From a virus: DNA of 64,000 nt. The notes beneath the pieces were generated by a model that made no database searches, had not been told where the DNA came from, and saw only the letters and a program-made list of their open reading frames with translations. The DNA is taken from positions 96,001 through 160,000 of IMG/VR virus record IMGVR_UViG_3300045988_180880. The stretch is one strand, 5' to 3'. Below are positions 1 through 64,000 of this stretch, one piece after another. A program made the translations under genes and the position numbers. Each line of letters starts with the position of its first letter. Positions within the stretch are counted from its first letter, which is position 1.

Positions 1-193
1 CTTTCATTTTATCATAATCCCAGTGTATTCCGAAAGGTTTAGACATCATCATATTACTAATAACTAAATCAGTAAGAGGACAATCTGGTAAATCTTCCGG
101 TTCAAAATCGAAATCATCTTCTTGTTCGTCAAAATTAATATTTCCTTCCTCCCCATCATAGAGAGGAAAGTCATTATCATCTTCTTTTTTCAT
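1..193 (-). CDS. hypothetical acidic protein, 5' part only (gene runs off the window start)
   Basis: ATG at 193..191 on the minus strand opens a stop-free frame to position 1 (MKKEDDNDFPLYDGEEGNINFDEQEDDFDFEPEDLPDCPL...). Truncated, so absent from the ORF track. Confidence 0.5.
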   Translation of the reverse strand, partial: MKKEDDNDFPLYDGEEGNINFDEQEDDFDFEPEDLPDCPLTDLVISNMMMSKPFGIHWDYDKMK

Positions 194-205
194 AATTTTT
201 TTATT

Positions 206-754
206 TTATTTAACCTCATTAATTAGAAAATCAAGCTTTCTCGGCTGCGTATTAAGCATATAATTTATAATATAACTCACTCCAAAACGATCGATCATAT
301 CATCTTTTGTTTTTGATAATATATTTTCTATAAAATCAGGAAAACTTATAGAAATTTTATCGGTTAATTCATAAGCTCCTTGAATTGTTCTATAGTAATA
401 TATCTCAGATTCAGAAGAAATTCCATTAAAGTTGTATAAATCACTTTTTAAAAATTTATTAACAAATTCCACTCCAATTCTTTTATAATTATCTCCATGA
501 GTAATTGTATAAAATAATTTCTCTCTTTTAGCTTCAAACCTATAACCTCTTAGGGAATCTTGAGAATTAATTAATTTTAGAATTTTCTCAAAATTTGGAA
601 GTTTTGAAGTATTTGATCTATATTTTTCTCGATAAAGATATGCTAATCTAGATATATAACCTTGATATCTACCATCTGCTAAAGACATATATAACCATTC
701 GTCACTAAATCCAATTGAAACTGAATGGGTATCACTAATTATTATCTTTGTCAT
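206..754 (-). CDS. hypothetical protein
   Basis: Track ORF 206..790 begins at a TTG. The first ATG (MTKIIISDTH...) is at 754. No recognisable motif. Confidence 0.55.
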   Translation of the reverse strand: MTKIIISDTHSVSIGFSDEWLYMSLADGRYQGYISRLAYLYREKYRSNTSKLPNFEKILKLINSQDSLRGYRFEAKREKLFYTITHGDNYKRIGVEFVNKFLKSDLYNFNGISSESEIYYYRTIQGAYELTDKISISFPDFIENILSKTKDDMIDRFGVSYIINYMLNTQPRKLDFLINEVK

Positions 755-821
755 AAAATAATGAAACCCCACCCTGGAAATGAAAATCAAAACCAGGATG
801 AGGTGTAGTATATTATGTTTA

Positions 822-2441
822 TTAACCTTCTACTTTAGTTTCGGAAATATTATCATCAATGATTGTACAATCAATTAAGAGAATCATTGACGCTGCTGAA
901 ATAGAATTTTCAAGAGCTACTCGAAGAGATTTAGAACTATCTAAGATCCCCTCCTCAAGTAAATTACCATACTTTCGAGTCTTAGCATTATATCCAATTC
1001 CTGGTTTAGATGATTTAACCTTTTCTAGAACTACTTCTCCAGAAACTCCTGAATTGTCTGCAATTGTTTTAAGAATTACTGGAAGACTTGAGAATACAAT
1101 TTCTGCACCCTCTACTTCATCTCCAACTAAAGATTTCCAGAATGTCTTATCTTTCTTCACTTCTAATGATCCTTTGTAATAGATATAACCACTTCCTAAA
1201 GAACATCCTTCAGCAATAGCACTTTTAGATGCTAGAATAGAATCTTCAATAGTTTGTTTAAGGTTCTGTTTTTCAGTTTCAGAAGCTCCTCCAGCTCTCA
1301 CTACTGCAATACCTCCACTAAGATTTGCTACTCGTTTCGCAAATTTAGTTTTATCATAATCTGATATTCCAGGATCTGTAAGTTTGGTGCTAAGAATTTC
1401 TACCCTTTCAGCAATCTCTTTAGAATCACCACCACCTTCATAGATAATACATGAATCTCTAGAAATTACAACTTTCTTAGCTACTCCAAGATCCTCTTTT
1501 GTTGCTTGTGTGACTGATAATCCGTTCTCAGGAGAAATATATTTACCGCCAGTTAAAATTGAAATATCTGCCATAATATTTTTCCTTGAATCTCCGAAAT
1601 CAATACCTTTTACAACACAACATCTAATTGCACCTTGAAGAGTATTCATAACAAGAGTTGTATTTACTACTTCATCAATATCATCTACTATAAATAAGAA
1701 TGGGCGTCCAGTAGGTACAAGCTGTTCCATTAACGGAAGAATTTGCTGTACACTAGATAATCTTTCTCCTACTACAATTACATAAGGATCTTCCATTACA
1801 CAAGTTCCATCAGTAGGATTTGTAACATACTGTGGAGAAGCCCAACCACGATCGAGTTTCATTCCAGTAGTTACATCAATAGTAGTTTCAAGACCACTAG
1901 AAAAATCAGCTGTAATAATACCAAGCATTCCAACTTTCTCCATACATTCAACTACCAGATTTCCAATGGCCGGATCATTATTGGCTGAAATAGTTGCCAC
2001 TTTTCTGATCTTTTCCATATCATCATTTACTGGAATTGAATTATTTTTGATATACTCAGCCATCCATTTTCCGGCCTTAAGCATACCAGATTTCACCTCA
2101 TTTACATTAGCTCCAGTTCGTAATGCTTTTTGTCCTTTTTCACACATTTCTTTGATTAATAGTGAAGTTGAACTTGTACCGTCACCTGCTAATCTTTCTG
2201 TTTGAGCGGCAGCATTTTTTACAAAGATAGCTCCTGTATTCTGAAGTTGATTCTTAAATGAAATCGACTTAGCAACAGTAGCTCCATCTCTTGACACCTC
2301 TGGACCTGTAAATCCTGAAATACATACGGCTTTACCTGACGGGCCGAGTGTTTTCTTAATTGCCTCTACTGATTTTTTTACACCTTCAATAATTTCGGCC
2401 TGAGTTTCAAAGCCGTGATTAATAATTTTTCCTTCTGACAT
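822..2441 (-). CDS. groEL: GroEL-type chaperonin (Cpn60)
   Basis: 539-aa ORF with full-length Cpn60 architecture. It has the ATP-site motif LAGDGTSSTSLL (GDGTTT-type) and VVRAGGASE. No C-terminal GGM tail. Confidence 0.93.
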   Translation of the reverse strand: MSEGKIINHGFETQAEIIEGVKKSVEAIKKTLGPSGKAVCISGFTGPEVSRDGATVAKSISFKNQLQNTGAIFVKNAAAQTERLAGDGTSSTSLLIKEMCEKGQKALRTGANVNEVKSGMLKAGKWMAEYIKNNSIPVNDDMEKIRKVATISANNDPAIGNLVVECMEKVGMLGIITADFSSGLETTIDVTTGMKLDRGWASPQYVTNPTDGTCVMEDPYVIVVGERLSSVQQILPLMEQLVPTGRPFLFIVDDIDEVVNTTLVMNTLQGAIRCCVVKGIDFGDSRKNIMADISILTGGKYISPENGLSVTQATKEDLGVAKKVVISRDSCIIYEGGGDSKEIAERVEILSTKLTDPGISDYDKTKFAKRVANLSGGIAVVRAGGASETEKQNLKQTIEDSILASKSAIAEGCSLGSGYIYYKGSLEVKKDKTFWKSLVGDEVEGAEIVFSSLPVILKTIADNSGVSGEVVLEKVKSSKPGIGYNAKTRKYGNLLEEGILDSSKSLRVALENSISAASMILLIDCTIIDDNISETKVEG

Positions 2442-2453
2442 GTTTCGTTTTAA

Positions 2454-2708
2454 TTAAAGTACTACAATAATTTCATTTAAAGTTATAACACGATATTCTG
2501 TTCCATCTTGAGTAAATGATTTTCCTGTGTTTGGATAAATCAAGATAGTATCACCAGGTTTTAATACTCCCTCGCTAACTTCTTCACCTACTCCAATAAC
2601 CTCAGCTTTTTCACATTCACTCGCAGGAACAACAAAATTTCCTATCTTTTGAGTCATAGTATCTTTTTTATCTACTATGACTAATACTTTAGATTGAATT
2701 ACTTTCAT
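2454..2708 (-). CDS. groES: GroES-like co-chaperonin (Cpn10)
   Basis: 84 aa, immediately upstream of groEL. Cpn10-like pattern: VLVIVDKK..IGNFVVP...AEVIGVGEE...LKPGDTILI...DGTEYRVI..NEIIVVL. Confidence 0.8.
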   Translation of the reverse strand: MKVIQSKVLVIVDKKDTMTQKIGNFVVPASECEKAEVIGVGEEVSEGVLKPGDTILIYPNTGKSFTQDGTEYRVITLNEIIVVL

Positions 2709-2737
2709 TTTTATTAATTTTATTTTAAATTTTTACT

Positions 2738-2753
2738 CATATATAAGAAAATC
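2738..2753 (-). promoter_or_regulatory. promoter-like motif (gattttCTTATATATG class) upstream of groES
   Basis: The reverse complement reads gattttcttatatatg about 30 nt upstream of the groES ATG. The same motif recurs upstream of many genes in this window. Confidence 0.5.
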
Positions 2754-2902
2754 ACCCTTAGAAATCACCCTTTTTATTGATTTGGAGAAGAAAAAAGAGC
2801 CCAACCCACTATAATCACTACAGGAGGTTGGGATTAATTTTATTATGAATTTATTAAATTTATTGCCTATTAACCAATTGGAGTTAATAGAAGAAATGAA
2901 AT

Positions 2903-4384
2903 TTATTTTTGCTCTTGTTGTTTGTAATATTCTTCAAGTTTATCAGGATATTTTTCTTTAAAGTCTGAAAATTTAAACCAATATGAATTATTATATAAGG
3001 ATTCAGTATTTAATTTTTTATCTTTATTTAAGATTCTCCATACATTCTGGTGAAATAACCCATCTTCTCTAACATTTCCAATACTTTTATATATTTTTAT
3101 AATCTCATGATTCCGATTAGTTCTTATTATTTCATTTCTAAATAACTTAACAACTAACTTTGGTAAATTATTTGTTTCTTTATTAAGATAGTATTCATCT
3201 AATTTATCTGGATATTCCCATTCATCTAGGCTAGTCCAATAATAATCAAAGTATTTACCTATAGCAGAATAAGATGTCCTTGTTTTATTACGATTTACTG
3301 CAGCAGATACTGAAGATTCAGAAAATCCATCTTTTATAACATCTTTTACTGAATCATAGATTTTATATATTAAATAGTCTTTATCATGACAAATAATCTT
3401 TTTACTTCTCTTAGTTTCTCTAGGAATATATTTTATTATATTAGAAATTGCTCCTTTTTCATAAAATTTTTGAATACTATTCGAATATAAATTAATAGCA
3501 TCGTTGTAATACATCCAGTAATATTCTCCATATAATGTTTTATTCTCTATACTCCTTCTAAGATACTCTGGATTAAATCCATCTATTTTAATAGAGGATA
3601 TTGTATTATATATTTTACAAACATTGAAGTTTTTATCAAAACATACTATCTTTGTTCCGGAATCATTATATTCTAATACAGTATTTCTTTCTAAAGGTGT
3701 TAAATTTAATTTTGGTAGATCTTTTAATGAATAAAATTCATTTAATTTTTCTGGATAATTAATTTTAAAATCTTCTAATAAAGAAAATTTATATCCTCTA
3801 GAAGTATTGTAATCTCCTTTTACAGTACTACTAACAGAAGTGTGATTAAAACCATCCATTTCAGTTTCTGAAATACTACTATATACTCTATAAACTTTAT
3901 TATTTAAATCATGACAAACAACAGGATATGAGATAGAACGTATATATTTTTCTCTTAACTCAGCAGAAAGGGTAATATTATATTTCTCTATTACTAATTT
4001 TCGCTCGGATGTATATACTGAATTTACATTAATCATACAAAATAGAGCAGATAATATTTTATTATTATCTGATTGAATTCTATATAATAAAACGTGTGCT
4101 ATTATATGTTCTAAAGCAGAAAGAAGTACGTAATTATAGTTCTCATCTTCACCTGACATACACCTAGGTAAAATATGATGTTTCTCTGTATAAAATTCGA
4201 TTTTTCCTCGTTTTAATCCTCTCTGAAGGGCTTGATCTATTAATTTACAGTAATCTTCTAGATATTCCTCTTCAGTTCTCCCATCTAGAATCATCTCATT
4301 AAAATCTTTTTCATCTAGGTAACTACTATACTTCATCCCTGGATTTTCGATAGATTTTATACCTTCTATTGGTTTAGATTTCAT
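2903..4384 (-). CDS. free-standing HNH homing endonuclease with four C-terminal DNA-binding repeats
   Basis: HNH core is EKHHILPRCMSGEDENYNYVLLSALEHIIAH. It is followed by four copies of a roughly 35-aa module (V/I-CHD..N..-YRVY.S..E...DGF....VS..V), like the NUMOD-type modules of phage HEGs. The gene has its own promoter and a long leader. Confidence 0.8.
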   Translation of the reverse strand: MKSKPIEGIKSIENPGMKYSSYLDEKDFNEMILDGRTEEEYLEDYCKLIDQALQRGLKRGKIEFYTEKHHILPRCMSGEDENYNYVLLSALEHIIAHVLLYRIQSDNNKILSALFCMINVNSVYTSERKLVIEKYNITLSAELREKYIRSISYPVVCHDLNNKVYRVYSSISETEMDGFNHTSVSSTVKGDYNTSRGYKFSLLEDFKINYPEKLNEFYSLKDLPKLNLTPLERNTVLEYNDSGTKIVCFDKNFNVCKIYNTISSIKIDGFNPEYLRRSIENKTLYGEYYWMYYNDAINLYSNSIQKFYEKGAISNIIKYIPRETKRSKKIICHDKDYLIYKIYDSVKDVIKDGFSESSVSAAVNRNKTRTSYSAIGKYFDYYWTSLDEWEYPDKLDEYYLNKETNNLPKLVVKLFRNEIIRTNRNHEIIKIYKSIGNVREDGLFHQNVWRILNKDKKLNTESLYNNSYWFKFSDFKEKYPDKLEEYYKQQEQK

Positions 4385-4562
4385 AATTAAAAAATATTTA
4401 AAATAATTATAAACCTCATAAGAATTTTACTAAAGGGAAATTTCAGGTCAATAAAGTTTGCAACCTTTACTAATCTTACTTTTTCCCTATTCTTATGAAA
4501 TCTAAATAAAAAGAACACTAGATTAATTTATAATTTTATTTATAAATTTTTCTAATGTTCTT

Positions 4563-4600
4563 CATATATTAGGTTTTAATCTTCCTTAAAACGCAAAAAT
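4563..4600 (-). promoter_or_regulatory. promoter (TTTTTGCG ... AAACCTAATATATG class) for the HNH gene
   Basis: The reverse complement reads tttttgcgttttaaggaagattaaaacctaatatatg. It is nearly identical to the element at 51723..51759 and related to those at 31174..31211, 21093..21132 and 50058..50095. Confidence 0.55.
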
Positions 4601-4605
4601 TCACT

Positions 4606-5160
4606 TTAAGGTCTATTAAATGGAGTTGGTCCAGAAACAGTCTGTCGTATATTAATATTGTTTCCTTGTTGTAGCCCACTTCCATGTTTGTATATACTCT
4701 GTTGAGCTTGATTATATTGAATATTATAGTTATTAATCATTAAATCTATATCTGCCTCAGAAAAACATCTTTTCTCTTGAATCATTCTTATATCGTCATA
4801 TACTTTCTTTGGTAAACTTCTAAATCTACCATTCTGAAGTCTTATATTATAATCAATTATATTTGTTTCTCCACGTCGATTTTTCGTAATTGTTGATATT
4901 CCTAGGTTGTTAGGGTTGGGTTTCTCACCACCCTTAGAGCGTGTTATAATAAAATCTACCACATCAACCTTATGGCTAGACCCAGCTATATAAGACATAT
5001 CTAATACTTCTTGACTATATGCTCCAATTTTTAACTGAGACAATATAAATACTAACTTTCCCATTGCAGTTAACTCTGTAAGCTTATCATAAATATCTCC
5101 GAAAGATTTATACATAGATCCATCCTCTCCACCGTGAGCGTTTTTAAATCCCGCATCATA
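4606..5160 (-). CDS. DnaB/gp41-like replicative helicase, exon 3
   Basis: Begins YDAGFKNAHGG... Joined to exon 2 it restores a Walker-B-like segment, YKILFID|YDAGF. The ATG of track ORF 4606..5163 is the last 3 nt of the intron. Confidence 0.8.
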   Translation of the reverse strand, partial: YDAGFKNAHGGEDGSMYKSFGDIYDKLTELTAMGKLVFILSQLKIGAYSQEVLDMSYIAGSSHKVDVVDFIITRSKGGEKPNPNNLGISTITKNRRGETNIIDYNIRLQNGRFRSLPKKVYDDIRMIQEKRCFSEADIDLMINNYNIQYNQAQQSIYKHGSGLQQGNNINIRQTVSGPTPFNRP

Positions 5161-5336
5161 CATTACTAAATTTAATATGGTATTAAATTATTAGACTATA
5201 TCATCTATTTTTCATAGTTATACATTTAGTCGTTGAACAAGTAACTAATATTCCTTGATGCTGATTTATGTCTTACATTTTCCAGCATTTTAGTATAATT
5301 TTCTTAAATTTTATTATTTAAGCGACTAAGCAATTA
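5161..5336 (-). ncRNA. ORF-less group I intron (176 nt), DnaB-like helicase intron 2
   Basis: RNA sense: 5' exon ...CGAU pairs with GUCG (U.G at the splice site). P2 is CUUAAAU/AUUUAAG. P is AAAAUGCUGGAAAAU and Q is AAAUCAGCAUC. R is GUUCAACGACUAAAU and S is AGAUGAUAUAGUC. The intron ends ...UAAUG (omega-G). Confidence 0.8.
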
Positions 5337-5549
5337 ATCGATAAACAGGATTTTATAATCTTTGGTTTTCATGAATTCTATATATTTATCTACTGAAATT
5401 TTTCCAGCTGGTAGTATAGTTATACTAAGATTATCTCCAATCATTTGACACATACTATTGTATATAGGTCCTATGTTTTGAGATACTTCATTAAATGACA
5501 ATCCTGTAAATTGAGCTCCTAATCTGATAATCATTATAAATTTAATTTT
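5337..5549 (-). CDS. DnaB/gp41-like replicative helicase, exon 2
   Basis: 71 codons (KIKFIMIIRLGAQ...KDYKILFID) lying between the two introns. In frame with exons 1 and 3 only after splicing. Confidence 0.75.
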
Positions 5550-5714
5550 CATTAAACTATTAGACTATATCATCTATATTTTTATAGTTCTATATTTAGT
5601 CGTTGAACTCTATCTCTTAGATAAAAGATAGAGATGCTAATTCTATTTTATTCTAATAGTTCTAGCATTTTAATAGAATTTTCATAGATTCTTATATCTA
5701 TGCTTCATTCGTTT
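5550..5714 (-). ncRNA. ORF-less group I intron (about 165 nt), DnaB-like helicase intron 1
   Basis: Same family. P1 is CUUU/GAAG, P2 is CAUAGAU/AUCUAUG. P is AAAAUGCUAGAAC, R is GUUCAACGACUAAAU, S is AGAUGAUAUAGUC, and it ends UUUAAUG. The 5' splice site could alternatively lie 15 nt upstream (after 5730), but P1 pairing favours 5715/5714. Confidence 0.7.
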
Positions 5715-6404
5715 AAAGTCTTTCATTTTAAGATCTCCAAGAGCTAAATAATGTACTTTATAACCTTGTAAACTCATGTTCAATGCCTCCTGCATGGATA
5801 AAAGAGACTTTCCAACTCCTGGAGGCATTGCGATAAGTCCGAGTTGTCCAAATTCATAAGCTCCGCATGAAAAGCAATTATTTATCCATTCAAATTTACT
5901 AGGTACACCACCTTCTGCCTGTTCAGCGATGATTGAATTAATATCTATTTGTGTAAATCCAATCTCACTAAAATTATCTAGATCAGCAGTAGTTTTAACA
6001 TTTATATTTTTCACAAACTTAACATATTCTTCTGGATTTTGAGAATAGAGTCTGTTTGCTTTTTGAAGATTAACTGAATATATTACATCAGTTAAAATCT
6101 TTCTGGCTGGTTCAATTTGACTTTTTGTATATTTTTTCCATTTTATAATTTCATTCATCACCTCTTGAGTCTCTTGTGGAGTTTTCTGAGATCTAAATAA
6201 GATACTCCTAAATAAAGGCTCATCTATATTTTCTAGAGGATAAGTCTTTATAGCATCCACGAGTTGAGAGACCATACCATTTCCGGCTGTTTGTGGATTA
6301 GTCTGAAAATAATATTGAAGATCTAATATATTATTTTTAGCATCCTGAAATAAATATTGATTAAAACAGCTAAAAATCAAATCAAATACACTACCATTAT
6401 CCAT
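5715..6404 (-). CDS. DnaB/gp41-like replicative helicase, exon 1
   Basis: N-terminal domain plus Walker A (IAMPPGVGKSLL) and a ...VHYLALGDL segment of SLEM type. The track ORF runs into the intron and stops there. Confidence 0.8.
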
Positions 6405-6413
6405 ACTATATTT

Positions 6414-7511
6414 TTAAAGATTTTCTTCATTAATAACTATATCTTGAATATCACAATACTTATAGTAGTTATGTAATAGTTCATCTCTTTGTTCGAATCC
6501 TTTTGTATATACCGGGATTCTTTTCGGTATTTTAGGTTTTAGTGCAAGAACGTTCATATTAGTTCCTCTTGCTGTTCGTCCTAGTTGTTGAAGAACCGAT
6601 CCAGCGTTGATATTAGAAACTAGTAATATATTTTCTAATCCAGGAAGGTCTAGTGCTCTAAATCCTGCGGCGGTACTAGGAATTATATCTACCATTCCAT
6701 TTTTAATATATTCGCATGATTGTTGAAGATCTAGGTTTGTTTTATTTCCAGACAAGTCATAATAAATATATCCTTCGCCGCAAATTAAGAGCACTCTAAA
6801 TACTCCAATAAAAAAGTTATCTATCCAAGTTGAAATAATATTATTTAAATTATTTATTGGGATATATAATTTAGGATATTTTTTTGCTATCTTTACAATC
6901 AATTCACATACTCCAGGATCAACCCAAATTTTTGACATTATTGTATTATAGACATTATTATCCTCATTAAAATCCTCTTCTGTAAATTTAATATTATTTA
7001 AAGCGATAGTATTTATGTGGATACTATTTATTTTCAGACTAGTAGGCATTCTATAAACTAATGCTGGTCCGAAATATTTAATTAAGTCCTTGTTTCTTAC
7101 TACTGTTTCCGTAATTCCCTGTGCAAATGTGATCATAACTCCTGAATCTCGATCTGCAGTTCCAGAAAATCCGTACATAACTTCAGCATTCACTAGTCTA
7201 TCATATATCCATTCACCAGAAGGATTAATAGTATATTCTACTTCATCTACTAGAACCCAATCGAATTTCTTAAGTTTCTCTTCCTCTAAAATACATAGGT
7301 CTGGATCTTTTATTTTCTTTTGATTTAGAAATCCTGAAGTAATTATACATCCAAGATCTCCATCTATTGATGTAGGTAATTTACCACCAAATCTAGACTC
7401 GTATCTTTTTACAATTTCATCTTTCGCTTTTTTTCCTGGAGTTATAACTAATACTTTTTTTCCAAGTTCATTATGTGCATAGTTTATAAGAGTTGCTATA
7501 GTTTCAGTTTT
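6414..7511 (-). CDS. SF2 (DEAD/DExH-like) DNA helicase, exon 2
   Basis: Begins K-TETIATL..., completing Walker A. Other motifs: VLVITPGKK, LVDEVEY (motif II), FSGTADR (III), QQLGRTARG (VI). Confidence 0.8.
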   Translation of the reverse strand, partial: KTETIATLINYAHNELGKKVLVITPGKKAKDEIVKRYESRFGGKLPTSIDGDLGCIITSGFLNQKKIKDPDLCILEEEKLKKFDWVLVDEVEYTINPSGEWIYDRLVNAEVMYGFSGTADRDSGVMITFAQGITETVVRNKDLIKYFGPALVYRMPTSLKINSIHINTIALNNIKFTEEDFNEDNNVYNTIMSKIWVDPGVCELIVKIAKKYPKLYIPINNLNNIISTWIDNFFIGVFRVLLICGEGYIYYDLSGNKTNLDLQQSCEYIKNGMVDIIPSTAAGFRALDLPGLENILLVSNINAGSVLQQLGRTARGTNMNVLALKPKIPKRIPVYTKGFEQRDELLHNYYKYCDIQDIVINEENL

Positions 7512-8539
7512 CATTTTGTTATCTCATAAGTTTTTTATCTTATAATTCTTATTTTATTTAAATAAGATCGGCATATATATTCTTCTAATTAATAGAAGTA
7601 GGACACTCATGGGAAGATTATCTCACCTCCTATGCTCTACACTACAAAATTTATATTTGTAGATCGGTATTAGATTTAACCCATCCTTCACCGAATTTGT
7701 CCTATAATAAAATTAAGTATTTTTACTTAACTCGGCAAATTTTTTATATTTTCTCTCTAAATAAACAGTTGCATTTTTATATAATAAATTTCCTACACCA
7801 ACGGCTTTACTACATTCACTAACTATTTGATAATTATTAATTCCTTTCTTAGATGATCTCGTTGATAATAATTTTCCAAACTTATTTTTAAAAATATCCT
7901 GAATTTTAGATAGAAATTCTTTTGTTCCTAAAATATCTATCCTTAATTTATTTCTACTAGTATTCGTAATACTTCCGTCTCCATCTATATATCCCCTAAT
8001 AAATGAATATACTAAATCATTATTAGAAAATATTTTTAATGATGGGAATACTAATATTAACGACTTATTAGGTACACAACCTAATTCAATTAATCTATCG
8101 TGAAAATGTTTGTCGGTTATTATACATCTACATCTAAAATACTCTTTATTATTTATAGAAGCCGCTTTACTTACCGTTATAGATCTTTTATTTTTAAGGA
8201 ATTTATTAAATTTCTCTAAATGTTCTTTATCACTAGCTTTTAATGATAACTCTACTGAATTATTATATTTACTATTAACAAATCCATCTGCATATAAAAA
8301 TCCTAACCAATAGGCTTTTTCATCAGAATCTATATTATCAAATACTGTATTATCAAAATATAATTCTTCTTTTGGAATTGTTAATTTATATTTTTTTAAA
8401 TAATTATATAAAGTACTTTTAGAAACATTTAATTCTTTAAGAAGATCTTTACATCTATAACCTTTTTCAATCAAAGAAGTAAGATCTTCTATTTTTAACT
8501 GTTTTGATTTTGTCATGTTATTTAGATTTAAAATTATTT
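7512..8539 (-). mobile_element. intron (probable group I, 1028 nt) carrying a LAGLIDADG homing endonuclease gene, inserted in the Walker A codons of the SF2 helicase
   Basis: Exon 1 ends ...TNTGYG(GGU) and exon 2 starts AAA ACU (KT), restoring GYGKT. A stop follows 2 codons into the intron. The 3' 200 nt contain many stable hairpins (for example CUACAAA/UUUGUAG, CUUCUA/UAGAAG, UAGGACA/UGUCCUA). The core differs from the mini-intron family. Confidence 0.65.
7713..8516 (-). CDS. LAGLIDADG homing endonuclease (double-motif) with N-terminal HTH
   Basis: Two LAGLIDADG motifs: AYWLGFLYADGFV and SFIRGYIDGDGSI. N-terminal HTH: LKELNVSKSTLYNYLKKY. Confidence 0.9.
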   Translation of the reverse strand: MTKSKQLKIEDLTSLIEKGYRCKDLLKELNVSKSTLYNYLKKYKLTIPKEELYFDNTVFDNIDSDEKAYWLGFLYADGFVNSKYNNSVELSLKASDKEHLEKFNKFLKNKRSITVSKAASINNKEYFRCRCIITDKHFHDRLIELGCVPNKSLILVFPSLKIFSNNDLVYSFIRGYIDGDGSITNTSRNKLRIDILGTKEFLSKIQDIFKNKFGKLLSTRSSKKGINNYQIVSECSKAVGVGNLLYKNATVYLERKYKKFAELSKNT

Positions 8540-8947
8540 ACCATATCCTGTATTAGTTTGAATAATCGCTCTCTTATATTTTAACACATGCAACATATCT
8601 TCATTTTGATAATCTCTGAGATTTGGAAATGGATAGGTTCGATAATAATCTGCAAATATTGTTCTAAGAATTGTATTATAATCTGTATCACTTAAGATAG
8701 GTTTAAATACATTAGCAATATAAGCTGCCCATCCCATTCCTAAGATAAAAGTATATATTCCTTTCTTAGGTCCGCATGATCTAGGGTTATCATAAAGTTT
8801 TGCTATTTCTTCAGTTGTATTCCAAGATTTCAACCAAGGGGAATACTTAGTTACTTTTCTTTTAAATTCTAAAAGACATTTTACACTAGGGTCATCAGTT
8901 TTTATTACTATTTTATTTATAGTATTATCTATCGATGCTGTTATCAT
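8540..8947 (-). CDS. SF2 DNA helicase, exon 1
   Basis: 136 codons ending ...IIQTNTGYG. The Walker A lysine-threonine is supplied by exon 2. Confidence 0.75.
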
Positions 8948-8948
8948 T

Positions 8949-9875
8949 TTATTTAATCCATTGTAAATTATTTCCAGCCCTAAGTTTTCGTTTCATACAT
9001 TCTTCTGGATCTTCTCCATTAGATTTTATGATATTAATAGGGCAATAATCTATTCTTTTTCTTATTTTTTTAGCTACACCCATAGATTTTTCAGTATCAT
9101 CTAAGTAACATAAGATTTTTTCTGGAACGTACTCACTAAGAAAATCTAATTGATAATCTGATATAGAACTTCCCAAAACTGCAAAAGGTATATAATCAGG
9201 TGCCATAATTAAAGCAGCTATAGCATCATATACCCCTTCCACTACTATTATTTTTCTTAGACCTTGACCATGATCTATTACATAAGGAGGCTTTGCTGAT
9301 ATTTGTGGGAAAAGATATCTAATTTTTGTCTTTCCAGAAAATCTAATCTGGTAATAAAATACTTCCCCATGATATTTAAATGGCATTACTACATTTCCAT
9401 CAACAAATTTAAAGTCTAGGAGTTTATAGATGTCGTTCATAAAAGGATGTCTACTCATTAGATAATCATAGCCTCTTTGATCAAAATTATCAAATTCATT
9501 CCAGTATTTATCTAATGTCCATATAGGATCTTCTGTAAGTTTAACTACATTTGGATGACCTGAATATCCATAATACAATGACATAAAATCAGGTACTTTA
9601 AATGATGTATCAACTTCATCAGACACATGTATATAGGCTCGATTACATACAAAACAAGTACCAACAGTTAAGTCAGTTTTTATATATAATTTATGTTTTG
9701 TATGTCCAGAATCTCTACAAAATGGACAATGAATAATATAGTGTCCTGTTGAATTTGCATGAGGTTCTACTTCTTCCATACTAGATACTCCATAAAAATC
9801 TTTAAGAAGTTCTTCGAAGTTACAAAACACTAATACACGTCCATCTTTTAATTTTACTTCTTTATAGTCTACCAT
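8949..9875 (-). CDS. DNA primase (zinc finger + TOPRIM)
   Basis: CxxC...CxxC zinc finger (HCPFCRDSGHTKHKLYIKTDLTVGTCFVCN). TOPRIM motifs IIVVEGVYDAIAA and YLDDTEKS. Confidence 0.8.
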   Translation of the reverse strand: MVDYKEVKLKDGRVLVFCNFEELLKDFYGVSSMEEVEPHANSTGHYIIHCPFCRDSGHTKHKLYIKTDLTVGTCFVCNRAYIHVSDEVDTSFKVPDFMSLYYGYSGHPNVVKLTEDPIWTLDKYWNEFDNFDQRGYDYLMSRHPFMNDIYKLLDFKFVDGNVVMPFKYHGEVFYYQIRFSGKTKIRYLFPQISAKPPYVIDHGQGLRKIIVVEGVYDAIAALIMAPDYIPFAVLGSSISDYQLDFLSEYVPEKILCYLDDTEKSMGVAKKIRKRIDYCPINIIKSNGEDPEECMKRKLRAGNNLQWIK

Positions 9876-9880
9876 AATTT

Positions 9881-10633
9881 TTATAATGAAACTGACATGA
9901 TAAAATACTTTCCTTTCTCAGTCCATCTTCTTTGATTGTGAGGTTTTCCATCCTTCCCAACAATCATTACATCTTTTGTTAATCCAAGAGTATCGTAAGG
10001 AGATCTTAGGAACCATTTATTACCTTGATGATATATAATATTCTTTGCTTCTAGAATACTATAAATATCTTTGCTAGACTTACATAAATTTAATCCTTTC
10101 GTAATTTCAGTCATAGTATATAGACTTTCTGAGGTAGAAAGAACCAGATTTGCAAAGGTTACTAAATCCTTTTGGGAATCTAATATATTCTTAAGGTAAA
10201 TATTTTCGTTATTAGATTCAATTAATTTTTGTTGAATATCCATATAAGCTCTTTCAAACGATTCTCTAGATTGATCAATAATAGAATATCCATTAATCAT
10301 TATTTCCTTTATTCTATCATTACACCAAATAGAGAACATAGGATTTAACCATCTAGCGAATTCTAGGGCTACGTTTTCATGTAGCCAAGTTCCCTGAAAT
10401 TTTGGCACACCTCCTTGAATTTTTACAATTAAATCCGTTATGGGAATTCCCATAACGCTTTCTAATGCTTTCAGAAATTCTTTTGTAGATTTCTGTCTAT
10501 ACCAATCAGCAAATAGCTTCCCAAAAGGTTTAGCCATTTCAGTTGCATTAATCATTGTTCCCTTACCATCTCCTCTTAATGAAAAATTAATTTCATTGTT
10601 ATCAAATTTAAAGATAAAACTTCTATCTTCCAT
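9881..10633 (-). CDS. KilA-N / KilAC (antirepressor-like) DNA-binding protein
   Basis: KilA-N-like segment: GTMINATEMAKPFGK...FQGTWLHENVALEFARWLNPMF. C-terminal KilAC-like segment. The first ATG is at 10633; the track start at 10693 is a TTG. Confidence 0.7.
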   Translation of the reverse strand: MEDRSFIFKFDNNEINFSLRGDGKGTMINATEMAKPFGKLFADWYRQKSTKEFLKALESVMGIPITDLIVKIQGGVPKFQGTWLHENVALEFARWLNPMFSIWCNDRIKEIMINGYSIIDQSRESFERAYMDIQQKLIESNNENIYLKNILDSQKDLVTFANLVLSTSESLYTMTEITKGLNLCKSSKDIYSILEAKNIIYHQGNKWFLRSPYDTLGLTKDVMIVGKDGKPHNQRRWTEKGKYFIMSVSL

Positions 10634-10711
10634 GATATTTATACTCTTGAAATAAAAATGGAATCCCTTAGATAAAATTCTATGAGATTCCAATAGTTTA
10701 TAATACTTTAT

Positions 10712-11131
10712 TTATTTTTTTTCCTCTTTAGTTTCAGGTACTGATTTTTCTTTCTCTTTTTCAGCCGGTTTTGTTGGAGTTGCTGCCGGTTTTTTATCTA
10801 CTGGCTGCGGTTCTTTTTCTTTTTCCTTATTACAAACACAAGGATCTTGATTACACTTCGGACATTCTTTTGGTGCAAAACGTTCAATAGCTTCATCAAG
10901 GGATTGAACTACAAAACCTACTGATCCTGATACTCCTGCACACATATTTATTTCAAATGGTCCTGATACAATTAATGCTAGTTCATTGTAATCATAAGAA
11001 CTTACTAGTAAACTTAGAAATTCATTACTAGGCATAATATCACCAGAAACAGAATGTGCTGGGATAGTAATTCGTTGAGTACCTGATAAAGGTAAATTAA
11101 TTTGTGATTTTGTTCCGTTATAAACTCTCAT
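10712..11131 (-). CDS. hypothetical protein with Cys cluster and K/E/P-rich tail
   Basis: 139-aa ORF. Contains CPKCNQDPCVCN, then a low-complexity KEKEKEPQPVDKKPAATPTKPAEKEKEK tail. Confidence 0.55.
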   Translation of the reverse strand: MRVYNGTKSQINLPLSGTQRITIPAHSVSGDIMPSNEFLSLLVSSYDYNELALIVSGPFEINMCAGVSGSVGFVVQSLDEAIERFAPKECPKCNQDPCVCNKEKEKEPQPVDKKPAATPTKPAEKEKEKSVPETKEEKK

Positions 11132-11194
11132 AATTTTTATTTATTAATGTTTTCTATTTTATTTTCCGGGGTACACAACTAACTCCGGATTTTC

Positions 11195-12439
11195 TCAATT
11201 ATTAGGGTTTGAGTTCTCAAGGACTGTGTTTTTATCATCGGGCTCTTCTATAAATACTGGAAGATCAATTTTAGGAAGTGCACAAAGAAAATGTTTAGAT
11301 TCAGTTTTTTGAGAATTTTTCTTTTTAAAGAATCTTTTCTTTTTTTCTTCGATTACTCTATGCACTAAAATTCCAGAGATTAGTTTTCCCGTATTTACTA
11401 TATGAATATTCCATCCATCAGTTTCCGGAAATTTCATTCGAAGAGCTGATAAAACTTGATACCTTACTATAGCATATTTAGATTGAAGAGTAGCATCTTT
11501 CGGAAATTCTGTAACCTCCAAAAGATCATCCACAAACATTTCTAATTCCGTTCTTAATTTCGGATCAACTCCATCAACAATATTTACTGGAGAACCTAGA
11601 TTTATATTAATATCTTCTAAAGGAAATAAATACTCAGGAGAATCTACACTTAAAACTAGATTCTTATTAAATATTAATGAAGTATCCACAACTTTCTTAA
11701 GTGGTTTATGAAGTCTAGACACATTCTTTTTAAGGGAAAATTTACTAGAACATTCAGATCCAATTATATTATCCTTTATATACAACATTGATTCTTTAGA
11801 TAAAATCAAATCACGTCCAGATAAAAATATAACAGAACAATAGTTTCCAGCAAAACCAAGAAGATAAGGAATGGTAAAGCTAGATATTACAGATGCTGAG
11901 TTAATATATCCGCCGAAAGGATTAAAGCCAAGTAAATCTATTGCATTTTCCTTACAGTAATTAACAATATCATAATTAAAATTCAAAGGACATAAATCAA
12001 GAGAGACGAATTTAATTTTCTCTTCAATAGCTTTTTCTATGGCTTTGAGATCTTCGGCGGTCTTTGGATTCTTTACCCCAAACTCTCCAATTATTTTATA
12101 TTCCCTAAGTTGTTTAATAGTTTCTTTAATAGTTTCCAGATTTTTAAGAACTACTTCAGAATCTATCAATAACAAGTCGACTTTCTTTCTTCCAAGTTCA
12201 AGAAGATGCCCAAGGAGTGCTCTTTCAGGATTATCTAAAAAATCAATAGAAGTGATTAAGCTACTTTCTGAAAAACTCTTTATAAATTCAGAAATCAAAA
12301 AATCATTATTAGCTGAGATAGATGTATGAAAATAATCAAAAGAGTATTCATCTTCAGGATCTACCCACGGTTTAATGGTCATATTCGAAGTATCTAACCC
12401 TACCCCTTGTACTTTAAATTTTGTTGATGTTGTTGTCAT
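11195..12439 (-). CDS. hypothetical protein; N-terminal half weakly aldo/keto-reductase (TIM-barrel)-like
   Basis: Pattern ALLGHLLELGRKKVDLLLIDS...IIGEFGVKN...NYCKENAIDLLGFNPFGG resembles AKR strands. The catalytic tetrad is not evident. Confidence 0.4.
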   Translation of the reverse strand: MTTTSTKFKVQGVGLDTSNMTIKPWVDPEDEYSFDYFHTSISANNDFLISEFIKSFSESSLITSIDFLDNPERALLGHLLELGRKKVDLLLIDSEVVLKNLETIKETIKQLREYKIIGEFGVKNPKTAEDLKAIEKAIEEKIKFVSLDLCPLNFNYDIVNYCKENAIDLLGFNPFGGYINSASVISSFTIPYLLGFAGNYCSVIFLSGRDLILSKESMLYIKDNIIGSECSSKFSLKKNVSRLHKPLKKVVDTSLIFNKNLVLSVDSPEYLFPLEDININLGSPVNIVDGVDPKLRTELEMFVDDLLEVTEFPKDATLQSKYAIVRYQVLSALRMKFPETDGWNIHIVNTGKLISGILVHRVIEEKKKRFFKKKNSQKTESKHFLCALPKIDLPVFIEEPDDKNTVLENSNPNN

Positions 12440-13440
12440 AAAATAGATATATTAATTATGTTATTAGATAATGTTTCATTTTTCTCAGGGAGCCAAGAGA
12501 TATTAATTATTGGTTCTTTTTCAGAATTTAAATTAATACTGTTCTTAAGAAATACTGAATCCTTAAATACTTTACAAGCTCCAAGTAATTCTAAGAAAAT
12601 AGAAAATACAAATCTCATATAATTCTTATTTCTTAGAAGAATTAATTTTATTATAGTATAATCTTGATAACTTATTTCTTTTAGATTTACTGGCTCTTCT
12701 GTTTTAGTATCAATAACTTTAAATATTGATTTTGTATCATAACCTTGAGTATTGAAAAACTTAACACAATTAGGAGAATTATCTAATTTTAATCTTTTTG
12801 TTTTTCTATTTGAATTAAGATTAAGAATATTATATCTACTAAAATGTTGTTTATCGTAAGGAACGATTTCAGGGAAAAGAATTTTATAATTATTAATCTC
12901 TATATTATTCTTTCCTGATACTATTCTATATTTCTCTGATAGATTTACTATTTTTATACCAGTCAAATTCGGAATAGATATAATTTTTGGATATCCTGGT
13001 ACCCAATCTAAAAACCATATATCATTTCGATTCGGGAGATCTAGTTTACTTAGGACTTTCTTGAATTCTAAGTAATCATGAGAATAGGTAGCTAAATGGT
13101 AAATACTATCAATCAAAAATAGTTGTAAATATCTATCACTAAGAATATAATCATAAAAAGATTTTATATTCTTTATAATAGTTTTAATTAATTCTTGTTT
13201 TTCTGTCTTCTTTGTAATAGAGTTACTACATATTCTACAAGGAAGATAATAAAAATCTTTAATTAATGTAGATAATGGACCTCTATATTTATTACATCTG
13301 AAGCAAAAATTATCAAGATCTTTTTGATGTGTTAACTCAATTTCACAATACTCTTGATAACTTAAAAAATGCTCTTCGGATAGATGTTTTTCAAATTCTA
13401 TTGGATCATTACTTTTGAATCCACACCAAATACATTCCAT
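12436..13440 (-). CDS. hypothetical protein with N-terminal C2H2-like zinc finger
   Basis: MECIWCGFKSNDPIEFEKHLSEEH, plus further CxxC pairs (CFRCN, CRIC). Confidence 0.55.
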   Translation of the reverse strand: MECIWCGFKSNDPIEFEKHLSEEHFLSYQEYCEIELTHQKDLDNFCFRCNKYRGPLSTLIKDFYYLPCRICSNSITKKTEKQELIKTIIKNIKSFYDYILSDRYLQLFLIDSIYHLATYSHDYLEFKKVLSKLDLPNRNDIWFLDWVPGYPKIISIPNLTGIKIVNLSEKYRIVSGKNNIEINNYKILFPEIVPYDKQHFSRYNILNLNSNRKTKRLKLDNSPNCVKFFNTQGYDTKSIFKVIDTKTEEPVNLKEISYQDYTIIKLILLRNKNYMRFVFSIFLELLGACKVFKDSVFLKNSINLNSEKEPIINISWLPEKNETLSNNIINISIL

Positions 13441-13959
13441 TTATTTTAAATTATATAATCCTGTATCAATAAATTGTTGCTTTAAATCATTTGCTAAAAT
13501 TTGCATATCTGGATGAGCATCTTTAGCACACCTTAATGAAAAGAATCCAGCTTTTTCAGGAGTATCTTCAGAAGGAATATATGTAAAATCCTCAATGTAA
13601 CCAGTCATACATAGTTCGGTTTTTATATCATTTGGAAGTAATCCTCTAGCTTCTTCTGGTTTTAGTTTTTCTCCTTCGTCAGTAGAAGTTGCATATAAAT
13701 AATCGATCTCTGTATTCCTCCATGATCTATCAAAAGTTGCAATAGTTCTATCCCATACTGTAAGATCTTCCCATAATTCCTGCCCATCTATGTCATGAAT
13801 ATAACTTCGAGATAATCCTGTTTGAGAATCTATAGTTGATGCAATATCTTCTCTAACTCTATATATCCACTGAGGAAGAATAAAGGTAAGTTCCCCTCCA
13901 AATCTATCTTTTGAATAATTTACATAACGTTGAGATTCTTGAAGAAATGAAAACGCTCT
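13441..13959 (-). CDS. thyX: flavin-dependent thymidylate synthase ThyX, exon 2
   Basis: Begins RAFSFLQESQRY. Joined to exon 1 (...ELVRH) it gives the ThyX signature RHRxxSxxxxSxRY. Confidence 0.85.
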   Translation of the reverse strand, partial: RAFSFLQESQRYVNYSKDRFGGELTFILPQWIYRVREDIASTIDSQTGLSRSYIHDIDGQELWEDLTVWDRTIATFDRSWRNTEIDYLYATSTDEGEKLKPEEARGLLPNDIKTELCMTGYIEDFTYIPSEDTPEKAGFFSLRCAKDAHPDMQILANDLKQQFIDTGLYNLK

Positions 13960-14156
13960 CATTACTTATTTCTTTTTCAAGAAAAATTGGACTATATCAT
14001 CATCTTTTATTATCAATAAGATGTCTAGTACTTATTAGTCTCTGAACCATTCAATTCTATTGATTGATTTGGATGCTGGTTAGTATAATCTAATACTTTT
14101 CAGCAATTCTCTAGATTATTCTTGTAGTGTCTCCACTACTTGGCACAAAACGTTCT
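13960..14156 (-). ncRNA. ORF-less group I intron (197 nt) in thyX
   Basis: RNA sense: 5' exon GGCAU pairs with GUGCC (U.G wobble at the splice site). P2 is GUAGUG-GAGA-CACUAC (GNRA loop). P is UUGCUGAAAAG and Q is AACCAGCAUCC. R is GGUUCAGAGACUAAU and S is AGAUGAUGAUAUAGUCC. It ends UAAUG. Confidence 0.8.
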
Positions 14157-14597
14157 ATGCCGAACAAGTTCATGAGATATGCCTCTACTACAGATCCATC
14201 TAGTTGTGACTCTGTGATAATGGTTTTCAGTAGGTTCACACCAATATTTTTTCATAACTCCTTCTAGATTATGTTGATAAATAATTCTTAGATCTGTAGT
14301 AATCTCATAAGTTCCAGTTACTGAGTTATGATACCATCTAGTGTAAGGAGCAGTTTTGAAAAAGATCTCCAAGTAGTATCTATCCTCTTCTGGGATACTG
14401 AGATATACAGTTCCTGAGTTAAAAACCGCCCAATGACCTCTAGAAAAAAGCATATTGTCAAACCTTTCCCATGAATCTTCTGTGATTTTATCTTCAGATT
14501 TATAAGCCAATCTTCCAATTTTCTCTACATGTTTCATTAATCCATCCACCCCAGGTTGTTGAGGGAGAATGGATACACTTGATTTTACGATTTTCAT
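14157..14597 (-). CDS. thyX: ThyX, exon 1
   Basis: 147 codons ending ...GISHELVRH, interrupted inside the RHR motif. Confidence 0.85.
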
Positions 14598-14702
14598 ATT
14601 GTTTTTTATTGTTTAATGATTACATCTATAAGTTCTTCAAGGTTCTAGAAGAGCAAAAAGAAGACCTAACACCTATTTCTAAGTGCTAAGTCTTCTGAGT
14701 TT

Positions 14703-14930
14703 TTAACCTTGGTTATTACTCAATTCTGTTGTTACTTTTTGAATTTTCTCCTTAATAATTTTCTTGTAATGATAGTCAGGGAATCTCATACTTGTAATCT
14801 GAGTACCTCCCTTTTTTGTAGTGGATATAACAGCAACTGGTTCCATATATCTTGTCATTACATCGATACATTGTTTGTAAACACCAATTAATTTCTTCTT
14901 TGCCTGTTTTTCTTTTCTACTCAATTTCAT
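14703..14930 (-). CDS. hypothetical small basic protein
   Basis: 75-aa ORF flanked by promoter-like and terminator-like elements. Confidence 0.5.
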   Translation of the reverse strand: MKLSRKEKQAKKKLIGVYKQCIDVMTRYMEPVAVISTTKKGGTQITSMRFPDYHYKKIIKEKIQKVTTELSNNQG

Positions 14931-15008
14931 TTTTACAAATTTTTTAAGTTATTATTACATTTATAAGATTTTTAAAGGTTTTTGAAGGAAAGAAAAAGAG
15001 AGGGAATT

Positions 15009-15719
15009 TTATTTTCCCTCCCTAGTGTCCATAATTCGCTTTCTAAGATCTTCTGTTAATTTAGAATACCCAAGTTTTTCTTCTAATTCAGTTACTTCTT
15101 TTTCTATTTCATTTAACATTTCATCTGTCCTTTCTTTATTTTCAAAAAGTAATATAAGTTTTCTCACCTCTCGTATTTCATCTACAATTTTACGATACAC
15201 ATTAAAAACAAGTCCTTGAAAAATTTTATCTCTCAATAAATTTAATCTATGATAAGCTCTTGCTCTTGACAATGTTTCTTTTTTATTGGCATTCATAAAA
15301 TCCTCAACCTGTTTTATTTCATCCAAATAAGATAATAATTGTTCTTTAGATTTTGTTTTATATTTATCTTTTTTCCCAATTTTTTGCTCTATAGAAGTAA
15401 TCTGTTTATTTAATTTTCTTCTATTAATATCTTCTATTTCTTTTTGATTTTCAATATCTTTTGAATAGCTTTGAATCATTTTATTTATCACTTTTTCTTG
15501 CTCTTCAATATCTTTTTCTTCACTAATATGAATGTTATCTTTAGAAGTAATATGCCAACCTCCACAGCATGTACAATAATAAGCTCTAGTAGGTTTCTTA
15601 TTTCCTGTAAAATCCTCTGAGTTGAATTCTATAAATCTATCAGCTTCATCTTTACTTTCAAATAACATCTTAGCTCTATTAGCTAATGGACAATAAATTC
15701 TATTCTTTTTTGGTTTCAT
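15009..15719 (-). CDS. hypothetical protein (N-terminal Cys4 knuckle + coiled coil)
   Basis: YCPLANRA...YYCTCCGGWHITS, followed by a long K/E-rich heptad-like region. Confidence 0.55.
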   Translation of the reverse strand: MKPKKNRIYCPLANRAKMLFESKDEADRFIEFNSEDFTGNKKPTRAYYCTCCGGWHITSKDNIHISEEKDIEEQEKVINKMIQSYSKDIENQKEIEDINRRKLNKQITSIEQKIGKKDKYKTKSKEQLLSYLDEIKQVEDFMNANKKETLSRARAYHRLNLLRDKIFQGLVFNVYRKIVDEIREVRKLILLFENKERTDEMLNEIEKEVTELEEKLGYSKLTEDLRKRIMDTREGK

Positions 15720-15744
15720 AATATTTTAATTTATATGTTTTCAT

Positions 15745-15759
15745 CATTAATAAGGCTTT
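15745..15759 (-). promoter_or_regulatory. promoter-like motif AAAGCCTTATTAATG (minus strand)
   Basis: The reverse complement reads aaagccttattaatg about 25 nt upstream of the 15719 start. Identical 15-mers lie at 26575 and 38219 (+), and a near-identical copy (one mismatch, aaagccttattagtg) lies at 32209 (-). Confidence 0.5.
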
Positions 15760-15767
15760 TAGATTTT

Positions 15768-15787
15768 CCTTGAGATTCTTATATATG
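15768..15787 (+). promoter_or_regulatory. promoter-like motif CCTTGAGATTCTTATATATG
   Basis: An identical 20-mer lies at 38717..38736 and a near-identical one at 18850..18869, each 20-50 nt upstream of a start codon. Confidence 0.55.
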
Positions 15788-15835
15788 ATATAAAAATAAT
15801 AATAAAATAAAATAAATTTAAAACAAGAAAAAATT

Positions 15836-16882
15836 ATGGATCCTTTATTTGGAATGATTTTTTATTTTAGTATAGCTATAACAATTAGCTTTATTTGTAG
15901 TGTTCTTGAAGCAACATTATTAAGCACACCGACTTCATTTATTCAGTCTAAAATCGATTCTGGTTCTAAGGCAGCAATAAAATTTATGAAGCTGAAGAAT
16001 GAAAGGGTAGATGATGCTATTTCTGCTATTCTAACACTAAATACTGCTGCTCATGCAGTAGGTACGAGTTTAGCTAGTATAGAGGCAGTTGAGATTTTTG
16101 GGATGAAAAATTTTGCAATTATTTCTGGAATAATGACTTTTTTGATATTAGTACTTAGTGAATTAATACCAAAATCACTCGGAGCACATTATTGGAAAAG
16201 AATGACCTCAATTACAGCTAATATATTAACTTGGATGATTTATATAACATATCCTATAGTTTGGATGTCAAGATATATAATGGCTATATTCTCACCAAAA
16301 ACAGAAGAAGCTACTATATCTCGAGAAGAAATATCTAGTATGGCAACAATCGGAGAGCGAGAGAAGATATTTACAGGAAGAGAAAGTAAAATAATTAAAA
16401 ATCTACTTGCTCTTGATAAATTAACTGTTGGAAATATAATGACTCCTAGAACTGTTGTAAAATCTTTTGATGCTAATACTTTTCTTAAGGATTTTCCAGA
16501 TGAATTTGAATTTTCTAGAATACCAATATGGGAAGATACTGAAGATAATATAGTCGGAATAGCATATAAGTCAGATATATATCAAAATTATGATGTTTAT
16601 CAACCAGGATTAACAATAAAACATACAGATTATGATTCTGATATTATATTTATTCCAGATTCATCTAGTGTTAATGTATTGTTCGAAAAATTTCTTAAAA
16701 CTAAACAACACTTAGCAATAGTAGTAGATGAGTATGGAACATTTGTTGGAGTAGCTAGTTTCGAAGATGTTATAGAAAATTTACTCGGAATAGAAATAGT
16801 AGATGAGACTGATACTGTAGAAGATTTACAAAAATTAGCAAAAGAAAAATGGGAAGAACGAAAAAGATCTATGAATGGTTAA
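15836..16882 (+). CDS. CNNM/CorC-type membrane protein (DUF21 transmembrane domain + CBS pair)
   Basis: Four N-terminal hydrophobic helices with the DUF21 pattern (EATLLST...ISAILTLNTAAHAVG...SELIPKSLG). A CBS pair follows (VGNIMTPRTVV... / LAIVVDEYGTFVGVASFEDVIENLLG). No CorC_HlyC C-terminal domain. Confidence 0.8.
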   Translation: MDPLFGMIFYFSIAITISFICSVLEATLLSTPTSFIQSKIDSGSKAAIKFMKLKNERVDDAISAILTLNTAAHAVGTSLASIEAVEIFGMKNFAIISGIMTFLILVLSELIPKSLGAHYWKRMTSITANILTWMIYITYPIVWMSRYIMAIFSPKTEEATISREEISSMATIGEREKIFTGRESKIIKNLLALDKLTVGNIMTPRTVVKSFDANTFLKDFPDEFEFSRIPIWEDTEDNIVGIAYKSDIYQNYDVYQPGLTIKHTDYDSDIIFIPDSSSVNVLFEKFLKTKQHLAIVVDEYGTFVGVASFEDVIENLLGIEIVDETDTVEDLQKLAKEKWEERKRSMNG

Positions 16883-17403
16883 AGGATATATTATGGATAA
16901 TAAATCGCCAGAAAGATAAGGATTATATTAAAATCAATGAAAAGATTAATATCATCAAGAAAAATATATCAACTGGAGAGATTGATTTTTATCCACAAAT
17001 AACCTATAGGATTGGTACTAAAGTTAAAGTATATATTCCTATAAATGATGCTTGGATGTTTGATTGTGCTGAATTTATTGGGACAGTACTTGGATCTTAT
17101 ATTTCTAGTAAGAAAGAAGCAATGTCTGATAACGATATAACGTACTTAATTTATGCAGAGTATTATGAAGTTGCTGGACGTCGTAAATACTTGAATAAAG
17201 TTTTTCAGATTAGTTCTCAAGATTGTACAATTTGTGGAATCAATGAAGAAAAGAAGAAAAAAGGAATATATACAATAAAAGATATGTATAATGATATAAA
17301 AACATTTTGTAATAATAGTTGCATTTTATCTGATGAATGTAGCGAAGATTGTCCATTCTACCATTATGAAGCAAATAAAACTAGGAAGAAACATTTATCC
17401 TGA
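16849..17403 (+). CDS. hypothetical protein with C-terminal Cys4 motif
   Basis: 184-aa ORF with C-terminus CNNSCILSDECSEDCPFYHYE. Confidence 0.5.
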   Translation: MGRTKKIYEWLKDILWIINRQKDKDYIKINEKINIIKKNISTGEIDFYPQITYRIGTKVKVYIPINDAWMFDCAEFIGTVLGSYISSKKEAMSDNDITYLIYAEYYEVAGRRKYLNKVFQISSQDCTICGINEEKKKKGIYTIKDMYNDIKTFCNNSCILSDECSEDCPFYHYEANKTRKKHLS

Positions 17404-17650
17404 TATTGAGTTATCTGAAGTTGATAAGTTCTTATTTCAGTATGGAATAAAAATGGGATTCTTATTTGATGATGGAGTAGAATTCTTTATTCCAGATCAT
17501 ATAATGACCAAAAATTATCCAGGGGACTTATCATTTTATCGGGAAGGTTTTAATAATCCAGATCTAATATTTGTAATATCTTTTGGAGAATTATTATTTC
17601 TGGATGGGGTTACAGAAAAAGAATTATTTAAAATACCAATATATGATTAG
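17333..17650 (+). CDS. hypothetical protein
   Basis: ORF of 105 aa. An alternative ATG at 17366 would reduce the overlap with the upstream gene. Confidence 0.45.
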   Translation: MNVAKIVHSTIMKQIKLGRNIYPDIELSEVDKFLFQYGIKMGFLFDDGVEFFIPDHIMTKNYPGDLSFYREGFNNPDLIFVISFGELLFLDGVTEKELFKIPIYD

Positions 17651-18269
17651 TAAATGGTTTGAAGTTAGTGTTGATTTATTTAATATAATTTTTGATACTT
17701 ACTGGAAAAATAAAAAATCTTGGACATATGATAATATTATAGAAATTCAAAATCCAAGATCTATCCTAAGTGATCAACCATCTGAAAGATTATACTTAGG
17801 ATATAAAATAAATATAGAAGATTACAAAAATGTTTTCACTAATTTTCTTAAGATACATACTATAGAAGCTCTTAAGGAATCAGGTTGTACAGTTCCTAAT
17901 ACTTACATGTCTATATGTATGATAACTAGTTTAGGACCTGATATTATACCTCTTCAACATGTGGATAAGCACTATAAGATTGTACTAGATACATGTTATG
18001 GAGAAGATCCACATCATCAACTTGAGAGTTTTTTACAAAGACCATTAACATCTTGGTATGTAAAAGAGAATGATAAATATATAATTGGAGGAGAGTATCC
18101 AGTAGAAGATAGGTTTATAAGATTTAGGTTAATTGATTATACATCATGGAAAGAAATGATTGAAAAATATCAAAAAGAAGATGTATTATCCTATCTTTAT
18201 CCAGAAGATGATATTCCTAAAAAATTATTAATGTTATCAGATCAGAATCCCTCAAAGCCTTATATGTGA
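17643..18269 (+). CDS. hypothetical protein
   Basis: The track ORF starts at a TTG (17583). The ATG at 17643 overlaps the upstream stop (ATATGATTAG). Confidence 0.5.
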   Translation: MISKWFEVSVDLFNIIFDTYWKNKKSWTYDNIIEIQNPRSILSDQPSERLYLGYKINIEDYKNVFTNFLKIHTIEALKESGCTVPNTYMSICMITSLGPDIIPLQHVDKHYKIVLDTCYGEDPHHQLESFLQRPLTSWYVKENDKYIIGGEYPVEDRFIRFRLIDYTSWKEMIEKYQKEDVLSYLYPEDDIPKKLLMLSDQNPSKPYM

Positions 18270-18294
18270 AAAGATAATAGATCATAAGTGAAAT

Positions 18295-18322
18295 GTCTAC
18301 TCGAAGAAAAACTCGGGTAGAC
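18295..18322 (+). terminator. intrinsic terminator hairpin
   Basis: gtctactcga-agaaaaac-tcgggtagac followed by tttttatt. Confidence 0.6.
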
Positions 18323-18345
18323 TTTTTATTTAAAAAAATAAGAAT

Positions 18346-18828
18346 ATGGAAAAAATTATTAGAAAAATTAAATTACAATTAAAGGCAACAATAACTAGGT
18401 TTATTTGTTGGTTAAGTTATGGAATGGGGTGTTATAGAAGTGTATCAAATACCCTAGAGATTTATAGAAGTTATACATTCGACAACTTAAAAAAAGAATT
18501 AAATATATTACTGGAGATATATAGCCTTACCGAACTTGATTGTGAATATCTTAAGAAAATAGTATCTGTTAGGGCGTCTTCTGGAATTCTTAGATTATTG
18601 GAAATGCATGAAAATAAGAAAATGCAAATAACCTATAATCATCTAGAATTAAAGAAGATGATTGAAGACACTTTGGGTATAAAAATTGAAGAGATGGATT
18701 GGGGTGAATATAGATATCAACAGAAACTAAGACCATTGTTTTTATGGAATATAGGAAATGGTGAGAACGAAATAAAAAGAAAGCTTGAATTGTATAACAT
18801 AGTATTATTAGTAATGGAGGAAGACTAA
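18346..18828 (+). CDS. hypothetical protein
   Basis: 160-aa ORF with no recognisable motif. Confidence 0.5.
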   Translation: MEKIIRKIKLQLKATITRFICWLSYGMGCYRSVSNTLEIYRSYTFDNLKKELNILLEIYSLTELDCEYLKKIVSVRASSGILRLLEMHENKKMQITYNHLELKKMIEDTLGIKIEEMDWGEYRYQQKLRPLFLWNIGNGENEIKRKLELYNIVLLVMEED

Positions 18829-18849
18829 GGTTTTCCTCTTCATTTTTCT

Positions 18850-18869
18850 CCTTGAAATTCTTATATATG
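18850..18869 (+). promoter_or_regulatory. promoter-like motif CCTTGAAATTCTTATATATG
   Basis: One mismatch from the 20-mers at 15768 and 38717. Confidence 0.5.
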
Positions 18870-18887
18870 AAATTTAAATTAAAAAAT

Positions 18888-19142
18888 ATGAAAAAGAAAT
18901 TATTAACATTATTAGCGTTAACAACATTATTGTTAGTAAGTTGTGAATCCGTTGAAAAGGTCGAAGATGTTAGTTCTTCAACAACAGTAACAATTAATCT
19001 TCCTAAAGGCGAAAAGTTTATAGATCTTAAACCAAATAACAACTCTTTAATAACTTCTGATACTTTAGGAAATATTAATGTATATTTATATTCCCCTACC
19101 AATAAAAATTTAATATTAATTTATAAAATAAAACAACAATGA
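18888..19142 (+). CDS. putative lipoprotein
   Basis: MKKKLLTLLALTTLLLVSCES is a signal peptide with a lipobox Cys. The start is moved to the ATG at 18888, downstream of the promoter motif. Confidence 0.6.
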   Translation: MKKKLLTLLALTTLLLVSCESVEKVEDVSSSTTVTINLPKGEKFIDLKPNNNSLITSDTLGNINVYLYSPTNKNLILIYKIKQQ

Positions 19143-19426
19143 AAAAGAGAACATTAATCTTCTGGGGAATTATAATTGTAGCTATAGCATATATAACGTT
19201 TGTATTTATTTTCCCAGAAAACAAAAGAACTATATTATTTGGAGGAACTATGGAAATTAAAGTAGAACCTGGCCAAAAAGTAATGATAGCTACGTTTAAA
19301 GGAAATAATTTATTTTATATGACTGAACCTATGGACTCTGGATATATACCTAAAACTAAAATCCTCCATGAAAAATCCGGCCGTGGTATAATCGAGTCTA
19401 AAGTTAAATTTGTAGAAAGAAGATGA
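19139..19426 (+). CDS. small membrane-anchored protein
   Basis: N-terminal TM segment (TLIFWGIIIVAIAYITFVFIF). ATGA overlap with the upstream gene. Confidence 0.55.
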   Translation: MKKRTLIFWGIIIVAIAYITFVFIFPENKRTILFGGTMEIKVEPGQKVMIATFKGNNLFYMTEPMDSGYIPKTKILHEKSGRGIIESKVKFVERR

Positions 19427-19827
19427 TGACGAGGTATAATAGTAGAAATCGAGTATTTAGTATAACTCTCTCCCAAGAAATAATGGAAAATTACTTAGAG
19501 AAACGTGGATATCAAATTTCTACGTTATCACAAATAGCTAAGGATTTTGGATATTCGGCCGGAAAACTTATGGAGGAGTTAAACCTATTTTCTAGTACGT
19601 TTGATTATAAAGTAGCATACCTCCAAGAAGAAAAAGAAAAAGTATATCAGAAGTTTATAAAAATTATAGAAGAACGAAGAGACAAAGAAGATACTAAATA
19701 TTCTTCTGGAGGAAAATGGTTTTGGTATAATTGTGCAGAACTTGATCTCCTTAGTTATATAGTAGACCTCAAAGCAAGAGCAATTATGAAGTCTGAATTT
19801 ATAGAACGTATTATAAATCATGATTGA
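19423..19827 (+). CDS. hypothetical protein
   Basis: 134-aa ORF, translationally coupled by an ATGA overlap. Confidence 0.5.
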   Translation: MMTRYNSRNRVFSITLSQEIMENYLEKRGYQISTLSQIAKDFGYSAGKLMEELNLFSSTFDYKVAYLQEEKEKVYQKFIKIIEERRDKEDTKYSSGGKWFWYNCAELDLLSYIVDLKARAIMKSEFIERIINHD

Positions 19828-19889
19828 AATTATAGAATTACTAACAAAACTAGAGTGTGAAATTGATTTATTAATTAAATTATTAGGAT

Positions 19890-20816
19890 ATGAACAGAAA
19901 TAAAAAAGCGTTAGTTATCTTTCATAGGGTAGATTTTGATGGAACATCCAGTATGTGTATAGCAGTAAAATCACTATACGATGAAGGGTACCAAGTAGAT
20001 AAAACCGGATATAATTATGGAGATGAAATTCCAGAAATGTATGTAGATAAGAATGGAAGACCCTATGACCTGATCTGTATGGTTGATATAAGTTTCCCTC
20101 CTGAAATTATGTTACAGGTTTGGGAACACTATGGAGATAACTTTATATTCATAGATCATCATGTATCATCCATCGAAAGTTCTATACAAAATAACTACAC
20201 CGGAATTAAAGGTATTCGTGAGATTGGACCAGCTGCTTGTGAATTAACTTGGAGATTTTTCTGTCCAGGTCAAGATATTCCAGAATTTATTCGACTTCTT
20301 GGAGTATATGATACTTGGAGAAAAGATGAAGTTGGAGAGGATGATTGGCAAGATGTAATACTTCCTTTACAGAGTGGTTTGAAATTTAAATATGGCTTAA
20401 ATCCTGATACGTGGCTCTATGAATTTCCTAATCTATGTTTCTGGGAAGATAGATTGACAGAAGTAATAGAACTTGGAACTATTCTTAAACAAAATCAGGA
20501 TAAAATTAATAAAGGAGTAGTTAAATCATTCTCATTTCCCGTTACTGTTGCTGGAAAATATAGAGGAGTTTGTGTAATAGGAACTGCATTTTCAAGTACA
20601 GTCTTTAATTCTGTCTTAAATGATTATGATATTTATATAGTATGTAATCGAAGAGATAAAGGAGTATATAGTATATCAATGTATAAAGAACCTGATCGAA
20701 TTCCAGAATTTAGTTGTGCTGGATATAGAGGCATTATTTTTGGACATAAAAGTGCTGGAGGTGGTACTTTAAACTTTGAACAATTCAAGACTTTAATAGA
20801 GGATTGTGAAATTTAA
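19890..20816 (+). CDS. DHH-DHHA1 family phosphoesterase (NrnA/RecJ-like nano-RNase or phosphodiesterase)
   Basis: DHH motifs: IFHRVDFDGTSS (I), MVDISFPP (II), FIFIDHHVSS (III, DHH). DHHA1-type motif FGHKSAGGG near the C-terminus. Confidence 0.75.
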   Translation: MNRNKKALVIFHRVDFDGTSSMCIAVKSLYDEGYQVDKTGYNYGDEIPEMYVDKNGRPYDLICMVDISFPPEIMLQVWEHYGDNFIFIDHHVSSIESSIQNNYTGIKGIREIGPAACELTWRFFCPGQDIPEFIRLLGVYDTWRKDEVGEDDWQDVILPLQSGLKFKYGLNPDTWLYEFPNLCFWEDRLTEVIELGTILKQNQDKINKGVVKSFSFPVTVAGKYRGVCVIGTAFSSTVFNSVLNDYDIYIVCNRRDKGVYSISMYKEPDRIPEFSCAGYRGIIFGHKSAGGGTLNFEQFKTLIEDCEI

Positions 20817-20826
20817 AACTTATAAG

Positions 20827-20851
20827 AACCAAGGATTTTATTTCCTTGGTT
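20827..20851 (+). terminator. intrinsic terminator hairpin
   Basis: aaccaagga-ttttatt-tccttggtt followed by tcttttttc. Confidence 0.65.
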
Positions 20852-20877
20852 TCTTTTTTCTTGATACATTTTTATGA

Positions 20878-21160
20878 GGACTAAGGAACCCTTTATCATA
20901 CCTTCCGTTCACCACTAAAGGGTTCACTCCAGGGCCCTACGGGCTCTAGATTGAATAAACTATATAGGGAATAAATAGATTATAAGAATTCGATCTCCTC
21001 CCAAAGGGAGATCGAATATATTAAGTGGAACTTTTTTAATCGAAAATAGATTTACTTTATATATGGTCAAATATGTCCTATTTAAATGACAATTTTGCGC
21101 TTCTACTAACTTTAAATCCTTACAATTGAATGAAGATTATAAAGGGTATCCCTAGTCTTC
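20878..21160 (+). other. non-coding, hairpin-rich element bounded by inverted repeats (copy L), upstream of the helicase-like gene
   Basis: 5' ggactaaggaaccc (20878..20891) against 3' gggtatccctagtc (21144..21157). Internal hairpins lie at 20887..20924, 20931..20947 and 20989..21016. Homologous to 50034..50512 on the opposite strand. Confidence 0.6.
21093..21132 (+). promoter_or_regulatory. promoter (TTTTGCG ... TTACAATTGAATG) of helicase-like gene L
   Basis: ttttgcgcttctactaactttaaatccttacaattgaatg aligns with the R-copy sequence ttttgctcttctattaacctcaaattctaattaatg and with the TTTTTGCG promoter class. Confidence 0.45.
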
Positions 21161-21232
21161 GATTTTATGTAACTGGATTCTGTATTAAAAAGAATCTATA
21201 AATAATAAATTAATTAAAAACTTTATAAAATT

Positions 21233-23260
21233 ATGACTAAAGATAAAATTATTGTACCTAGAGGAATTAGGTATATAGGAGAGTGGAAAGATTTCTGCTT
21301 TTCTAATTTTCTAAGTAAATGTATTATTAATAAACAATTACCTGGATGTGGTTTTACTGAATACTGTATTAATGGTCCTGAGAATGTAATACTTTGTTCT
21401 CCTAGAAAAATGCTTTTAAAGAATAAATATGATCAACATAAAAATGATATTTATTTAGTAATTAATGAGATGGATAAAGATCCAGATGTGGATAAGGATA
21501 TTAGTAAGGATATTAAAAATCCTAATTTAGATGAAGATTATCAAGAAAAGAAAGATAATTCTGAGATCTATGAAAGATTATATAGAGAAATTGATACTTA
21601 TACCTATCAAAGATATCTAAATAATCAACCAGCTAAGATTCTAGTAACATATGATTCATATAGAATCGTTAAAGATATTCTTGAAAAAATTAGAATATTT
21701 GATAGGTTTATGACTATAGTAGATGAGTTTCAGAGTATTTTACACGATTCTAGATTTAAAAGCAATACTGAAATGGGATTTTTGGAATATCTTAAACAAT
21801 CCCCAACAGCATACTTTGTATCAGCTACTCCTATGATGGATGAATATCTAGAAATGTTAGATGAATTTAAGGATCTCCCATATTATGAATTAGATTGGTA
21901 TAGTTCAGATTCTAGTAGAGTAATCAAACCTTCATTAAAAGTACTTACAATGAAATCAGTAGGTACAAAAGCAGAAGAAGTAATTCAATCCTATCTATCA
22001 GGAGATTTTGAAGAAGTTGTTGTTCTTAGAGATAGTGTACCTACTAGAGTAATATCAGACGAAGCAGTATTTTATGTAAACAGTGTTAATCATATTATAT
22101 CTATCATCAAGAAAAATGAATTAACTCCAGAACAATGTAATATATTATGTAGCAATACTCCAGAAAATCTAAAGAGAATACAAAAGAAATTAGGAAAAGG
22201 TTTTACTATAGGAGAAGTACCTCTTAAAGGAGTTAAACCTAGGATGTTTACCTTTTGTACTAGAACGGTTTACTTAGGAGCAGATTTTTATAGTTTATGT
22301 GCACGTAGTTTTATATTCTCAGATTCTAATTCAGACTGTTTAGCAGTTGATATTGCAGAAGATCTTCCACAGATACTAGGTAGACAAAGGTTGTTTAGTA
22401 ATCCTTGGAACAATTCAGCAACTTTTTATTATCGTACTACAGCAGATTATAGAGAAATGAAAGAGTCTGATTTTCAGAAAATTTTAAATAAGAAAACAGA
22501 AACTACAGAAAACTTATTATCAGTATATAATAAAGGAACTGATGAAGAAAGATATGATTTAGCGAAAAATTATTTATATGTAGCTAAGTCAGCAAGTTAT
22601 AAAGATAATTATGTAGCAGTAAATAAAATAATTACCAGTACAGGTAATATTATTTTAAAACCTGTTATTAATCAGCTTGTAAAAGTTAATGAGATTCGAG
22701 CATTTAAAATTCAGCAAATTGATTATAAAGATAGATTTAGTGTATTTAGTAGTGTACACTCTAAACTTACTCCTGATGATATAGTAAATAGGGATGTAAC
22801 TAGATTTTTCTGTATTTATGATACTTATACTACAATTCATGATAAACTTAAAATGTTATGTGAATATCCTGTTTCTAGAGAAGTGATAGATATAGTTCTT
22901 GGACAAATAGCAGATTCTGATGAAGTTAAGTCTTATTATCTGTCATTAGGTCCTACTAAACTTAAAGCGTTATCATACAATTCTCATAAAATAAAGAAAG
23001 AGCTTGGAATAGTAACATTTAGTCCAGAATTACTTAATAATACAATTCATCAAAACTTTAATCCAGGAGAGAAATATACACTATCTAATCTTAAAGCAAA
23101 ACTAGGAGATTTATATTCTAGTATTTCTTATACTGCAGTGCCAAAAGCTAATGATATTTTAAATTACTTTGAGGTAAAAGAATATAAATCTACTGAGGTT
23201 GTAGATGGGGAAAAGAAAAGAGTAAGAGGATATGAACTATTAAAAAGAAAGGATAATTAA
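21233..23260 (+). CDS. SF2 helicase-like protein with atypical motif I and a C-terminal domain shared with the next gene (paralog L)
   Basis: Motifs: QLPGCGFTEY (motif I position, no Lys), IVDEFQS (II), VSATPM (III), FCTRTVYLGADF (V), QILGRQRL (VI). About 70% aa identity by eye to 47922..49964. Confidence 0.7.
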   Translation: MTKDKIIVPRGIRYIGEWKDFCFSNFLSKCIINKQLPGCGFTEYCINGPENVILCSPRKMLLKNKYDQHKNDIYLVINEMDKDPDVDKDISKDIKNPNLDEDYQEKKDNSEIYERLYREIDTYTYQRYLNNQPAKILVTYDSYRIVKDILEKIRIFDRFMTIVDEFQSILHDSRFKSNTEMGFLEYLKQSPTAYFVSATPMMDEYLEMLDEFKDLPYYELDWYSSDSSRVIKPSLKVLTMKSVGTKAEEVIQSYLSGDFEEVVVLRDSVPTRVISDEAVFYVNSVNHIISIIKKNELTPEQCNILCSNTPENLKRIQKKLGKGFTIGEVPLKGVKPRMFTFCTRTVYLGADFYSLCARSFIFSDSNSDCLAVDIAEDLPQILGRQRLFSNPWNNSATFYYRTTADYREMKESDFQKILNKKTETTENLLSVYNKGTDEERYDLAKNYLYVAKSASYKDNYVAVNKIITSTGNIILKPVINQLVKVNEIRAFKIQQIDYKDRFSVFSSVHSKLTPDDIVNRDVTRFFCIYDTYTTIHDKLKMLCEYPVSREVIDIVLGQIADSDEVKSYYLSLGPTKLKALSYNSHKIKKELGIVTFSPELLNNTIHQNFNPGEKYTLSNLKAKLGDLYSSISYTAVPKANDILNYFEVKEYKSTEVVDGEKKRVRGYELLKRKDN

Positions 23261-23262
23261 TT

Positions 23263-24294
23263 ATGATATATTTGATTAAGAGTGCAGGTTATGATGAGAA
23301 TGAAAATTTAATTCATCTTCTCAAAATAGGTTATACAGAGGATAATAATAGAGATAGAAGATTTATGTCTTACAAACTTCATAATCCTACTTGTAAAATT
23401 TTATATGAAATTCCCAGTCTTTCAGAAGATATAGAAAAGAGAATTCAATATAAGTTTAGAGATTATAAGTATAAAGAATATGGAAATGAGTGGTTTTATT
23501 ATAATGATGATGTAATAAATTTCTTTAGGGATATAGATAAAGTAGATTTGGAATCTCTTCCAAAGTCTCCTATGAGTGAAAAGAGGGATTATAAGAGATT
23601 TAGAAAAATGGTTAAAGAATTTGTTCCTTGGATTATTGCTGATATAAAGGATAGAAATGAATATGTAAAGAAGATAATAGATGAATTAGGTAGTAATTTA
23701 AATTCTATTCAGGATATATTAGATTATGTGATAAAGGATTACGGAGAGGATTCTATCTCTAAGTATCTTGAAGTTACTAAGAAAAAAGAGATGAAAGTGT
23801 ATAGTGAAGATTCAAAGATTAATAGTGAAATAATAAAGTTTATTAATACTTATGAAACTCTTACTACTATCTATGATAAACTTAAAATGTTATGTGAATA
23901 TCCAGTCTCTAAGGAAGTTATTCAGATAGTATTAGATCAAATAGCAGATAGTGATGAGATTAAGTCTTATTATTTGCTTTTAGGTCCTGATAGGTTGAAA
24001 AAATTACATTATAATATTACAAATATTAGAAGAGAATTAGGTATTGTAACCTTTAGTCCTGAATTATTAAATAATACTATTCATCAAAATTTTAATCCAG
24101 GTGAGAAGTATACATTAGCTAATTTAAAGGCTAAACTTGGAGATCTATACTCTTCTATTTCTTATACTGCAGTTCCTAAGGCCAATGATATTTTAGAGTA
24201 TTTCGAAGTAAAAGAGGTTCAAAATACTATGTTAGTAGATGGAGTAAAGAAGCGAATTCGTAGTTATGAATTATTAAAAAGAAAGGATAATTAA
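23263..24294 (+). CDS. T5orf172 (GIY-YIG-related) domain protein carrying the same C-terminal domain as the helicase-like protein
   Basis: N-terminus IYLIKSAG...LLKIGYTEDNNRDRRF...NEWFYYN matches the T5orf172 pattern. The last roughly 150 aa (TTIYDKLKMLCEYPVSKEVIQIVLDQIADSDE...YELLKRKDN) nearly repeat the C-terminus of 21233..23260. Confidence 0.7.
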   Translation: MIYLIKSAGYDENENLIHLLKIGYTEDNNRDRRFMSYKLHNPTCKILYEIPSLSEDIEKRIQYKFRDYKYKEYGNEWFYYNDDVINFFRDIDKVDLESLPKSPMSEKRDYKRFRKMVKEFVPWIIADIKDRNEYVKKIIDELGSNLNSIQDILDYVIKDYGEDSISKYLEVTKKKEMKVYSEDSKINSEIIKFINTYETLTTIYDKLKMLCEYPVSKEVIQIVLDQIADSDEIKSYYLLLGPDRLKKLHYNITNIRRELGIVTFSPELLNNTIHQNFNPGEKYTLANLKAKLGDLYSSISYTAVPKANDILEYFEVKEVQNTMLVDGVKKRIRSYELLKRKDN

Positions 24295-24296
24295 TT

Positions 24297-24767
24297 ATGA
24301 AGTTAGGTAAATTAATTTCTAAAGCAATATCTTGTATAGATTCTTATATTAATCCACCAACAGAAAAAGAATTAAAAGATAAGCATAAGACTGAGTTTTA
24401 TGTCTATATATCCCAATTTCCTGGATTTATGGCAATGAATATATTAGATGAAATTGAGGAACTCGAAATGGATATTTTATCAGAGGATTATTATAATATA
24501 AGAGCTGGAAAAACGTGGAAGGTTCTTATATTATATCAAGGAACTTCAGATTGTTTGGGAAATATAAATAAAGTTCTAAAAGAAGATTTGGAATATTTTA
24601 GGAAACGAGTGATAAAATTAAATGAAACGTACTTAAATGGGGAAGTTTCAAGTATGGAAAATTATGATAGAAAAATACTTAGATGGTGTTTTCAATCAGA
24701 AGATCCAGAATTTAGTAGTAAATTTTTTAAATATTTAAATAAGTTGTTAAATGGTAATAAAACGTAA
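24297..24767 (+). CDS. hypothetical protein
   Basis: 156-aa ORF. A truncated, stop-containing homolog lies at 47722..47919 (-). Confidence 0.55.
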   Translation: MKLGKLISKAISCIDSYINPPTEKELKDKHKTEFYVYISQFPGFMAMNILDEIEELEMDILSEDYYNIRAGKTWKVLILYQGTSDCLGNINKVLKEDLEYFRKRVIKLNETYLNGEVSSMENYDRKILRWCFQSEDPEFSSKFFKYLNKLLNGNKT

Positions 24768-25254
24768 ATTATTCTCTAAAGAAGTAGAGAGAAAGAAATC
24801 TGATAAAGGATGGGATGCTGCTTTAGGAGCTGGTATTGGTGCTACAGCTGGAGTTGCTGGTAAAATGAAGCTTGAGAAGATTAATTCAATTAAGAAATTA
24901 AAAAATGCTACTAATGCTAGAATAAATAAAGTTCATGACTATCGAACTGAGAAAGTAGAAACAGAGATGCAAAGGAGAATTAATGCTTCTGTTGATCCTT
25001 TTGAAAAATCTGTAATAGATGAGGTTAGAAGAGGTAAACATGATATAATTAATAATAGCCGTAAAAATATGATAGAAACAGTTGGAAAGAAGAAACGAAA
25101 GCTAAAAATTGCGACAGCTGCTATCCCAATTGCTGGAGCTATTATTGGTGCAGTTTATGGTCGTGATAATAATCTCAAGAAACAAAGAGATAAAATAGAA
25201 GATGCTGCAGGAGATAGAGTTGCAGATATTGTTAGAGGAAAGAAAGAAAAATAA
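24751..25254 (+). CDS. glycine-zipper membrane protein
   Basis: AALGAGIGATAGVAG and IATAAIPIAGAIIGAVYG segments. The C-terminal 50 aa are homologous to 46747..47013 (-). Confidence 0.55.
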   Translation: MVIKRKLFSKEVERKKSDKGWDAALGAGIGATAGVAGKMKLEKINSIKKLKNATNARINKVHDYRTEKVETEMQRRINASVDPFEKSVIDEVRRGKHDIINNSRKNMIETVGKKKRKLKIATAAIPIAGAIIGAVYGRDNNLKKQRDKIEDAAGDRVADIVRGKKEK

Positions 25255-25273
25255 ATATAAAAATTAAATTATT

Positions 25274-25831
25274 ATGTCAACAAGAAGTACTATTTCAGTT
25301 AAGATACCTACTGAAATGATTGGAAAGGTATACGAGAACATTCATGGACATCAAGTTTATCTAGGAGGAGAGTATATGGTTATTTACTGTCACTTTGACG
25401 GTTATTTAGATGGTGTTGGAGAGATTTTGCAGTGTTATTATGATTCATTTGAGAAAGCTTTTGAGTTAATTCTAGGTGGTGATATCAGTTCCATCGCAGA
25501 GTCTCTTGAGGGTTGTGACTATTATGTTCGAAGAGGTGAGAGTTGGGAGAATAGCAAACCAGCTTTTTCAGATAAACCACCTAAGAGAGTTGAAGAGTAT
25601 TTATATATCTTCGAATCAGGAAAGTGGTATGTTTATAATGGGTATAATTGTAATGGACCGCTGGAGGATTATCTCAGCCCGGAAATCTCTTCAAAAGATG
25701 ACATGATTTCGTTACCTAAGAATTTTTGTTATTATTTACATGGTTATTTATCTGGGCTGTCATCTACCCAGCGAGAAGATAAAGGACTTGATTCTATAAT
25801 TAAAACATTGGAGGGTTATTTAGATGTTTAG
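25274..25831 (+). CDS. hypothetical protein
   Basis: 185-aa ORF with no motif recognised. Confidence 0.5.
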   Translation: MSTRSTISVKIPTEMIGKVYENIHGHQVYLGGEYMVIYCHFDGYLDGVGEILQCYYDSFEKAFELILGGDISSIAESLEGCDYYVRRGESWENSKPAFSDKPPKRVEEYLYIFESGKWYVYNGYNCNGPLEDYLSPEISSKDDMISLPKNFCYYLHGYLSGLSSTQREDKGLDSIIKTLEGYLDV

Positions 25832-26201
25832 AGTAATTATTTGTGGTTCTAGAGAATTTGATGATTACGATCTTCTTAAGGAGAAGTGTGATCTTATTTT
25901 ATCAAGAAAAGCAGCAGACCCAACGGAAAAGATTGTGATTGTTAGTGGATGTGCTAGAGGTGCTGATAGACTTGGAGAAAAATATGCTGAAGAAAAAGGT
26001 TATGAAGTTTTGCGTTATCCAGCTGATTGGGATAGATATGGAAAAAGTGCTGGGTATAGGAGAAATAAACAAATGGCAGAAGTGGCTAATGCATGTATAG
26101 CTTTCTTTAGTTCGGTTGCAGAGAATAAAGGAACTAAGAATATGGTATCTCTTGCAAGGAATATGAATCTTCTTGTAAGGGAGGTAAAAGAAGAGGATTA
26201 A
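25824..26201 (+). CDS. YspA/DUF2493-type SLOG (Rossmannoid) protein
   Basis: VIICGSREFDDY...IVSGCARGADRLGEKYAEEKG...ADWDRYGKSAGYRRNKQM matches the DUF2493 pattern common in phages. Confidence 0.65.
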   Translation: MFRVIICGSREFDDYDLLKEKCDLILSRKAADPTEKIVIVSGCARGADRLGEKYAEEKGYEVLRYPADWDRYGKSAGYRRNKQMAEVANACIAFFSSVAENKGTKNMVSLARNMNLLVREVKEED

Positions 26202-26241
26202 AAGCCTTATATATGTAATAAAAATAAATGTGAGAAATAAT

Positions 26242-26478
26242 ATGAAAACAGTAAAAGTAATTGTAGGTACCTCTGTAATTATTGGAGGTATATATTTAAT
26301 ATATAAAGCAGTTAAGAAGACGAATAGTGTAATAGATGGTGTTTCAGAAGTAAAAAATAAGATGAACACTTTTATACAAGATCAAGCAATTAACTGGATG
26401 AAAGATATTAATAAGAACTTAGAAACAAAAATAAAGGAAAAAGAAGACAAGTTACTAAACGATAAAGAAAAGAATTAA
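26242..26478 (+). CDS. small membrane protein
   Basis: N-terminal TM segment (VKVIVGTSVIIGGIYLIYKAV). The first ATG is at 26242; the track start is a GTG. Confidence 0.5.
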   Translation: MKTVKVIVGTSVIIGGIYLIYKAVKKTNSVIDGVSEVKNKMNTFIQDQAINWMKDINKNLETKIKEKEDKLLNDKEKN

Positions 26479-26574
26479 CGGGTTCTTTTAAGTTTGTAAT
26501 ATTGTTGTACCCTATTTAGTCCATCGGTCTGTGAAGATAGATGGATTTTATTTTTCTTCCTTTTTGAGTCCTTT

Positions 26575-26589
26575 AAAGCCTTATTAATG
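26575..26589 (+). promoter_or_regulatory. promoter-like motif AAAGCCTTATTAATG
   Basis: An exact copy of the 15-mer at 38219..38233. It is followed by a leader hairpin, ctccttaagcta...tagcttagggag, plus a T-run. Confidence 0.45.
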
Positions 26590-26667
26590 TAGAGAAAGAA
26601 ACTCCTTAAGCTAACAATGAAATAGCTTAGGGAGATTTTTTATTAATAAACTTAAAAGAGAATAAAA

Positions 26668-27080
26668 ATGGAAACAGGAGAAATTACAAGACAAGCAAAA
26701 CAAAGCTTAACTATCTTTAAAAAAAACAACTTCATGAATGTCAGTGTAGAGAGAATCGATTAAAAGAATATTATGAAAAGAAGTGGCTGACAAAGAAAGA
26801 GTTTTTAAAGAAAATAAGAAAGCAGAGAAAGAAAAGAGCAGAATTTGCAGAAAAGTATCTCACTAAATATAATGAATTTAAGAATCTTGGAGAAAAGATG
26901 TCACTAGAGCAAGAAAATTATGCTAGGGATGCAGATATAATAGTAAGTAGTTGGTTTATAATAACTCACCAATCATTACCTAAATTATTTATCTTAGCTG
27001 GAATGGTATCTGTTATAATGAAGAAAATAACTAAAGATTTTTGGTTATTGAGTGAGAAGAAAAAAGAGAGGGAAATTTAA
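26668..27080 (+). CDS. hypothetical membrane protein readable only with a -1 shift at an A8 run (26719..26726)
   Basis: The ATG at 26668 opens 31 codons in one frame. The -1 frame is open from 26721 to 27080 but has no ATG before 26898. The frames overlap on UUU AAA AAA AAC. Confidence 0.35.
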
Positions 27081-27088
27081 TCCCTCTC
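27066..27088. terminator. bidirectional terminator hairpin between convergent genes
   Basis: gagaggga-aatttaa-tccctctc, with an A-run upstream and a T-run downstream. Confidence 0.65.
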
Positions 27089-27099
27089 CATTTATTTTT

Positions 27100-30000
27100 T
27101 TATTTAAAGCTTACAACTGGGAACTTAGCCGCGTCATAAGATAAACAGTAATCACCTTCTGGACCAGCTACAGCATCTTGACATACCATAACTACTTGAC
27201 TTTCATTTTTAGTGCCACAAACTGAAGCAGGATCAGCTGGATTAATCTTTACTCCAGCATGAACTAAATTATTAAAGTTAACAGTAATCTTACCGTCACC
27301 AAACAAGTTATTAGCATTAACCTCTTCTTCAGTCTTATTAGTATAATCTTCGCAAATCAAGAAACCTTGCCATGGAGCTCTAGTTTCCCATTGATCTACA
27401 GTACAGTTATTAATATTAACAACTACACCAGAAGCATTAGACTTATTACTTAATCTAAGAGTATTACTGATCTTTTCGAAATAACAGTTATTCAATGTAA
27501 TAATAGCATTGTCTTGAGTACCGAATACTAAGATAGCATTATTACTGAATTCACCTTGGAATTTACAATTATCGAACAAGATATTTTTCGGAAGTACAGA
27601 ATTGCTTGCTAGACCAATCTCAATACCGTTATAAACTTCAGATGCATCAAATACCATATCTTTGAATACGATAAATTCAGCATTATTTACGCTTATTACA
27701 GTATTTCCATTAGCTTTCGGGAATGAACCTGAAATATTTAGATCTTTGGCTTCTACATCACCAGCATTCAATTTAAGTCTAGCATTATCACTTACTTTAA
27801 TTGATTTTAATGAGATAGACTTACCAACGATTTCAGCATTTTCATTAATAGATCCTGATACGATATAATCCTTAGAAGAATCTTTCAATTCACCAGCAGA
27901 ACCGTCAACACTTACAACTTCAGTATTTGTTTTAGTAAGAACATCAACTTTACTTTGAAGAATTTGAACTGTTGCATTCAAAGCTTCAAGAGTATTGCTA
28001 AGACCAGCTACATCTTCTAAGTATGCAATTTTATGAGCTTCTTCTCCTAATTGACCAGCTTCTTGTACAGTTGGACGTACATCTTTCGGAGTATTGATAT
28101 TAATCGGAGAAACAGGAGTACCAAGATCTACTATTCCCCAACGATTAAGTTGAACAAGATTATTTCCTCCGCCCAATAACATATCACCCTTAGCTAACTC
28201 AACAGCTTTACGATTAGGTAATTGTTCAGAAGGAATATCTTTATATTTTACCTGTCCTTCAATCTCCTCTTTTGTTGCATATGGGGTTAAATCTACGGGA
28301 GGAATAGCAGCAATAGCTTCTTTAATCTTACCATCTACTTGAGCTTCATTTTGGAAACCTAGATCGTTTTCAAGTTCAGATACTTTAGTAGGAACATTAC
28401 CGATCTTTTCTTCAAGTTCAGAAACTTTAGTATCAGTAGCACTCATATAAGCTTCAAGATCAGATTGAGATGCCTTAAGATTAATATTATCTTGAAGTTC
28501 GGCTGCTTTAGTTTCTAAATCTTCTGAAAGAGCAATTCCTTTAGAACCATTAAATAGAGGACGAGGTTCAGATCCAACTAAGTTAAGATCCATACCAGCA
28601 GAACCAACCTCTACTTTATCATCAGCACTTACTTTTGCCAGGTTAAATCCAGCAACACCTTCTGCATTAACACCACTCAAAGAATCACCATTAGCAAGTT
28701 CGATAGTCTTAGAACCATCTTCGAGAACTTTATAAGAAATCAATCCTTCTTTTGCAGCTTCAATATCTTCGGTAAGAGCAATTTCCTTAGTATCATTATA
28801 AGTAGGACGATCTGCAGAACCATTAAGATTCAATTCAACCCCAGGAGCACCAAAATCAGCTTTATCCCATTTAGACAACATTACTAGATTATGACCTTCT
28901 CCCTTAGTATCGATACCAGAAATATTGTCATAATTAGAAAGTTGAATTGTTTTACGACCTTCACCAAATTCTTGATACTTAACAACACCTTCAAGATCAG
29001 CAGAAATACCATCAACCTTTTCAGTAATAGCATCAACAGCAATCTTATCAGCCTTAGAATCAAGACCTTCGTTAACTGTAGCAAAACGATTATCAACACT
29101 TTCTGCATCAGCCTTAGTAGCTAATTGTTCAGTAATCGCATCAACTGCTATCTTATCCGCTTTTTGATCAAGTGCTGAATTTATATTTTCTACTGCACTA
29201 TCAACATCTGCCTTATCAGCTTTAGTTTCAAGAGCAGCCTTAACTTCTTCTATCTGTGCCGAACTAGATTCAACATCACTCAGGTACGCAATCTTATGAG
29301 CTTCTTCACCAGACTGACCTGCTTCTTGTACAGTTGGACGTACATCTTTCGGAGTATTGATATTAAATGGGACGCTAGAAGAACCAAAATCAGCTACACC
29401 CCAACGATTAAGCTGAACGAGACTAGATGTACCACCTTCTAAGTTACCACCTAAAATAACATCACCATTCTTAAGAACAATAGCTTTACGTTCTGGGAGA
29501 TTAGAGTCAGCTACATCTTCATATTTAACAGCTTTCTTATTAATAGCATCGATAGAAGAAGCAAGATTTTCATTAACTGTTACTAGGTTAGCAGCAACTT
29601 CTTGAACATTCTTCTTAATTTCATTGATACCTTCTACTTTAATACCTGCTTCAGATACACTCAAGTAAGATTCACTGGAAGGATCTAATTTAATAGAGAA
29701 TCCATTTTCAATCAATTCAATACCATTACCAGCTACGTAAGTATCAACCAAAGAGCTAAGATCAACTACTGAAGTTTGTTCTCCTTCAGAAGTGTTAAAT
29801 ACAAAGGTCAATGATTTATCTTCTGCAGAGTACTCAACAGATTTCAAGAATTGGTCTGCAGGAATATTAATAGTACCAGCAATTTTATCACCTACTTGAA
29901 GTTCATAAGTTAAGTCATCTTTCTTAACTAATGCAATAGTTTCCATATTGCCATGAACATCTTCAAGAAGGGCAATTTGTTTGGAATCGTTATAAGTAGG

Positions 30001-30741
30001 TCTTTCAGCAGAACCGTTTAAGTTGATTTCTACTGAACTAGAACCTAGATCTACTTTATTCCACTTAGAAACCATAGCAATATTCACAGCACTACCATCA
30101 GTAGTTTTTCCGCAAATATTATCATGATTGTTTAGGAAAATAGTCTTACGTCCAGGATTTTGTTCAGTTGCTGTATCTTCATATTTAACAGCTTTTTCAA
30201 GTTCTGGACGTATCTCATTATTGAGTCCTCCGTTTATGGTGCTGAAACCGTCTGCAACATTCTTATTGATATTATTAACAGCTTCAACAAGATTATTGTT
30301 TACAGTTGCAATATCAGCTGCATTTTTTTCAATTTTTCCTTCAAGTTCAGTGAGATCAGCACCTTCACCGTTTACTTTTTCAGCTAATTCATCAATAGCT
30401 GCTTGAAGTTTAGCATCGCCTTCTTCACGATTAGTTACTTCAGCTGCAATACCATTATTAATAGTTTCGATAGCCTGAACAAGATTATTATTCAGAGTTT
30501 CGATAGAAGAAGCTACATTTTCGTTGATTTGATTTACCATTCCATCAACACGAGAAGCTTCTGATTCAATTTTTTCAGATAACTTAGCGTCACCTTCTTC
30601 ACGGGCACTAGCTTCTTCAGTTACCTTATTTTCTAGAGCAGAGAGTTGTTCTTGGATATCACCTGGAACTTCTCCACCACCTGTAGACGCGATATCGTAT
30701 ACAACTCCGTCAACACTAATCTTAGAGATTTTTTCGCTCAT
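27100..30741 (-). CDS. tail fibre / receptor-binding protein (coiled coil + five ~80-aa repeats + C-terminal beta-helix)
   Basis: 1213 aa. The N-terminus has coiled-coil repeats (EEGDAKL twice). Five copies of VKY(E/K)D...RK(T/A)I.L.N.D...L...(W).K(V/A)D(L/F)G...V..N(L/I)N(G/T)...RPT... follow. The C-terminus has NxxF/NNC-rich beta-helix-like repeats (ILFDNCKF, ITLNNCYF, VVNINNCTV). Confidence 0.8.
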   Translation of the reverse strand: MSEKISKISVDGVVYDIASTGGGEVPGDIQEQLSALENKVTEEASAREEGDAKLSEKIESEASRVDGMVNQINENVASSIETLNNNLVQAIETINNGIAAEVTNREEGDAKLQAAIDELAEKVNGEGADLTELEGKIEKNAADIATVNNNLVEAVNNINKNVADGFSTINGGLNNEIRPELEKAVKYEDTATEQNPGRKTIFLNNHDNICGKTTDGSAVNIAMVSKWNKVDLGSSSVEINLNGSAERPTYNDSKQIALLEDVHGNMETIALVKKDDLTYELQVGDKIAGTINIPADQFLKSVEYSAEDKSLTFVFNTSEGEQTSVVDLSSLVDTYVAGNGIELIENGFSIKLDPSSESYLSVSEAGIKVEGINEIKKNVQEVAANLVTVNENLASSIDAINKKAVKYEDVADSNLPERKAIVLKNGDVILGGNLEGGTSSLVQLNRWGVADFGSSSVPFNINTPKDVRPTVQEAGQSGEEAHKIAYLSDVESSSAQIEEVKAALETKADKADVDSAVENINSALDQKADKIAVDAITEQLATKADAESVDNRFATVNEGLDSKADKIAVDAITEKVDGISADLEGVVKYQEFGEGRKTIQLSNYDNISGIDTKGEGHNLVMLSKWDKADFGAPGVELNLNGSADRPTYNDTKEIALTEDIEAAKEGLISYKVLEDGSKTIELANGDSLSGVNAEGVAGFNLAKVSADDKVEVGSAGMDLNLVGSEPRPLFNGSKGIALSEDLETKAAELQDNINLKASQSDLEAYMSATDTKVSELEEKIGNVPTKVSELENDLGFQNEAQVDGKIKEAIAAIPPVDLTPYATKEEIEGQVKYKDIPSEQLPNRKAVELAKGDMLLGGGNNLVQLNRWGIVDLGTPVSPININTPKDVRPTVQEAGQLGEEAHKIAYLEDVAGLSNTLEALNATVQILQSKVDVLTKTNTEVVSVDGSAGELKDSSKDYIVSGSINENAEIVGKSISLKSIKVSDNARLKLNAGDVEAKDLNISGSFPKANGNTVISVNNAEFIVFKDMVFDASEVYNGIEIGLASNSVLPKNILFDNCKFQGEFSNNAILVFGTQDNAIITLNNCYFEKISNTLRLSNKSNASGVVVNINNCTVDQWETRAPWQGFLICEDYTNKTEEEVNANNLFGDGKITVNFNNLVHAGVKINPADPASVCGTKNESQVVMVCQDAVAGPEGDYCLSYDAAKFPVVSFK
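28021..28160 (-). repeat. intragenic direct repeat in the tail fibre gene (partner 29284..29423)
   Basis: About 140 bp at roughly 90% identity by eye. It includes an identical run, cttcttgtacagttggacgtacatctttcggagtattgatatta. Confidence 0.75.
29284..29423 (-). repeat. intragenic direct repeat in the tail fibre gene (partner 28021..28160)
   Basis: See partner. Encodes ...PTVQEAGQ(S/L)GEEAHKIAYL(S/E)DV. Confidence 0.75.
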
Positions 30742-30782
30742 AATTTATTCTTTCTTTTAATTAAACGTTTAATAAAATTTTC

Positions 30783-31076
30783 TTAATCATTTACAAGACC
30801 TAGGGTAGAATCTTTGTAAGTTACTGTTTCATCGTAGATCATCAATGTATCTGGGGATTTGAAACTTGCATGATAACTATTAGGAAGGTATAATACTCCA
30901 TTCTTGACATAAATTTTATTATTTTTGTCTTGAGTATCTGGATCTGTACCATTTACTTCCTGAATAGTTTTGCAATAGATTTCATAAATCAGCGGAAGAT
31001 TGTAACCTATATCCCCGAACGCATTGTAATCACTTCCAGGGTTGAATCCACAACCACAGTTGCAAAAATCATTCAT
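30783..31076 (-). CDS. hypothetical protein upstream of the tail fibre (possible fibre accessory protein)
   Basis: 97-aa ORF, co-oriented with and adjacent to the fibre gene. The role is inferred from position only. Confidence 0.45.
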   Translation of the reverse strand: MNDFCNCGCGFNPGSDYNAFGDIGYNLPLIYEIYCKTIQEVNGTDPDTQDKNNKIYVKNGVLYLPNSYHASFKSPDTLMIYDETVTYKDSTLGLVND

Positions 31077-31173
31077 AATATTTTAATAATTATTATATAT
31101 TAAATAAACACTACACACTTCTTAGGAAAAACAAAAGAACAACTACAAAATTTCTTTTATAATTGTTCTATGT

Positions 31174-31211
31174 CATGTATTAGGGTTTAGGTTTCCTAGG
31201 AGCGCAAAAAC
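31174..31211 (-). promoter_or_regulatory. promoter (TTTTTGCG ... CCCTAATACATG class) of the fibre operon
   Basis: The reverse complement reads gtttttgcgctcctaggaaacctaaaccctaatacatg. Confidence 0.5.
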
Positions 31212-31240
31212 ATCATTTGGAGAAAGAAAAAAGAAGGGAA

Positions 31241-32185
31241 TTAACCCTCCTTTATTTTTACATTTACGTTTCCAGTTAAAATGAAATAATCTATATCTAT
31301 ATTCCAACAAAGACCATAATGTTCTATTACATCACTTAATTCAATATAAGTATGATAACCAAGATTATATATAGACCTTATTTCTTTTACTGTACGAGTT
31401 GCAATATCACCTAATGTTTTCATATTCTTATGTTGAATATCATAATCTACTAAAGTATTAAGTGCTCTACGAGAAAGATTTAAGTCTCTTATACTAGTTT
31501 TTAATAATCTCATTCTCTTTTCTTGCTCTTCACTTAAAGTAACATCAATATTTTCTACATTTTTGATTCTCTTAAGTTCAGCTAATTCTATGTCTTTGGT
31601 CATGTTCTCTTTTGTTAACTTTTCAAGTTTTTCGAGAACTAGTTTATTGTTATCATATAAAAATTTTATATTATCATTAATATATTTAGTAAAATCACTT
31701 TTTGTCAAACCATAAGAATCTGCTAATTTCTTAATTTCATCAACATTCTTTTCTCCTTTTCCTTTATTAATAGAGTTAAGAAAAGTTAAGTATTTCCATA
31801 AAATTTCATTGATGCGGTGAAAATCTGAGTTATCATTATAGTAATGAATATTGTCTATTAAAGATGCAATAATTAATTCTTTGCAGTGTGAGTATCTTCT
31901 ATATCCAATTCTTATAATTCTTGTAACATCTTCTACTTCTTTGATCTCTTTTTTCATTTTTTCGATCTTTTCATCTAGCTGGCGTTCTAATTCTCCTAAA
32001 TCAGTTGTCTTTTTAGATAAACTGCTTTCCAATAAATCAATCAGAGTTTTCTTATCTACATATGTCATATTTTTAATAACTCTGATAGTAATTAAACCAG
32101 ATTTACCCCAGTTTGTAATAGTTTGTGTACTTACTTTTGCTAACTTTGCAGCATCAGTTCTTGTAATCCATTTTTCTTTTTTCAT
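31241..32185 (-). CDS. putative transcription regulator: N-terminal HTH + coiled coil + C-terminal RNA polymerase alpha-CTD-like (HhH) domain
   Basis: N-terminus WITRTDAAKLAKVSTQTITNWGKSGLI is an HTH. The C-terminus, IRDLNLSRRALNTLVDYDIQHKNMKTLGDIATRTVKEIRSIYNLGYHTYIELSDVIEHYGL, aligns with E. coli alpha-CTD ([56 protein letters not shown]). Confidence 0.6.
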   Translation of the reverse strand: MKKEKWITRTDAAKLAKVSTQTITNWGKSGLITIRVIKNMTYVDKKTLIDLLESSLSKKTTDLGELERQLDEKIEKMKKEIKEVEDVTRIIRIGYRRYSHCKELIIASLIDNIHYYNDNSDFHRINEILWKYLTFLNSINKGKGEKNVDEIKKLADSYGLTKSDFTKYINDNIKFLYDNNKLVLEKLEKLTKENMTKDIELAELKRIKNVENIDVTLSEEQEKRMRLLKTSIRDLNLSRRALNTLVDYDIQHKNMKTLGDIATRTVKEIRSIYNLGYHTYIELSDVIEHYGLCWNIDIDYFILTGNVNVKIKEG

Positions 32186-32208
32186 CTTCTTTTAAATTTT
32201 AATTTATA

Positions 32209-32223
32209 CACTAATAAGGCTTT
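32209..32223 (-). promoter_or_regulatory. promoter-like motif (AAAGCCTTATTAGTG on the minus strand)
   Basis: Reverse complement of cactaataaggcttt, about 25 nt upstream of the 32185 start. Confidence 0.45.
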
Positions 32224-32270
32224 GAAGAAGAGCCTATTTTCCTTATAAATGATTATGAAATATTTTTATT

Positions 32271-33257
32271 ATGAAAAGAATAAAACAAGTAATTAGAAAA
32301 AATCTACCTGAGACTAATAGTAGTTCGTCTCACTCTGTAGTAATCTGTGTTGATCCTAATTCATTGGTTGATACACTTCCTATGGATTCAGAGGGAGTTA
32401 TACATGTTCCTAGAAGATCTGAATCATTTGGTTGGGAGTATGAAAAATATAATGATCCAATGACTAAACTTCAGTATGTATGTGGTATAATTTGGAAATA
32501 TAAGAGTAATCGGAAGAAAGTAAAACTCTTAAAAGAAATTGTCCTAGGATATACTGGAGCAAAGGATATAGTATTTGACTGGGAAGAAAACAGGTCAAGT
32601 GATGATATTGTTGAAGAGGATGAGGATTATTACTGGGATTCTGGTGCTCCTGAGATAGATCATAATAGTTATGATATATTTCCTGAAATTATGGAATCAG
32701 CTAGATCAATTAAGAATTTTATATTTAATTCAAGATCTTGGCTATATTTAGGAAATGATAATTCAGATGCTCCAGAGGGTTTCTATGAAGAAGAAACTGA
32801 TGACCCAGAAATTATCGTTAGTGTTGATTATGGAGGAGATATAGGTAGAGTTGATTTTGAATATAATAAATCAGTAGGTTGTGATATAGAGAATTATCTG
32901 AAAAACGAATCTTTAATTTCAGATATAGTTTATAATATCAAAACCAAAAAATTTGAAAAAAATCTTGGAATGGAAAAGTGGAGAGGATTTCATAGTGATA
33001 ATCAGCTTACTTTTAGACCTATTTCTCTTAGTGATAGAAAATTATATTGGATTAGTGAAAGTCTGGAAAAAGAGATTATAAATAAAACAATAATAAAAGG
33101 TGATGGTAAAAAACAAAAATCAACCTTACTATACTCACTTTCTACAAATGAAAATGAAATCTTTAAAGAGTTAATAAAAGATACTCAGACTTGGGGATCT
33201 CATTGGATTAGTTTACCGTATACAGTAATGACAAAAGAGTTCGGAAAAGTACTATGA
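32271..33257 (+). CDS. hypothetical protein
   Basis: 328 aa. N-terminus NLPETNSSSSHSVVI, with an acidic central region. First gene of a tightly overlapping operon. Confidence 0.55.
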   Translation: MKRIKQVIRKNLPETNSSSSHSVVICVDPNSLVDTLPMDSEGVIHVPRRSESFGWEYEKYNDPMTKLQYVCGIIWKYKSNRKKVKLLKEIVLGYTGAKDIVFDWEENRSSDDIVEEDEDYYWDSGAPEIDHNSYDIFPEIMESARSIKNFIFNSRSWLYLGNDNSDAPEGFYEEETDDPEIIVSVDYGGDIGRVDFEYNKSVGCDIENYLKNESLISDIVYNIKTKKFEKNLGMEKWRGFHSDNQLTFRPISLSDRKLYWISESLEKEIINKTIIKGDGKKQKSTLLYSLSTNENEIFKELIKDTQTWGSHWISLPYTVMTKEFGKVL

Positions 33258-34198
33258 TAACAGATGAATATTCTTATATAAACGGAAATTATTATGTTAC
33301 TCTTAATAATTTATCAGGTACAAAAACTTATCGAGCATTAAGAAGAGGAGAGGAGCTTATTTCAAAGTTTCCTGATTCTATAGACTTGAAAATAACAAAT
33401 AAGTGTTCTATAGGATGTCCATTTTGTCATGAATCTAGTATCTCTGAAGGAAAGTCTTTTGACCTACAGAAAACTATTGATGTTTTATCTCAGCTTCCTA
33501 AAGTTGGAATAGAATTAGCTATTGGAGGTGGAGATGTAACTGAAGATTCTGTTATAGATGATTGTGCTGTTTTATGTAAGTGGGCAGATGATAATGGATT
33601 TGTTCCAAGACTTACCATAAATTTTAGGTCTCTAAATACTGAAGAGAAGCGTAAGAAATTTCATGATAAACTTGATATGGTAAAAGTATTTGGAGTAAGT
33701 ATTGATAGGTTTGATAAAAAGTTAATAAATACTTTAGAAGACGAATATACTACATATTTTAAAACAAAAGTATATCATATCATTGCCGGAATATTTCCCC
33801 CAGAAGATCTCCAAGAACTGATAACGTCTGGAAGACAAGTATTAATTCTTGGTTATAAAAATTGGGGAAGAGCTCTCGGCAATCCACCCAAGTATGATCT
33901 TAAGGAGTGGGAAAAGACTTTAAAGAGAATTTTGTATACTCGACAAAATAATCTATCAGCTACTATAGGATTTGATAATTTAGCGATAGAACAGCTTGGA
34001 GTACGTGATTGTATAACAGAGGCTGATTGGAAGAGAATGTATATGGGAGATGAATTTACTCATACTATGTACGTTGACGCAGTTTCAGAAATATTTGCAC
34101 CTACTTCTAGAGATTCATTTAGAGTTTCTTGGAATGATATGAAAATTTTAGAATTTTTTAATACTTATAAAAATGATAAAGTTAATAACAAAGAGTAG
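33254..34198 (+). CDS. radical SAM enzyme (substrate unknown)
   Basis: CX3CX2C cluster motif in KITNKCSIGCPFCHESS. GGE-like ELAIGGGDV segment. ATGA overlap with the upstream gene. Confidence 0.75.
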   Translation: MITDEYSYINGNYYVTLNNLSGTKTYRALRRGEELISKFPDSIDLKITNKCSIGCPFCHESSISEGKSFDLQKTIDVLSQLPKVGIELAIGGGDVTEDSVIDDCAVLCKWADDNGFVPRLTINFRSLNTEEKRKKFHDKLDMVKVFGVSIDRFDKKLINTLEDEYTTYFKTKVYHIIAGIFPPEDLQELITSGRQVLILGYKNWGRALGNPPKYDLKEWEKTLKRILYTRQNNLSATIGFDNLAIEQLGVRDCITEADWKRMYMGDEFTHTMYVDAVSEIFAPTSRDSFRVSWNDMKILEFFNTYKNDKVNNKE

Positions 34199-34808
34199 AT
34201 ATTATAAAATTCTTGGAAAGGAAATTTATAAAGACTATGTAAAATATTCTAAAGTAGTATTTCCTGAAGAGAGATGGAGTAAGTTTCTTAGTATCTCAGA
34301 GTCTTCATGTATATATTTTCTTTTGGAAGAGGAAAATAAAGTTTTTGTATATATTCCTTCCCTCGAAGTATTATTAATTCCAGGAATGTATAAAAATTCA
34401 GATGACTTATATAATAAAATTTTAGCTTCAGAAACAACATTAAGTAATTGGAAGGTAAGTTTAATAAAAGAACTGAAACCCTCTGAACATAAGCAAGATT
34501 ATATTTTGAATACTTTTAAAATAGGGAACTTTCAATGTCTTCTTGATAGAAGTACTTCTGAAATTGTGTATACTTCTGGGAAATATAGGTTGATTAATTC
34601 TGATTTTCCTGAAGATTCAATGGATTTTTCGTTAACTAATAATCTTGGAGATCCAGATGCTTATTGGAAAAGTACATATTTAGCATTTCCAGAGAAATCA
34701 GAGATAATGTTATCAGATAAACCTAAATTACAACTAATTGAAGATTTAATTGCAATTATATTAAATGAAAACGGAAGAAATTATCAAAGAACTGATAGCA
34801 AGAGTTAA
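34173..34808 (+). CDS. hypothetical protein
   Basis: 211-aa ORF that overlaps both neighbours. Confidence 0.5.
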   Translation: MIKLITKSRYYKILGKEIYKDYVKYSKVVFPEERWSKFLSISESSCIYFLLEEENKVFVYIPSLEVLLIPGMYKNSDDLYNKILASETTLSNWKVSLIKELKPSEHKQDYILNTFKIGNFQCLLDRSTSEIVYTSGKYRLINSDFPEDSMDFSLTNNLGDPDAYWKSTYLAFPEKSEIMLSDKPKLQLIEDLIAIILNENGRNYQRTDSKS

Positions 34809-35178
34809 TAGTACTCTTAGTTATTATGAGAAAGATTATGTCAGTGTTAAGAGAACTCCATATGCTGAGCGAGAGAGATGTGTTAGCTTTGAACAATACA
34901 TAGAAGCTAGGTTTAATTATGAGTGTTCTAAGATTCCAGAATTATATGATGCAGTAATAGCAACAGACGGACATTTATTTTCTTGTACAGAATTAATTGA
35001 TCCTGATACAGCAAAAAGAAGGTTTACTACTGCATCAGTTGTTCTTGTAGATCCAAAAACGCTGATAGGAGCAAACGAAAATCTTATTAATGAGATATAC
35101 AGGATTCATGATTATCTTGGAGGATCTTGTATAAAATTCAATAATGTTAAGAAAAAAATTAAGTTTACAATTGAGTAA
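34765..35178 (+). CDS. hypothetical protein
   Basis: 137-aa ORF. Confidence 0.5.
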   Translation: MKTEEIIKELIARVNSTLSYYEKDYVSVKRTPYAERERCVSFEQYIEARFNYECSKIPELYDAVIATDGHLFSCTELIDPDTAKRRFTTASVVLVDPKTLIGANENLINEIYRIHDYLGGSCIKFNNVKKKIKFTIE

Positions 35179-35190
35179 AAGAGAAAAATT

Positions 35191-36786
35191 ATGAAGAAAA
35201 ATTCTTGGAGATTAACAAGTGATTTGATAGCTTATTTTCCGTGTGACTTATCAGTTTCAGCAGGGAAGCGTGTTTTTTTAGCCTCTCCTGAAAAAAAGTC
35301 TTATAAAGCGGCAGTACAAAAGAATATCGAATCTGCTTTTGATGAAGTGATTATTGAATCTAATTCATTTAAATTAAAAGTATCTAATGATCTTAGTGTT
35401 TATGTAAAGTGTGATGAATTTCCTGATCCAGAACAATATTACTTAGTTTGTAATATGTATCGGACAGCTTTTGGAGTTCCTATGATTGGCAATATAATTA
35501 CTCAGGTTAAGAGTGATAAAGCTAATTTTGGAGACACAGTATTTGAAGCAGTATTTTCAGAAGATTCTCAAGAAAGTGTTTATTTTATGACACCTGAAAT
35601 GGCGGAATATAAAAGTGCTTTCGAAGAGATGAAGCGTAGAATGAATTGTACTTTAAATAAAAAAGTAAAGAAGTGGATTCCTGGTGGAAGATATGATACA
35701 TTAACAAATACGTATTATTATCTTGGAGAATTTAAGAGTAGAAAAAAGAACGAGTTAAATTCTGATTTTCTTGGAGATTCTTCAATGGTTCCAGCGTATC
35801 TATATGTTTCTGAACTTGGAGATGAGAAAAAAATCTCTGACATTCTAAAAACCAGAAAAATTGGTTCTGGACCGGAAGATATTCAGATTATGTACTCTCT
35901 TCCAAGCGCTGTAGATTCTGGAAATGTTTTGGAGAATGATATAACTTGTCTGAAAGATTATCAAAAGTATATCTTTGATAATTCAATGAAGGAATATACA
36001 ATTACTTCAGATTATGGATTTTCTAGTTATTCAAATCCTAAATATATTCTTGATATTCTTTCATTGAAATCAAGTGAATCAGATTCTTATGCAGATCTTA
36101 TTCCTGAATCTGTTTCTGAAATGATTAAGAATATGTTACATGAAGTTGTATTATGTTCTTGGGATTTGAATAAGAATAGAGAAGACATTTATATTGGTGA
36201 AGGAAATAATAATGATAAGAATGCAGAAAACTTAGTAAGGAGATTTTATCAAGATTTTAAAGATGGAAATGCAATGAGAAATTTGTATTATAGAAAACTC
36301 TTTATAGATCTTGGAATAAATATAAATGAAATAGCAGTAGAGGTAGTAAGTCAAGGTAATCCAGAAAGTTTAATACTATCTGGAATTGAGAATTATGTAT
36401 CTTTAGGAAGTATTTATTTTAAAAATCACTTTACAGATGCTTCCAGAAAGATTAGTAGACAAAGAATTAAATCAACAAATTATACTCTAGAGGTAGTTAA
36501 ATTATCTGATTTATTCTCTGCTACACCTAATTTATTATTGGATATTAAAGATTTGATAGAAAACGCTAGAAATAATTTTGGATTAGGTGTAAGAACTTTT
36601 TATGATACTAATACCGGTACTAAAAAATCTCCGAAAATATATACAACAATTGAAGTAGATATCTTAGACTTGATTAAGTACTATGGAGGTATTAAAAATA
36701 TTCCAGAAGTTATTGTAAATGAAATTATATCAAGTAAATTTTGGAATCTTCAAGTGTTAATTGATAAAGAAGGAGTATTAGAGTGA
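35191..36786 (+). CDS. hypothetical protein (531 aa)
   Basis: Long uninterrupted ORF with no motif recognised. Confidence 0.6.
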
Positions 36787-36787
36787 T

Positions 36788-37069
36788 ATGGCTAAGCAAG
36801 AGAATTTATCATTTACAGGAGAAGTTGTTGAAGAGCTCGGGAATTCTATGTTTTCAGTAGAATTAGATTCTATGGAGCATCAAGTATTATGTACTATATC
36901 AGGTAAAATTAGAAAAAATTATATAAGAATTCTAGCAGGAGATAAAGTGAAAATTGAAGTAAGTCCTTATGATTTAACAAAAGGACGGATTGTTACTAGA
37001 TTATCTCTTATAGAAAATAGTGATAACAAAAATAGTAGTAATAACAAAAAGAAATCAAAAAAGAAATGA
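36788..37069 (+). CDS. infA: translation initiation factor IF-1 homolog with Asn/Lys-rich C-terminal tail
   Basis: [68 protein letters not shown] aligns along its full length with E. coli InfA ([70 protein letters not shown]). It has an extra tail, [21 protein letters not shown]. Confidence 0.88.
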
Positions 37070-37785
37070 TTAAGTACAACGTAACAAACAGTATGATCGG
37101 TAATATTTATCCGATTTTTTTGAGTAATAACAAACTAGTCGAAGATCCATCATACTATCTGTACAGAATTGTGAGTCCTAGTTTAAGTCCAGATCTTATT
37201 CCATATATATCATTGGAAAAGATTAGTGAAAGAACAAAAATTGGAAATCCAAAAGAATTCTGTGATAGTCAAAAGAAAAAAGCTATTCGTGAACATTTAG
37301 ATGTTATTTCTATGTGTCTTGGTAGTCGTGAAGGTCTTGAAGAAAAGGCAGTTGAGTTCTTGCAAGGAATTCTGTGGAGAGATAAACCAGTAATTGATAA
37401 TGGTTTTCCTGGATTTCCGTTGATTGAAATGGAGAATGGTAATAATATCCAGAAATCAGTAATTATTGGTCTTAGAGATACAATGAGATGGAAGTATTAT
37501 AAATTGTATCCTGGAAATTATGTTGATATTCTCTGGACTGCTAAGACTTATGCAGTATTTAAACTTTGTGGTGAAAAAGGAAAAGAGGAAGTTTGGATTG
37601 AACCGGTCGGATTATATAGTAATACAGATCCGAATATGAAAAATCCTCTTCCAGTAAATCTTGAATCTTTAGACTATCCTACCGATAGATGGTCTATTAC
37701 AAAGGGTAAACTTTCTGGATTGAATCGAGCATTGAAAAAGCTTGAATGGGAAAGTTTTAATAGAAAAGAAATTTGCGTAGATTAA
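37066..37785 (+). CDS. hypothetical protein
   Basis: 239-aa ORF with an ATGA overlap with infA. Confidence 0.5.
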
Positions 37786-38198
37786 TTATCATAATAGTTC
37801 TAGTCCTTGGTTGGAGTGTTTATAGCCCCTCCAAGGACTTAGATTCTACTCCATTAGCTACATTTTATTATGCTAGATCGGGAAGCATTACAGCAGATGG
37901 AAGTAAAGTTCATCCTGAAAAAGTTAAAACAGGTGAACATAGATGGATTGCAGTCTCTAGAGATCTCAGAAGGAGTGGGAAATTTAACTTTGGAGATACA
38001 GTTCTAATCCAGTCTAAGAAATGTTCAGGTTTAAATGGTGAATGGATAGTAAAAGATCTTATGGGTTCTAAGCATACAAATAGAATTGATTTCTTACTGC
38101 ACCATGAAGAGATTGATTCTTTGAAATTTTGGATGCCACATAGAGTAGAAATAGTAAATAAAAAAGATAGTCTTAATCCTTTGGAAACATTGGATTGA
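37773..38198 (+). CDS. secreted 3D/RlpA-like double-psi beta-barrel protein (lytic transglycosylase-like)
   Basis: TTG start. Hydrophobic N-terminus [35 protein letters not shown]...WIAVSRDL...GDTVLIQ...WIVKDLMGSKHTNRIDFLL resembles a 3D domain. Confidence 0.55.
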   Translation: MRRLIIIIVLVLGWSVYSPSKDLDSTPLATFYYARSGSITADGSKVHPEKVKTGEHRWIAVSRDLRRSGKFNFGDTVLIQSKKCSGLNGEWIVKDLMGSKHTNRIDFLLHHEEIDSLKFWMPHRVEIVNKKDSLNPLETLD

Positions 38199-38218
38199 GG
38201 CTCTTTATTTTTCCCGTG

Positions 38219-38233
38219 AAAGCCTTATTAATG
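38219..38233 (+). promoter_or_regulatory. promoter-like motif AAAGCCTTATTAATG
   Basis: An exact repeat of 26575..26589, 25 nt upstream of the 38259 start. Confidence 0.5.
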
Positions 38234-38258
38234 AAAAGAATAAATAAAAATAAAGATT

Positions 38259-38693
38259 ATGAAAAAATTAACAAAAGAAGAAGCAGCAGAATTAAATGAA
38301 TTATTCGAAACTAGTAATTTTAAACCAGAAATGAGTGGTCTTAGTTTATATACAACACTAACTCAGATAAATTCAAAGACAATTAAACCAGGAGAAAATA
38401 ACCTTAGATTAATATCTATTCAAGGAACTGAGAAAATTTCGAAAATGATTGGTAGATTTATTACGAAGAAAAATAAAAAGCTAATTAAGATTACAGCTTA
38501 TTCAAAAAGTGGAAAAGTTCTTAAGGAGTTTGATTTTAATTGTTCTACCTTATATATAGAGAAAGGAAGACAGTCAAAAGATATAGATGAAATTACTGGA
38601 GAGATTGGATTTATACCTTTAGTAGGAGATGTATTTGTTCCAAGGTCTCATTATATTGGATTTAAAGTACTATATGATAAAGAGGGGATTTAA
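38259..38693 (+). CDS. hypothetical protein
   Basis: 144-aa ORF bracketed by a promoter motif and a terminator. Confidence 0.55.
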   Translation: MKKLTKEEAAELNELFETSNFKPEMSGLSLYTTLTQINSKTIKPGENNLRLISIQGTEKISKMIGRFITKKNKKLIKITAYSKSGKVLKEFDFNCSTLYIEKGRQSKDIDEITGEIGFIPLVGDVFVPRSHYIGFKVLYDKEGI

Positions 38694-38703
38694 TTTCCCT
38701 CTC
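38681..38703 (+). terminator. intrinsic terminator hairpin
   Basis: agagggga-tttaatt-tccctct followed by cttttttc. Confidence 0.65.
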
Positions 38704-38716
38704 TTTTTTCTTTCTC

Positions 38717-38736
38717 CCTTGAGATTCTTATATATG
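38717..38736 (+). promoter_or_regulatory. promoter-like motif CCTTGAGATTCTTATATATG
   Basis: Identical to 15768..15787. Confidence 0.55.
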
Positions 38737-38761
38737 ATGTATAATATTAACAAAATAAATT

Positions 38762-39205
38762 ATGGTAACAAAACAAGTAACAGGAATAGTAGTGGATAAA
38801 TCTATTGAGGATATTGATAGCATAATCCATGAATGTACTGAGAAATTATCAACCAATGATATAATTTCTAAAAGTCAAGTAATTTCAATGCTTCGAAAAA
38901 TTAGATCTTTTGAAATTCCGGATGAAGTATTTGATAATCAATCTTCAGCTGAATATTATGCCAAAGAATTACTTAAGATTGGTTTTCTAGAGAATGTTAA
39001 ACAAATATTTAGAACAATTCTTAATAAACCTAATTTTTCTACTCTCGATCTTAGTAATATCCGAATGGAAATGGAATTCTCATGTTTTAAGATTAATTCA
39101 CTTGGAAAAATTTTGAAAGAACGAGGAATTAATATATGGGGTGGTTCTTATCCTGCCATAAAAATTGATTTTATTTCTGAAAATGGTGATTATATAGTTA
39201 AATAA
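38762..39205 (+). CDS. hypothetical protein
   Basis: 147-aa ORF. Confidence 0.5.
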   Translation: MVTKQVTGIVVDKSIEDIDSIIHECTEKLSTNDIISKSQVISMLRKIRSFEIPDEVFDNQSSAEYYAKELLKIGFLENVKQIFRTILNKPNFSTLDLSNIRMEMEFSCFKINSLGKILKERGINIWGGSYPAIKIDFISENGDYIVK

Positions 39206-39217
39206 ATTTATTATATT

Positions 39218-39952
39218 ATGATTATTGAAGTATTAGCACAGAAATATCGCTGTGGTTGTGAGAAAGGAATGGCTGATTTAGTTATCCCTGGAATCTTGGT
39301 AAAACTTAATGCAGTAATAGAATGGGATTTTTGCAGATTTCCAGAAGAGATTAAACACGAGAAAAAAGATCCGGCCGACGAAAACTCAGAAGAAATTGAA
39401 GTAAGAACTGAGCTTAGAGATTTCTTAGGTGAAGATCCTGAATTAAAACCTGGAAATTATTTCTTATATAAAGGTCAAGTGATAGCAGTTGATTCGGCCG
39501 ATAGATTAATTCTCGTGGTTTCTGAAACTGGTTATGGAGCTCTTGATCGAATATATGAGGAAAACTTCAAGACGGAATTCGAAATGATCTTTAATGATTA
39601 TGAGATTGAAGATGTTAAATGGGAGGTAAATGATACAGGAGAAGTTCCAACTGAATATGATGAAACCTATAAAGTACCATACAACCTCTATAATATCTGG
39701 AAAGAGAGGTTTGTCTCAGGTAGAGGATTTCTTTCCCCAGGATTATGTTTGAAAGTAGTAATGAATTCAGACAGTTTCATTATGCCTCTTGAGTTTTATA
39801 TGCTTGATTGGTCGATAAGGTATAAATCATCTCAACTTGAACCGGATGAAGTAGAGTATGCAACAAAACAACTTTTATCCTGGTTTTATGATAATTATAA
39901 AAGAGTTAAACCATTAGAAAGGAGAAAAGATGAACAAGAAGAGATCAATTGA
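39218..39952 (+). CDS. hypothetical protein
   Basis: 244-aa ORF. Contains two CGGCCG motifs (39372 and 39495). Confidence 0.5.
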   Translation: MIIEVLAQKYRCGCEKGMADLVIPGILVKLNAVIEWDFCRFPEEIKHEKKDPADENSEEIEVRTELRDFLGEDPELKPGNYFLYKGQVIAVDSADRLILVVSETGYGALDRIYEENFKTEFEMIFNDYEIEDVKWEVNDTGEVPTEYDETYKVPYNLYNIWKERFVSGRGFLSPGLCLKVVMNSDSFIMPLEFYMLDWSIRYKSSQLEPDEVEYATKQLLSWFYDNYKRVKPLERRKDEQEEIN

Positions 39953-40379
39953 TTTTATATTAATAATTTTCATCTTAGGATTATTATTGATTTTTGGAGG
40001 ATGTAGTAAATCTCCTGAGAGAAGAAAAACTTGGACAACTACTTCAGATTCACTTCCAAAGAAACCAACACAAGGACAAATTTTTCGTGATCGAGATAAT
40101 AATTCTTGGGCTTATAATGCAGCACTTGGAGCATGGGTATTGGGTTCTGGAGGATATAGATATTACCCTGAAACAAATTCTTATACAGATGGATCAGGAA
40201 AAACAGTGATTCCACCTAGATCTATAAGTTCAGGTATTTCAGAAGGAGTAAAAGCTAGAGTGTCTCCTAAAAAGAAAGTAGTTTTAACAAAAGAACCACA
40301 AATTAAAGAGACATCAAAAAAGAAGTATACTAGGAAGAAATCTAGAGCTCATAGGATACATAGAATGCGCAGAAGATAA
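39930..40379 (+). CDS. putative lipoprotein with basic C-terminus
   Basis: FILIIFILGLLLIFGGCSKS is a signal peptide with a lipobox. AGGAG-like sequence upstream (aaaggagaaaag ATG). Confidence 0.6.
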   Translation: MNKKRSIDFILIIFILGLLLIFGGCSKSPERRKTWTTTSDSLPKKPTQGQIFRDRDNNSWAYNAALGAWVLGSGGYRYYPETNSYTDGSGKTVIPPRSISSGISEGVKARVSPKKKVVLTKEPQIKETSKKKYTRKKSRAHRIHRMRRR

Positions 40380-40435
40380 TAATAAAAAAGTCCTCAAGGA
40401 TAGTAAAATATTCTTGGGGATTTAATTTTACAAAG

Positions 40436-40906
40436 ATGAAAGTATATTTAGTACGTAAATTTTATTCTTTCGGACAACCTAAGTTCATTATTTACTTCTA
40501 TGCAAAATGTGGAGATCTAAAACATGTTAATCTAGATCTTATAAAAAATAATGAAGATATTGATAATTATTTCAAATCTTATTATGGAGAACTTAATGAT
40601 ACTATTCAGATTGCAATATCACTTATTTCCTCTCCTTATAAAAGACTTGGGAAATCTATTAGATTCTCGGAATCATATAATGTGAGGTCGGAACGAACAG
40701 GACAGCATTTTGAAGACTATAATAGTTCTTATGTTAAGGTTATAGATATTCCTTCTGAAATTCTTTTAGAGAAATTTAAAGCAAAGAATTTATCTCCAGA
40801 ACACATACAAATTTTTGCTAAGAAGAATCAATTTAAATTATTAAAATATATGAGATATAAATGGATAGAGAAGAATGGATTAGAAATTATGGATCCAAAG
40901 GATTGA
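40436..40906 (+). CDS. hypothetical protein
   Basis: 156-aa ORF. Confidence 0.5.
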   Translation: MKVYLVRKFYSFGQPKFIIYFYAKCGDLKHVNLDLIKNNEDIDNYFKSYYGELNDTIQIAISLISSPYKRLGKSIRFSESYNVRSERTGQHFEDYNSSYVKVIDIPSEILLEKFKAKNLSPEHIQIFAKKNQFKLLKYMRYKWIEKNGLEIMDPKD

Positions 40907-41436
40907 AAGGTGATATCTTAGTTAGAGTTTCTTATACTGACAATAATGAAGAATATTGGGTATCTAAATTTTTAGAAATCAAGAATCTTCCAGTTTATAA
41001 TTTAGCTCTTGTCGATAAAGAATTAATTTCTGAGAAAAATTTCAAGGATGAGCTGGAACTAAGAAATATTGACGATTATCTGAAGGAAAAGTATAAGGAT
41101 TGTCTAAAAACAGAATCTGTATATTTTCTAATTGATCCTGGAACAAAATTTCTGAAAAAGCGCACATCTGATAAAGGCTTGTGCTTATTCTATGAAGTTA
41201 AATTTGATTCTGAAATAAATTTGAGAGATCTTGACAATACTAGGATAATATCAGAAAATATTAGAATTTCTAAGAATAAACTCAAAGATTTTACAACGGA
41301 TTTAATGTTTGAGCTTGCGGGAGAGGCTGGTTTATTTTATGATAAGGATTATTCTCCAAGTTTATGCACTAAATTATGTTATTTTAATATTCTTAATATA
41401 TTTAGATGCTTAGAAGAAACTCTGGATCTAGTATAA
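40861..41436 (+). CDS. hypothetical protein
   Basis: 191-aa ORF. Confidence 0.5.
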   Translation: MDREEWIRNYGSKGLKGDILVRVSYTDNNEEYWVSKFLEIKNLPVYNLALVDKELISEKNFKDELELRNIDDYLKEKYKDCLKTESVYFLIDPGTKFLKKRTSDKGLCLFYEVKFDSEINLRDLDNTRIISENIRISKNKLKDFTTDLMFELAGEAGLFYDKDYSPSLCTKLCYFNILNIFRCLEETLDLV

Positions 41437-41532
41437 AATTTTTAAGTAAAAGGGAATAAATTTTCCCTTTTATTTTTCTCCTTAAGATAACCGACAAATC
41501 CTTATTAATGTAACAATAAAACATTGATAATT

Positions 41533-42513
41533 ATGAAAACAAACATTTATGAAAGAAAATTAAATTATGGAGAACAAGAAGCCATATTTAATAAGATGGT
41601 TGAAAAGACCGAAAAATATGTGATAGATAATAATATAAGAGCATTAATTCTTGGTATCTCAGGAGGAGCAGATAGTACTCTTATGGCTGCTGTATGTAAT
41701 GAAGTTAGAAATAGATCTGGAATTCCTTTTTACGGATATTCACTTCCAATAAAGAATAAACCAGATGAACTTACTTCGTCTGATCTAACAGGAAATGCTT
41801 TTTGTGTTAAAACTTTTTATAGAGAAGTTGCACAGTATGATTTCTATAAAAGTTATATAGAAAATCTCTATAACTACGATTATTGTGATAATGATCGAGA
41901 TATTCTTTGTGATTTATCTGGAAAAAGTATATCCGAGATAGAGGGGATGATGCCAGAACAAACAAAAATAGCCAACGGAAATATTATGGCACGTCTTAGA
42001 ATGATGTACCTATATAATCAAGCTGGTATTAAGAAAGGTATTGTAATTGATACTGATAACTTAACTGAACATTATCTTGGATTTTGGACTATTCACGGAG
42101 ATGAAGGAGATTTTAATCCTATGGGTGGTCTCTGGAAAACAGAAGTATACTCTATTCTTAAGTGGTTACATGCGAAGTATTATTCAGAATCTTATTTAGA
42201 TACTGAAATCATAAATAAAAATTCGTACAATAAGATGGTAGCTCTAGAGAAAGCTATTAATATTACACCCACTGATGGTAATGGAATTTCTAGTTCTGAT
42301 CTTGAACAAATTGGAGGAAAGGATTATACTGAAGTAGATAAAATTTTGATTCCTTTGATTTGTAAAGGTTCGGGAGCTATTTCAGAATTATCTAAAATTC
42401 ATGGGATGGATACTGTAATGAAGATTTGGAATAGAGTTCAAGGATCAGAATTTAAAAGAAGAACTTCCAGAGTAATAAAAGTGTCACGAGAAGAATTATT
42501 TGAAGGATTATGA
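41533..42513 (+). CDS. nadE: NH3-dependent NAD+ synthetase (PP-loop ATPase)
   Basis: PP-loop ALILGISGGADSTL. NadE core ANGNIMARLRMMYLYNQA...VIDTDNLTEHYLGFWTIHGDEGDFNPMGGLWKTEVYSILKWL. The first ATG is at 41533. Confidence 0.88.
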   Translation: MKTNIYERKLNYGEQEAIFNKMVEKTEKYVIDNNIRALILGISGGADSTLMAAVCNEVRNRSGIPFYGYSLPIKNKPDELTSSDLTGNAFCVKTFYREVAQYDFYKSYIENLYNYDYCDNDRDILCDLSGKSISEIEGMMPEQTKIANGNIMARLRMMYLYNQAGIKKGIVIDTDNLTEHYLGFWTIHGDEGDFNPMGGLWKTEVYSILKWLHAKYYSESYLDTEIINKNSYNKMVALEKAINITPTDGNGISSSDLEQIGGKDYTEVDKILIPLICKGSGAISELSKIHGMDTVMKIWNRVQGSEFKRRTSRVIKVSREELFEGL

Positions 42514-43031
42514 TAGAATTCAAAAGAGATCCAAGATTTTTCAGAGCAGTCATTAGAAGAGAAAAAGAAGATGAAGATCCAGCTTTTAGTTATTTTATGA
42601 TGGAAGATACTTTTACTAATATAAAAGATAAATATGATATTAGTAGGATTGAGAAATTTCAAATAACTAGAAAAAATTATGTAGTCTTTGGATTAATAAC
42701 TGATCTTGAAAATATTACAGAAGATGATCTAATTTCTGAAACAAAATGCACAATTAATAGTTCTTACATTCATTCGCTATACTTTAAAGAATATCAATAT
42801 ATTGAAAAAGATGATCTCAAGGAAATAACTATTAAGATTTCTGCCGAGTATATTGGAGATTTAATGTTTTCTGCTAATGATTATGTTAATGAATATCATT
42901 GGGAAATTTGTTTGAGAGATGAAAAGATATTTAGAGATAATGAAGATATAATAAGAACAATTTTAAAATCAGAATTAAATTATGGAAGAAAAAGAAAAAA
43001 GTCTATTACTGATAATAGACCCACAGTATGA
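42510..43031 (+). CDS. hypothetical protein translationally coupled between nadE and pncA
   Basis: 173 aa. ATGA overlap with nadE and a 50-nt overlap with pncA. No motif recognised. Confidence 0.5.
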   Translation: MIEFKRDPRFFRAVIRREKEDEDPAFSYFMMEDTFTNIKDKYDISRIEKFQITRKNYVVFGLITDLENITEDDLISETKCTINSSYIHSLYFKEYQYIEKDDLKEITIKISAEYIGDLMFSANDYVNEYHWEICLRDEKIFRDNEDIIRTILKSELNYGRKRKKSITDNRPTV

Positions 43032-43743
43032 TTTTTGTAACCCCAAAGGAACTCTCTATGTTCCTGGAGCAGAGAAAGCAACGAAAGAATTGTGTAAATG
43101 GATATCTGGGAAACGAAAAATCTTGGAAAAAATCATAGTTACACAAGATACTCATATGTCTTATCATATTGGGCATTCTATGTATTGGGAACAAACTCCT
43201 GAAGCATTTACAACTATTACTTCAGGGATGGTAAAATCGGGAAAATATACTCCAGCTTTTTATAATAAAGAAAATACTATCGCCTACCTTGAAGAATTAG
43301 AGAAGACAGGAAAAGTTCATACTATTTGGCCTGAACATTGTATCGCTGGTTCTTGGGGATGGAGTTTGCCCAAAAATCTAGTTGAGGAATTAAATTTATG
43401 GTCCCTCAGTAATCATGGCGCCGAATATGAGCTAATTCAGAAGGGAAGAAATCCACACTTAGAGATGTTTTCTGCCTTTTCTTATGCAAACGGCGCTAAA
43501 AAATCTGAGGGATATGAATTCCTAGATAAAATTGCTAGAGAAGATTATACCAAAGTTTATATAGCTGGTTTTGCAAAGGATTATTGTGTAGCAGAGTCGG
43601 TGAAAGATATGATGAAGGAACAAAGATTATCAGGAAAATTAGTGTTCCTAAATAAATGTATGGCTTCGATTGATAAAAATTCTGAATCTTTGAAAGTATA
43701 TGAAGATGCTGTTAAAGATTTCGGTGCGATAATCGAAGAATAA
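42982..43743 (+). CDS. pncA: nicotinamidase / isochorismatase-family hydrolase
   Basis: LLLIIDPQYDFCNPKGTLYVPGA (catalytic Asp region). WPEHCIAGSWGW (nicotinamidase-type WPxHC). YIAGFAKDYCVAES (catalytic Cys). Confidence 0.8.
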   Translation: MEEKEKSLLLIIDPQYDFCNPKGTLYVPGAEKATKELCKWISGKRKILEKIIVTQDTHMSYHIGHSMYWEQTPEAFTTITSGMVKSGKYTPAFYNKENTIAYLEELEKTGKVHTIWPEHCIAGSWGWSLPKNLVEELNLWSLSNHGAEYELIQKGRNPHLEMFSAFSYANGAKKSEGYEFLDKIAREDYTKVYIAGFAKDYCVAESVKDMMKEQRLSGKLVFLNKCMASIDKNSESLKVYEDAVKDFGAIIEE

Positions 43744-43760
43744 AGGAAGAATAAAAAAAA

Positions 43761-43800
43761 GATAGGTCTTGACCAATTAAAAGTCAAGTTAAATCCTATC
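43761..43800. terminator. long bidirectional terminator hairpin (paralog at 50540..50580)
   Basis: gataggtcttgac-caattaaaa-gtcaagttaaatcctatc, flanked by A8 upstream and a T-run downstream. Confidence 0.65.
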
Positions 43801-43813
43801 TTTTTATTTTTTT

Positions 43814-45976
43814 TTATTCGCCGATAATATCAAGTATTTTCACATAATTCTTTGATATATCTTCAAATAATATTTTTTCTTTTACTTCTATATCTGGATC
43901 ATCCGGTAATATTTCTACAACTTCAGCACCTCTAGATTCATAATGTTGCTTAATGATATCATAAGATGAGTATTTTTCTTGTTTAGAGAAAAAGTTAACT
44001 ATTGCTTTCTGTAAGGAATAATTATCTTTATTATTAACTGGAAGTCCGGAAGTCTCACAATCTAAGAGAATCATTTCTCTATTTTCGATATCAATCATCA
44101 TTGCTGCTATCGAATCAGTCTTAGATGTAACGGGAACTGTTAATTCAACCTTTTGCGGATGCCAAGTTTTATCACCTTCCTGTAATTTTTCTCTAGTACA
44201 ATACCCCAACCATACAGGAAGAGTATCCATTCCTCGACCTTTATAATTGCAAACATCCATCACCACATATTTATATCCATTCTTTTTGCACTTATCTAGA
44301 TCAACGTCTACATACTCTGCACAATCTCCTGGACGGTTTAATACATCACCAGAATGAACAGCAACATTAGAATTAAGTGAAGTATTCCATCCTATATTGC
44401 TAATATCATCATTAGACTTATATAAGAATGCATGAAGATCTAAGTCTTCATCTCTATCTTTCTGAATCCAATGAACAAAAAACCTAACAATATTTCCAGA
44501 GATTTTATATCTTGTTCCTTTGGGGATAGATACATTTTGATTTCTCATACCCTTCGGAATAGGTATTCTCTTAATTTCTGGATCGATATATACAATCTCG
44601 TTTACTAAATCTTTCTCAGTAATTCTAGAATCTATGTTGAGAAATATTTTTCGAATTATATTATCTTTTATAGTTTCTAAGAATCCAGGGTTAATTGGTT
44701 TTAATCCATCTAGTATATATAAACCTTTTCCAGGAATATTTACCACTCTAGGAGTACTTTCTGATTGATCTCTTATATCGTAGTAGCTAAGAATTTCTAA
44801 GAGTGTTTTATTTTTCATCCCTGAAGTATTTATAAAGATATCCATTATATCAGATTCTTTACCTTCTTCAAGAGCTCTTCTTAAGAGAGAATCAAATTTT
44901 CTAATAAATTCCCCTGGATGAGTAGAAATAAATTTAGCTATTTCTAGAATATCTTTACCAGTATCATACATATTCTGTACTTGAGAATTAAATGTACGAT
45001 ATTCTTTTGATAAACCCTTACTCTTAAGTTTTACAAAGAAATCAGCACACTCAGGATAATTTACTACATATTCCTTCGGATGTACACGTTCTGATAGTAA
45101 TATCCAATGTCCATAGAAAAGTTTTGCATCTCGTATACAGTTTTCTACTCCTTTAGCCTCAATTATTTTTTCTATTCTTCCACAAATTTCTCTACGTTTT
45201 GATCTAGGAAGAGTATCTAATTTTCTCCATTCAGAATTATCAGTTTTTTTATTAGACCAAGAGCTAACTTGTATTTTCTTTGGAACATGTGGAAGACTTG
45301 GATCAGCTCCCATTAAGTACAAACTATATCTCAGAACATCATTAATCTCGGCAATTTTATATTCCGGCCGATGTTTAGCTACTATACACATTGTTTCTTT
45401 AAATGGTATACGTTCTGGGATGCTAAGTTCTGGATAATTCTCTAAGAACCATGCCAACTCTTCCCTAGTTTCTCCTGTTAGTGAATTTCCGGCCGACATC
45501 ATTTGCCGAGGAATATCCATAAATTCAGAAGGAGTCATAATCTTAAGCTGTCGATCTGGCTCTTCATCAATTATTTCCTTCTCTTCTTTAGTTGTCCAAG
45601 GATTATCTCTTAGAAATCCTTCAAGATCACCAGAATAAACTCTTTTTTGATCTAACCACAATTCCGATTTATCCTTAGAAATTACTTGTTCTGGAAATCC
45701 TGGATACAAAGGTTTAAACTTTTCCCCAGAATGATACAATTCGTGGATGTATGGAAGTAGATTTGTATGGAGATTTTCCATATCACTAATCGTCATCCTA
45801 CATATTACTTCGGGAGAAAGAAAATATCTATATCTCTTTAATTCTTGAAGAAGTGAGATTAATACTCTCTTACTCTTTTCCTCCATGTTTCTAGGATCTA
45901 CTAACTCCTTGCTCTCTACTAATACGCATCCTCTATGAAATGCAATAATTTCCTTGTTTAATTTCATTTCTGCCAT
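43814..45976 (-). CDS. large protein with C-terminal TerD-like beta-sandwich domain
   Basis: 720 aa. Residues around 490-600, VRFFVHWIQKDRDEDLDLHAFLY...VAVHSGDVLNRPGDCAEYVDVDLDKCKKNGYKYVVMDVCNY, fit the TerD pattern (DLDL...HSGD...E.i.vdL). The N-terminal 480 aa are unrecognised. Confidence 0.55.
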   Translation of the reverse strand: MAEMKLNKEIIAFHRGCVLVESKELVDPRNMEEKSKRVLISLLQELKRYRYFLSPEVICRMTISDMENLHTNLLPYIHELYHSGEKFKPLYPGFPEQVISKDKSELWLDQKRVYSGDLEGFLRDNPWTTKEEKEIIDEEPDRQLKIMTPSEFMDIPRQMMSAGNSLTGETREELAWFLENYPELSIPERIPFKETMCIVAKHRPEYKIAEINDVLRYSLYLMGADPSLPHVPKKIQVSSWSNKKTDNSEWRKLDTLPRSKRREICGRIEKIIEAKGVENCIRDAKLFYGHWILLSERVHPKEYVVNYPECADFFVKLKSKGLSKEYRTFNSQVQNMYDTGKDILEIAKFISTHPGEFIRKFDSLLRRALEEGKESDIMDIFINTSGMKNKTLLEILSYYDIRDQSESTPRVVNIPGKGLYILDGLKPINPGFLETIKDNIIRKIFLNIDSRITEKDLVNEIVYIDPEIKRIPIPKGMRNQNVSIPKGTRYKISGNIVRFFVHWIQKDRDEDLDLHAFLYKSNDDISNIGWNTSLNSNVAVHSGDVLNRPGDCAEYVDVDLDKCKKNGYKYVVMDVCNYKGRGMDTLPVWLGYCTREKLQEGDKTWHPQKVELTVPVTSKTDSIAAMMIDIENREMILLDCETSGLPVNNKDNYSLQKAIVNFFSKQEKYSSYDIIKQHYESRGAEVVEILPDDPDIEVKEKILFEDISKNYVKILDIIGE

Positions 45977-45995
45977 ATTTTTTTTGGTTTATAAA

Positions 45996-46307
45996 TTAAA
46001 TTTTCATCCACTTTTTTGCTCTCTCGAATTGTTTTATGAGATCATCTATCCAAGTACTAGCCGTACAATCTTTCTCAACTAATATCCATGAACTTGGAAT
46101 GTCTGCTGAGTGATTCATAATAATAGAAAAACTAGTATCTTTTCTATCTTTCCCATCACCATCTAAGAAAAGTATTACCCCAAAAACACTCCCAAAGAAA
46201 TATATCCTTGGAAGATGAGGTTGTTTTGATAGGTCCAGTTTATCATAATGATTTTTCCATGATCTATCTTTCAAATCATTTTTAATTAATTCATTTATTT
46301 CATCCAT
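45996..46307 (-). CDS. hypothetical protein
   Basis: 103-aa ORF. Confidence 0.5.
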   Translation of the reverse strand: MDEINELIKNDLKDRSWKNHYDKLDLSKQPHLPRIYFFGSVFGVILFLDGDGKDRKDTSFSIIMNHSADIPSSWILVEKDCTASTWIDDLIKQFERAKKWMKI

Positions 46308-46333
46308 TTTTCTATTTGTTTATTTTTCTACAC

Positions 46334-46738
46334 TTATAAGAGTTTCTCGCCTTCTACAGTTATGGTCCTATGTTTCTTTTGTAGTTCGTCAAGTAATTTT
46401 CTTTTTAGTGTTCCAGGGAGAGGAATTTGTGGAAACAGCAACGTCTCACTTCTATGTTTCCAAAGCCACTCATCTATCTCTTCGAAGGATTGCTCAAAGA
46501 CTTCAAAAACTGGTTGCTCATCATAAAACCATTCATCTAAGAATTCAACTTTAAAATCATATAGTCTAAGGTGAAGTCTAAGTTCGTCTAATTCTGAACC
46601 CTCTCGTGTAGATATTATTTCTCCAAGAGGATTATGAAGACGATATTGATTTTTTCGTTTTTCTAAGTCTCCGGTATATCCAATTTTTACAACCTTCCTT
46701 ATTCCTTTCCATGCGCCAGATCCAAATAAATATAACAT
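46334..46738 (-). CDS. T5orf172 (GIY-YIG-related) domain protein (module R)
   Basis: MLYLFGSGAW...VVKIGYTGDLEKRKNQY...LDEWFYDE matches the T5orf172 pattern. It lacks the long C-terminal domain of 23263..24294. Confidence 0.65.
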   Translation of the reverse strand: MLYLFGSGAWKGIRKVVKIGYTGDLEKRKNQYRLHNPLGEIISTREGSELDELRLHLRLYDFKVEFLDEWFYDEQPVFEVFEQSFEEIDEWLWKHRSETLLFPQIPLPGTLKRKLLDELQKKHRTITVEGEKLL

Positions 46739-46746
46739 TTTATAAT

Positions 46747-47013
46747 TTACTCCTTTTTCTTCTTACCTTTAATAATTCCAGCAACCCTATCTCCTGCCAC
46801 ATCCTCTATCTTATTCCGCTGCTTCTTAAGGTTATTTTGATATCCATAGGTTGCACCAAGAATAGCTCCTGCAATCGGAATGGCAGCTGCTGCAATTTCA
46901 TCATGGGATAAATATGTAAAATCATCAAGTGACCTATGTGTACCATAGGTAGTCAATGTTTCAGCACTTGCCATTCTTGCTTTCTTTGCAGCTTCTTCTA
47001 CTGTCTGTTTCAT
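46747..47013 (-). CDS. glycine-zipper membrane protein (paralog of the 24751..25254 C-terminus)
   Basis: IAAAAIPIAGAILGATYGYQNNLKKQRNKIEDVAGDRVAGIIKGKKKKE compares with IATAAIPIAGAIIGAVYGRDNNLKKQRDKIEDAAGDRVADIVRGKKEK. Confidence 0.6.
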   Translation of the reverse strand: MKQTVEEAAKKARMASAETLTTYGTHRSLDDFTYLSHDEIAAAAIPIAGAILGATYGYQNNLKKQRNKIEDVAGDRVAGIIKGKKKKE

Positions 47014-47348
47014 AACTTATTCGGATTTGTTTTACAATAATTTTCATTCTCTTTCAGTTTTAAAATATTATTCAAATGTTCGTCTGAAAGCAGATGCTTA
47101 TTACTAAAATTACCCAACATTATACGAGGTTCAATATTTTCATCTCTCATAAATTTCTGTAGTTCGTATATATGAAAAAGCAAACCTTCACAATCTACTG
47201 CGTAGTATTCAACGCCATCGTCATTGTTGGCAGATACTTCATAACCAATCCATCCACCGTTACCCATATAAGTATTTATCTCAATATTACGGCAAAAGCC
47301 ATAACTGATAAGTAATAGCCTTAGTACATCTTTCCCACTCATACACAT
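47010..47348 (-). CDS. hypothetical protein
   Basis: 112-aa ORF with overlapping start/stop codons on both neighbours. Confidence 0.5.
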   Translation of the reverse strand: MCMSGKDVLRLLLISYGFCRNIEINTYMGNGGWIGYEVSANNDDGVEYYAVDCEGLLFHIYELQKFMRDENIEPRIMLGNFSNKHLLSDEHLNNILKLKENENYCKTNPNKL

Positions 47349-47509
47349 TTCGATTTATCAATTTGTCCTATACGCTGTCTTTCAAATCCCTCTATCTGTG
47401 CGTCAGTAAGGTTGTTCAGCCATTCATCAGCATACTTTCTGTACTTGGCATGATTGCATTTATAAAACTCCAATCTAAGCCATTCAATAGTTATGTCCTT
47501 TTGTTCCAT
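47339..47509 (-). CDS. hypothetical small protein (56 aa; below the ORF-track cutoff)
   Basis: ATG at 47509: MEQKDITIEWLRLEFYKCNHAKYRKYADEWLNNLTDAQIEGFERQRIGQIDKSKCV. The start abuts the upstream stop (TGAttATG). The stop overlaps the next start (ATGTGTATGA). Confidence 0.5.
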   Translation of the reverse strand: MEQKDITIEWLRLEFYKCNHAKYRKYADEWLNNLTDAQIEGFERQRIGQIDKSKCV

Positions 47510-47511
47510 AA

Positions 47512-47703
47512 TCATCTGGTTATAGTAGTTCTTTTATTAAATAAAACCATAAGTATCAAGGCAAAGGCGACTTTCAATAATCGCTTTTTACCAACAATTA
47601 CAATGTTGTCTTTGGTTATTCCACTATCAGTTGTTATGCTGTACCATTTACTATATGGTGGTAAGCACCTATAAATATGAATTTTAGAAAATGTATATTT
47701 CAT
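47512..47703 (-). CDS. hypothetical small membrane protein
   Basis: 63 aa. Preceded by a canonical Shine-Dalgarno (ataggaggtaattATG). C-terminal hydrophobic segment LLKVAFALILMVLF. Confidence 0.5.
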   Translation of the reverse strand: MKYTFSKIHIYRCLPPYSKWYSITTDSGITKDNIVIVGKKRLLKVAFALILMVLFNKRTTITR

Positions 47704-47721
47704 AATTACCTCCTATGTGTT

Positions 47722-47919
47722 TTATGGTTCTTGTTCATTCAACATAATTTTATCTCCTTCTCTTTTAAGGCTTATATCAATTGCCATAAATTCAGGAAAT
47801 TGAGATATATAAACATAAAACTCAGTCTTACGTTTATCCTTTAATTGTTTTTCTGTTGGTGGATTCTTATATTAATCCACACAAGATATTGCTTTAGAAA
47901 TTAATTTACCTAATTCCAT
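47722..47919 (-). pseudogene. truncated, stop-interrupted homolog of 24297..24767
   Basis: MELGKLISKAISCVD-TAA-YKNPPTEKQLKDKRKTEFYVYISQFPEFMA... compares with MKLGKLISKAISCIDSYINPPTEKELKDKHKTEFYVYISQFPGFMA... There is an in-frame TAA at codon 16 and the sequence ends after 65 codons. It is preceded by aaggaggtg. Confidence 0.6.
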
Positions 47920-47921
47920 AA

Positions 47922-49964
47922 TTAACACACCTCCTTTCTACTTAATAGTTCATAACCCTTTGTTTGTTTCTTTTTTCCAGTAGTCTCATCTAAAATAGAT
48001 ATATAAATTAATTTAACCTCAAAATAACTTTCTAAATCTTTTGCTTTAGGGGTTTTATCATAATTAATACTAGAATACAAATATCCTAACTTATCTTTTA
48101 TTCCAGATAATATTAATTTATCCCCTACTTTAAATTCATTATAGATAGTAGCTTCTAATAATTCATCTGAAAAAGTAATTATTCCTAAAGCTTTTTTTAT
48201 TTTAGTAATATGATAACCCATACCCTTTAATCTTTGAGGACCCAATGTAATATAGTAAGATTTAACCTCATCTGAATCAGATATCTGCCCTAATACTATA
48301 TCAATAGCGTCTTCAGACAAACCATATTCACAAATAAGTTTTAATTTATCATACATAGTAGTTAAACTAGTATATACCTTTAAAAAATTTGATACCTCCT
48401 GATTCACTATATCATCTCTGGTTAACATATTATGTACCGTACTAAACACTGTAAATCTATCTTTATAGTCTATCTGTTGTATTTTAAAAGCTCTAATCTC
48501 ATTTACTAGTACTAGATTATTAGGAACTGGTTTAAGAATAATATTTCCTTCAGAAGTATGAATCTTATTTACTGCTACATAATCATCCTTATAATTAGAA
48601 GCTTTGGCATCTTTCTGATACTTCTTAGCTAATGCAAATTTATCTTTTATAGAAATAGCAATATTATAAGTTCTTAATAAACTTTCTGTCATTTCTTGTT
48701 TAGTTTTTATTATTTTCTGAAAATCTTCAGCCTTCATTTCTCTATAATTAGCAGTAGATCTATAATAAAAAGTGGCTGAATTTTTCCAAGGATTATCAAA
48801 TAATCTTTGCCTTCCTAATATCTGGGGCAAATCTTCTGATATATCTACAGCCAAGGAATCTATATTACTATCACTGAATATAAATGATCTAGCACATAAA
48901 CTATAAAAGTCAGCTCCAAGATATACAGTTCTTGTACAAAAAGTAAACATTTTAGGTTTTACTCCCTTTAACGGTACTTCACCTATCTTAAAAGACTTAC
49001 CTAACCTCCTTTGAATTTTCTTTAAATTATCTTCTGTGTATGAACATAAGATATTACATTGCTCTGAGGTAAGATTATTCTTTTTAATGATAGATGTAAT
49101 ATGATTAACACTATTAACATAGAATACAGCCTCATCTGATACTACTCTAGTAGGAATTCCATTTCTAAGAACTACTATACTTTCAAACTCTCCTGAAAGA
49201 TACTTTTGAATTACTTCAGAAGCTTTTTCACCAACAGATCTCATTACAAAGACATCTAAATCTGGTTGAATAACTCTACTAGGATCCGCAGATCCCCAAT
49301 CTAATTCATAATATGGGAGATCCTTAAATTCATCTAACATTTCTAAATATTCATCCATCATAGGAGTTGCACTAACAAAGTATGCTGTTGGAGATTGTTT
49401 AAGATATTCTAGAAATTTTAATTCAGTATCACTCTTAAATCTAGAATCATGAAGAATACTTTGAAATTCATCTACTATTGTATAAAATGTATAAAATCTA
49501 TCTAATTTCTCTAGGATATCTTTTACTATTCTATATGAATCATAAGTAACAAGGATTTTACAAGGTAATCCATTAATACTCCTAGATATACAGTATTCCT
49601 CTATTTCTCTATATAATCTTTTATAGATATCTGAATTATCTAATGATTCTGAATCAATTGATAAGTCTGCTAAAATATTTTTATCAATCTTAGATAAGTC
49701 TTTATCAATATTAGACTCCTTATCCATTTCATTTACGACCAGATAAACATCAAATTCATGTTGATCCTTTTTATTCTTAAGTAGCATCTTTCTGGGACTA
49801 CATAAAATAATATTTTCATTACTCCTAATACAATATTCAGTAAAACCACATCCAGGTAATTGTTTATTAATAATACATTTACTTGGAAATTTATTAAAAT
49901 TAAATTCATTCCATTCTGAAATAAATCTAATTCCAGATGGTACTATTATCTTCTCTCTAATCAT
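47922..49964 (-). CDS. SF2 helicase-like protein with atypical motif I (paralog R)
   Basis: Same motifs as 21233..23260 (QLPGCGFTEY, IVDEFQS, VSATPM, QILGRQRL). The C-terminal domain is more diverged. Confidence 0.7.
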   Translation of the reverse strand: MIREKIIVPSGIRFISEWNEFNFNKFPSKCIINKQLPGCGFTEYCIRSNENIILCSPRKMLLKNKKDQHEFDVYLVVNEMDKESNIDKDLSKIDKNILADLSIDSESLDNSDIYKRLYREIEEYCISRSINGLPCKILVTYDSYRIVKDILEKLDRFYTFYTIVDEFQSILHDSRFKSDTELKFLEYLKQSPTAYFVSATPMMDEYLEMLDEFKDLPYYELDWGSADPSRVIQPDLDVFVMRSVGEKASEVIQKYLSGEFESIVVLRNGIPTRVVSDEAVFYVNSVNHITSIIKKNNLTSEQCNILCSYTEDNLKKIQRRLGKSFKIGEVPLKGVKPKMFTFCTRTVYLGADFYSLCARSFIFSDSNIDSLAVDISEDLPQILGRQRLFDNPWKNSATFYYRSTANYREMKAEDFQKIIKTKQEMTESLLRTYNIAISIKDKFALAKKYQKDAKASNYKDDYVAVNKIHTSEGNIILKPVPNNLVLVNEIRAFKIQQIDYKDRFTVFSTVHNMLTRDDIVNQEVSNFLKVYTSLTTMYDKLKLICEYGLSEDAIDIVLGQISDSDEVKSYYITLGPQRLKGMGYHITKIKKALGIITFSDELLEATIYNEFKVGDKLILSGIKDKLGYLYSSINYDKTPKAKDLESYFEVKLIYISILDETTGKKKQTKGYELLSRKEVC

Positions 49965-50033
49965 ATTTAAATTATATTTTTATTGTTACAAAATAATATT
50001 TAAACTCAATACAGAGTTCAGTTAGTTAAAATT

Positions 50034-50512
50034 GAAGACTAAGGATACCCTTAACTTCATTAATTAGAATTTGAGGTTAATAGAAGAGCAAAATACAACT
50101 TTACTAATACATTTTCACCTACATGTAGTATATAAATTTAATTCGGATAGAAAAGTTGTAGTGGTTCTTCTATAAGAGCGAACATAGTGAGAGACTCACC
50201 TCCCGAAGGGAGGAGGTGATGTCGTCTCTTATAGGAGGTTCACGATAAATAGAAAATAATAGATTAATTATTATATATCTATTATATGGAAATGAACCTT
50301 AAAAGAGTACCGTCCACCCGCTCCCTGTAAGGGGAGCGAGGACTCTCACTAACGTTCGTACTTTTTAAGAACCATTAAATAATTATATTTTCTATTCAAT
50401 TCTAACTAATATTTATTTAATTCTTTTTTATTCTCTATATATCTTTTCAGTTTCTTGAAGGCCCGAATGAACATAGTGAATGAAGGATATAGATTCTGGT
50501 ATCCCTAGTCTT
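50034..50512 (-). other. non-coding, hairpin-rich element bounded by inverted repeats (copy R), upstream of the helicase-like gene
   Basis: gaagactaaggataccc (50034..50050) against ggtatccctagtctt (50498..50512). A long-range helix joins 50162..50193 with 50343..50374 and encloses hairpins at 50196..50219 and 50319..50338. Confidence 0.6.
50058..50095 (-). promoter_or_regulatory. promoter of helicase-like gene R
   Basis: The reverse complement reads attttgctcttctattaacctcaaattctaattaatg, homologous to 21093..21132. Confidence 0.45.
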
Positions 50513-50539
50513 TGAAAAAATATTACAAAAAATATAAAA

Positions 50540-50580
50540 GATAGGTTTTGACTAATTTTAAAGTCAAATTAAATCCTATC
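50540..50580. terminator. long terminator hairpin (paralog of 43761..43800)
   Basis: gataggttttgac-taattttaaa-gtcaaattaaatcctatc followed by ttttatatttttt. Confidence 0.6.
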
Positions 50581-50594
50581 TTTTATATTTTTTA

Positions 50595-51443
50595 TTATAT
50601 GAAATTTAATCTTTTCTGATAAATATTAAATACAAGATTTGATACATTATCTAAATATAATTTCTCTAATGACATTTGTTTAAGTTTATTATATGGAGTA
50701 CCAGATATTTTATTAGAGAATTTATATAATTGTTTTAAATTTATAGTTAATGATCTTTTTAGAAAGAATTCATTAAGTCCAATAAAATTTATAATAATAT
50801 CTATAAATTCTAATACTTTTTTATTATCTCTTATAAAATTTCCAATAATTGTTTTTGAATAGTTTATTGGAATTTCTACCATAGGTAAATTATTAGTTCT
50901 AAAATAGTTTATTATATTATTAGTTATTTTATTAAACAAGTTTATATAAGGAATTGTGTGTTCATCATTACTTCCAAATTCATAATATCTATGAATAATT
51001 ATTCCATAAACACGCTCTACATAGATATCTCTTGCTTTATCATAGATTATTTTTGCTTTATGATATTTAGAATCTATTTCTACGGCTATTCCTAAATAAG
51101 GAAAGAAATAATCTAGTAAAAAGTATCTTGTATTTCTGATACTATCATCCAATCTAACAGAGAAAGAATTTAAAATATTATTCCATAAACTTGTATTCTC
51201 AATTATTATTGGAAATTCCTCAATATAATTATAATATCCTTTAATATTGTAATTATTATCAATAAGATTTTTAAAATTAATAGAATAACTACTCTTATCG
51301 TTTAAAATTGCTTTTTCACGATTAAATACTACATCTATTAATTTATTATTGATTTTTACTTTTCTTGGAACAAAATACATTCCTATATAAGCTGTATAAA
51401 ATTTATCTCTTATTACGTAATTTCTAATCAAATTTAAATCCAT
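50595..51443 (-). CDS. free-standing endonuclease-like protein with DUF559/Vsr-like PD-(D/E)xK domain
   Basis: LLDYFFPYLGIAVEIDSKYHKAKIIYDKARDIYVERVYGIIIHRY fits the DUF559 pattern (DF...vE.D..yH....D..Rd..l...G..v.R.). Confidence 0.6.
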   Translation of the reverse strand: MDLNLIRNYVIRDKFYTAYIGMYFVPRKVKINNKLIDVVFNREKAILNDKSSYSINFKNLIDNNYNIKGYYNYIEEFPIIIENTSLWNNILNSFSVRLDDSIRNTRYFLLDYFFPYLGIAVEIDSKYHKAKIIYDKARDIYVERVYGIIIHRYYEFGSNDEHTIPYINLFNKITNNIINYFRTNNLPMVEIPINYSKTIIGNFIRDNKKVLEFIDIIINFIGLNEFFLKRSLTINLKQLYKFSNKISGTPYNKLKQMSLEKLYLDNVSNLVFNIYQKRLNFI

Positions 51444-51722
51444 ATTACATATTTGTTATTTATGTCAAAAGGTTAAAAAAACAAAGTAGCAAGAGTCTCT
51501 CAACCTCCTACTACCTCTACCTAATATTGCCTTAAAGCCTTGTCCGAATACTCGACCCTTATCTTTATCGACTTCTTATCTGTTAACCATATACAACAAG
51601 GTAGCTACTTAGGATCTAGAATATTAGTAAGTAGCAATCTAATATTAATAAGATTCTGCAGTTAATCTTATATCCCTATCATATATAAGAATTTCCCAGT
51701 TTCTCAGACGGTTAAAAATAAG

Positions 51723-51759
51723 TTTTTGCGTTTTCTATAGAGTAAAAACCTTATATATG
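51723..51759 (+). promoter_or_regulatory. promoter (TTTTTGCG ... AAAACCTTATATATG) of the rusA-like gene
   Basis: tttttgcgttttctatagagtaaaaaccttatatatg. About 65 nt including the downstream aagaa..attagaaaaatt.tataaa are shared with the HNH-gene promoter (4540..4600, minus). Confidence 0.55.
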
Positions 51760-51856
51760 CAAGAAAAATATTAGAAAAATTTTATAAAGTAAAATTTATG
51801 AATTGATTTTAATATTTTTCTTTTTGTTTATCCATTAATTTATATTAAAATCTATT

Positions 51857-52135
51857 ATGAGCAATAAAAAAGAAATTAAGGTAGTAGTACAAATTAAAAA
51901 AAGATTTGTCAGTGTTAACTCTCTGTATAAAGCAAGAATTATGTATGTAGGAGGTAGACCAGTCCCCAGTACTTATAAAAATCCGAGAGCAGTAGAAATT
52001 GAGAGAGAAATTAGAGATCAACTCAGGGCAATCGATTTTTCTGATTATCTAGAATGGCTCCGAACCACCCCCGGATTCAAACTTCATATTCAATTTATCT
52101 TTAAGAAAAATATAACTAACTCTGATACATCCAAT
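51857..52135 (+). CDS. rusA: RusA-like Holliday junction resolvase, exon 1
   Basis: FVSVNSLYKAR (RusA PSxN-type motif) ... NSDTSN. The track ORF stops 1 codon into the intron. Confidence 0.7.
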
Positions 52136-52371
52136 TAAAAAGTAGTTGCCTAAATGATACTATGTTGTTTAGGAAAATCTTATTAAAATGCTGGAAAATT
52201 ACATCACATATATTTTCCGCCCATAATATAAAGGGAGGTTATAAAAAGTGATGGAGAATAAATCAGCAGAAATTATACTAAGATATAATTTTTCAACGAC
52301 TAAATATAAGACTAAGGGGAAGTTCCTTAGATGATATAGTCTATTTTTATATTAAATATATAGATATTCAG
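52136..52371 (+). ncRNA. ORF-less group I intron (236 nt) in the rusA-like gene
   Basis: P1 is CAAU (52132..52135) with GUUG (52145..52148), U.G at the splice site. P2 is CCUAAA/UUUAGG. P is aaaatgctggaaaat and Q is aaatcagcag. R is ttcaacgactaaat (52292..52305) and S is agatgatatagtc (52329..52341). Omega-G is at 52371. Confidence 0.75.
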
Positions 52372-52974
52372 TACTATAAGAATATAGAGGATATTTGGAC
52401 CAGATTTGTTAAAGAGGATCTGGGTATTGAGAGATATGACGACAATCTTCATGTTGAGATTTCTGCAGTTAAAAGTATTATCCCTAAATCTACTTCAGAA
52501 TATGCATGTTTATACTTAACTGAATCTACTTTTAACGTAAGACTTGATCAAGAAGACAAACCTAAACGTATTTTCTTGGGAGGTACTTGTGGTGGATCGG
52601 CCTGGAGAGATGAATTAATTCCAGAACTTGATAGACTCGGATTTGAATATTTTAATCCCGTTGTACCTGATTGGACTCCTGAATGTATAGAAAAAGAAAA
52701 CATCGAAAAATCCGAACTTTGTAATACACATCTCTATATCATAACCCCGGAGATGAGTGGTGTATATAGTATAGCAGAGATGGTTAATTCAGTTTGGGAA
52801 TGTTTATCAAAGGGATCTGGTTTTGTATGGATTGGAATTCTCGAAAGTGAATCTTGGGAACCTCATCAACTCAAATCACTTCAAGCAACTCTCGATCTAA
52901 TTAACAATATCGCCGATGGAAATAGTAGAATTAGAGCAAAGCTTATAAAAGAATCTAAAGAAATATTAACGTGA
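52372..52974 (+). CDS. rusA: RusA-like exon 2 continuing without a stop into a nucleoside 2-deoxyribosyltransferase-like domain
   Basis: The spliced junction DTSN|YYKNIEDIW matches E. coli RusA DLDNLQKAAFDAL, and ...YDDNLHVEISAVK...LYLTE matches LDDAQVV..VVK...LTITE. The frame then continues (STFNVRLDQEDKPKRIFLGGTCGGSAWRDEL...YSIAEM) with no in-frame ATG; the track uses the TTG at 52576. Confidence 0.6.
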   Translation, partial: YYKNIEDIWTRFVKEDLGIERYDDNLHVEISAVKSIIPKSTSEYACLYLTESTFNVRLDQEDKPKRIFLGGTCGGSAWRDELIPELDRLGFEYFNPVVPDWTPECIEKENIEKSELCNTHLYIITPEMSGVYSIAEMVNSVWECLSKGSGFVWIGILESESWEPHQLKSLQATLDLINNIADGNSRIRAKLIKESKEILT

Positions 52975-53921
52975 TGAGAGTAAAAAGAAATAATATTGTA
53001 GCAGTAAGAGTTTTTACTGGCAGAGATTTAATTGAAAAACTATACTCTGAAGGTTGGGAAGTAGAACAACGAGAATATGGATTACTTTCTGGAGTAAAAA
53101 AGTTATCAAAAGGAGCAATTAATGCTATTAGTGATTTAGGAGATAATTTAATAGTAAAGCCGATTAGTAGGTCGAAAATGGGAAAGAAAATTATCGATAA
53201 AACGCAAGATTCTATTGAAGATTCGTTAGATAAAAGAATTAAATTGGATAGAGAGATTAAGGAATTAGATAAATCCATTAAAGATCTATCTTTATCTAAT
53301 GAAGATTCAGCAAAATCTATCAAAAATAATTTAAAAAATGAAGCTGCTAAAAATAAAGCATATATACTTGAAGATAAAAGCAATACTTCAGGAAAATCTT
53401 TTGAAAATGGAACTATTGATATAAGAAATCCAGAAATAAAGAAAGCTGTTAGAAAAAAGCTTAAATTCGATGGTCGAAAAGATATGGAACATTTTAATAA
53501 TAGTAATGATTTAATTTTATTTAAAGAATCTTCAGGTAATCCAGCTTTAGCTCATGAGATTGGACATGTAATAAATAGAAATTCTAAAGGAAAGGCCGCA
53601 AAAATAGATAGAGAGGCTGAAAATATAATAGAAGAATTTCATAAACCAGCAGATTCTCCAGGAGGAAGAGATAATTCTAAAGGTCTGTGGAAATCAGTAA
53701 AAAGATTTTTCAAAGGTAAGAAAGTAGTAAATAATGAAAAGAATGCCTCTGAAAATGCTATTAAGCTATTGAAGGAATCTGGAGCAAGTGAGAATGAACT
53801 GAAACTTGCAAAAGAGAGTTTAGATAAATCCCTGGAGAGTTACAAAGAAGAACATAAAATGTATTATAAGTCTCCATTTATTAATAAACTTCAATCATTT
53901 AGGAAAAATAAGGAGAAATAA
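52971..53921 (+). CDS. putative zinc metallopeptidase (HExxH) with coiled-coil N-terminal half
   Basis: ALAHEIGHVINR is an HExxH motif. The first half is K/E-rich and predicted helical. Confidence 0.45.
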   Translation: MMRVKRNNIVAVRVFTGRDLIEKLYSEGWEVEQREYGLLSGVKKLSKGAINAISDLGDNLIVKPISRSKMGKKIIDKTQDSIEDSLDKRIKLDREIKELDKSIKDLSLSNEDSAKSIKNNLKNEAAKNKAYILEDKSNTSGKSFENGTIDIRNPEIKKAVRKKLKFDGRKDMEHFNNSNDLILFKESSGNPALAHEIGHVINRNSKGKAAKIDREAENIIEEFHKPADSPGGRDNSKGLWKSVKRFFKGKKVVNNEKNASENAIKLLKESGASENELKLAKESLDKSLESYKEEHKMYYKSPFINKLQSFRKNKEK

Positions 53922-53923
53922 TC

Positions 53924-54538
53924 ATGTTTGGTTGGAAAAGAAAGAAGGAAAAGGATCTAATGTATCAATCTTTGGAAGAGGAAATTAGATTCATCGGAAA
54001 AGATCTTGGAATTTATAACTATGGAGACTATAAGGTAGAAACATCTTATAAAGAAGCTACTGAGTTTGAAGATTTATTAAAGGAAGTTAGACATAAATTT
54101 TTCTATCTTGAAGAAAAATATAAAAACTATGAATTAAGTATATCACTTAGATCTTATTCATCCGCTAATCTTGTAGATTTAGATGAAATAGAGAATCGAA
54201 TTTTGAAAGATCATGAAGCAAGAGATATTTTTCTAGACTATATTGGGAGATATAAAAATAATGAGTTAAAATTAATGGATATAAATTTTAACTTACTATA
54301 TGATTTATCTATGAGATATGCTTATGATGTATTAAGGGCGTTAAACAGAATTGCAGAATCTGATTCAGATAAACTAATATTGTCAGATTGGGAAGAAAAT
54401 TTATCTCGTGTTGTAAAAAAACCTTATTATTATTCAAGTAATTATAGTGCAGAGGATCTTATGCCATATCTAGGACCTTACTTCATTGATCAAGAAGCAA
54501 GAGATTCGTTATATGAGTTTATTAGATGTAGAAGATAA
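53924..54538 (+). CDS. hypothetical protein
   Basis: 204-aa ORF with aaggag upstream of the ATG. Confidence 0.5.
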   Translation: MFGWKRKKEKDLMYQSLEEEIRFIGKDLGIYNYGDYKVETSYKEATEFEDLLKEVRHKFFYLEEKYKNYELSISLRSYSSANLVDLDEIENRILKDHEARDIFLDYIGRYKNNELKLMDINFNLLYDLSMRYAYDVLRALNRIAESDSDKLILSDWEENLSRVVKKPYYYSSNYSAEDLMPYLGPYFIDQEARDSLYEFIRCRR

Positions 54539-54543
54539 TAATA

Positions 54544-54933
54544 ATGAGTAATTCTAGAAATTATACAATATCTTTAGAGAAAAAATTAGGGATATTTAAT
54601 CATAAGTTATTTTATTTAAAAGATTATGTAAAAAGACTTGAAAGATTAGTAGAGAATTTAGATAATGTAACTTTTCATACTATTCCGGAAACCGGTAGGG
54701 AAGTGGATGAAGTTGTTGAAAAAATTAAAAATGAAAATCTGAATAGAGATATTATATATTCTCATATAATTAATAATGATTTTAACTTCGATCAAGAAAC
54801 TCTGAATAAGTGTGGTTATAATTTTATTAGAAGTATAGAATATTTAATCGAATTAATTAATGAAAAAGATAATTTATTTCTATGTTGTAATAGAGATAAT
54901 AAATTTTATACTAATCATTATCTTTATAGATAA
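54544..54933 (+). CDS. hypothetical protein
   Basis: 129-aa ORF. Confidence 0.5.
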   Translation: MSNSRNYTISLEKKLGIFNHKLFYLKDYVKRLERLVENLDNVTFHTIPETGREVDEVVEKIKNENLNRDIIYSHIINNDFNFDQETLNKCGYNFIRSIEYLIELINEKDNLFLCCNRDNKFYTNHYLYR

Positions 54934-55036
54934 TCTTTCAGATATTATATATAATGAGGAATATCAAAAAGCTTTAAAACTAGAAAATATAGAGCCAAAT
55001 CTAAATCAATGGACTAAATTTTTATACAGAAATTAG
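54860..55036 (+). CDS. small membrane protein, holin candidate (58 aa; below the ORF-track cutoff)
   Basis: ATG at 54860: MKKIIYFYVVIEIINFILIIIFIDNLSDIIYNEEYQKALKLENIEPNLNQWTKFLYRN. The otherwise 'non-coding' 54934..55036 has no stops in this frame. It lies directly upstream of the amidase. Confidence 0.4.
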   Translation: MKKIIYFYVVIEIINFILIIIFIDNLSDIIYNEEYQKALKLENIEPNLNQWTKFLYRN

Positions 55037-55132
55037 TATGTTTTACGTGTCCCAGAAGCTGTAAGACTCGTACTCAGTCTAGGACATGGAACAGCAGGAG
55101 ATTTTAAACCAGAAGAATAAATAAAATAGATT

Positions 55133-55732
55133 ATGACAAAAATATTATTAATACCAGCGCATCATAAAACTACTCCAGGAAAAAGAAGTCCTGATGGGAT
55201 TTTACGAGAGTATTCTTATTCTCGAGAAATTATTAGTGAGATGATAGAAAGATTGGGAGGCTTAGGATATGAAGCTATTAATCCTATACCTGAAACAGAA
55301 AAAGAATTATCTCTTAGTGAACAATGTAGAATAATTAATAAAATCTACGATGAATGTTCTGGGGATTGCTTCTGTATTTCGCCTCACTTAAATGCAGCAG
55401 GAAATGGTTCTGAATGGATGAATGCTAAAGGATGGAGTGCGTTTATTTATAGAGGAGCTGGACAGAAAACAAAAGAACTTGCTGGATGTTTAACGAAAGC
55501 GGCTGAAAAAGAAGGGATTAGAGTGCGTTATGAGTATCCTGGAGTTCCTTATTGGACTAGTGGATTTTATATTTGTAAGAACACTAAACCAAGTACAGTT
55601 TTGACAGAAAATCTCTTCCAAGATAACCGCGAAGATGTGGATTTCTTGTTATCAACCGAAGGAAAAGAAGCAATAGTTAATCTTCATGTCCAAGGAATTT
55701 TAGATTATATAAGTAAAATAAAAGAACAATGA
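55133..55732 (+). CDS. N-acetylmuramoyl-L-alanine amidase (Amidase_3-type endolysin)
   Basis: ILLIPAHHKTTPGKRSP...REYSYSREI...CISPHLNAAGNG...TENLFQDN fits the Zn-amidase_3 pattern (H...E...H). Confidence 0.75.
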   Translation: MTKILLIPAHHKTTPGKRSPDGILREYSYSREIISEMIERLGGLGYEAINPIPETEKELSLSEQCRIINKIYDECSGDCFCISPHLNAAGNGSEWMNAKGWSAFIYRGAGQKTKELAGCLTKAAEKEGIRVRYEYPGVPYWTSGFYICKNTKPSTVLTENLFQDNREDVDFLLSTEGKEAIVNLHVQGILDYISKIKEQ

Positions 55733-56739
55733 AATTATATAGTAAAACAGATTACATTGAGTATAAAACAAATCCACAGCCAGGAGATTACTTGGGGAAA
55801 ATCTTATCTGAATGTTTTGAAAATTTTTTAGAATCAGATAAGGAAGTTAGAGTATCAATCTTAGAAAATATACTTAAATACAAACTAACCCTAGAAGATA
55901 TGACTGAGGATTATCAAGCATGTTCAGTAGTATTATCTAAAAATTTTGATGAGATAACATATTCTTGGATAGCTGAACAGTTTGGATATACTCTCATCTC
56001 AAATCCTAGAAAAATCACAACGCCTGGAACACTTCTTGGATTTGAACTAGATATTGCTCATGGAAATTTACTGCCTGAAGAGAGTTATACTGGGGAATAC
56101 CTAAGTTGTGCCTATGAATCTTTAAGACGTAGGTTAATTATGAACTCTATAGGATGGGGTTGTACAGTGAGCAAGGAATTAGAGGATGCTAAGAAATGTA
56201 TGGAAAAGCGAATGAAAGTTTTTGAGAGATATTTTAGTGGGAATATTAAGTTTCCAGTATTTTCTCAACCTTTTATGAACTCTTCTTGGGATCCTGACTT
56301 CTATGGATTTTGTTATGGAGATGGAACTTACGGCGAATGGAACTACTCTTGGGCCGGCTTTATCGGGAGAGAATATCATGATTGGACAAGAGAAGATCAG
56401 ATTTATTTCTCATGTCTCTACGAAGCCACTGATCAATATTTGGAACATCATTTAAATATGCTCCCGACAATGATACGGCCCGAACTTTTATACTTCGCCG
56501 ATCTAAGTCTCTATTGTGGATGTTCTGGAATATGGGCATTTATGAATAGAGATATTTCTGGAGATGAAAAGAACTCCGAATTAAATAAACTTTACACCAG
56601 ATTAACAGCTCTAGGAAAAATTGAAGGAGCTGGAATGGAAGTATATAAAGAAATGGCAGAATCTTTAGGAAAACATGCTGCCAATTATTATGACCTAGAT
56701 GAGATACAGGAAATAATAGGTTATAGAATTTATTTGTAA
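55729..56739 (+). CDS. hypothetical protein
   Basis: 336-aa ORF with an ATGA overlap with the amidase gene. Confidence 0.55.
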   Translation: MKLYSKTDYIEYKTNPQPGDYLGKILSECFENFLESDKEVRVSILENILKYKLTLEDMTEDYQACSVVLSKNFDEITYSWIAEQFGYTLISNPRKITTPGTLLGFELDIAHGNLLPEESYTGEYLSCAYESLRRRLIMNSIGWGCTVSKELEDAKKCMEKRMKVFERYFSGNIKFPVFSQPFMNSSWDPDFYGFCYGDGTYGEWNYSWAGFIGREYHDWTREDQIYFSCLYEATDQYLEHHLNMLPTMIRPELLYFADLSLYCGCSGIWAFMNRDISGDEKNSELNKLYTRLTALGKIEGAGMEVYKEMAESLGKHAANYYDLDEIQEIIGYRIYL

Positions 56740-56761
56740 TAATTTAAAAACGTTTTTGATT

Positions 56762-57208
56762 ATGATTAATGATGCATTATTAAGTGGATCTGCCGCAGAT
56801 GGTGGACCCCAAGCTGGTCTTCCTGTTACGGAAGTAGTTAAAAGTCTTGATATTAAGAAGGATGCTACTATTCCTCAACCTCTTCCGACTGATGAAGAGA
56901 TTAATATCAAGGAATCAGAAAGTATTAAATTTGTAGTTGGTGAGTCTCTTGAAATGAAAATCGGGGAAGTTAAGTTTTTAGAACTTCGTCAGGAGCCATT
57001 TATTTCAAATCTCCCTTATGTAACTTATGAATCTAGTAATCTTAGGGTAGCTAGATTTATTGAAGATGGAGTTATTCTTGTTTGTTGTCCTGGAACAGTT
57101 AAAGTAACTGCAACAACTAGTGAAGATGTTAATAATCCACTAGTAGCTACTCTTACAATTACAGTAGTTGATCCTAATGCTCCTAAAGCAAGAAAGGGAA
57201 AAAAGTAA
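56762..57208 (+). CDS. Ig-like (Big_2-type) domain protein
   Basis: The C-terminal 90 aa (VGESLEMKIGE...VTYESSNLRVARFIEDGVILVCCPGTVKVTATTSED...ATLTITVV) resemble bacterial Ig-like group 2 domains. Confidence 0.55.
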   Translation: MINDALLSGSAADGGPQAGLPVTEVVKSLDIKKDATIPQPLPTDEEINIKESESIKFVVGESLEMKIGEVKFLELRQEPFISNLPYVTYESSNLRVARFIEDGVILVCCPGTVKVTATTSEDVNNPLVATLTITVVDPNAPKARKGKK

Positions 57209-57221
57209 AGTAGAACGTTAT

Positions 57222-57259
57222 AACCAAGCAGGAGGACTTATAAATCTTCTTGTTTGGTT
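57222..57259 (+). terminator. intrinsic terminator hairpin
   Basis: aaccaagcagga...tcttgtttggtt followed by tttgatttttg. Confidence 0.55.
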
Positions 57260-57278
57260 TTTGATTTTTGTAGAATAG

Positions 57279-57881
57279 ATGGCAAAAAAGAAAGAAAATA
57301 ATATAAATCACTTAGAGACATTTTACTTCTCAGATATTCCAACTCAACCTTATCCGGTGTATTCAATATCAGAATCTGGAAACTTATACTCTCTGAAAAA
57401 TATAGTATATCCAGGAAAATCAGCTAAAAAATTTACTCGTGCAAAACAATTAAAATGGAGATCTCAACAAGCTAGATTAGTAGATTTCTTAATAAACATA
57501 GATTATTTTTATCCATTAACTGTTTATAGGGAATTTCTAGTACCTATTCAAAATTCTCTTAGACTTCCTGGCATTTCTGGAGGTTTTTTCTTATTGGATT
57601 TTTATTTTTATGAATTATCCTTAGCATTAGAGTTGGATTCTGACTATCATAATCTAGACGCCGATAACCTTAGGGACGAATACTTGGAACAGCTTGGAAT
57701 AGAAGTCTTCAGAATATATAACTTAGAGAAAATTACAACACAGAAGGGTAAGTTTAAAGAATTTATAGCTCTTCTCAAATCTAAAGTTCCTGTTCAAAAT
57801 CCACGTCCCTTTGATTTCCTCGGCGACTTAAGAAAAAGAGAACAGGGAGGAGATAGTTCAGGGTTATGGAAAATCGATTAA
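57279..57881 (+). CDS. free-standing endonuclease-like protein with DUF559/Vsr-like PD-(D/E)xK domain
   Basis: FFLLDFYFYELSLALELDSDYHNLDADNLRDEYLEQLGIEVFRIYNLE is a strong DUF559-type pattern. Confidence 0.65.
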   Translation: MAKKKENNINHLETFYFSDIPTQPYPVYSISESGNLYSLKNIVYPGKSAKKFTRAKQLKWRSQQARLVDFLINIDYFYPLTVYREFLVPIQNSLRLPGISGGFFLLDFYFYELSLALELDSDYHNLDADNLRDEYLEQLGIEVFRIYNLEKITTQKGKFKEFIALLKSKVPVQNPRPFDFLGDLRKREQGGDSSGLWKID

Positions 57882-57957
57882 ACGCTTCCTAGTACCCTCG
57901 AGAATCTTATTATTGATAGTATATAATAAAATAGAAACTTTATTAAATTAACAGATC

Positions 57958-58539
57958 ATGAAAATTCAAAGAGGAGTAAACCCAGAAAGTAGAATGATAC
58001 AAATTACAGTTACTACACCATTATTAGCTGAATATTATAACAATTTTAGTGGTATGATTCGGAATAATAGTAGTAGTATTTCTGAGGGGGTTAATGTTGA
58101 AAGAGTAAACACCGATTCAGCTATGGTATCTTTTCCACTTCCATCAGATTCTCAAATGATAAATCATGGAGATAAAGCATTAGTTTCTATGCCTCCAGAG
58201 GTTGTAGATAAATTAAATGATGTAATAAATAAGTTTGTTAATTGTGGACTTCGGAAAACATTAAAAACAGTAGAATTCCTTCCACTTAACAACTATGAAT
58301 TATCAGGACTTCAGGAAGATATTAAATCTGCAATAGAGAATAAACGAAACTTTTGCATTCTCAGAGATTATAAAGAGTATCAAAAAATGTCGGAGGAGAG
58401 AAAGTATCAATTTACCCAAAAACTAATCAAATACGGTACCTCAGAATATGCAGATGTAGCTCTTCTAATTAATTCTGGAAAAATGGATGAACTTAGAAGA
58501 TGGTTAGATCCGCAGTTGAGTTATTGTGAATGGATTTAA
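57958..58539 (+). CDS. hypothetical protein
   Basis: 193-aa ORF. Confidence 0.5.
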   Translation: MKIQRGVNPESRMIQITVTTPLLAEYYNNFSGMIRNNSSSISEGVNVERVNTDSAMVSFPLPSDSQMINHGDKALVSMPPEVVDKLNDVINKFVNCGLRKTLKTVEFLPLNNYELSGLQEDIKSAIENKRNFCILRDYKEYQKMSEERKYQFTQKLIKYGTSEYADVALLINSGKMDELRRWLDPQLSYCEWI

Positions 58540-58557
58540 ATGATTATTAACTCTATA

Positions 58558-58590
58558 GTGTTTCCTCCAGGTTTTATATCAGAGGAACAC
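58558..58590 (+). terminator. intrinsic terminator hairpin
   Basis: gtgtttcctc-caggttttatatca-gaggaacac followed by ttttttattt. Confidence 0.6.
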
Positions 58591-58618
58591 TTTTTTATTT
58601 AATGATTTATTATAATAT

Positions 58619-59194
58619 ATGGAACAAATTAGTAATAATGTAATGGTACTGAATGTAGGAGATCAGATTCCTCCAGGTACCGAGGATGCACTAAAAATAC
58701 TATTGTTAGGTAGTATTGACTTAGGTCCTACAGGCGAGATGAATTGGCAGTCCAAATTTGTAGCTGGATTAGCTAATGCAGTAGATCCACAAAAAGGATT
58801 AATGAATCTATTTACAAAATATAATTACATAATTCTTAATAACTGGTATTCCCCACAAAACAAAGAAGCTAGTATTTTTAATCAAGAAATGGCTAATAAG
58901 TTTCAGTGGGAAAGAATGGCAATGGCTGCTGCAGACTGCATCTTTATAAACTTCTTGGGGAGATCTCAGAGTCCTATTCCTCTTTATCAGTTGGGATATT
59001 TAAATAATTCATCTAAACTTATCGTAAGATGTCCAGAGAATTATAAATACTATTCTTTAGTTAGAATGGCTTGTGATGCTAGTTCAGTTCCTCTAGTTGG
59101 TAGTAAGATGGGAACTGTAAATCAAATTCTTAGTCTTATGTTTAGTTTTATCCCTAAATTTCAAGAAGTAGGAAAAAATACATTACCAGAATAA
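58619..59194 (+). CDS. nucleoside 2-deoxyribosyltransferase-like (Rossmannoid) protein
   Basis: KILLLGSIDLG...NWQSKFVAGL...WERMAMAAADCIFINFLGRSQSPIPLYQLGYL resembles the NDT-like/DUF4406 layout. Weak call. Confidence 0.4.
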   Translation: MEQISNNVMVLNVGDQIPPGTEDALKILLLGSIDLGPTGEMNWQSKFVAGLANAVDPQKGLMNLFTKYNYIILNNWYSPQNKEASIFNQEMANKFQWERMAMAAADCIFINFLGRSQSPIPLYQLGYLNNSSKLIVRCPENYKYYSLVRMACDASSVPLVGSKMGTVNQILSLMFSFIPKFQEVGKNTLPE

Positions 59195-59200
59195 AAAAAA

Positions 59201-60421
59201 ATGAAAACACTTATTATTTTAAAGGGATTAGCAAAAAGTGAAAAGCTTGAATGGGTTAAATCTCAAGGTCTAGAAAATTTCTTTCTAGATTATTCTATTT
59301 TCAAGAGATTATATAGTATGCCTGAGTTAGATCGAGATAAAACAACTGATATCTTGGGAAGAACGAATATTAATCTCATCTTTAAGTCATGGTTTGAAGC
59401 AATTAATAATAAGCTCGAATCTGGATGTCTAGTTGTTATCGATTATGATCAGGAGAAAACAAAGATTTTGGAAGATATGGGTATGATTTATGGTTATACT
59501 TGTTTCTATAAAATCTTTAATATCCCTCACGACTATACATCAAATCCAGAAAAATATAGTCCAGTAGGGTTTAAAAAGAAGACGAAAGAAGAATTAGAGG
59601 CAGAAGTTATTACATTTTTAAATCTTCAGCTTGGATATACAAAGAAAATTGGAGGATACTCTGATGTTATGGATTACTGGAAGAAGAAAGAAGTAATTCT
59701 AGATATTCCAAGAAAAGAGACGATGTATTTTTTCTCTGATCTTCATTCCAATTATTCTCTCTATCAAAAAATTAATCTCCCTTCTGGAACAATAAGAGTA
59801 CATTTGGGAGATTATATTGATGGTCCAGAAGAAGGTGGATCTAGAAAACTTATAGAAATGATTTTTAAGAATGCATCATACTATAATATATTCTTAGAGG
59901 GAAATCATGAACGTAGACTTAGAAAATTTTTATTCTGGAGATGGGCTGCAAGTAGTAACTCAGGAGGAAGTAGAGCTATTATTGCCGAAATGCTTTATAA
60001 CTCACTTCCAACAGATTTTTTAACAACAACAGCTGACGAATTTAGATCTTTAACTCCAGGAGAAGCATTGACATGGTTAAATAGATTAAATGATATCTTG
60101 AAAACCCATATAATTATTAAAAAAGATGATACTGTTTTTTATTGTACACACGCTGGAATTAAATATCTTGAACAACTTAGTCCTAAATTTATAGGAAATG
60201 TTATCTATGGAAATCGAGATATGGATATTTATGATAAATGTTTCTCAAAAACTATATGGAAACCTACAGGAAGATGGTCGGTTCATGCTCATTGTAAGTA
60301 TCCAGATGGCGTTGATTTCCTTAAATATGATGGAGTAGTTAATCTAGATCCATCATGTGAAAAAGAAATAGTTTATATGGAAAATAACATTAAAAATTTT
60401 TTACCATGCATCGTACAGTAA
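59201..60421 (+). CDS. calcineurin-like metallophosphoesterase with N-terminal kinase-like domain (Pnkp-like layout)
   Basis: Metallophosphoesterase motifs FFSDLHSN, HLGDYIDGPEEG, LEGNHERR and CTHAG. The N-terminal 170 aa start TLIILKGLAKSEK, a degenerate P-loop. Confidence 0.65.
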   Translation: MKTLIILKGLAKSEKLEWVKSQGLENFFLDYSIFKRLYSMPELDRDKTTDILGRTNINLIFKSWFEAINNKLESGCLVVIDYDQEKTKILEDMGMIYGYTCFYKIFNIPHDYTSNPEKYSPVGFKKKTKEELEAEVITFLNLQLGYTKKIGGYSDVMDYWKKKEVILDIPRKETMYFFSDLHSNYSLYQKINLPSGTIRVHLGDYIDGPEEGGSRKLIEMIFKNASYYNIFLEGNHERRLRKFLFWRWAASSNSGGSRAIIAEMLYNSLPTDFLTTTADEFRSLTPGEALTWLNRLNDILKTHIIIKKDDTVFYCTHAGIKYLEQLSPKFIGNVIYGNRDMDIYDKCFSKTIWKPTGRWSVHAHCKYPDGVDFLKYDGVVNLDPSCEKEIVYMENNIKNFLPCIVQ

Positions 60422-61116
60422 TATTAACAGTAAAAAGTAAAGACTTAGGAAAAGTATTAAGTTCTTTAGAGATGAATAAAGACTTCGAAGAGAATACTAC
60501 ATTAACTCTTAGTATTGATATTGAAGATACAAAGAAAAATTATCAAGTTCTTTGTGGATCTCCTGAAGTTTTGGAATGGGACTTTATTGAGGAAGATAAA
60601 TCAGAGGATGATGAAGTCGTACAGGAAACAAAAGATAATTACAAAAAGTCAGTAAATCCTGTAACTGATATAGAAGAAGCGATAAAAACTGTTAAGGAGA
60701 GTCTTAATAAGGAAAAGTCTTTATGGCCTGATAATATATATTCAGTTGCCGTAAATACAGGAAAAACTCTTGGGTATCTTGAAGAATATATTAAAACTTA
60801 TGACGACATAATTGAATTTATCTTAATATCTTGGAGATTATCAAAAAAATTTCCCAAGTATTCAGTAGATTTTGTTCAAGAATATATCCTCCCAGCAATT
60901 ATCCAAAATCAAACAGATATTTCAGAAGTATCAAGCTTAGATCGAAAAATTCCTCTCCTAATTACATCTTATTATTCTGGAGTTAAAACAACAAAAGAAG
61001 TACTTAAAGATGTGATTAGAAAAGTTCAAGAATCATGGGAGATTATGAAAGAAACTGAAGATGTAGTTTCTTTAGTTACATTATTGTTTAGTGGTAAAAA
61101 AATAGTAATGTCATGA
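60406..61116 (+). CDS. hypothetical protein
   Basis: 236-aa ORF. Confidence 0.5.
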   Translation: MHRTVILTVKSKDLGKVLSSLEMNKDFEENTTLTLSIDIEDTKKNYQVLCGSPEVLEWDFIEEDKSEDDEVVQETKDNYKKSVNPVTDIEEAIKTVKESLNKEKSLWPDNIYSVAVNTGKTLGYLEEYIKTYDDIIEFILISWRLSKKFPKYSVDFVQEYILPAIIQNQTDISEVSSLDRKIPLLITSYYSGVKTTKEVLKDVIRKVQESWEIMKETEDVVSLVTLLFSGKKIVMS

Positions 61117-61607
61117 CGGAAGAAATACTTAAAGATATAAAAACTAGTTTAGGTTTAGATGATGTTGATGAAGCTATTCCTTATATCAATCAATGTATTC
61201 AAGCTAGAGATAGGATTTTATCAGACGAATATTCTGATTTTAAACCAGGAAGCTTAGTTCTTGATACTAGAGATAATGAAATTGGTTTTGTAATTGGACC
61301 AATCAATATGTATGGAGATATTAATACGGATAGTTTTGTTAAATTATCACACAATGCTAAAGTAAGTAAAGAAAATACTACAATGTTAGTAGTAACTCGA
61401 GTAATTGGAGGTTTAGAGAATGAAAGGCGTTCTAATTTTAGAGTTAGATACGTTAAACGAAATTACCTAACACCATTAAAGATAGAGGAGAATAATCTCA
61501 ACTATTCAACTAATAGTGTATCAGATCTTGATACTTTTTGTGGAAGTCAGTGTATTATGGAATGTACATCTGAGTGTAAATTATATAAATATAGAAGGAA
61601 AAAGTAA
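61113..61607 (+). CDS. hypothetical protein with C-terminal Cys4 motif
   Basis: C-terminus FCGSQCIMECTSECKLYKYRRKK. Compare the C-terminus of 16849..17403. Confidence 0.5.
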   Translation: MTEEILKDIKTSLGLDDVDEAIPYINQCIQARDRILSDEYSDFKPGSLVLDTRDNEIGFVIGPINMYGDINTDSFVKLSHNAKVSKENTTMLVVTRVIGGLENERRSNFRVRYVKRNYLTPLKIEENNLNYSTNSVSDLDTFCGSQCIMECTSECKLYKYRRKK

Positions 61608-61621
61608 TTAAAAAACAATGA

Positions 61622-61647
61622 ATACTAGGAGGGAAACCTCTTAGTAT
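61622..61647 (+). terminator. intrinsic terminator hairpin
   Basis: atactaggagg-gaaa-cctcttagtat followed by tttttatc. Confidence 0.6.
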
Positions 61648-61663
61648 TTTTTATCAAAGAATT

Positions 61664-62836
61664 ATGAGTAAAAAATGGTTACATGGAGCTATACCTGCTC
61701 TACTAATTCATGGCTGTATAGGAACTGTTTATTGTTGGTCCTTGTTGTATGATTATATAAAAGAATCTATTACTGGTAATTGTACTTGGGCATTTTCCTT
61801 AGCCATATTTTTCTTAGGGATTTCTGCAGCTTTTTTCGGTCCCTTAGTAGAAAAGAATGTAAAGAAAGCTGCAACTATAAGTTCTATCCTCTTTGGTTCG
61901 GGAATGATCTTATCTGGAGTAGCATGTTATATAAATTCTATGCCACTTCTTTATCTTAGTTATGGAGCAATTATGGGTACTGGAGTTGGAATTGGATATA
62001 TCACTCCAGTAAAAACTCTAATGATGTGGTTCAAGAATAATAAAGGTCTTGCTACTGGACTTGCTATTATGGGATTTGGATTAGCGAAAGTAATAGCAAC
62101 ACCTCTTCTTAATTGGAGTATAGAAAGATGTGGAATATACTGTACTTTCTTCTCTTTTGGGGTTTGGTATACTTTGATTATGTTACTTGCTGCAATACTT
62201 CTTAAAAAACCAATAGAAGAAGGAAAAATAGAGAATACATCAAGACCCAAATTTAAATCACTTAAGGAATGGTTTGATAGGAAAAAACAACTCCTAAATC
62301 TACCAGCAATTACTACTATATGGTTGATTTTTTATTTAAATATCTCTTCTGGATTAGCAATTATAAGTTATGAGAAATATTACTATGAAACAGCTGGAAT
62401 TGGAATAGTTCTAGGATTAGTATTTTCAGCTATTTTTAATTCTCTAGGTCGTTTTGGAGTTGCTTGGTGGTCTGATTATTTTAAAAATCGTGGAAAACTT
62501 TTTGGAATAATCTTAACATTCTCTGTTCTTTCGGGAATTACAGCTTTTATGGCTCCAGGTTTTATTCCAGTAGCTGTACTTTTATGTAATGCTGGGTATG
62601 GGGCAATGTTTTCAATAATGCCTTCTGTTCTAGCTGATAGGTATGGAATGAAAGACGTATCTGAGATTCATGGATTAATACTTAGTGCTTGGGCTTTTGC
62701 TGGTCTTTCTGGAAATCAGTTTGCTAATCTTTTAGTAGGTATTCCAGAGAGTTCATATAAAACATTAATTCTTGGAAGTGTTGGGTTATATTGTATTGCT
62801 CTATCTTTAAGTGCTAAATTGTGGAATAAAGACTAA
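61664..62836 (+). CDS. MFS transporter (oxalate/formate antiporter-like family by N-terminal pattern)
   Basis: 390 aa with about 12 hydrophobic helices in a 6+6 arrangement and a central basic loop (KKPIEEGKIENTSRPKFKSLKEWFDRKKQ). The N-terminus WLHGAIPALLIHGCIGTVYCWSLL is typical of OFA-type MFS proteins. Confidence 0.7.
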   Translation: MSKKWLHGAIPALLIHGCIGTVYCWSLLYDYIKESITGNCTWAFSLAIFFLGISAAFFGPLVEKNVKKAATISSILFGSGMILSGVACYINSMPLLYLSYGAIMGTGVGIGYITPVKTLMMWFKNNKGLATGLAIMGFGLAKVIATPLLNWSIERCGIYCTFFSFGVWYTLIMLLAAILLKKPIEEGKIENTSRPKFKSLKEWFDRKKQLLNLPAITTIWLIFYLNISSGLAIISYEKYYYETAGIGIVLGLVFSAIFNSLGRFGVAWWSDYFKNRGKLFGIILTFSVLSGITAFMAPGFIPVAVLLCNAGYGAMFSIMPSVLADRYGMKDVSEIHGLILSAWAFAGLSGNQFANLLVGIPESSYKTLILGSVGLYCIALSLSAKLWNKD

Positions 62837-62869
62837 AAACCTTATATATGATATAATAAATAAGAAGTT

Positions 62870-63109
62870 ATGAAAAGTAATAGAGCGTTTGAAATTTTAT
62901 CTACATTAAGCTATGAACCGTGTTATTGTGAAGTAGATGAATCTATAATTGATTATAGTAATGCAGTTAGAGCAGTAGAAGAGGCTGAAAATGAAGTAAT
63001 AGATCTGCTTAAGGAAAGTATATTAGCGAAATTTCAAAATGGGTCTACAAAAGATACTATAAAGATTATACTTGAAGAAACTATAAAAGAGTTTAAGGAT
63101 GAAAAGTAA
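62870..63109 (+). CDS. hypothetical protein
   Basis: 79-aa ORF downstream of an aaaaaccttatatatg promoter motif. Confidence 0.5.
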   Translation: MKSNRAFEILSTLSYEPCYCEVDESIIDYSNAVRAVEEAENEVIDLLKESILAKFQNGSTKDTIKIILEETIKEFKDEK

Positions 63110-63767
63110 AGAAGGAGATAAATATTTAGGAAAACACCTGAATAGTATAAATGACTTATTAGAAGAAGGTCATGATCCGAAAGTTAGAGATTTGGTAGTT
63201 TATGAAGATGCAAAAATACTATCTGATATTTCTTATTTTGAGGGTTATGATGCTGGGGTGTCGGATGAAAGAAATAAGGAAGATTATGAAGTATGGATGG
63301 TCGAGTTATTCAAGAAAATCGCTGTAGATGGATTACCAAAAGAATATAAAGGCGGCCATTCTAAGATATGTGTTTGTTTTGTTCCGGCCGTTAATGGAGA
63401 ACTTGACAGATATGTTATTGGATACTATAATTATAAAAAGAAAGGTTGGATGACTTGTTTATGTGAAGGATGTCAAGAATGTTTCCGGCCGACTCATTAT
63501 CTAGAACTTCCGGCCGCTCATAAAATCAGAAAAGAATATGATGTAACTGGGCAAACTAGATCAACAAATTCATTTCCTGAAGTTCCTGATGGTGTATATC
63601 AAGGAAAATTCGGTGGACATGTTGGAATGATAGAGTATTTAGGAAAGGTCTATAACTTCACATTCTTAAAAGGTATCGTTCAAGAAAATATTCCAAAAAC
63701 AATAACAGTAATAGATGGATATGGATGGACTCTACTAAAAGATGGACCGATTGTACCAACCGTTTGA
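63099..63767 (+). CDS. hypothetical Cys-rich protein
   Basis: 222-aa ORF. Contains three CCGGCCG motifs (63384, 63485, 63510). Confidence 0.5.
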   Translation: MKSKEGDKYLGKHLNSINDLLEEGHDPKVRDLVVYEDAKILSDISYFEGYDAGVSDERNKEDYEVWMVELFKKIAVDGLPKEYKGGHSKICVCFVPAVNGELDRYVIGYYNYKKKGWMTCLCEGCQECFRPTHYLELPAAHKIRKEYDVTGQTRSTNSFPEVPDGVYQGKFGGHVGMIEYLGKVYNFTFLKGIVQENIPKTITVIDGYGWTLLKDGPIVPTV

Positions 63768-63795
63768 AACTATAACAAATTAAAAATAAAAAATT

Positions 63796-64000
63796 ATGAA
63801 GAAAGAAAAATCAGAAGAAAAAGAAACATTAGAAGTTAACAAATTAATAACTAAGAAAGAAAAAATCAAGGATAATATTGTAGATATTATCGATATTGAT
63901 GACGAAGAGACAGAGGAGTTTAAATTCTCTGGTGGAAAATTGGTAATAGATGACTCACTGAATGTAATTGGAAAGTGGGAATCTAAGAATTATACATCAT
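63796..64000 (+). CDS. hypothetical protein, 5' part only (runs off the window end)
   Basis: The ATG at 63796 opens a stop-free frame to the end of the window (MKKEKSEEKETLEVNKLITKKEKIKDNIVDIIDIDDEETEEFKFSGGKLVIDD...). Confidence 0.5.
   Translation, partial: MKKEKSEEKETLEVNKLITKKEKIKDNIVDIIDIDDEETEEFKFSGGKLVIDDSLNVIGKWESKNYTS

Follow-up and report, generated by a model that had tools for sequence, protein, structure and literature searches.

The window analysed here, a 64,000-nucleotide stretch of DNA, comes from an uncultured gut phage of 375 kb (genome G+C 29%), and the question that it raises is why the all-G/C hexamer CGGCCG should recur in clusters within its genes. An earlier interpretation, made from the letters of this stretch (the sequence-only reading), had located at least nine sites, called them over-represented against an expectation below one, and proposed a selected, polar, DNA-level word.

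The CGGCCG word and its excess

All nine sites are present where they had been placed (Table 1), and their excess withstands codon-aware randomisation. In dinucleotide-preserving shuffles of the 64-kb window CGGCCG occurs 0.19 times on average (maximum 2), and in codon-aware shuffles of the window, in which synonymous codons were permuted whilst each protein and its codon usage were retained, 0.33 times (maximum 3 in 1000). Eight of the nine sites extend, as described, to CCGGCCG or CGGCCGG; the 8-mer TCCGGCCG occurs eight times in the window against 0.06 expected (0.056 in the codon-aware null), and the exact 10-mer TTCCGGCCGA has three plus-strand copies and one minus-strand copy. The sites all lie within ORFs, in four clusters that represent all three phases and encode the various peptides previously listed, using codons that are indeed rare (CGG 1.7% of Arg, CCG 9.4% of Pro, GCC 8.1% of Ala). 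The differing frames, rare codons and codon-aware excess uphold the view that selection acts on nucleic acid rather than on a peptide. The observation is confirmed, therefore, whilst the interpretation first placed upon it is partly supported and for the most part replaced.

The strand bias holds inside the window, where the plus strand carries seven copies of TCCGGCCG and the minus strand one (zero-order expectation 0.034 per strand), and is local: orientation is opposite at a site outside the window's set, at the ~55.9 kb-equivalent position in other strains, and at the next CGGCCG sites downstream, ~5 and 7.6 kb past the window's last cluster. Measured against its host gene, the word lies on the sense strand in 12 cases and on the antisense strand in 10, close to parity, and together with the reversal this tells against a polar signal. 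The distances reported earlier (178, 123, 125, 101 and 25 bp, with 126 from first to third site) are correct, but the equation of ~125 bp with 12 helical turns and cooperative binding is not sustained, the unique spacings (25, 101, 107, 107, 108, 109, 118, 123, 125, 126, 126, 129, 178 and 213) showing no helical phasing.

Complementary arms within genes

CGGCCG shares its paired geometry with several other GC-rich words. Reverse-complementary pairs 55-180 nt apart include GCGGCG/CGCCGC, CCGCCG/CGGCGG, GGGCCG/CGGCCC, GCGCCG/CGGCGC and CGGCG/CGCCG, and for non-self-complementary GC words outside the main motif the window holds 8-9 inverted pairs versus 0-1 direct. Inverted GC pairs lie at 6667/6776, 11910/12055, 43418/43491, 56331/56496, 56351/56476, 57659/57821, 1968/2071, 2342/2396 and 63352/63512; for GC runs of at least 5, 15 inverted pairs were counted versus 1.46 in the null (maximum 8 in 500). 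A further perfect 7-8-bp complementary block lies within 35 nt in all 11 window elements (Table 1); the proportion of non-cognate arm pairs reaching 7 bp in a flank is ~15% (outer 8%, inner 7%). Two degenerate pairs remarked upon earlier, 1968/2073 in groEL and 56352/56477, are present and proved informative; they correspond to elements E1 and E9.

Table 1. Paired-arm elements of the window. N x N gives the mismatched positions between two blocks; "yes" marks recovery by the blind strict scan.
Element	Span	Location	CGGCCG starts	Arms	Loop (nt)	Strict scan	Paired blocks or helices	Folding z
E1	1968-2076	groEL 822-2441, minus		1968-1988, 2056-2076	67	yes	GGCCGG(A)/(T)CCGGCC, 8 x 8, TGGCTGA/TCAGCCA	-2.96 (sense, MFE)
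E2	2326-2416	first 40 codons of groEL		2326-2347, 2395-2416	47	yes	ACGGCTTT/AAAGCCGT, 8 x 8, GGCCGA/TCGGCC	-2.3 (sense), -3.7 (antisense)
E3	6652-6795	helicase-like ORF 6414-7514, minus		6652-6672, 6776-6795	103	yes	AGTGCTCT/AGAGCACT, 7 x 6, (T)GCGGCG/CGCCGC(A); arm duplex dG -38 kcal/mol	-4.19
E4	11910-12060	ORF 11195-12439, minus		11910-11930, 12040-12060	109	yes	CCGCCGAA/TTCGGCGG, 6 x 6, AAAGCCA/TGGCTTT	
E5	19362-19577	ORFs 19139-19426 and 19423-19827	19378, 19556	19362-19383, 19556-19577	172	yes	TCCTCCAT/ATGGAGGA, 6 x 6, TCCGGCCG/CGGCCGGA (8 bp)	-4.02
E6	39356-39517	ORF 39218-39952, plus	39372, 39495	39356-39378, 39494-39517	115	yes	CACGAGAA/TTCTCGTG, 8 x 9, CGGCCGA/TCGGCCG	-3.25
E7	43402-43512	isochorismatase-like ORF 42982-43743, plus	none	43402-43423, 43491-43512	67	yes	TCCCTCAG/CTGAGGGA, 8 x 8, GCGCCG/CGGCGC	-5.48
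E8	45347-45510	720-aa ORF 43814-45976, minus	45365, 45490				two: outer CTCGGCAA (45347-45354)/TTGCCGAG (45503-45510), inner CGGCCG/CGGCCG	
E9	56331-56500	ORF 55729-56739, plus					three, nested: CGGCGAA (56331)/TTCGCCG (56494), GGGCCG (56351)/CGGCCC (56476), TCGGGAG (56363)/CTCCCGA (56461)	
E10	57659-57825	DUF559 ORF 57279-57881, plus					two: CGCCG (57659)/CGGCG (57821), AGGGACG (57672)/CGTCCCT (57804)	
E11	63352-63517	ORF 63099-63767, plus	63385, 63486, 63511				three: outer GCGGCC (63352)/GGCCGC (63512), middle CGGCCG (63385)/CGGCCG (63486), inner CTTGACA (63402)/TGTCAAG (63471)	

In most elements an arm of ~20-24 nt is made up of a perfect 7-8-bp block, 6-8 mismatched positions and a second, GC-rich block of 6-8 bp, in register with its partner. 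The block offsets on the two arms differ by at most one position in eight elements (8/8, 8/8, 7/6, 6/6, 6/6, 8/9, 8/8 and 13/12) and are less symmetric in the other three (10/7, 8/10 and 11/8). A blind scan for two blocks in register returned seven strict elements in the window versus 0.17 in codon-shuffled controls; their arms are uniformly 21-23 nt long, and only two of the seven contain CGGCCG. Ten of the 11 elements fall within one ORF, and E5 lies across the junction between two ORFs that overlap, its loop including the stop codon of the first and the start codon of the second. The paired blocks are ~55-100% G+C, versus 29% for the genome, and enclose loops of 47-172 nt; the clamp words of E9 complement each other, neither being self-complementary.

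These arrangements bear directly on the main idea of the sequence-only reading, in which TCCGGCCG is a duplex-DNA site recognised by a protein of restriction type or one that binds, modifies or nicks DNA, the sites being held in cooperative pairs by looping. Such a site would account for an asymmetric and strongly enriched 8-mer, for C at -1 or G at +6 in 16 of 23 phase-1 sites (~0.34 expected from amino-acid usage) and for co-orientation in most clusters, and nuclease genes of unknown specificity are present in the window (DUF559, a PD-(D/E)XK-like protein and an HNH endonuclease). We nevertheless consider it very improbable: rather than one specific word, unrelated words occupy the same geometry, always as mutual reverse complements, and one such pair, GGGCCG/CGGCCC, would escape a reader of CGGCCG yet is still able to pair; the word is missing from most strict elements; the spacings lack phasing; and co-orientation at cluster level (four direct versus two inverted) is not significant.

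Folding of the sense strand, compared with dinucleotide shuffles, gave z < -2 in eight of the 11 elements, down to -5.5, with mean values of -2.7 for sense versus -2.6 for antisense. The helical blocks are purely Watson-Crick, and G.U use is only slightly higher in sense (12.4%) than in antisense (7.1%). For CGGCCG pairs, cognate arms are just ~4 kcal/mol better than non-cognate ones (p = 0.0095), and a strong second block is wanting in several such pairs of relatives.

Distribution and turnover among relatives

The blind scan identified nine more elements in 138 kb from clade relatives, and no element in 87 kb from outgroups or in 131 kb of AT-rich loci from unrelated jumbo phages, 218 kb in all. 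The feature is restricted to a narrow clade, and a packaging or replication motif shared by the whole phage family is not supported. At the arms the protein sequence is conserved and lacks insertions relative to homologues; the arms were created through rare codons together with a small number of conservative replacements, and they are either rewired between lineages or invariant at synonymous sites.

Rewiring is seen in the 720-aa gene, where the E8 clamp is found at one of three alternative sites (A, B and C) and its outer helix differs per lineage, the outgroups carry AGA CCA and similar codons and no clamp, and all eight arm codons are variable versus 74% elsewhere. In the relative 180056 both helices of E5 are absent, and all three CGGCCG sites of E11 are missing from the orthologue. 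The left arm of E10 is present there and the right arm absent (AAACCT and CTAGAAG), indicating that the main lineage remade the latter; two blocks changed and the intervening spacer is identical. The main lineage shares the conserved inner helix of E9 with 180056 and L176, and gained the outer one through two synonymous A-to-C changes (GGA to GGC, GCA to GCC). Both arms of E7, by comparison, are conserved in four lineages, and the left arm is the gene's window of lowest synonymous variability (none of nine arm codons varies versus 51% elsewhere).

Perfect blocks in register, multi-nucleotide changes concentrated in one arm of E10 with the other ancestral, confinement to one clade and fast turnover in the 720-aa gene would also suit functionless inverted repeats, generated by quasi-palindrome or template-switch mutagenesis by the clade's replication machinery and filtered by purifying selection on the protein. 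This we regard as improbable, since both arms were built GC-rich from AT-rich ancestral codons and copying cannot be their source; the unchanged E10 spacer, the synonymous invariance of E7 across four lineages and the uniform arms of the strict elements also weigh against it.

Two further explanations are already contradicted and scarcely credible. Rickettsia palindromic elements and Correia-type MITEs are models for in-gene miniature mobile elements, and GC-rich ends in an AT-rich genome are reminiscent of mitochondrial GC clusters; pairs that were terminal inverted repeats of old in-frame elements of this kind would fit that likeness, the overall size of 90-215 bp and the inverted ends of ~20 nt. 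The interiors of the copies, however, have no mutual similarity, the protein segments are conserved and equal in length in homologues down to ~40% identity (GroEL included), and the arms stem from point changes in pre-existing codons. Intragenic inverted repeats around 50-170 bp might equally flank protein-recoding invertons or mark targeted hypermutation tracts, yet in 12 of 14 cases tested an inverted interior would acquire 1-5 stop codons, no inverted or hypervariable versions occur among ~18 strains, and the interior of E6 shows no hypervariability among 17 strains.

Proposed long-range stems and the molecule that may carry them

From the excess of the word, the complementarity of the arms, their nested and in-register blocks, the lineage rewiring, the synonymous constraint and the clade restriction, all of them shown here, we tentatively read CGGCCG as the commonest GC-rich clamp in a clade-specific family of selected intragenic long-range stems, most plausibly in mRNA, and put this at slightly below an even chance. 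In a single-stranded stretch the arms would pair, and an irregular duplex of ~22 positions would close the loop, the pairing itself, and neither word nor peptide, being the presumed target of selection. That CGGCCG is the commonest of the clamps would follow from its self-complementarity, which lets one word serve both arms; the word consequently comes in pairs, and its apparent spacing is a loop length. Pairing through the self-complementary core, the last of the roles listed in the sequence-only reading, fits this evidence. The pairing model does not explain the preference for CGGCCG, often CCGGCCG, over other clamps.

Whether RNA is the acting molecule appears evenly balanced. Were it so, the duplex might be recognised by a double-strand-specific factor, RNase III, or some other factor that binds dsRNA, being a possible, if doubtful, candidate; RNase III acting there could bring about processing or stabilisation of the mRNA. 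The idealised substrate of RNase III is 22 bp long, two A-form turns (PMC3867540), similar in size to the phage arms, whose length and central internal loop would fit such a substrate. Internal loops lead RNase III to single-strand cleavage and can leave stabilising 3' hairpins (PMC3867540), and in E. coli many RNase III sites lie within coding sequences (PMC6212723). Against this reading, no gene for RNase III or another reader was identified, and, as ribosomes would open a stem with a 50-170-nt loop in a translated ORF, transcription would have to outrun translation.

Because folding is equally good on either strand and the blocks are Watson-Crick, the same stems might instead act in DNA, as single-stranded hairpins (on the lagging-strand template or in recombination intermediates) or as paired-arm bubbles in supercoiled AT-rich DNA, where a structure-specific protein of replication or recombination could use them for loading, priming or cleavage. 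No fixed relation links the elements to gene strand, the phage family encodes a helicase, a primase and a type II topoisomerase of its own, and plasmid ssi sites, integron attC and the CTX-phi attP hairpin are precedents for structure-defined single-strand signals without sequence consensus. Action in DNA is, however, unlikely in our view: with long loops and central mismatches, extrusion from duplex DNA comes at a high cost, helices of 6-8 bp would be melted by SSB-type proteins, the ~11 elements of the 64-kb window exceed the need of known origin or priming signals, and all lie in transcribed ORFs, where RNA folding requires no special condition. Within the stems, one alternative fold is available to E11, whose sites at 63486 and 63511 can pair with each other across a 19-nt loop.

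GC-rich words and their complementary pairs

The hexamer CGGCCG occurs nine times in the window, exactly where the sequence-only reading had placed it, against 0.19 occurrences expected from dinucleotide shuffles of the window, and the observation is real and highly significant. Under a codon-aware null that keeps both proteins and codon usage, the expectation is 0.33 CGGCCG sites (maximum 3 in 1000) and 0.056 copies of the 8-mer TCCGGCCG, of which the window carries seven on the plus and one on the minus strand. The codons found at the sites are rare (CGG accounts for 1.7% of Arg, CCG for 9.4% of Pro and GCC for 8.1% of Ala codons), and the sites fall in all three phases and encode differing peptides. 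Together, the excess over the codon-aware null, the rare codons and the variety of phases and peptides indicate selection, or some directional process, at the level of the nucleotides, as had been proposed.

The further suggestion of a polar, strand-biased DNA signal, with sites about 125 bp or 12 helical turns apart, is not supported. Orientation flips outside the window and changes several times within about 75 kb; the 8-mer lies sense to its host gene 12 times and antisense 10 times; and co-orientation within clusters (4 versus 2 at cluster level) is not significant. Nor is there helical phasing among the unique spacings over all lineages (25, 101, 107, 107, 108, 109, 118, 123, 125, 126, 126, 129, 178 and 213). 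Site turnover is fast: three sites in one ORF (63099-63767) are missing from the orthologue in the related lineage 180056, and one gene has a single site in most strains of the main lineage (the window phage and its near-identical strains), three in 180056 and none in the window strain. In an isolated case, the window strain diverges from otherwise near-identical strains over about 190 bp. The stretch lacks a CGGCCG site that about 20 other loci have, and it resembles a short patch recombined in from a distant relative.

The turning point was a listing of every G/C-only run of at least five bases in the window. Other GC-rich words share the paired geometry and are always mutual reverse complements (Table). 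Among non-self-complementary words outside the main motif there are 8-9 inverted and 0-1 direct pairs, and all GC runs together give 15 inverted pairs versus 1.46 in a null in which the runs were kept and their positions randomised. The two GGCC-core pairs previously described as degenerate are of this complementary-word kind; GGGCCG and CGGCCC are not CGGCCG sites, yet they pair perfectly with one another. Perfect inverted 9-mers without a GC-only clamp (the GC-rich block of an arm) also occur in ORFs, 58-153 nt apart (TCATAGGGT, TACGTCCAG, TGATGCAGT, TCTTCCACA and AGTCTCCAT), and may represent further but weaker examples of the stem class.

Table. Positions of paired words and of other features in the window and in outgroup relatives
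Feature	Position	Separation (nt)	Remark
GGCCGG / CCGGCC	1968 / 2071	103	
GGCCG / CGGCC	2342 / 2396	54	
GCGGCG / CGCCGC	6667 / 6776	109	
CCGCCG / CGGCGG	11910 / 12055	145	
GCGCCG / CGGCGC	43418 / 43491	73	
CGGCG / CGCCG	56331 / 56496	165	nested around 56351/56476
GGGCCG / CGGCCC	56351 / 56476	125	
CGCCG / CGGCG	57659 / 57821	162	
GCGGCC / GGCCGC	63352 / 63512	160	nested around CGGCCG pair 63385/63486
Inverted 9-mer	19922-20069		
Inverted 9-mer	30147-30213		
Inverted 9-mer	34947-35038		
Inverted 9-mer	45176-45297		
Inverted 9-mer	53869-54030		
GroES/GroEL pair	822-2708		E1 and E2 inside groEL
Helicase-like ORFs	6414-7514, 8534-8947		
LAGLIDADG endonuclease	7713-8516 (minus)		
ThyX ORFs	14136-14597, 13441-13962 (minus)		
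ORFs spanned by E5	19139-19426, 19423-19827		
Paralogue regions	21233-24294, 47922-49964		opposite strands
T5orf172/GIY-YIG-like ORF	23263-24294		
IF-1 homologue	36788-37069		
Isochorismatase-like ORF	42982-43743		holds E7
720-aa gene	43814-45976 (minus)		holds E8
Low-G+C island	50000-52000		
AT-rich inverted repeat	50520-50549 / 50571-50600		90% complementary
PD-(D/E)XK-like ORF	50595-51443		
Deoxyribosyltransferase-like genes	52576-52974, 58619-59194		
Gene with divergent patch	55729-56739		holds E9; patch at ~55770-55960
DUF559 gene	57279-57881		holds E10
IS607/IS605-like pair; ribonucleotide reductase ORFs	L160:19499-21320; L159:14411-17813		outgroup loci

Architecture, distribution and evolution of the stems

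All 11 window elements (E1-E11, paired complementary arms inside ORFs) carry a second perfect complementary block of 7-8 bp at most 35 nt from the clamp, for example CTCGGCAA/TTGCCGAG, CACGAGAA/TTCTCGTG, TCCCTCAG/CTGAGGGA, TCCTCCAT/ATGGAGGA, AGTGCTCT/AGAGCACT and ACGGCTTT/AAAGCCGT; about 15% of non-cognate arm combinations reach such a block in either flank. The offsets of the blocks differ between the two arms by at most one position in eight elements (8/8, 8/8, 7/6, 6/6, 6/6, 8/9, 8/8 and 13/12) and show less symmetry in the remaining three (10/7, 8/10 and 11/8), so that an arm, about 21-24 nt long, comprises two blocks separated by 6-8 non-complementary positions.

A blind scan requiring two perfect blocks, a register within two positions and at least seven G/C returned seven elements in the window, with arms of 21-23 nt, versus 0.17 in codon-shuffled controls, and nine in the loci of the clade (138 kb). 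The same scan gave zero elements in 87 kb of outgroup phages, whose version of the 720-aa protein is 47-59% identical, and zero in 131 kb of unrelated AT-rich jumbo phages. CGGCCG itself is missing from about 66 kb of three outgroup loci, and a fourth has one unpaired site. A pair-pattern scan of viral contigs was saturated by chance matches in GC-rich phages, and its AT-rich matches came only from the same phage clade. CGGCCG is present in only two of the seven strict elements and at least six different clamp words are used, GGGCCG/CGGCCC and GCGCCG/CGGCGC among them, which argues against a sequence-specific site in duplex DNA. Relative to dinucleotide shuffles, the sense strand folds with z < -2 in 8 of the 11 elements, down to -5.5; Rfam covariance models gave no match at gathering score anywhere in the window. 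What underlies the over-represented word is a family of long-range stems, GC-clamped and in register, that lie inside genes and are specific to the clade; the window has about one element per 6 kb. Pairing leaves unexplained the preference for CGGCCG, often as CCGGCCG, over other clamps.

Within the 720-aa gene the clamp lies at one of three codon positions: A (TCG GCC GGA) in the main lineage, B (ACG GCC GAA) in the related lineages L016, L158 and L175, and C (CGG CCG GAA) in all but L175. The outer helix likewise differs by lineage, being CTCGGCAA/TTGCCGAG in the window, CCGCCGG/CGGCG in L158 and L176, and CTTCCGG/CCGGGAAG in L016; outgroups have AGA CCA, ACA AAA and similar codons at the clamp positions, with no pairing. 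In this rewired gene 8 of 8 arm codons are variable, versus 74% elsewhere. The outer helix of E9 was gained in the main lineage by two synonymous A-to-C changes, one per arm, each mending a mismatch, and both helices of E5 are specific to that lineage. One arm of E10 is ancestral and the other was remade in two separate blocks, the spacer between them remaining identical. E7 is invariant across four lineages, and its left arm is the exact minimum of synonymous variability in its gene in an unbiased sliding window, with none of nine arm codons varying versus 51% elsewhere. Changes that make arms sometimes replace amino acids (K to R, E to G). The formation of GC-only words from AT-rich codons on both arms, with or without replacements, argues for selection on helix stability and is not the pattern of neutral templated copying. 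As judged from these comparisons, the evolution of the arms points to selection acting on pairing.

Other origins fit the data poorly. Mobile elements of the MITE, RPE or Correia kind should resemble one another, and the interiors of different elements have no mutual similarity; insertion is further contradicted by the colinearity and conservation of the segment in 24 homologues of the 720-aa protein, down to 38% identity, with arms that differ from the outgroups by substitutions only. Boundaries of hypervariable, DGR-like or recombination patches were rejected because diversity between paired sites is not raised among 17-18 strains, and recoding invertons because inversion gives stop codons in 12 of 14 cases and about 18 strains are all colinear. 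A Vsr-type mismatch-repair drive, considered given the DUF559 gene, is at odds with the many site-creating changes that are transversions, and would not yield complementary pairs of different words. Pairs of rare-codon pauses would leave the reverse complementarity unexplained.

A possible mechanism and its relation to known systems

On the simplest reading, the arms would pair within one strand whenever the region becomes single-stranded. The transcript is the obvious candidate molecule because every element lies inside an ORF, and the elements are presumably transcribed for the same reason. The resulting irregular duplex, about 22 positions long and interrupted centrally by an internal loop, would have the size of an idealised RNase III substrate, which is 22 bp or two A-form turns (PMC3867540), and a duplex of about this length is found in silico for the seven strict elements. 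Internal loops confine RNase III cleavage to one strand and can leave stabilising 3' hairpins (PMC3867540), and in E. coli RNase III sites within coding sequences are common (PMC6212723). Duplex size, internal-loop behaviour and intragenic E. coli sites together lead us to propose site-specific control of mRNA processing or stability, which a dsRNA-specific reader would exert at each stem. Rules for antideterminant base pairs in the proximal and distal boxes are established for E. coli RNase III.

RNA as the acting molecule, the dsRNA-specific reader and the effect on expression are all features that we infer. The main rival is a hairpin signal at the level of DNA. Neither z-scores nor G.U content separates the strands: the antisense strand folds as well as the sense strand, and the excess of G.U on the sense strand is small. 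The stem proposal can be extended to a narrow clade of human-associated jumbo phages that evolved genome-wide, uniform, structure-defined cis-elements in coding sequence (a duplex of about 22 positions, GC clamps and a loop, the stretch between the arms, of 50-170 nt), recognised by a dedicated reader gained or retuned in the clade ancestor. We regard this extension as speculative and rather unlikely. Such a reader could be a dsRNA-specific nuclease or binding protein that decides what becomes of mRNAs whose synthesis outpaces the ribosomes, or else an enzyme specific for DNA structures. Searches for a reader protein or for markers of nucleus-forming phages, by PDB sequence searches with two large proteins and by PHROG scans, returned nothing useful.

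Several known systems offer partial parallels. The sites of RacA (ram), Noc (NBS), ParB (parS) and MatP (matS), together with Chi and KOPS, are short, over-represented intragenic words, some of them GC-rich palindromes in AT-richer genomes, but each is one fixed word read in duplex DNA, whereas here several unrelated words form complementary pairs without polarity. The HIV RRE, picornavirus cre and the long-range interactions of MS2 and Q-beta superimpose structure on coding sequence and are kept at synonymous sites; these are one or a few elaborate elements in RNA viruses, in contrast to the many simple, uniform elements of a dsDNA phage. In rRNA operons, distant arms pair around 16S and 23S rRNA into long-range stems that are the substrate of a double-strand-specific nuclease, but those stems are few per genome and enclose stable RNAs, whereas the present ones enclose translated sequence. 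RPEs sit in frame in ORFs. Like the stems described here, Correia/CREE, ERIC, RUP and Rickettsia RPE elements are units of 100-160 bp with inverted ends, and transcripts of Correia elements are bound or cut by RNase III (PMC2649163); unlike the stems, which are unique and evolved in place, they are multi-copy mobile sequences with conserved interiors, inserted into genes. There is also a likeness to phage RNase III signals (T7 early region, lambda sib/N leader) and the intragenic E. coli sites, which share an irregular duplex of about 22 bp, a central internal loop, definition by structure without consensus and possible location in coding sequence (PMC3867540, PMC6212723). Known phage sites are, however, local hairpins between genes, whereas the arms of the putative sites here lie 47-172 nt apart inside ORFs, and the stems overlie conserved protein sequence at the density noted, with GC clamps in a 29% G+C genome. 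The searchable literature on the word, on intragenic phage motifs and on coding-region stems in AT-rich phages yielded no precedent.

A striking word with strand bias and recurring spacing proved to be the visible part of a structural code, and follow-up centred on the motif, such as ChIP or methylome mapping, would probably find nothing. A dsDNA phage can hold dense selected nucleic-acid structures in ordinary genes (groEL, helicase and metabolic genes), made with rare codons and even amino-acid replacements; some are under synonymous-site conservation, whereas others have been rewired at only a few percent of divergence. As the set is missing in the nearest outgroups, this on/off contrast between close relatives provides a handle on the reader factor and on the change in the clade ancestor. 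It also becomes possible to ask whether intragenic mRNA structure controls expression in phages with transcription uncoupled from translation. Synonymous recoding of these phages at the flagged regions would not be neutral. Were a dedicated reader with genome-wide cis-elements to prove true, dsDNA phages would have a layer of regulation or defence evasion that has not been described before.

The phage, its relatives and other features

The window has 29-30% G+C, with genes in long same-strand blocks, and encodes GroES/GroEL, HNH and LAGLIDADG endonucleases, a helicase, KilA-N, ThyX, an IF-1 homologue, NAD synthase, an amidase, two nucleoside-deoxyribosyltransferase-like proteins and a DUF559 protein, together with many ORFs without matches; no tRNA or tmRNA genes were found in it. 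Cultured phages gave no close relative: megablast against phage records had no match and tblastn matches were all below 26% identity. Near-identity extends to about 19 contigs in IMG/VR, the longest of 377,817 bp, so that the window belongs to an uncultured jumbo phage. The more distant genome IMGVR_UViG_3300045988_180056 has 75-82% protein identity.

The LAGLIDADG endonuclease, which has an HTH domain, is flanked by helicase-like ORFs, an arrangement suggesting that a homing endonuclease has inserted into a helicase gene and split it; ThyX is encoded as two ORFs about 170 bp apart and may be intron-interrupted or split. Paralogous proteins of 675 and 680 aa, without a family match, share a C-terminal module with each other and with the end of the neighbouring T5orf172/GIY-YIG-like ORF. 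The low-G+C island (about 25%) contains long AT-rich inverted repeats and a PD-(D/E)XK-like ORF, weakly PvuRts1I-like at its N-terminus, and may be a mobile nuclease cassette. The nucleoside 2-deoxyribosyltransferase-like genes and the DUF559 gene, whose product has a Vsr-like endonuclease fold, are a possible sign that the phage modifies bases in its DNA or makes mismatch-type nicks. Outgroup relatives carry an IS607/IS605-like pair of resolvase and OrfB/TnpB, and in one of them the ribonucleotide reductase large subunit is also spread over four ORFs, probably broken by introns or inteins; the GC-rich inverted pairs of L159 fall in that region.

Follow-up and report, generated by a model that had tools for sequence, protein, structure and literature searches.

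We propose, with a probability of roughly one half, that dispersed helicase cassettes in this virus are parasitised by a homing-endonuclease-like gene, T5orf172-helC. The window (the whole 64,000-nucleotide stretch of viral DNA that was analysed) holds two such cassettes, L and R, which the initial annotation had described as an exclusive pair of arms bracketing a 21-kb block. This description had to be abandoned, since at least six copies were present on one related contig of 368 kb. L and R are instead neighbours within a larger family whose self-contained cassettes are scattered round the genome, and they do not bracket the block as a pair. In the proposed explanation, a cassette would begin with non-coding DNA, at whose ends inverted copies of a type-specific motif often lie, followed by a promoter with its leader and by the gene of an SF2-fold ATPase; some cassettes would add p156-like and Gly-zipper-like genes. 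The 343-aa T5orf172 protein would be a GIY-YIG-type, homing-endonuclease-like parasite of the cassette, lodged directly 3′ of the helicase gene. Its nuclease domain would be joined by a linker to helC, the C-terminal domain that it shares with the helicase-like protein. The features are listed in Table 1.

Table 1. Positions of the features of cassettes L and R within the window.
Feature	Positions	Strand	Description
Intrinsic-terminator-like hairpin, left edge of cassette L	20826..20852	+	10-pair stem followed by a T-run; ends the upstream DHH-family gene
Non-coding element, cassette L	20879..21157	+
Degenerate distal inverted motif, cassette L	20879-20892
GC-rich hairpins, non-coding element of cassette L	20886-20925 and 20988-21017
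Proximal motif GGGTATCCCTAGTC, cassette L	21144-21157
Promoter-class motif TTTTGCGCTTCTA and conserved leader, cassette L	21093..21232	+
hel_L	21233..23260	+	675 aa, helicase-like protein of predicted SF2 fold, motif I without Lys
helC of hel_L (aa 517-675)	22781..23257	+	fast-evolving C-terminal domain
T5orf172-helC′ fusion gene	23263..24294	+	343 aa
Putative GIY-YIG-type nuclease domain of the fusion	23266-23514	+
helC′ of the fusion	23803-24291	+	near-identical to helC of the "79%" helicase allele of the same locus
p156	24297..24767	+	small protein; part of the ancestral repeated module
Gly-zipper-like protein	24751..25254	+	167 aa; member of the ancestral repeated module
Stand-alone T5orf172 protein	46334..46738	-	134 aa, without helC; fixed gene of the R-type locus
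Gly-zipper-like short protein	46747..47013	-	88 aa
p156 remnant	47773..47919	-	codons 1-49
hel_R	47922..49964	-	680 aa, paralogue of hel_L
Promoter-class motif (50081-50093) and conserved leader, cassette R	49965..50093	-
Non-coding element, cassette R	50035..50512	-	imperfect palindrome of ~480 bp, centre near 50270

The helicase-like family

The helicase-like proteins had been estimated to be about 70% identical, and hel_L and hel_R were indeed 70% identical from end to end. Both carried the lysine-less motif I already reported (QLPGCGFTEY), while DEFQ, SATP and QILGRQR, also noticed at the outset, were present in the two proteins and invariant among 53 diverse relatives. Across the family, the residues of motifs II, III and VI (D164/E165, S197/A198/T199/P200 and Q380/G383/R384/R386, respectively) were invariant or nearly so, and DE, SAT and Q..GR.R were unchanged even at 20% identity. 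Motif I always read K-x3-G-x-G-[FYAG]-T. Walker A position 41 was F, Y or A throughout the alignment of 53 members, while homologues of cultured phages had A or G there; K never occurred, and the G-K-[ST] motif I that serves as a criterion of superfamily 2 helicases was absent from the family. A lysine four residues N-terminal to G38 (K34) was invariant. Judged by its alignment, this is a family whose P-loop lysine appears relocated or missing and whose catalytic motifs are otherwise intact. Because the canonical Walker A lysine is missing throughout the family, ATPase activity can be considered putative only.

The AlphaFold2 model of the helicase-like protein (pLDDT 85.9) presented two tandem RecA-like domains and helC. 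In Foldseek searches against the PDB, SF2 helicases were matched at about 1e-9, with Brr2, RecQ/BLM/WRN and DEAD-box proteins at 1e-9 to 1e-7. Matches in the viral library came from giant viruses and herpesviruses and bore the annotation of origin-binding protein or SF2 helicase (1e-14 to 1e-8), and an "early transcription factor 70 kDa subunit" was matched at 1e-7. The protein is, according to the model, an SF2 fold of two RecA domains with a fast-evolving C-terminal domain. helC diverged faster than the helicase core; in the model it was preceded by a low-confidence linker (503-514) and ended in a strand-helix-helix-β-hairpin.

The initial annotation had allowed that the 680-aa proteins might fall in a well-characterised family, and no match to the helicase-like family was found in Pfam, PHROG, NCBIfam, PADLOC or PDB sequences. 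The window proteins and the 53 relatives gave no match to PF02399 (UL9-type origin-binding protein) in Pfam, and PDB sequence and profile searches did not link the family to UL9 or any initiator. A tblastn search of the phage collection returned just six records, and neither SPbeta nor any T4-like phage was among them. Relatives of hel_L and hel_R amounted to 1773 clusters at 50% identity, which now defines a large helicase-like family outside Pfam, PHROG and NCBIfam; in IMG/VR, 352 stretches encoded a relative.

Additional clues came from the genomic context of single-copy homologues in Bacteroidales genomes, where roughly three-quarters of about 33 loci showed the homologue adjoining one of PF08800 (BT4734-like AEP primase). 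BT4734-like proteins are a family of AEP primases, which typically occur as fusions with helicases or in gene clusters with them (PMC5862659, PMC11724360). UL9-like helicases have likewise been predicted beside AEP primases in phages and plasmids (pVOG1685/9714; PMC5862659). The helicase-like family resembles the herpesvirus UL9-type origin-binding helicases in having an SF2 core followed by a C-terminal domain, in its best named structural neighbours of the viral library, which are annotated as origin-binding proteins, in its pairing with the BT4734-like primase in Bacteroidales and in the inverted motifs of cassette R, which flank an AT-rich stretch. It differs in the absence of both a PF02399 sequence match and the Walker A lysine. 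Moreover, each genome holds many paralogues, each with its own motif, while UL9-type proteins act as one initiator serving several origins. A replication or recombination initiator was among the functions first suggested; for the helicase-like protein this remains plausible given the adjacency to AEP primases, the upstream inverted pairs and the fold resembling origin-binding proteins. We infer that it may be a helicase of the replication-initiator type that recognises a specific DNA sequence.

Cassette copies and their leaders

Besides the 368-kb contig, two GTDB contigs of about 370 kb carried 9 and 5 copies, so that related genomes of about 370 kb hold at least 6-9 paralogous and dispersed cassettes. 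Their spacing was more even than expected by chance in two genomes. Multicopy, evenly spaced cassettes offer a testable handle on how replication or chromosome structure is organised in phage genomes of this size. L and R were convergent, as described before, and sat inside co-directional gene runs and not at strand-switch points, a setting that counts against our explanation. Four related contigs kept the order L-block-R, the orientation and the spacing (~23-26 kb), and no inverted or empty form occurred among them. Genes for IF-1 and NAD synthase had been placed between the arms and were both confirmed, the radical-SAM and tail-fibre genes had weak matches, and TerD was not detected in 43814-45976.

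Convergent inverted copies with ends bounded by inverted repeats and with accessory genes between them would suit a composite element, mobile or invertible, that has L and R as its arms and carries the 21-kb block. This is extremely unlikely, as the arms share merely 70% protein identity, no transposase or recombinase domain was present, each genome carries at least 6-9 copies and the arrangement was unchanged in the four related contigs; a composite transposon or invertible segment is contradicted by these observations. Under our explanation, the inverted orientation of L and R would have no separate function.

The T5orf172-helC gene was missing from about 70% of the cassettes. The ancestral repeated unit is the leader with the helicase-like gene (plus p156-like and Gly-zipper-like genes), not helicase plus T5orf172. 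At several loci, a p156-like gene came after the helicase gene. In R, where the homologue of the 156-aa protein had been called degenerate, codons 1-49 were the only ones retained (89% nucleotide identity) and were followed by stop codons. The end of hel_R (..LLSRKEVC) and the p156 remnant copy the "empty" junction of the L-type locus, and the remnant was missing from the R-type loci L036, L037, L044 and L045. Of the glycine-zipper protein assigned to both modules, the C-terminal ~50 aa were shared; homology ended there and the Pfam Gly-zipper matches were below threshold.

Each cassette carried its own promoter and leader. The promoter class proposed for both modules was recovered: the window had four occurrences of TTTTGCKYTYYTA, where 0.14 would be expected, and these included one ahead of each helicase-like gene. 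Over the ~140 nt that precede the ATG, L and R were homologous, and the leader was conserved upstream of all paralogues, with a variable motif (class A, B or C) followed by GTCTTC and then TAACTGGATTCTGTATT. RNAalifold found no consensus structure in the leader. To the left, cassette L is delimited by the terminator-like hairpin behind the gene at 19890-20816, which matched the DHH family. Non-coding elements bounded by inverted repeats had been claimed for both modules. In R they were evident as a palindrome with outer repeats of 15 nt, 93% complementary (50035-50049 / 50498-50512), a concentric inner repeat (50185-50204 / 50332-50351) and an AT-rich centre, while the distal copy in L was degenerate (12 of 14 bases, 20879-20892). 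A distal inverted copy of a cassette's own 16-mer, with at most 3 mismatches, was found in 22 of 74 distinct cassettes, a number equalled by none of 50 shuffled motifs; overall, about 30-40% of the cassettes had a recognisable distal inverted motif upstream. Class A motifs paired with class A only, and classes B/C with B/C only, B and C not being cleanly separated at the distal copy.

The class of the leader motif was predicted better by helC identity (AUC 0.89) than by identity of the helicase core (0.77), yet the core lies nearer the motif; these correlations among segments (helC, core and motif) are confounded by shared ancestry. The hairpin at the end of the model and the co-variation with the leader motif suggest that helC may be a DNA-recognition domain targeting the motif of its own cassette. 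Equally, it could be a protein-protein interaction domain.

The position of the variable motif, just 3′ of the shared promoter-class motif, also bears on a role in transcription or chromosome organisation. The paralogues would then act as SF2 ATPases with sequence specificity, much like the poxvirus early transcription factor in its small subunit; each would autoregulate through an operator in its own leader and govern a separate part of the genome. The promoter flanked by inverted motif pairs, the regular cassette spacing in two genomes and the Foldseek match to the 70 kDa subunit (1e-7) would agree with this. However, that match was no better than those to generic SF2 helicases, no regulon was visible in the window because the cassette motif was limited there to the two cassettes, and the pairing with primases in Bacteroidales elements favours replication. 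We therefore regard the transcriptional role as quite unlikely.

The T5orf172 fusion and allele replacement

A T5orf172-domain protein had been assigned to each module, and PF10544 (curated cut-off 20) matched both genes, with 27.7 bits at 23263-24294 and 24.1 bits at 46334-46738. They were not counterparts of each other: identity was 34% over 88 aa, and the R gene lacked helC and lay 3′ of the Gly-zipper gene, being 95-100% conserved in R-type loci. As had been noticed, the C-terminus of hel_L is duplicated in the L protein; its last ~163 aa recurred as the C-terminus of the 343-aa protein with 75% protein identity, and the nucleotide repeat (22787-23086 / 23821-24120) had a spacing of 1034 nt. 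In 16 diverse fusions, IYLI, KIGYTED, RF and EWF (IYLI..KIGYTED..RF..EWF) were invariant, and by sequence resemblance these are probably core residues of the GIY-YIG type with putative catalytic roles. Purifying selection acted on the nuclease domain (dN/dS 0.15-0.49) and on helC′.

All 49 fusions lay directly 3′ of a helicase gene (47) or of another fusion (2). Comparison of loci L001 and L004 revealed a clean insertion/deletion of 1034 nt between flanks ~100% identical, and L020 and L021 differed by one additional T5orf172-helC unit; tandem double units occurred, and the insertion recurred in three diverged lineages. Beside the insert, the helicase gene differed over its final ~100 nt, filled alleles ending ..KRKDN and empty alleles ..SRKEVC. 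The fused domain was 75% identical to its neighbour's helC and up to 99% to those of other alleles. In the survey of fusions, helC′ shared 90-99% identity with a helicase allele from another place and just 47-82% with the helC of the adjacent gene; the helC′ of the window equalled the domain carried by the "79%" allele of the L locus, and the helC′ of L021 equalled that of L044. The recombination junctions fell inside helC. The L locus had helicase alleles with 100%, 79% and 64% identity between ~100% identical flanks, and allele replacement in cassette L reached leftward to about 20880 or about 21025; at a single locus, helicase identity spanned 62-100% between identical flanks. Cassettes are hot spots for allele replacement and gene-order breaks, which bears on strain-level analysis of abundant gut viruses. 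The history of L was not one clean event, which counts against our explanation: both of its helC copies end ..KRKDN, and the empty alleles end ..SRKEVC.

A selfish homing-type cassette had also been considered initially. Presence/absence, tandem stacking and junctions inside helC favour it for the T5orf172-helC gene. We propose that the parasite and the helicase allele in front of it would spread jointly, through double-strand-break repair or recombination. The right-hand crossover would fall in helC, and therefore the incoming helicase and nuclease domain would replace the resident helicase core, the resident helC becoming the new C-terminus of the nuclease. Such overwriting, together with gene conversion between paralogues, would create the patchwork of identity between L and R.

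Large viral genomes often carry paralogous gene families. An ordinary or decaying helicase could thus have been plainly duplicated, the fusion being an accidental by-product of tandem duplication and nothing being selfish or specific in cis, and both the missing Walker A lysine and the lack of an RNAalifold consensus structure in the leader would fit. This is very unlikely, because motifs II, III and VI are unchanged down to 20% identity, both the nuclease domain and helC′ show purifying selection, the insertion/deletion is clean, strictly positioned and recurrent in three diverged lineages, and the inverted motifs co-vary with the cassette type.

Related systems and possible functions

The layout of T5orf172-helC, with a nuclease domain, a linker and a presumed DNA-binding domain, is that of the free-standing GIY-YIG homing endonucleases of T4-like phages (the Seg proteins, with I-TevI as structural model). 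Both are inserted beside their target gene, vary in presence among close relatives and have altered flanks. In contrast to the T4-like enzymes, the presumed targeting domain of T5orf172-helC is homologous to the product of its target gene, the gene appears to travel with and overwrite the gene upstream, units stack in tandem and the targets are a paralogue family within one genome.

A parallel in domain borrowing is the chimeric, origin-directed Odn (Gp88) of vibriophage ICP1, in which a T5orf172 nuclease carries a copy of the DNA-binding domain of a replication initiator and cuts that initiator's origin (PMC8263062). In both proteins, a T5orf172 nuclease (GIY-YIG superfamily) is fused to a domain borrowed from a protein of initiator type, a putative one in the case of T5orf172-helC, and putative homing endonucleases of the same genome are relatives of the nuclease domain. 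The borrowed domain is N-terminal in Odn and comes from the RepA of a satellite, while in T5orf172-helC it is C-terminal, comes from the phage's own helicase-like paralogues and has been repeatedly swapped by recombination with a displaced allele. DNA binding and cleavage were demonstrated for Odn and are putative for T5orf172-helC. If our explanation is right, the principle of a T5orf172 nuclease borrowing the targeting domain of another protein would extend beyond a one-off weapon of a phage against its satellite to a recurrent, recombination-driven mechanism that lets a homing element displace an allele and re-arm with the domain taken from it.

Since Odn is itself an anti-parasite weapon (PMC8263062), the helicase-like protein and the nuclease could jointly attack competing phages or counter host immunity, as a weapon or as counter-defence. 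In that case helC would dimerise or recruit, and an arms race would account for the allelic diversity. The helicase identities of 62-100% at one locus between identical flanks and the variable presence of the nuclease among genomes fit such a conflict system, and the domain common to both proteins could allow heteromers. Even so, it seems fairly unlikely: no PADLOC model matched, the fused helC′ comes from the displaced allele and is not matched to the neighbour, the Bacteroidales homologues partner a primase and not defence genes, and about 70% of the cassettes lack the nuclease, so the helicase must work without it.

Returning to the cassettes as hosts of a homing parasite, an unlikely extension is that each is a private module of origin plus initiator, spaced near-regularly from the next, and that T5orf172-helC proteins are homing nucleases directed at origins, amounting to a gene drive among origins. 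The phage (~370 kb) would fire many origins, each with its own initiator, and the nuclease, inheriting the DNA-binding domain of the displaced initiator allele, would cut rival cassettes while its own new cassette would be immune. Chromosomes of the archaeon Sulfolobus have multiple origins, each beside its own initiator gene (Orc1/Cdc6 or WhiP), and these initiator-plus-site modules were presumably gained as selfish replicons. The concept of such modules dispersed round one replicon is the same; the Sulfolobus initiators are AAA+ proteins with demonstrated origin function, while that of the cassettes is purely hypothetical. The window also contained fragments of a conventional primase and helicase, and for this reason an extra initiator is not obviously needed.

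Two cassettes of a dispersed family

The window carried two convergent cassettes, L and R, each encoding a helicase-like protein (hel_L and hel_R), a T5orf172 protein, a 156-aa protein (p156, a remnant in R) and a small putative membrane protein with a glycine zipper (Gly-zipper). hel_L and hel_R were 70% identical over their full length, and the nucleotide homology between the cassettes (21092-23253 against 50094-47932) took in about 140 nt of the leader. The T5orf172 proteins shared 34% identity over 88 aa only and differed in architecture and position. The non-coding stretch of L contained GC-rich hairpins and a proximal motif, GGGTATCCCTAGTC, and the gene run of R also included two small ORFs specific to R. 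Over 24 nt the leader resembled the helicase gene at its 3′ end, a similarity set aside as probable chance because R lacked it.

Features of cassettes L and R
Feature	Position	Strand	Description
Terminator-like hairpin	20826-20852		Cassette L starts after it
Proximal motif of L	21144-21157
hel_L	21233-23260	+	675 aa
T5orf172 gene of L	23263-24294	+	343 aa; starts two bases past the hel_L stop codon
p156	24297-24767	+
Gly-zipper-like gene of L	24751-25254	+
Stand-alone T5orf172 gene of R	46334-46738	-	134 aa
Short Gly-zipper-like gene of R	46747-47013	-
p156 remnant in R	47773-47919	-	49 codons, then stop codons
hel_R	47922-49964	-	680 aa
Imperfect palindrome of R (~480 bp), outer inverted repeat	50035-50049 / 50498-50512		15 nt, 93% complementary
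Inner concentric repeat in R palindrome	50185-50204 / 50332-50351		AT-rich centre

The window (G+C content of about 29%) also encoded GroEL, IF-1, NAD synthase, RNA ligase-like proteins, an HNH homing endonuclease, and primase and helicase fragments. The HNH endonuclease and nearby ORFs, which matched only parts of the PHROG DNA-helicase and DNA-primase profiles, lay at 2903-4384, 6414-7514 and 8949-9875 (all on the minus strand), and the replication genes of the window may be split or in pieces. A 314-aa protein (31241-32185) contained an RNA polymerase alpha C-terminal domain, and two 28-nt sequences (27057-27084 and 38685-38712), mutually 96% complementary, have the appearance of one terminator shared between opposite orientations. 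At E <= 0.001, Pfam gave no match to the 720-aa protein at 43814-45976 (minus strand), previously called TerD. The window, from a record listed as viral in IMG/VR, encoded neither a capsid protein nor a terminase. Across its whole length neither Rfam, at gathering thresholds, nor a tRNA search gave a hit, and the module and the first 20 kb had essentially no megablast match among GenBank phages, the genome being absent from that collection.

The exact hel_L protein occurred on contigs of up to ~384 kb and near-identical proteins (99-100% identity to hel_L) on contigs of up to ~430 kb. At least 352 IMG/VR stretches, among the matches listed, encoded a relative. One 368-kb contig held at least six copies (near 78, 106, 154, 225, 268 and 362 kb), while GTDB contained nine copies on one 376-kb contig and five on one 371-kb contig. 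GTDB lists the ~370-kb contigs (loci L237-L252 and L258) as parts of Mycoplasmatota or Bacilli genome bins, and their close relatives are listed as viral in IMG/VR. Clustering by upstream flank yielded about 10 recurrent locus types; clustering by downstream flank was uninformative, since shared pieces merged different locus types.

L-type and R-type copies kept their convergent arrangement, ~23-26 kb apart, in four related contigs, which indicates that the layout of the window is a conserved gene order and not a mobile unit. Readings of L and R as a composite transposon or as an inversion were rejected. The initial annotation, whose sequence observations were largely right, had interpreted the cassettes as two inverted arms bracketing a 21-kb accessory block; what emerged instead was a multicopy, dispersed cassette family with conserved order in these four contigs. 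p156-like and Gly-zipper-like genes were also present at some paralogous loci, both of them (41-48% identity) at the R-type locus L035 and further examples at L022, L024, L039 and L067. The ancient unit thus comprised the leader, the helicase-like gene, p156 and the Gly-zipper gene, and the R copy of this duplicated unit has since eroded in the window. Just upstream of cassette R, a 282-aa protein (50595-51443, minus strand) gave a weak match to a PvuRts1I-like nuclease N-terminal domain; its paralogues (31% identity) lay 5-6 kb upstream of other cassettes.

The helicase-like protein and its possible role in replication

Searches of all module proteins against Pfam, PHROGs, NCBIfam and PADLOC returned T5orf172 matches only, and PDB sequence and profile searches gave only keratin noise matches. 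The helicase-like family is without a match in any family library searched. A structure model based on 53 diverse relatives reached a pLDDT of 85.9, while an earlier one from six close sequences was unusable (pLDDT of 43). The model contained two RecA-like domains, a helical and beta-hairpin domain (residues ~405-500), a low-confidence linker (503-514) and a fast-evolving C-terminal domain, helC (517-675), whose strand-helix-helix-long-beta-hairpin end would correspond to a winged-helix-like topology. Foldseek retrieved generic SF2 helicases from the PDB (~1e-9). In a viral library, the top match (1e-35) was an unnamed 606-aa protein, probably the 606-aa homologue of Edwardsiella phage ET-ABTNL-9, followed at 1e-14 to 1e-8 by proteins of giant viruses and herpesviruses whose annotation reads origin-binding protein or SF2 helicase.

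Motifs II, III and VI were invariant in the family and motif I read, without exception, K-x3-G-[CV]-G-[FYAG]-T, a pattern also found in the single-copy homologues (20-23% identity) of two cultured phages, Psychrobacter phage D'Alembert and ET-ABTNL-9. With the remaining catalytic motifs so strongly conserved, the protein is probably an active enzyme whose P-loop is unusual. In phage D'Alembert (L235), the gene for this distant homologue adjoined a 5.7-kb terminal repeat, and genes for an HNH endonuclease and an RNA ligase came after it.

The best functional clue came from Bacteroidales genomes, where homologues were single copy (26-34% identity) and adjoined a homologue of a PF08800-domain protein in about three-quarters of ~33 loci. 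PF08800 is the BT4734-like family of archaeo-eukaryotic primases, whose typical partners, in mobile elements, are helicases encoded next to them (PMC5862659, PMC11724360), and this neighbourhood points to replication. The distribution of the cassettes also suggests a genome-scale role, for example as origins or in domain organisation: on both ~370-kb contigs they were far more evenly spaced than by chance, in a test that covered these two contigs and assumed each to be complete and every copy found (JAGAYY010000025.1, L242-L252 and L258, nine copies at intervals of 27-60 kb, coefficient of variation 0.20, P ~2e-5; CASEGV010000001.1, L237-L239, L244 and L251, five copies at intervals of 55-87 kb, coefficient of variation 0.15, P ~1e-3). 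The lack of a sequence link to UL9, the missing P-loop lysine, the conventional primase and helicase fragments already encoded in the window and the location of L and R away from strand-switch points argue against a replication role. The helicase-like protein would act at its own cassette, most likely as a replication-initiator-type helicase.

In the Bacteroidales loci (L262-L294, e.g. L292:2996-6896), a D12 methyltransferase and a DUF5131 protein often lay beside the pair of homologue and primase. The same 6.9-kb stretch, with unchanged ORF boundaries and 100% identity in all proteins tested, was shared by Phocaeicola massiliensis and Bacteroides fluxus.

The leader and its cis elements

The same leader preceded every paralogue and consisted of a promoter-class motif (TTTTGCKYTYYTA), a variable segment of 10-12 nt, GTCTTC and TAACTGRAYTCTGTATT. 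The variable segment fell into three classes, A (GGTATCCYTA, in L and R), B (GARACTCCTRT) and C (ATCCTCCTRT); the cassette leader motif was RGGTATCCYTAGTC, with the B/C variants as its counterparts. TTTTGCKYTYYTA occurred at four window sites against 0.14 expected, whereas TTTTGC alone was not enriched, with 24 sites where 21 were expected, the enrichment residing in the longer motif only. TTTTGCKYTYYTA was also located at 14646-14658 and 31197-31209 (both on the minus strand), ahead of two unrelated small genes (14136-14597 and 30783-31076), which suggests a promoter class specific to the phage.

Of 74 distinct cassettes, 22 had their own 16-mer again in inverted form 290-520 nt upstream, a result not equalled by any of 50 shuffled motifs. 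The class consensus motifs paired only within their kind, A with A and B/C with B/C. The inverted-repeat boundary previously assigned to the cassettes proved to be real and recurrent but optional, and it was degenerate in L. A count of leader 16-mers in IMG/VR was dropped, as chance matches were probably mixed in. Within the B/C subfamily, the motif class was predicted better by helC identity (AUC of 0.89) than by helicase-core identity (0.77), although the core lies physically nearer to the motif. This would be consistent with helC being the specificity domain, in a test confounded by shared ancestry.

RNAalifold predicted no consensus structure for 41 leaders, in an alignment whose insertions and deletions limited the test. 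In the arms of the conserved leader hairpin (21166-21200 and 49995-50030; alignment columns 98-125), GGATTC-TGTATT..GAATC in L corresponded to GAACTC-TGTATT-GAGTT in R, and the stem GAAGA..TCTTC became GAGGA..TCCTC in L020; these changes are apparently compensatory. Furthermore, a GC-rich hairpin (TTCGATCTCCTCCCAAAGGGAGATCGAA) some 230 nt before the ATG of the helicase gene, with its window equivalent at 20988-21017, was exactly reverse-complemented in a sister genome (L007 versus L009), a difference amounting to a flip of the hairpin loop.

The T5orf172-helC gene as a putative selfish element

In cassette L, the T5orf172 nuclease is fused to a copy of helC (helC'), and this T5orf172-helC gene behaves as a selfish element that colonises cassettes and captures the C-terminal domain of the resident protein. 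The fusion directly followed 47 of the 157 helicase-like ORFs surveyed; the other two fusions came after another fusion. The window locus (L001) and L004 were ~100% identical except for a clean 1034-nt insertion/deletion and the changed last ~100 nt of the helicase gene. Tandem stacking was observed (two units in L020 versus one in L021), the helicase-then-fusion order recurred in two diverged GTDB lineages, and the nuclease domain, under purifying selection, kept IYLI..KIGYTED..RF..EWF. Comparison of nuclease-domain identity with that of each neighbouring segment did not separate the models, since all co-vary through shared ancestry.

The origin of helC' could be traced to other alleles, as identity with the upstream neighbour's helC was only 47-82%, against 90-99% with the helC domains of helicase alleles elsewhere. 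Specifically, the window helC' matched the helC of the '79%' allele of the same L locus, and that of L021 matched the R-type allele of L044, which is empty (without the T5orf172-helC gene). The L locus carried helicase alleles of 100%, 79% and 64% identity between ~100% identical flanks, with replacement breakpoints at ~20880 or ~21025 on the left and within the final 40-70 nt of the gene on the right. The simplest reading of these sequences is that alleles were overwritten with a crossover inside helC. An incoming unit, formed by the leader, a helicase allele, the nuclease domain and the start of helC, would recombine into a resident cassette, and a right-hand crossover inside helC would delete the resident helicase core and leave the resident helC fused to the nuclease.

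We infer that helC is a DNA-recognition domain and that the T5orf172-helC protein may be a bipartite GIY-YIG endonuclease targeted by helC. There is a precedent in Odn of phage ICP1, likewise a T5orf172 nuclease with a borrowed domain, which carries a copy of the DNA-binding domain of a satellite's initiator and cuts the origin of that satellite (PMC8263062). Because the nuclease inherits the helC of the displaced allele, it could, speculatively, target displaced-type cassettes while sparing its own. Homing endonucleases, Odn-like chimeras and primase-associated UL9-like helicases are related known kinds, and several features of the cassettes and of the T5orf172 element are new and open to direct testing.

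Compared with L054/L180, the loci L052/L179 and L201 had the same helicase allele and L-type downstream genes with another upstream flank, without the DHH-family gene; the left edge of the cassette is thus a point at which gene order breaks. Finally, the p156 fragment of R showed 89% nucleotide identity to L, versus 72% for the helicase genes, and this fragment and the ..SRKEVC ending of R copy an 'empty' L-type junction, indicating sequence exchange between loci.

Follow-up and report, generated by a model that had tools for sequence, protein, structure and literature searches.

What is the hairpin-rich stretch of 283 bp, closed by inverted repeats, that lies upstream of helicase-like gene L in this viral DNA? 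The window analyzed here is a stretch of 64,000 nucleotides (positions 96,001 to 160,000 of IMG/VR virus record IMGVR_UViG_3300045988_180880), and the initial annotation of it had proposed either a structured RNA or a DNA hairpin or operator. We find that a conserved palindromic control region heads repeated helicase cassettes in jumbo phages of ~370 kb, and that the segment is one of its copies. The cassette and its protein family appear undescribed: no account of the cassette turned up in the literature searched, and there are no close DNA relatives among GenBank phages.

All of the repeats and hairpins first described for the segment are present in the sequence where they had been placed, and no ORF longer than 36 aa overlaps 20817–21232. 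The outer repeats (ggactaaggaaccc at 20878 and gggtatccctagtc at 21144) are part of a longer pairing than had been noted, with ~21 pairs between 20876–20896 and 21139–21160 (RNA duplex −27.2 kcal/mol). This copy of the element (copy L) and its surroundings are organized as follows:

20826–20862, plus strand: intrinsic terminator of the DHH phosphoesterase gene (19890–20816), just outside the element (terminator scan)
20876–20896, plus strand: 5′ outer arm, the 5′ strand of the outer helix P1, GAGGACTAAGGAACCCTTTAT (sequence, fold, alignment)
20887–20924, plus strand: hairpin A1 (aacccttt...aaagggtt), alternative partner of the inner half of the 5′ arm
20931–20947, plus strand: hairpin A2 (agggccc-tac-gggctct), with one G-T
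20951–20975, plus strand: Box 1, conserved TTGAATAAACTATATAGGGAATAAA (alignment)
20988–21017, plus strand: GC hairpin C (att-cgatctcc-tcccaaag-ggagatcg-aat), 11 perfect pairs
21032–21086, no strand assigned: T-run, AT-rich spacer and TTTAAA, corresponding in position to stem D
21093–21135, plus strand: Box 2, conserved TTTTGCGCTTCTACTAACTTTAAATCCTTACAATTGAATGAAG
21139–21160, plus strand: 3′ outer arm, the 3′ strand of P1, ATAAAGGGTATCCCTAGTCTTC
21170–21197, plus strand: conserved leader motif TAACTGGATTCTGTATT with a small hairpin (GGATTCT/AGAATCT), between element and start codon
21233–23260, plus strand: helicase-like gene L, 675 aa, SF2 core plus C-terminal domain
23263–24294, plus strand: ORF in which a T5orf172 nuclease-like domain is fused to a second helicase C-terminal domain

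The core of the 5′ arm, GARGACWARGGA, is kept in all copies. The competition between hairpin A1 and the outer repeat that had been suggested is real, since the 5′ half of this hairpin also lies within the outer pairing, and an equivalent alternative pairing of the arm exists in another subfamily (CTTCCCTTA/TAAGGAAG). Immediately 5′ of hairpin A2 is the motif TCACTCCRGG, which is found again in relatives at 45% aa identity. Box 1 has a single occurrence in the window (0 expected by chance) and is seen in distant copies as TTGAAT.... Hairpin C, originally reported as eight pairs at 20991–21014, extends to the 11 listed above. Stem D is an inverted repeat of 7–11 bp around ~47 nt. In copy L, whose AT-rich spacer contains CTTTATATATG at 21055–21065, this repeat is degenerate. 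The 3′ half of Box 2 (CTTACAATTG, 21119–21128) is similar to the phage promoter consensus CTTATWWATG. The helicase promoter had been placed inside the element, and this promoter-like motif, just 5′ of the 3′ arm, agrees with that placement.

A second copy (copy R) precedes a paralogous gene on the other strand, and DNA similarity between the two begins at 21092 of copy L:

50498–50513, minus strand: 5′ outer arm, AAAGACTAGGGATACC
50196–50219, minus strand: homolog of hairpin C (tcacctcc-tcccttcg-ggaggtga)
50094–50160, minus strand: stem D, in which TACAACTTT (50160–50152) pairs with AAAGTTGTA (50102–50094) across an AT-rich spacer
50055–50093, minus strand: Box 2
50034–50050, minus strand: 3′ outer arm, GGGTATCCTTAGTCTTC
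50008–50024, minus strand: leader motif, TAACTGAACTCTGTATT
47922–49964, minus strand: helicase-like gene R, 680 aa, 70% aa identity to L

The promoter-like sequence of copy R, CTAATTAATG (50067–50058), has one mismatch to the consensus. Its hairpin C, read from 50219 to 50196, differs from that of copy L by exactly the three compensated stem changes reported earlier. The loop, which was said to keep tccc...g, does so in copies L and R but not in every strain; L010 and L012 carry the reverse complement, ctttggga.

The same architecture, consisting of outer arms, GC hairpins, an AT-rich spacer in a covarying inverted repeat and a block with the promoter motif, lies ahead of more than 60 distinct copies or alleles of the 675-aa SF2 helicase-like gene, with 5–10 cassettes in each jumbo phage genome of about 370 kb. 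The element was present in 59/59 distinct upstream regions, its 3′ arm at a nearly constant 64–98 nt from the start codon. Elements of a short class measure 277–300 nt (371 at most), those of a long class 444–526 nt. Within the window, the arms and Box 1 are found at the two helicase genes only. The window's own lineage has at least six copies per ~370-kb contig, with a gap of 139–159 kb between copies among the matches listed. Copies are evenly spaced in two genomes, JAGAYY010000025.1 (9 copies, CV 0.21, P = 3e-5) and CASEGV010000001.1 (5 copies, CV 0.14, P = 8e-4). Relatives at 28–57% protein identity retain parts of the architecture; those at 40–57% aa identity, on other ~370-kb contigs, retain the arms, the hairpins, a Box 2-like block and a hairpin formed by the 3′ arm with a third arm copy. 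This third copy lies just downstream of the element in some copies and can pair with the 3′ arm in L028, L041, L053, L073, L079, L087, L093 and L103.

Folded as RNA, copy L (20870–21165) has a minimum free energy (MFE) of −85.2 kcal/mol, where 200 dinucleotide shuffles give −57.2 ± 4.6 (z −6.1, 0/200), and copy R has −147.4 against −94.6 for shuffled sequence (z −9.8); P1 is the closing helix of the MFE fold in each copy folded. DNA parameters give z −3.4 for each of the two strands. The outer helix forms in 38/38 distinct arm pairs (59 distinct elements; −15 to −33 kcal/mol), and in an unfitted MAFFT alignment 95.7% of its cells are paired, compared with 37–57% when the partner is slid. In the arms it is the sequence itself that is conserved (8/13 core pairs are invariant), fixed mismatches and a bulge included.

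RNAalifold on the MAFFT alignment recovered the outer helix only, because the internal stems are out of register in the alignment, and we therefore used alignment-free tests of cognate against non-cognate partners (a relaxed hairpin census was too noisy for use). Stem D pairs at −6.7 kcal/mol with its cognate and at −3.5 with non-cognate partners (p = 9e-12; 23 distinct 3′ halves), and of its pairs 291 are Watson-Crick and none is a sense G-T. In the strong GC hairpins (28 distinct) all 223 pairs are Watson-Crick, with neither G-T nor A-C among them, and hairpin C changes in sequence among these 28 while its pairing stays perfect. The suggestion, made from copies L and R, that selection acts on structure rather than on sequence thus extends to many compensated variants of the internal hairpins. 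Four further properties bear on whether this structure belongs to DNA or to RNA: (i) none of 514 pairs in the internal helices is G-U or G-T, (ii) no strand asymmetry was found, the sense strand folding better in only 32/59 elements, (iii) hairpin loops are inverted between strains and (iv) an Rfam scan, which had been proposed as a check, gave no match even at E ≤ 10. Together with the conserved arm sequence, these properties point to an element that is more like DNA than like a structured RNA.

A structured RNA, which we consider unlikely, would be either a 350–600-nt 5′ leader of the helicase mRNA or a separate non-coding RNA, made from a promoter at the 5′ arm; P1 would close a multi-branched fold, and the 3′ arm would toggle between the 5′ arm and the third copy to control expression. 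The strong RNA-parameter z-scores and the P1-closed folds favor such an RNA, as do the alternative pairings of both arms, kept across subfamilies and distant relatives, and the small leader hairpins with G-U pairs downstream of the element. The transition mismatches in P1 lean toward the sense strand, with 51 of G-U type and 26 of A-C type, counts that are non-independent. It had also been noted that pairing of both arms within one RNA would need a transcript starting further upstream. An exact promoter consensus, CTTATTTATG, abuts the 5′ arm in 14/31 distinct 5′ flanks, so that for copies other than L and R a single transcript carrying both arms is possible. Neither L nor R, however, has such a consensus beside its 5′ arm, and terminator-type hairpins lie ahead of both. 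An RNA would also have to do without a single G-U in its internal helices despite their rapid sequence turnover, to tolerate an antisense strand that folds as well as the sense strand and loops that invert, and to keep P1 by sequence rather than by covariation. Searches for known RNA families add little in its favor: Rfam gave 0 hits at gathering score over the whole window, the best E-values for the L and R regions (0.41 and 1.6) scored less than half the gathering score and fell on unrelated parts, and no tRNA or tmRNA was found. Nor does any of the three internal hairpins qualify as an intrinsic terminator on either strand; only the upstream hairpin at 20826–20852 does. Like riboswitch and T-box leaders, the element has a long-range P1 that closes a multi-branched fold upstream of a gene and whose 3′ strand has an alternative local partner. 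Unlike them, it matches no known family, its interior is hypervariable in sequence and length, and it lacks both G-U pairs and strand asymmetry. The structured-RNA proposal of the initial annotation thus gained little. Were the element an RNA after all, it would be a new, large and widespread one tied to an unannotated helicase family.

The helicase sequence has no match in Pfam, PHROGs, NCBIfam or the PDB, and its family, about 1,500 cluster representatives, carries no annotation. The SF2 motifs DEFQ, SATP and QILGRQR are invariant. Motif I reads KxxxPGCGFTE, without the usual Walker-A lysine, which makes ATPase activity uncertain. An AF2 model built from a 56-sequence alignment reached pLDDT 88 (the single-sequence model, at pLDDT 36, was useless) and has an SF2 fold. 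In a viral structure library, the named neighbors that score best are origin-binding SF2 helicases from giant viruses and from herpesviruses (E 7e-14 to 6e-8, TM about 0.3–0.4), and one generically named giant-virus SF2 helicase reached E 1e-14. The best PDB matches are generic SF2 helicases at ~1e-8, and SF2 cores are in general alike in structure. There is no sequence similarity to solved structures, HSV origin-binding protein (OBP) included, and no hit to Pfam Herpes_ori_bp. The C-terminal 220 aa act like a separable module that is reused in the downstream nuclease fusion ORF, whose copy is 61% identical to helicase aa 454–675. Apparent helicase matches of 3 kb had raised an intron or intein as a candidate, which we rejected: they consist of the helicase plus the downstream fusion ORF.

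Our preferred reading, offered tentatively, is that the segment is a replication-origin-like initiator-binding site, served by the adjacent helicase, that also holds the helicase promoter. The helicase, with its N-terminal SF2 motor and its C-terminal domain, would recognize the conserved inverted arms (GARGACWARGGA... / ...TCCYTWGTCTTC). Binding of both would bring the arms together and stress the AT-rich spacer between them. After unwinding, hairpins A and C and stem D, the perfect internal palindromes, could form in the separated strands. Helicase expression would depend on whether the site is occupied, a form of autoregulation exerted through the promoter-like motif at the 3′ edge, which the 3′ arm overlaps. 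The origin reading is supported by the fixed place of the element in its cassettes, the selected structure, the DNA-type stems, the OBP-like fold neighbors and the even spacing. It is weakened by the missing motif I lysine and the lack of a sequence match to solved structures. The sequence of the arms goes with the neighboring N-terminal part of the gene, which simple linkage would suffice to produce, and no covariation of the arms with the helicase C-terminal domain was found; this pattern also counts against an origin. So do the 139–159-kb gap between copies among the matches listed for the window's lineage, a mixed strand-switch test, in which only about half of the cassettes lie at divergent gene junctions, and the GC skew, which has no switch at the elements and follows the coding strand, so that it is uninformative on origins.

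The anatomy resembles known origins in several respects. HSV OriS and its UL9/OBP also combine an SF2 helicase that has an extra C-terminal domain with inverted recognition boxes around an AT-rich spacer, and a third inverted box of OriS can form a hairpin with its neighbor once the DNA is unwound (PMC12543377). The phage elements have the inverted arms in all copies, the AT-rich spacer and, in some copies, a third arm copy; this likeness is one of anatomy, and binding and origin function are putative here. The phage helicase differs in having no sequence similarity to OBP and no lysine in motif I. OriS is roughly 80 bp, whereas the phage element has 280–520 bp with several extra GC hairpins, is fused to the promoter of the helicase gene and is found in 5–10 copies per genome, every one with a paralog of its own. 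Yeast mitochondrial ori/rep sequences are about 270 bp long and occur in seven or eight copies per genome with a phage-type promoter adjacent (PMC5726470). The phage element is like them in length, multicopy state and adjoining promoter. The two have no sequence relation. A yeast ori is not paired with an initiator gene, and in the phage element the GC blocks form self-complementary hairpins, with conserved inverted arms at either end of the unit. As in iteron replicons, the putative initiator gene adjoins the site and inverted repeats overlap its promoter, and as in phage T4 oriF and oriG an AT-rich region, which in T4 unwinds, lies beside a promoter (PMC3016281). Unlike iterons, the phage element has no clear direct-repeat array (Box 2 and the 3′ arm share only a weak direct similarity), and unlike both systems it comes in many copies with an SF2 helicase rather than a Rep or winged-helix initiator.

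Extended to the whole genome, the origin reading would have ~370-kb phages use many origins tens of kb apart, each wired to its own UL9-like SF2 initiator paralog. We regard this extension as doubtful, and we know of no phage precedent for 5–10 origins that each have their own initiator paralog. If true, it would amount to a eukaryote- or archaeon-like multi-origin layout with dedicated initiators and with cassettes swapped between strains. To our knowledge, how huge-phage genomes of several hundred kb replicate is essentially unknown. With 5–10 copies per genome, even spacing in two genomes and conservation across distant lineages, the pairing of a palindromic site with its own helicase offers a concrete and testable case of possible multi-origin replication in a bacterial virus.

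The protein-site interpretation of the outer repeats, also raised in the initial annotation, is supported by the conservation of the arms in sequence, and the invariant core pairs fit binding sites that would flank the promoter. Such sites could serve a plain DNA regulatory region with no role in replication, in which the arms and the third copy are operators at which a repressor or activator, possibly the helicase, loops DNA round the helicase promoter. The conserved inverted arms do bracket the promoter-like motif, the 3′ arm follows it immediately and, in several subfamilies, forms with the third copy a local palindrome right after the promoter, and the window has no other occurrence of the arm sequences. 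Yet operators alone leave unexplained the internal hairpins and stem D, which change in sequence and stay perfectly complementary, the 280–520-bp architecture kept across 28–57% protein identity and the even spacing of copies, and we think this account distinctly unlikely. An N4-type hairpin promoter, which has a 5–7-bp stem, a 3-nt loop and conserved bases, does not fit; stems here are 7–11 bp and loops 4–15 nt, variable and even inverted.

The exchange of cassettes between strains could instead mean that the arms and flanks are crossover or target sites by which helicase cassettes are exchanged, duplicated and spread, whether by homing-endonuclease-driven gene conversion or by MITE-like insertion, the palindromes being self-maintaining "selfish" DNA. 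At one locus, 3′ of a 100%-identical DHH gene, the helicase alleles of different strains are 100, 79 or 63% identical to L, and flank and element types occur in all combinations. In L156 an orphan element precedes a second cassette, and L159 retains only a Box 2 remnant; many cassettes are accompanied by the T5orf172 nuclease fusion ORF, and both arms are flanked by T-rich 9-mers and GTAAC. Such a module is nonetheless improbable, as the position of the element relative to the helicase gene is constant (the L156 recombinant is the sole copy away from one), neither an empty site nor an inverted orientation was found, the neighbors include no recombinase or transposase, the flanking 9-mers are not exact duplications and ordinary homologous recombination between paralogs can explain the exchange. 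Invertons, in which inverted repeats likewise enclose a few hundred bp with a promoter, were rejected: 59/59 distinct copies are co-oriented, there is no invertase or recombinase among the neighbors and a search of 2.9 million viral contigs found no instance of the inverted junction pattern. A MITE or TIR transposon gained no support; the arms are TIR-like, but the 9-mers beside them resemble each other without being identical.

More distant homologs of the helicase occur in the cultured phages D'Alembert (Psychrobacter), Phab24 (Acinetobacter) and ET-ABTNL-9 (Edwardsiella), which opens the family to genetics; upstream of the D'Alembert homolog there is no recognizable element, and only a 12-mer is shared. 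A Bacteroidales homolog at 28% identity has the repeat GCAAC-T7...A6-GTTGC upstream, and its neighbors encode a D12 methylase, BT4734-like_N and DUF5131.

The element ahead of helicase-like gene L (copy L; 20878-21160, plus strand) lies, as the initial annotation had it, in an ORF-free gap (no ORF longer than 36 aa), flanked by a DHH phosphoesterase gene (19890-20816) and a 675-aa ORF (21233-23260). Reading of 20500-21500 located the annotated outer repeats (20878 and 21144) and hairpins (20887-20924, 20931-20947 and 20991-21014). The outer pairing extends further than had been described, 20876-20896 pairing with 21139-21160 (~21 pairs, one mismatch, one bulge, -27.2 kcal/mol). A counterpart, copy R, precedes gene R on the minus strand. 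The features concerned are as follows.

20826-20852: terminator of the DHH gene, found by a terminator scan
47922-49964, minus strand: 680-aa paralog with 70% aa identity to L; copy R is upstream of it
50513-50498 and 50050-50034, minus strand: arms (outer inverted repeats) of copy R

The three compensated stem changes proposed between the copies are present in the copy R hairpin tcacctcc-tcccttcg-ggaggtga (50219-50196). DNA similarity between L and R begins only at Box 2 (21092), and 5' of this box the two have a common architecture alone. Compared with shuffled sequences, both fold strongly with RNA parameters (z -6.1 for L, -9.8 for R); with DNA parameters, L gives z -3.4 on either strand. 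GTAAC stands 8-9 nt outside both arms as a direct, not inverted, repeat (GTAAC-N8-GAGGAC ... GTCTTC-N8-GTAAC; 20862-20875 and 21161-21173 and equivalents), and the T-rich 9-mers between GTAAC and the arms resemble each other at the two ends.

A query with the helicase-like protein found at least 156 IMG/VR relatives (61-100% identity; several per contig, on contigs up to 378 kb), of which the best 80 were retrieved as loci; a second query and a scan with the leader motif recovered further copies. The element is present in 59 of 59 distinct upstream regions of the window's lineage, its 3' arm ending 64-98 nt from the start codon. The layout, 5' to 3', is as follows.

Part 1, short conserved flank: GTAAC followed by 8-9 T-rich nt
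Part 2, 5' arm: core GARGACWARGGA
Part 3, hairpin A region: the stem varies by subfamily with pairing kept (ACACCCCT/AGGGGTGT, ACACCTCT/AGAGGTGT, ATCCCCTC/GAGGGGAT)
Part 4, Box 1: TTGAATAAGATATATAGGRAATAAA, at 20951-20975 in L and unique within the window
Part 5, GC hairpin C: in the long class an extra branched domain of ~190 nt is added at this point
Part 6, stem D: inverted repeat of 7-11 bp, X-T-run ... AAA-X', enclosing ~47 nt of AT-rich DNA
Part 7, Box 2: TTTTGCGCTTCTAMTAACTTTAAATCCTTA..TGAA
Part 8, 3' arm
Part 9, conserved leader: TTTTATGTAACTGGATTCTGTATTA

Two size classes occur, a short one of 277-300 nt (one type 371 nt) that includes copy L and a long one of 444-526 nt that includes copy R. 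Some subfamilies (L028, L041, L053, L073, L079) carry a third arm copy just 3' of the element that pairs with the 3' arm. The leader motif AACTGRAYTCTGTATT (21170-21186, 50008-50024) is also found in related phages ahead of unrelated promoters with no helicase (L212, L196, L176, L218, L230), and it resembles the part of the gene (21354-21370) that encodes GFTEYCI, in helicase motif I.

The internal helices are under selection for structure, and the earlier claim that structure rather than sequence is selected holds for stem D and hairpins A and C. Stem D has at least 23 sequence versions, and its cognate halves pair at -6.7 versus -3.5 kcal/mol for non-cognate halves (Mann-Whitney p = 9e-12); hairpins A and C comprise 28 distinct strong hairpins of at least seven Watson-Crick pairs apiece. 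P1, the helix made by the two arms, is paired in 95.7% of cells of an unfitted alignment versus 37-57% with slid partners, and 38 arm pairs contain 787 Watson-Crick, 51 G-T type and 26 A-C type pairs and 85 transversion mismatches. Because 8 of the 13 core pairs are invariant (double changes occur in only four) and P1 has fixed mismatches and a bulge, it looks like a pair of conserved sites, and the internal stems look like pure structure.

The structured RNA suggested in the initial annotation gained nothing from an Rfam scan, in which no family matched the element even at E <= 10. The sense fold beats the antisense fold in only 32 of 59 elements, and P1 behaves alike. Stem D contains 291 Watson-Crick pairs and no sense G-T, and the strong hairpins 223 Watson-Crick pairs with neither G-T nor A-C; the lone G-T is in the weak hairpin A2 of L. 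Taking 5% per pair as an assumed rate, our estimate for typical RNA helices, zero G-U in ~500 pairs would be very unlikely. In addition, some hairpins differ from one another only in having the loop inverted (tcccaaag versus ctttggga; ctcaa versus ttgag). Loops concerned are those at 20999-21006 and in L010/L012, L057/L060 and L141/L159, the ordinary DHH terminator included, and small palindrome-mediated inversions seem common in the genomes of these phages. Quasi-palindrome mutagenesis is an established process. On this basis we infer that the two-sided changes in perfect stems and the flipping loops are products of DNA-level palindrome processes, likely intrastrand templated correction and recombination between arms.

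These properties speak against a strand-specific RNA. In favour of a long structured leader RNA is a promoter-like sequence of the phage, CTTATWWATG. Of its 15 exact occurrences across the window, nearly all are in gene orientation and 15-60 nt 5' of a start codon, often after GCC or TTC; examples are listed here.

Plus strand: 15778, 18860, 26206, 32242, 38224, 38727, 41501, 51750, 62841
Minus strand: 2738, 14958, 15745, 51680

This arrangement suggests a phage-specific promoter with its start site at the 3' end. Among 31 distinct 5' flanks, 14 have an exact consensus running right up to the 5' arm, and in those copies the whole element could therefore be leader; in the window, neither copy L (cattttTATG at this position) nor copy R has it. 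We regard a leader RNA as rather doubtful. The promoter that had been proposed inside the element corresponds to a second, weaker copy within Box 2, immediately ahead of the 3' arm, promoter-like by sequence (one mismatch in R and most subfamilies, two in L). That the element is an operator or promoter region only is unlikely.

None of the sequence libraries searched gives the helicase-like protein a name. In an alignment of 56 diverse members, the SF2 motifs DEFQ, SATP and QILGRQR are invariant, and motif I is KxxxPGCGFTE (K-QLP-GCGFTE at residues 34-43 in L), which lacks the usual lysine and is an unusual P-loop for an SF2 protein. Family-wide, F replaces the lysine expected after the second glycine, and K34 is invariant. 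A confident AF2 model from this alignment (pLDDT 88) matched generic SF2 helicases in the PDB (BLM, Brr2, RecQ1 and Hel308, E about 1e-8). Among predicted viral structures, the top match was an unnamed protein (1e-35), followed by a giant-virus SF2 helicase with a generic name (1e-14) and by giant-virus and herpesvirus helicases annotated as "replication origin-binding protein" (7e-14 to 6e-8). The C-terminal 220 aa form a separable module: the ORF 3' of L (23263-24294, plus strand) joins a T5orf172 (GIY-YIG-like) nuclease-like domain to a copy of this module with 61% identity, and the pair of helicase and fusion ORF recurs in many other cassettes of element and helicase gene (L031-L038, L053/54, L067, L070/71). 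The R module has a second, short T5orf172-like ORF (46334-46738, minus strand).

Origin binding in HSV-1 is the task of an SF2 helicase whose C-terminal domain serves DNA binding and dimerisation. In OriS, an AT-rich spacer is flanked by inverted boxes, and unwinding lets a third inverted box fold into a hairpin (PMC12543377). This anatomy appears closely parallel to that of the phage element, a resemblance that does not imply homology. Yeast mitochondrial ori elements (PMC5726470) and T4 origins (PMC3016281) are also useful analogies.

Copies are evenly spaced where family-wide motifs were used for detection. Two single contigs that GTDB lists among Mycoplasmatota and Bacilli MAGs, CASEGV010000001.1 (371 kb) and JAGAYY010000025.1 (376 kb), are probably genomes of jumbo phages that were binned as bacterial; they carry five and nine copies at 40-57% identity (L082-L097, L103), with spacing CVs of 0.14 (P = 8e-4 versus uniform placement) and 0.21 (P = 3e-5). 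The window's lineage has at least six copies per contig at intervals of ~25-74 kb, the window's own two being 29 kb apart, with one gap of 139-159 kb between copies detected with query-specific peptides, so that more copies are possible. About half of the cassettes follow a gene of opposite orientation, and the genes after them mostly run the same way as the helicase, a mixed pattern.

The initial observation stands, the element is clearly functional, and the evidence favours a DNA-level cis element. In it, the conserved inverted arms would be candidate binding sites, accompanied by the AT-rich spacer; the palindromes would fold when the DNA becomes single-stranded, and a promoter-like motif would lie at the 3' edge. 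The best-supported mechanism, which we put forward tentatively, is a site resembling a replication origin, with the neighbouring helicase as its initiator, since this alone fits the fold neighbours, anatomy, DNA-type signature, multicopy arrangement and even spacing together.

A recombination or mobility module is improbable, although flank types and element types are freely recombined; neither an inverted orientation of the element nor an empty site was found. At the same site 3' of a 100%-identical DHH gene, helicase alleles are 100, 79 or 63% identical to L depending on the strain (L141-L160). L156 has an orphan element, then a repeat of the DHH terminator, then a second cassette, and in L159 the locus is rearranged and of the cassette just a Box 2 remnant is left.

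No GenBank phage is closely related to the window at the DNA level, and the literature searched gave no description of the cassette. Thousands of helicase relatives are present in the protein collection (1,496 representatives after clustering at 50%; contigs up to 433 kb). Relatives at 40-57% identity keep the arms, hairpins, Box 2-like blocks and the hairpin of 3' arm and third copy. Bacteroidales genomes carry single helicase copies (26-34% identity), and a 28% homolog there has a GCAAC-T7...A6..GTTGC repeat within its 370-nt upstream gap. DAL_143 of Psychrobacter phage D'Alembert, a distant helicase homolog, is preceded by a 1.35-kb non-coding gap that adjoins the terminal repeat and contains TATATAGTGTAT twice (L081:2237-2261, 2338-2362). 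Some elements share this 12-mer, in their AT-rich spacers (stem-D loops of L028 and L032), which may be chance in AT-rich DNA. Elsewhere in the window are the following minus-strand genes.

822-2441, minus strand: phage GroEL, 39% identical to Bacteroides phage homologs
2903-4384, minus strand: HNH homing-endonuclease-like ORF
27100-30741, minus strand: ORF of 1213 aa containing internal repeats (48-179 nt)
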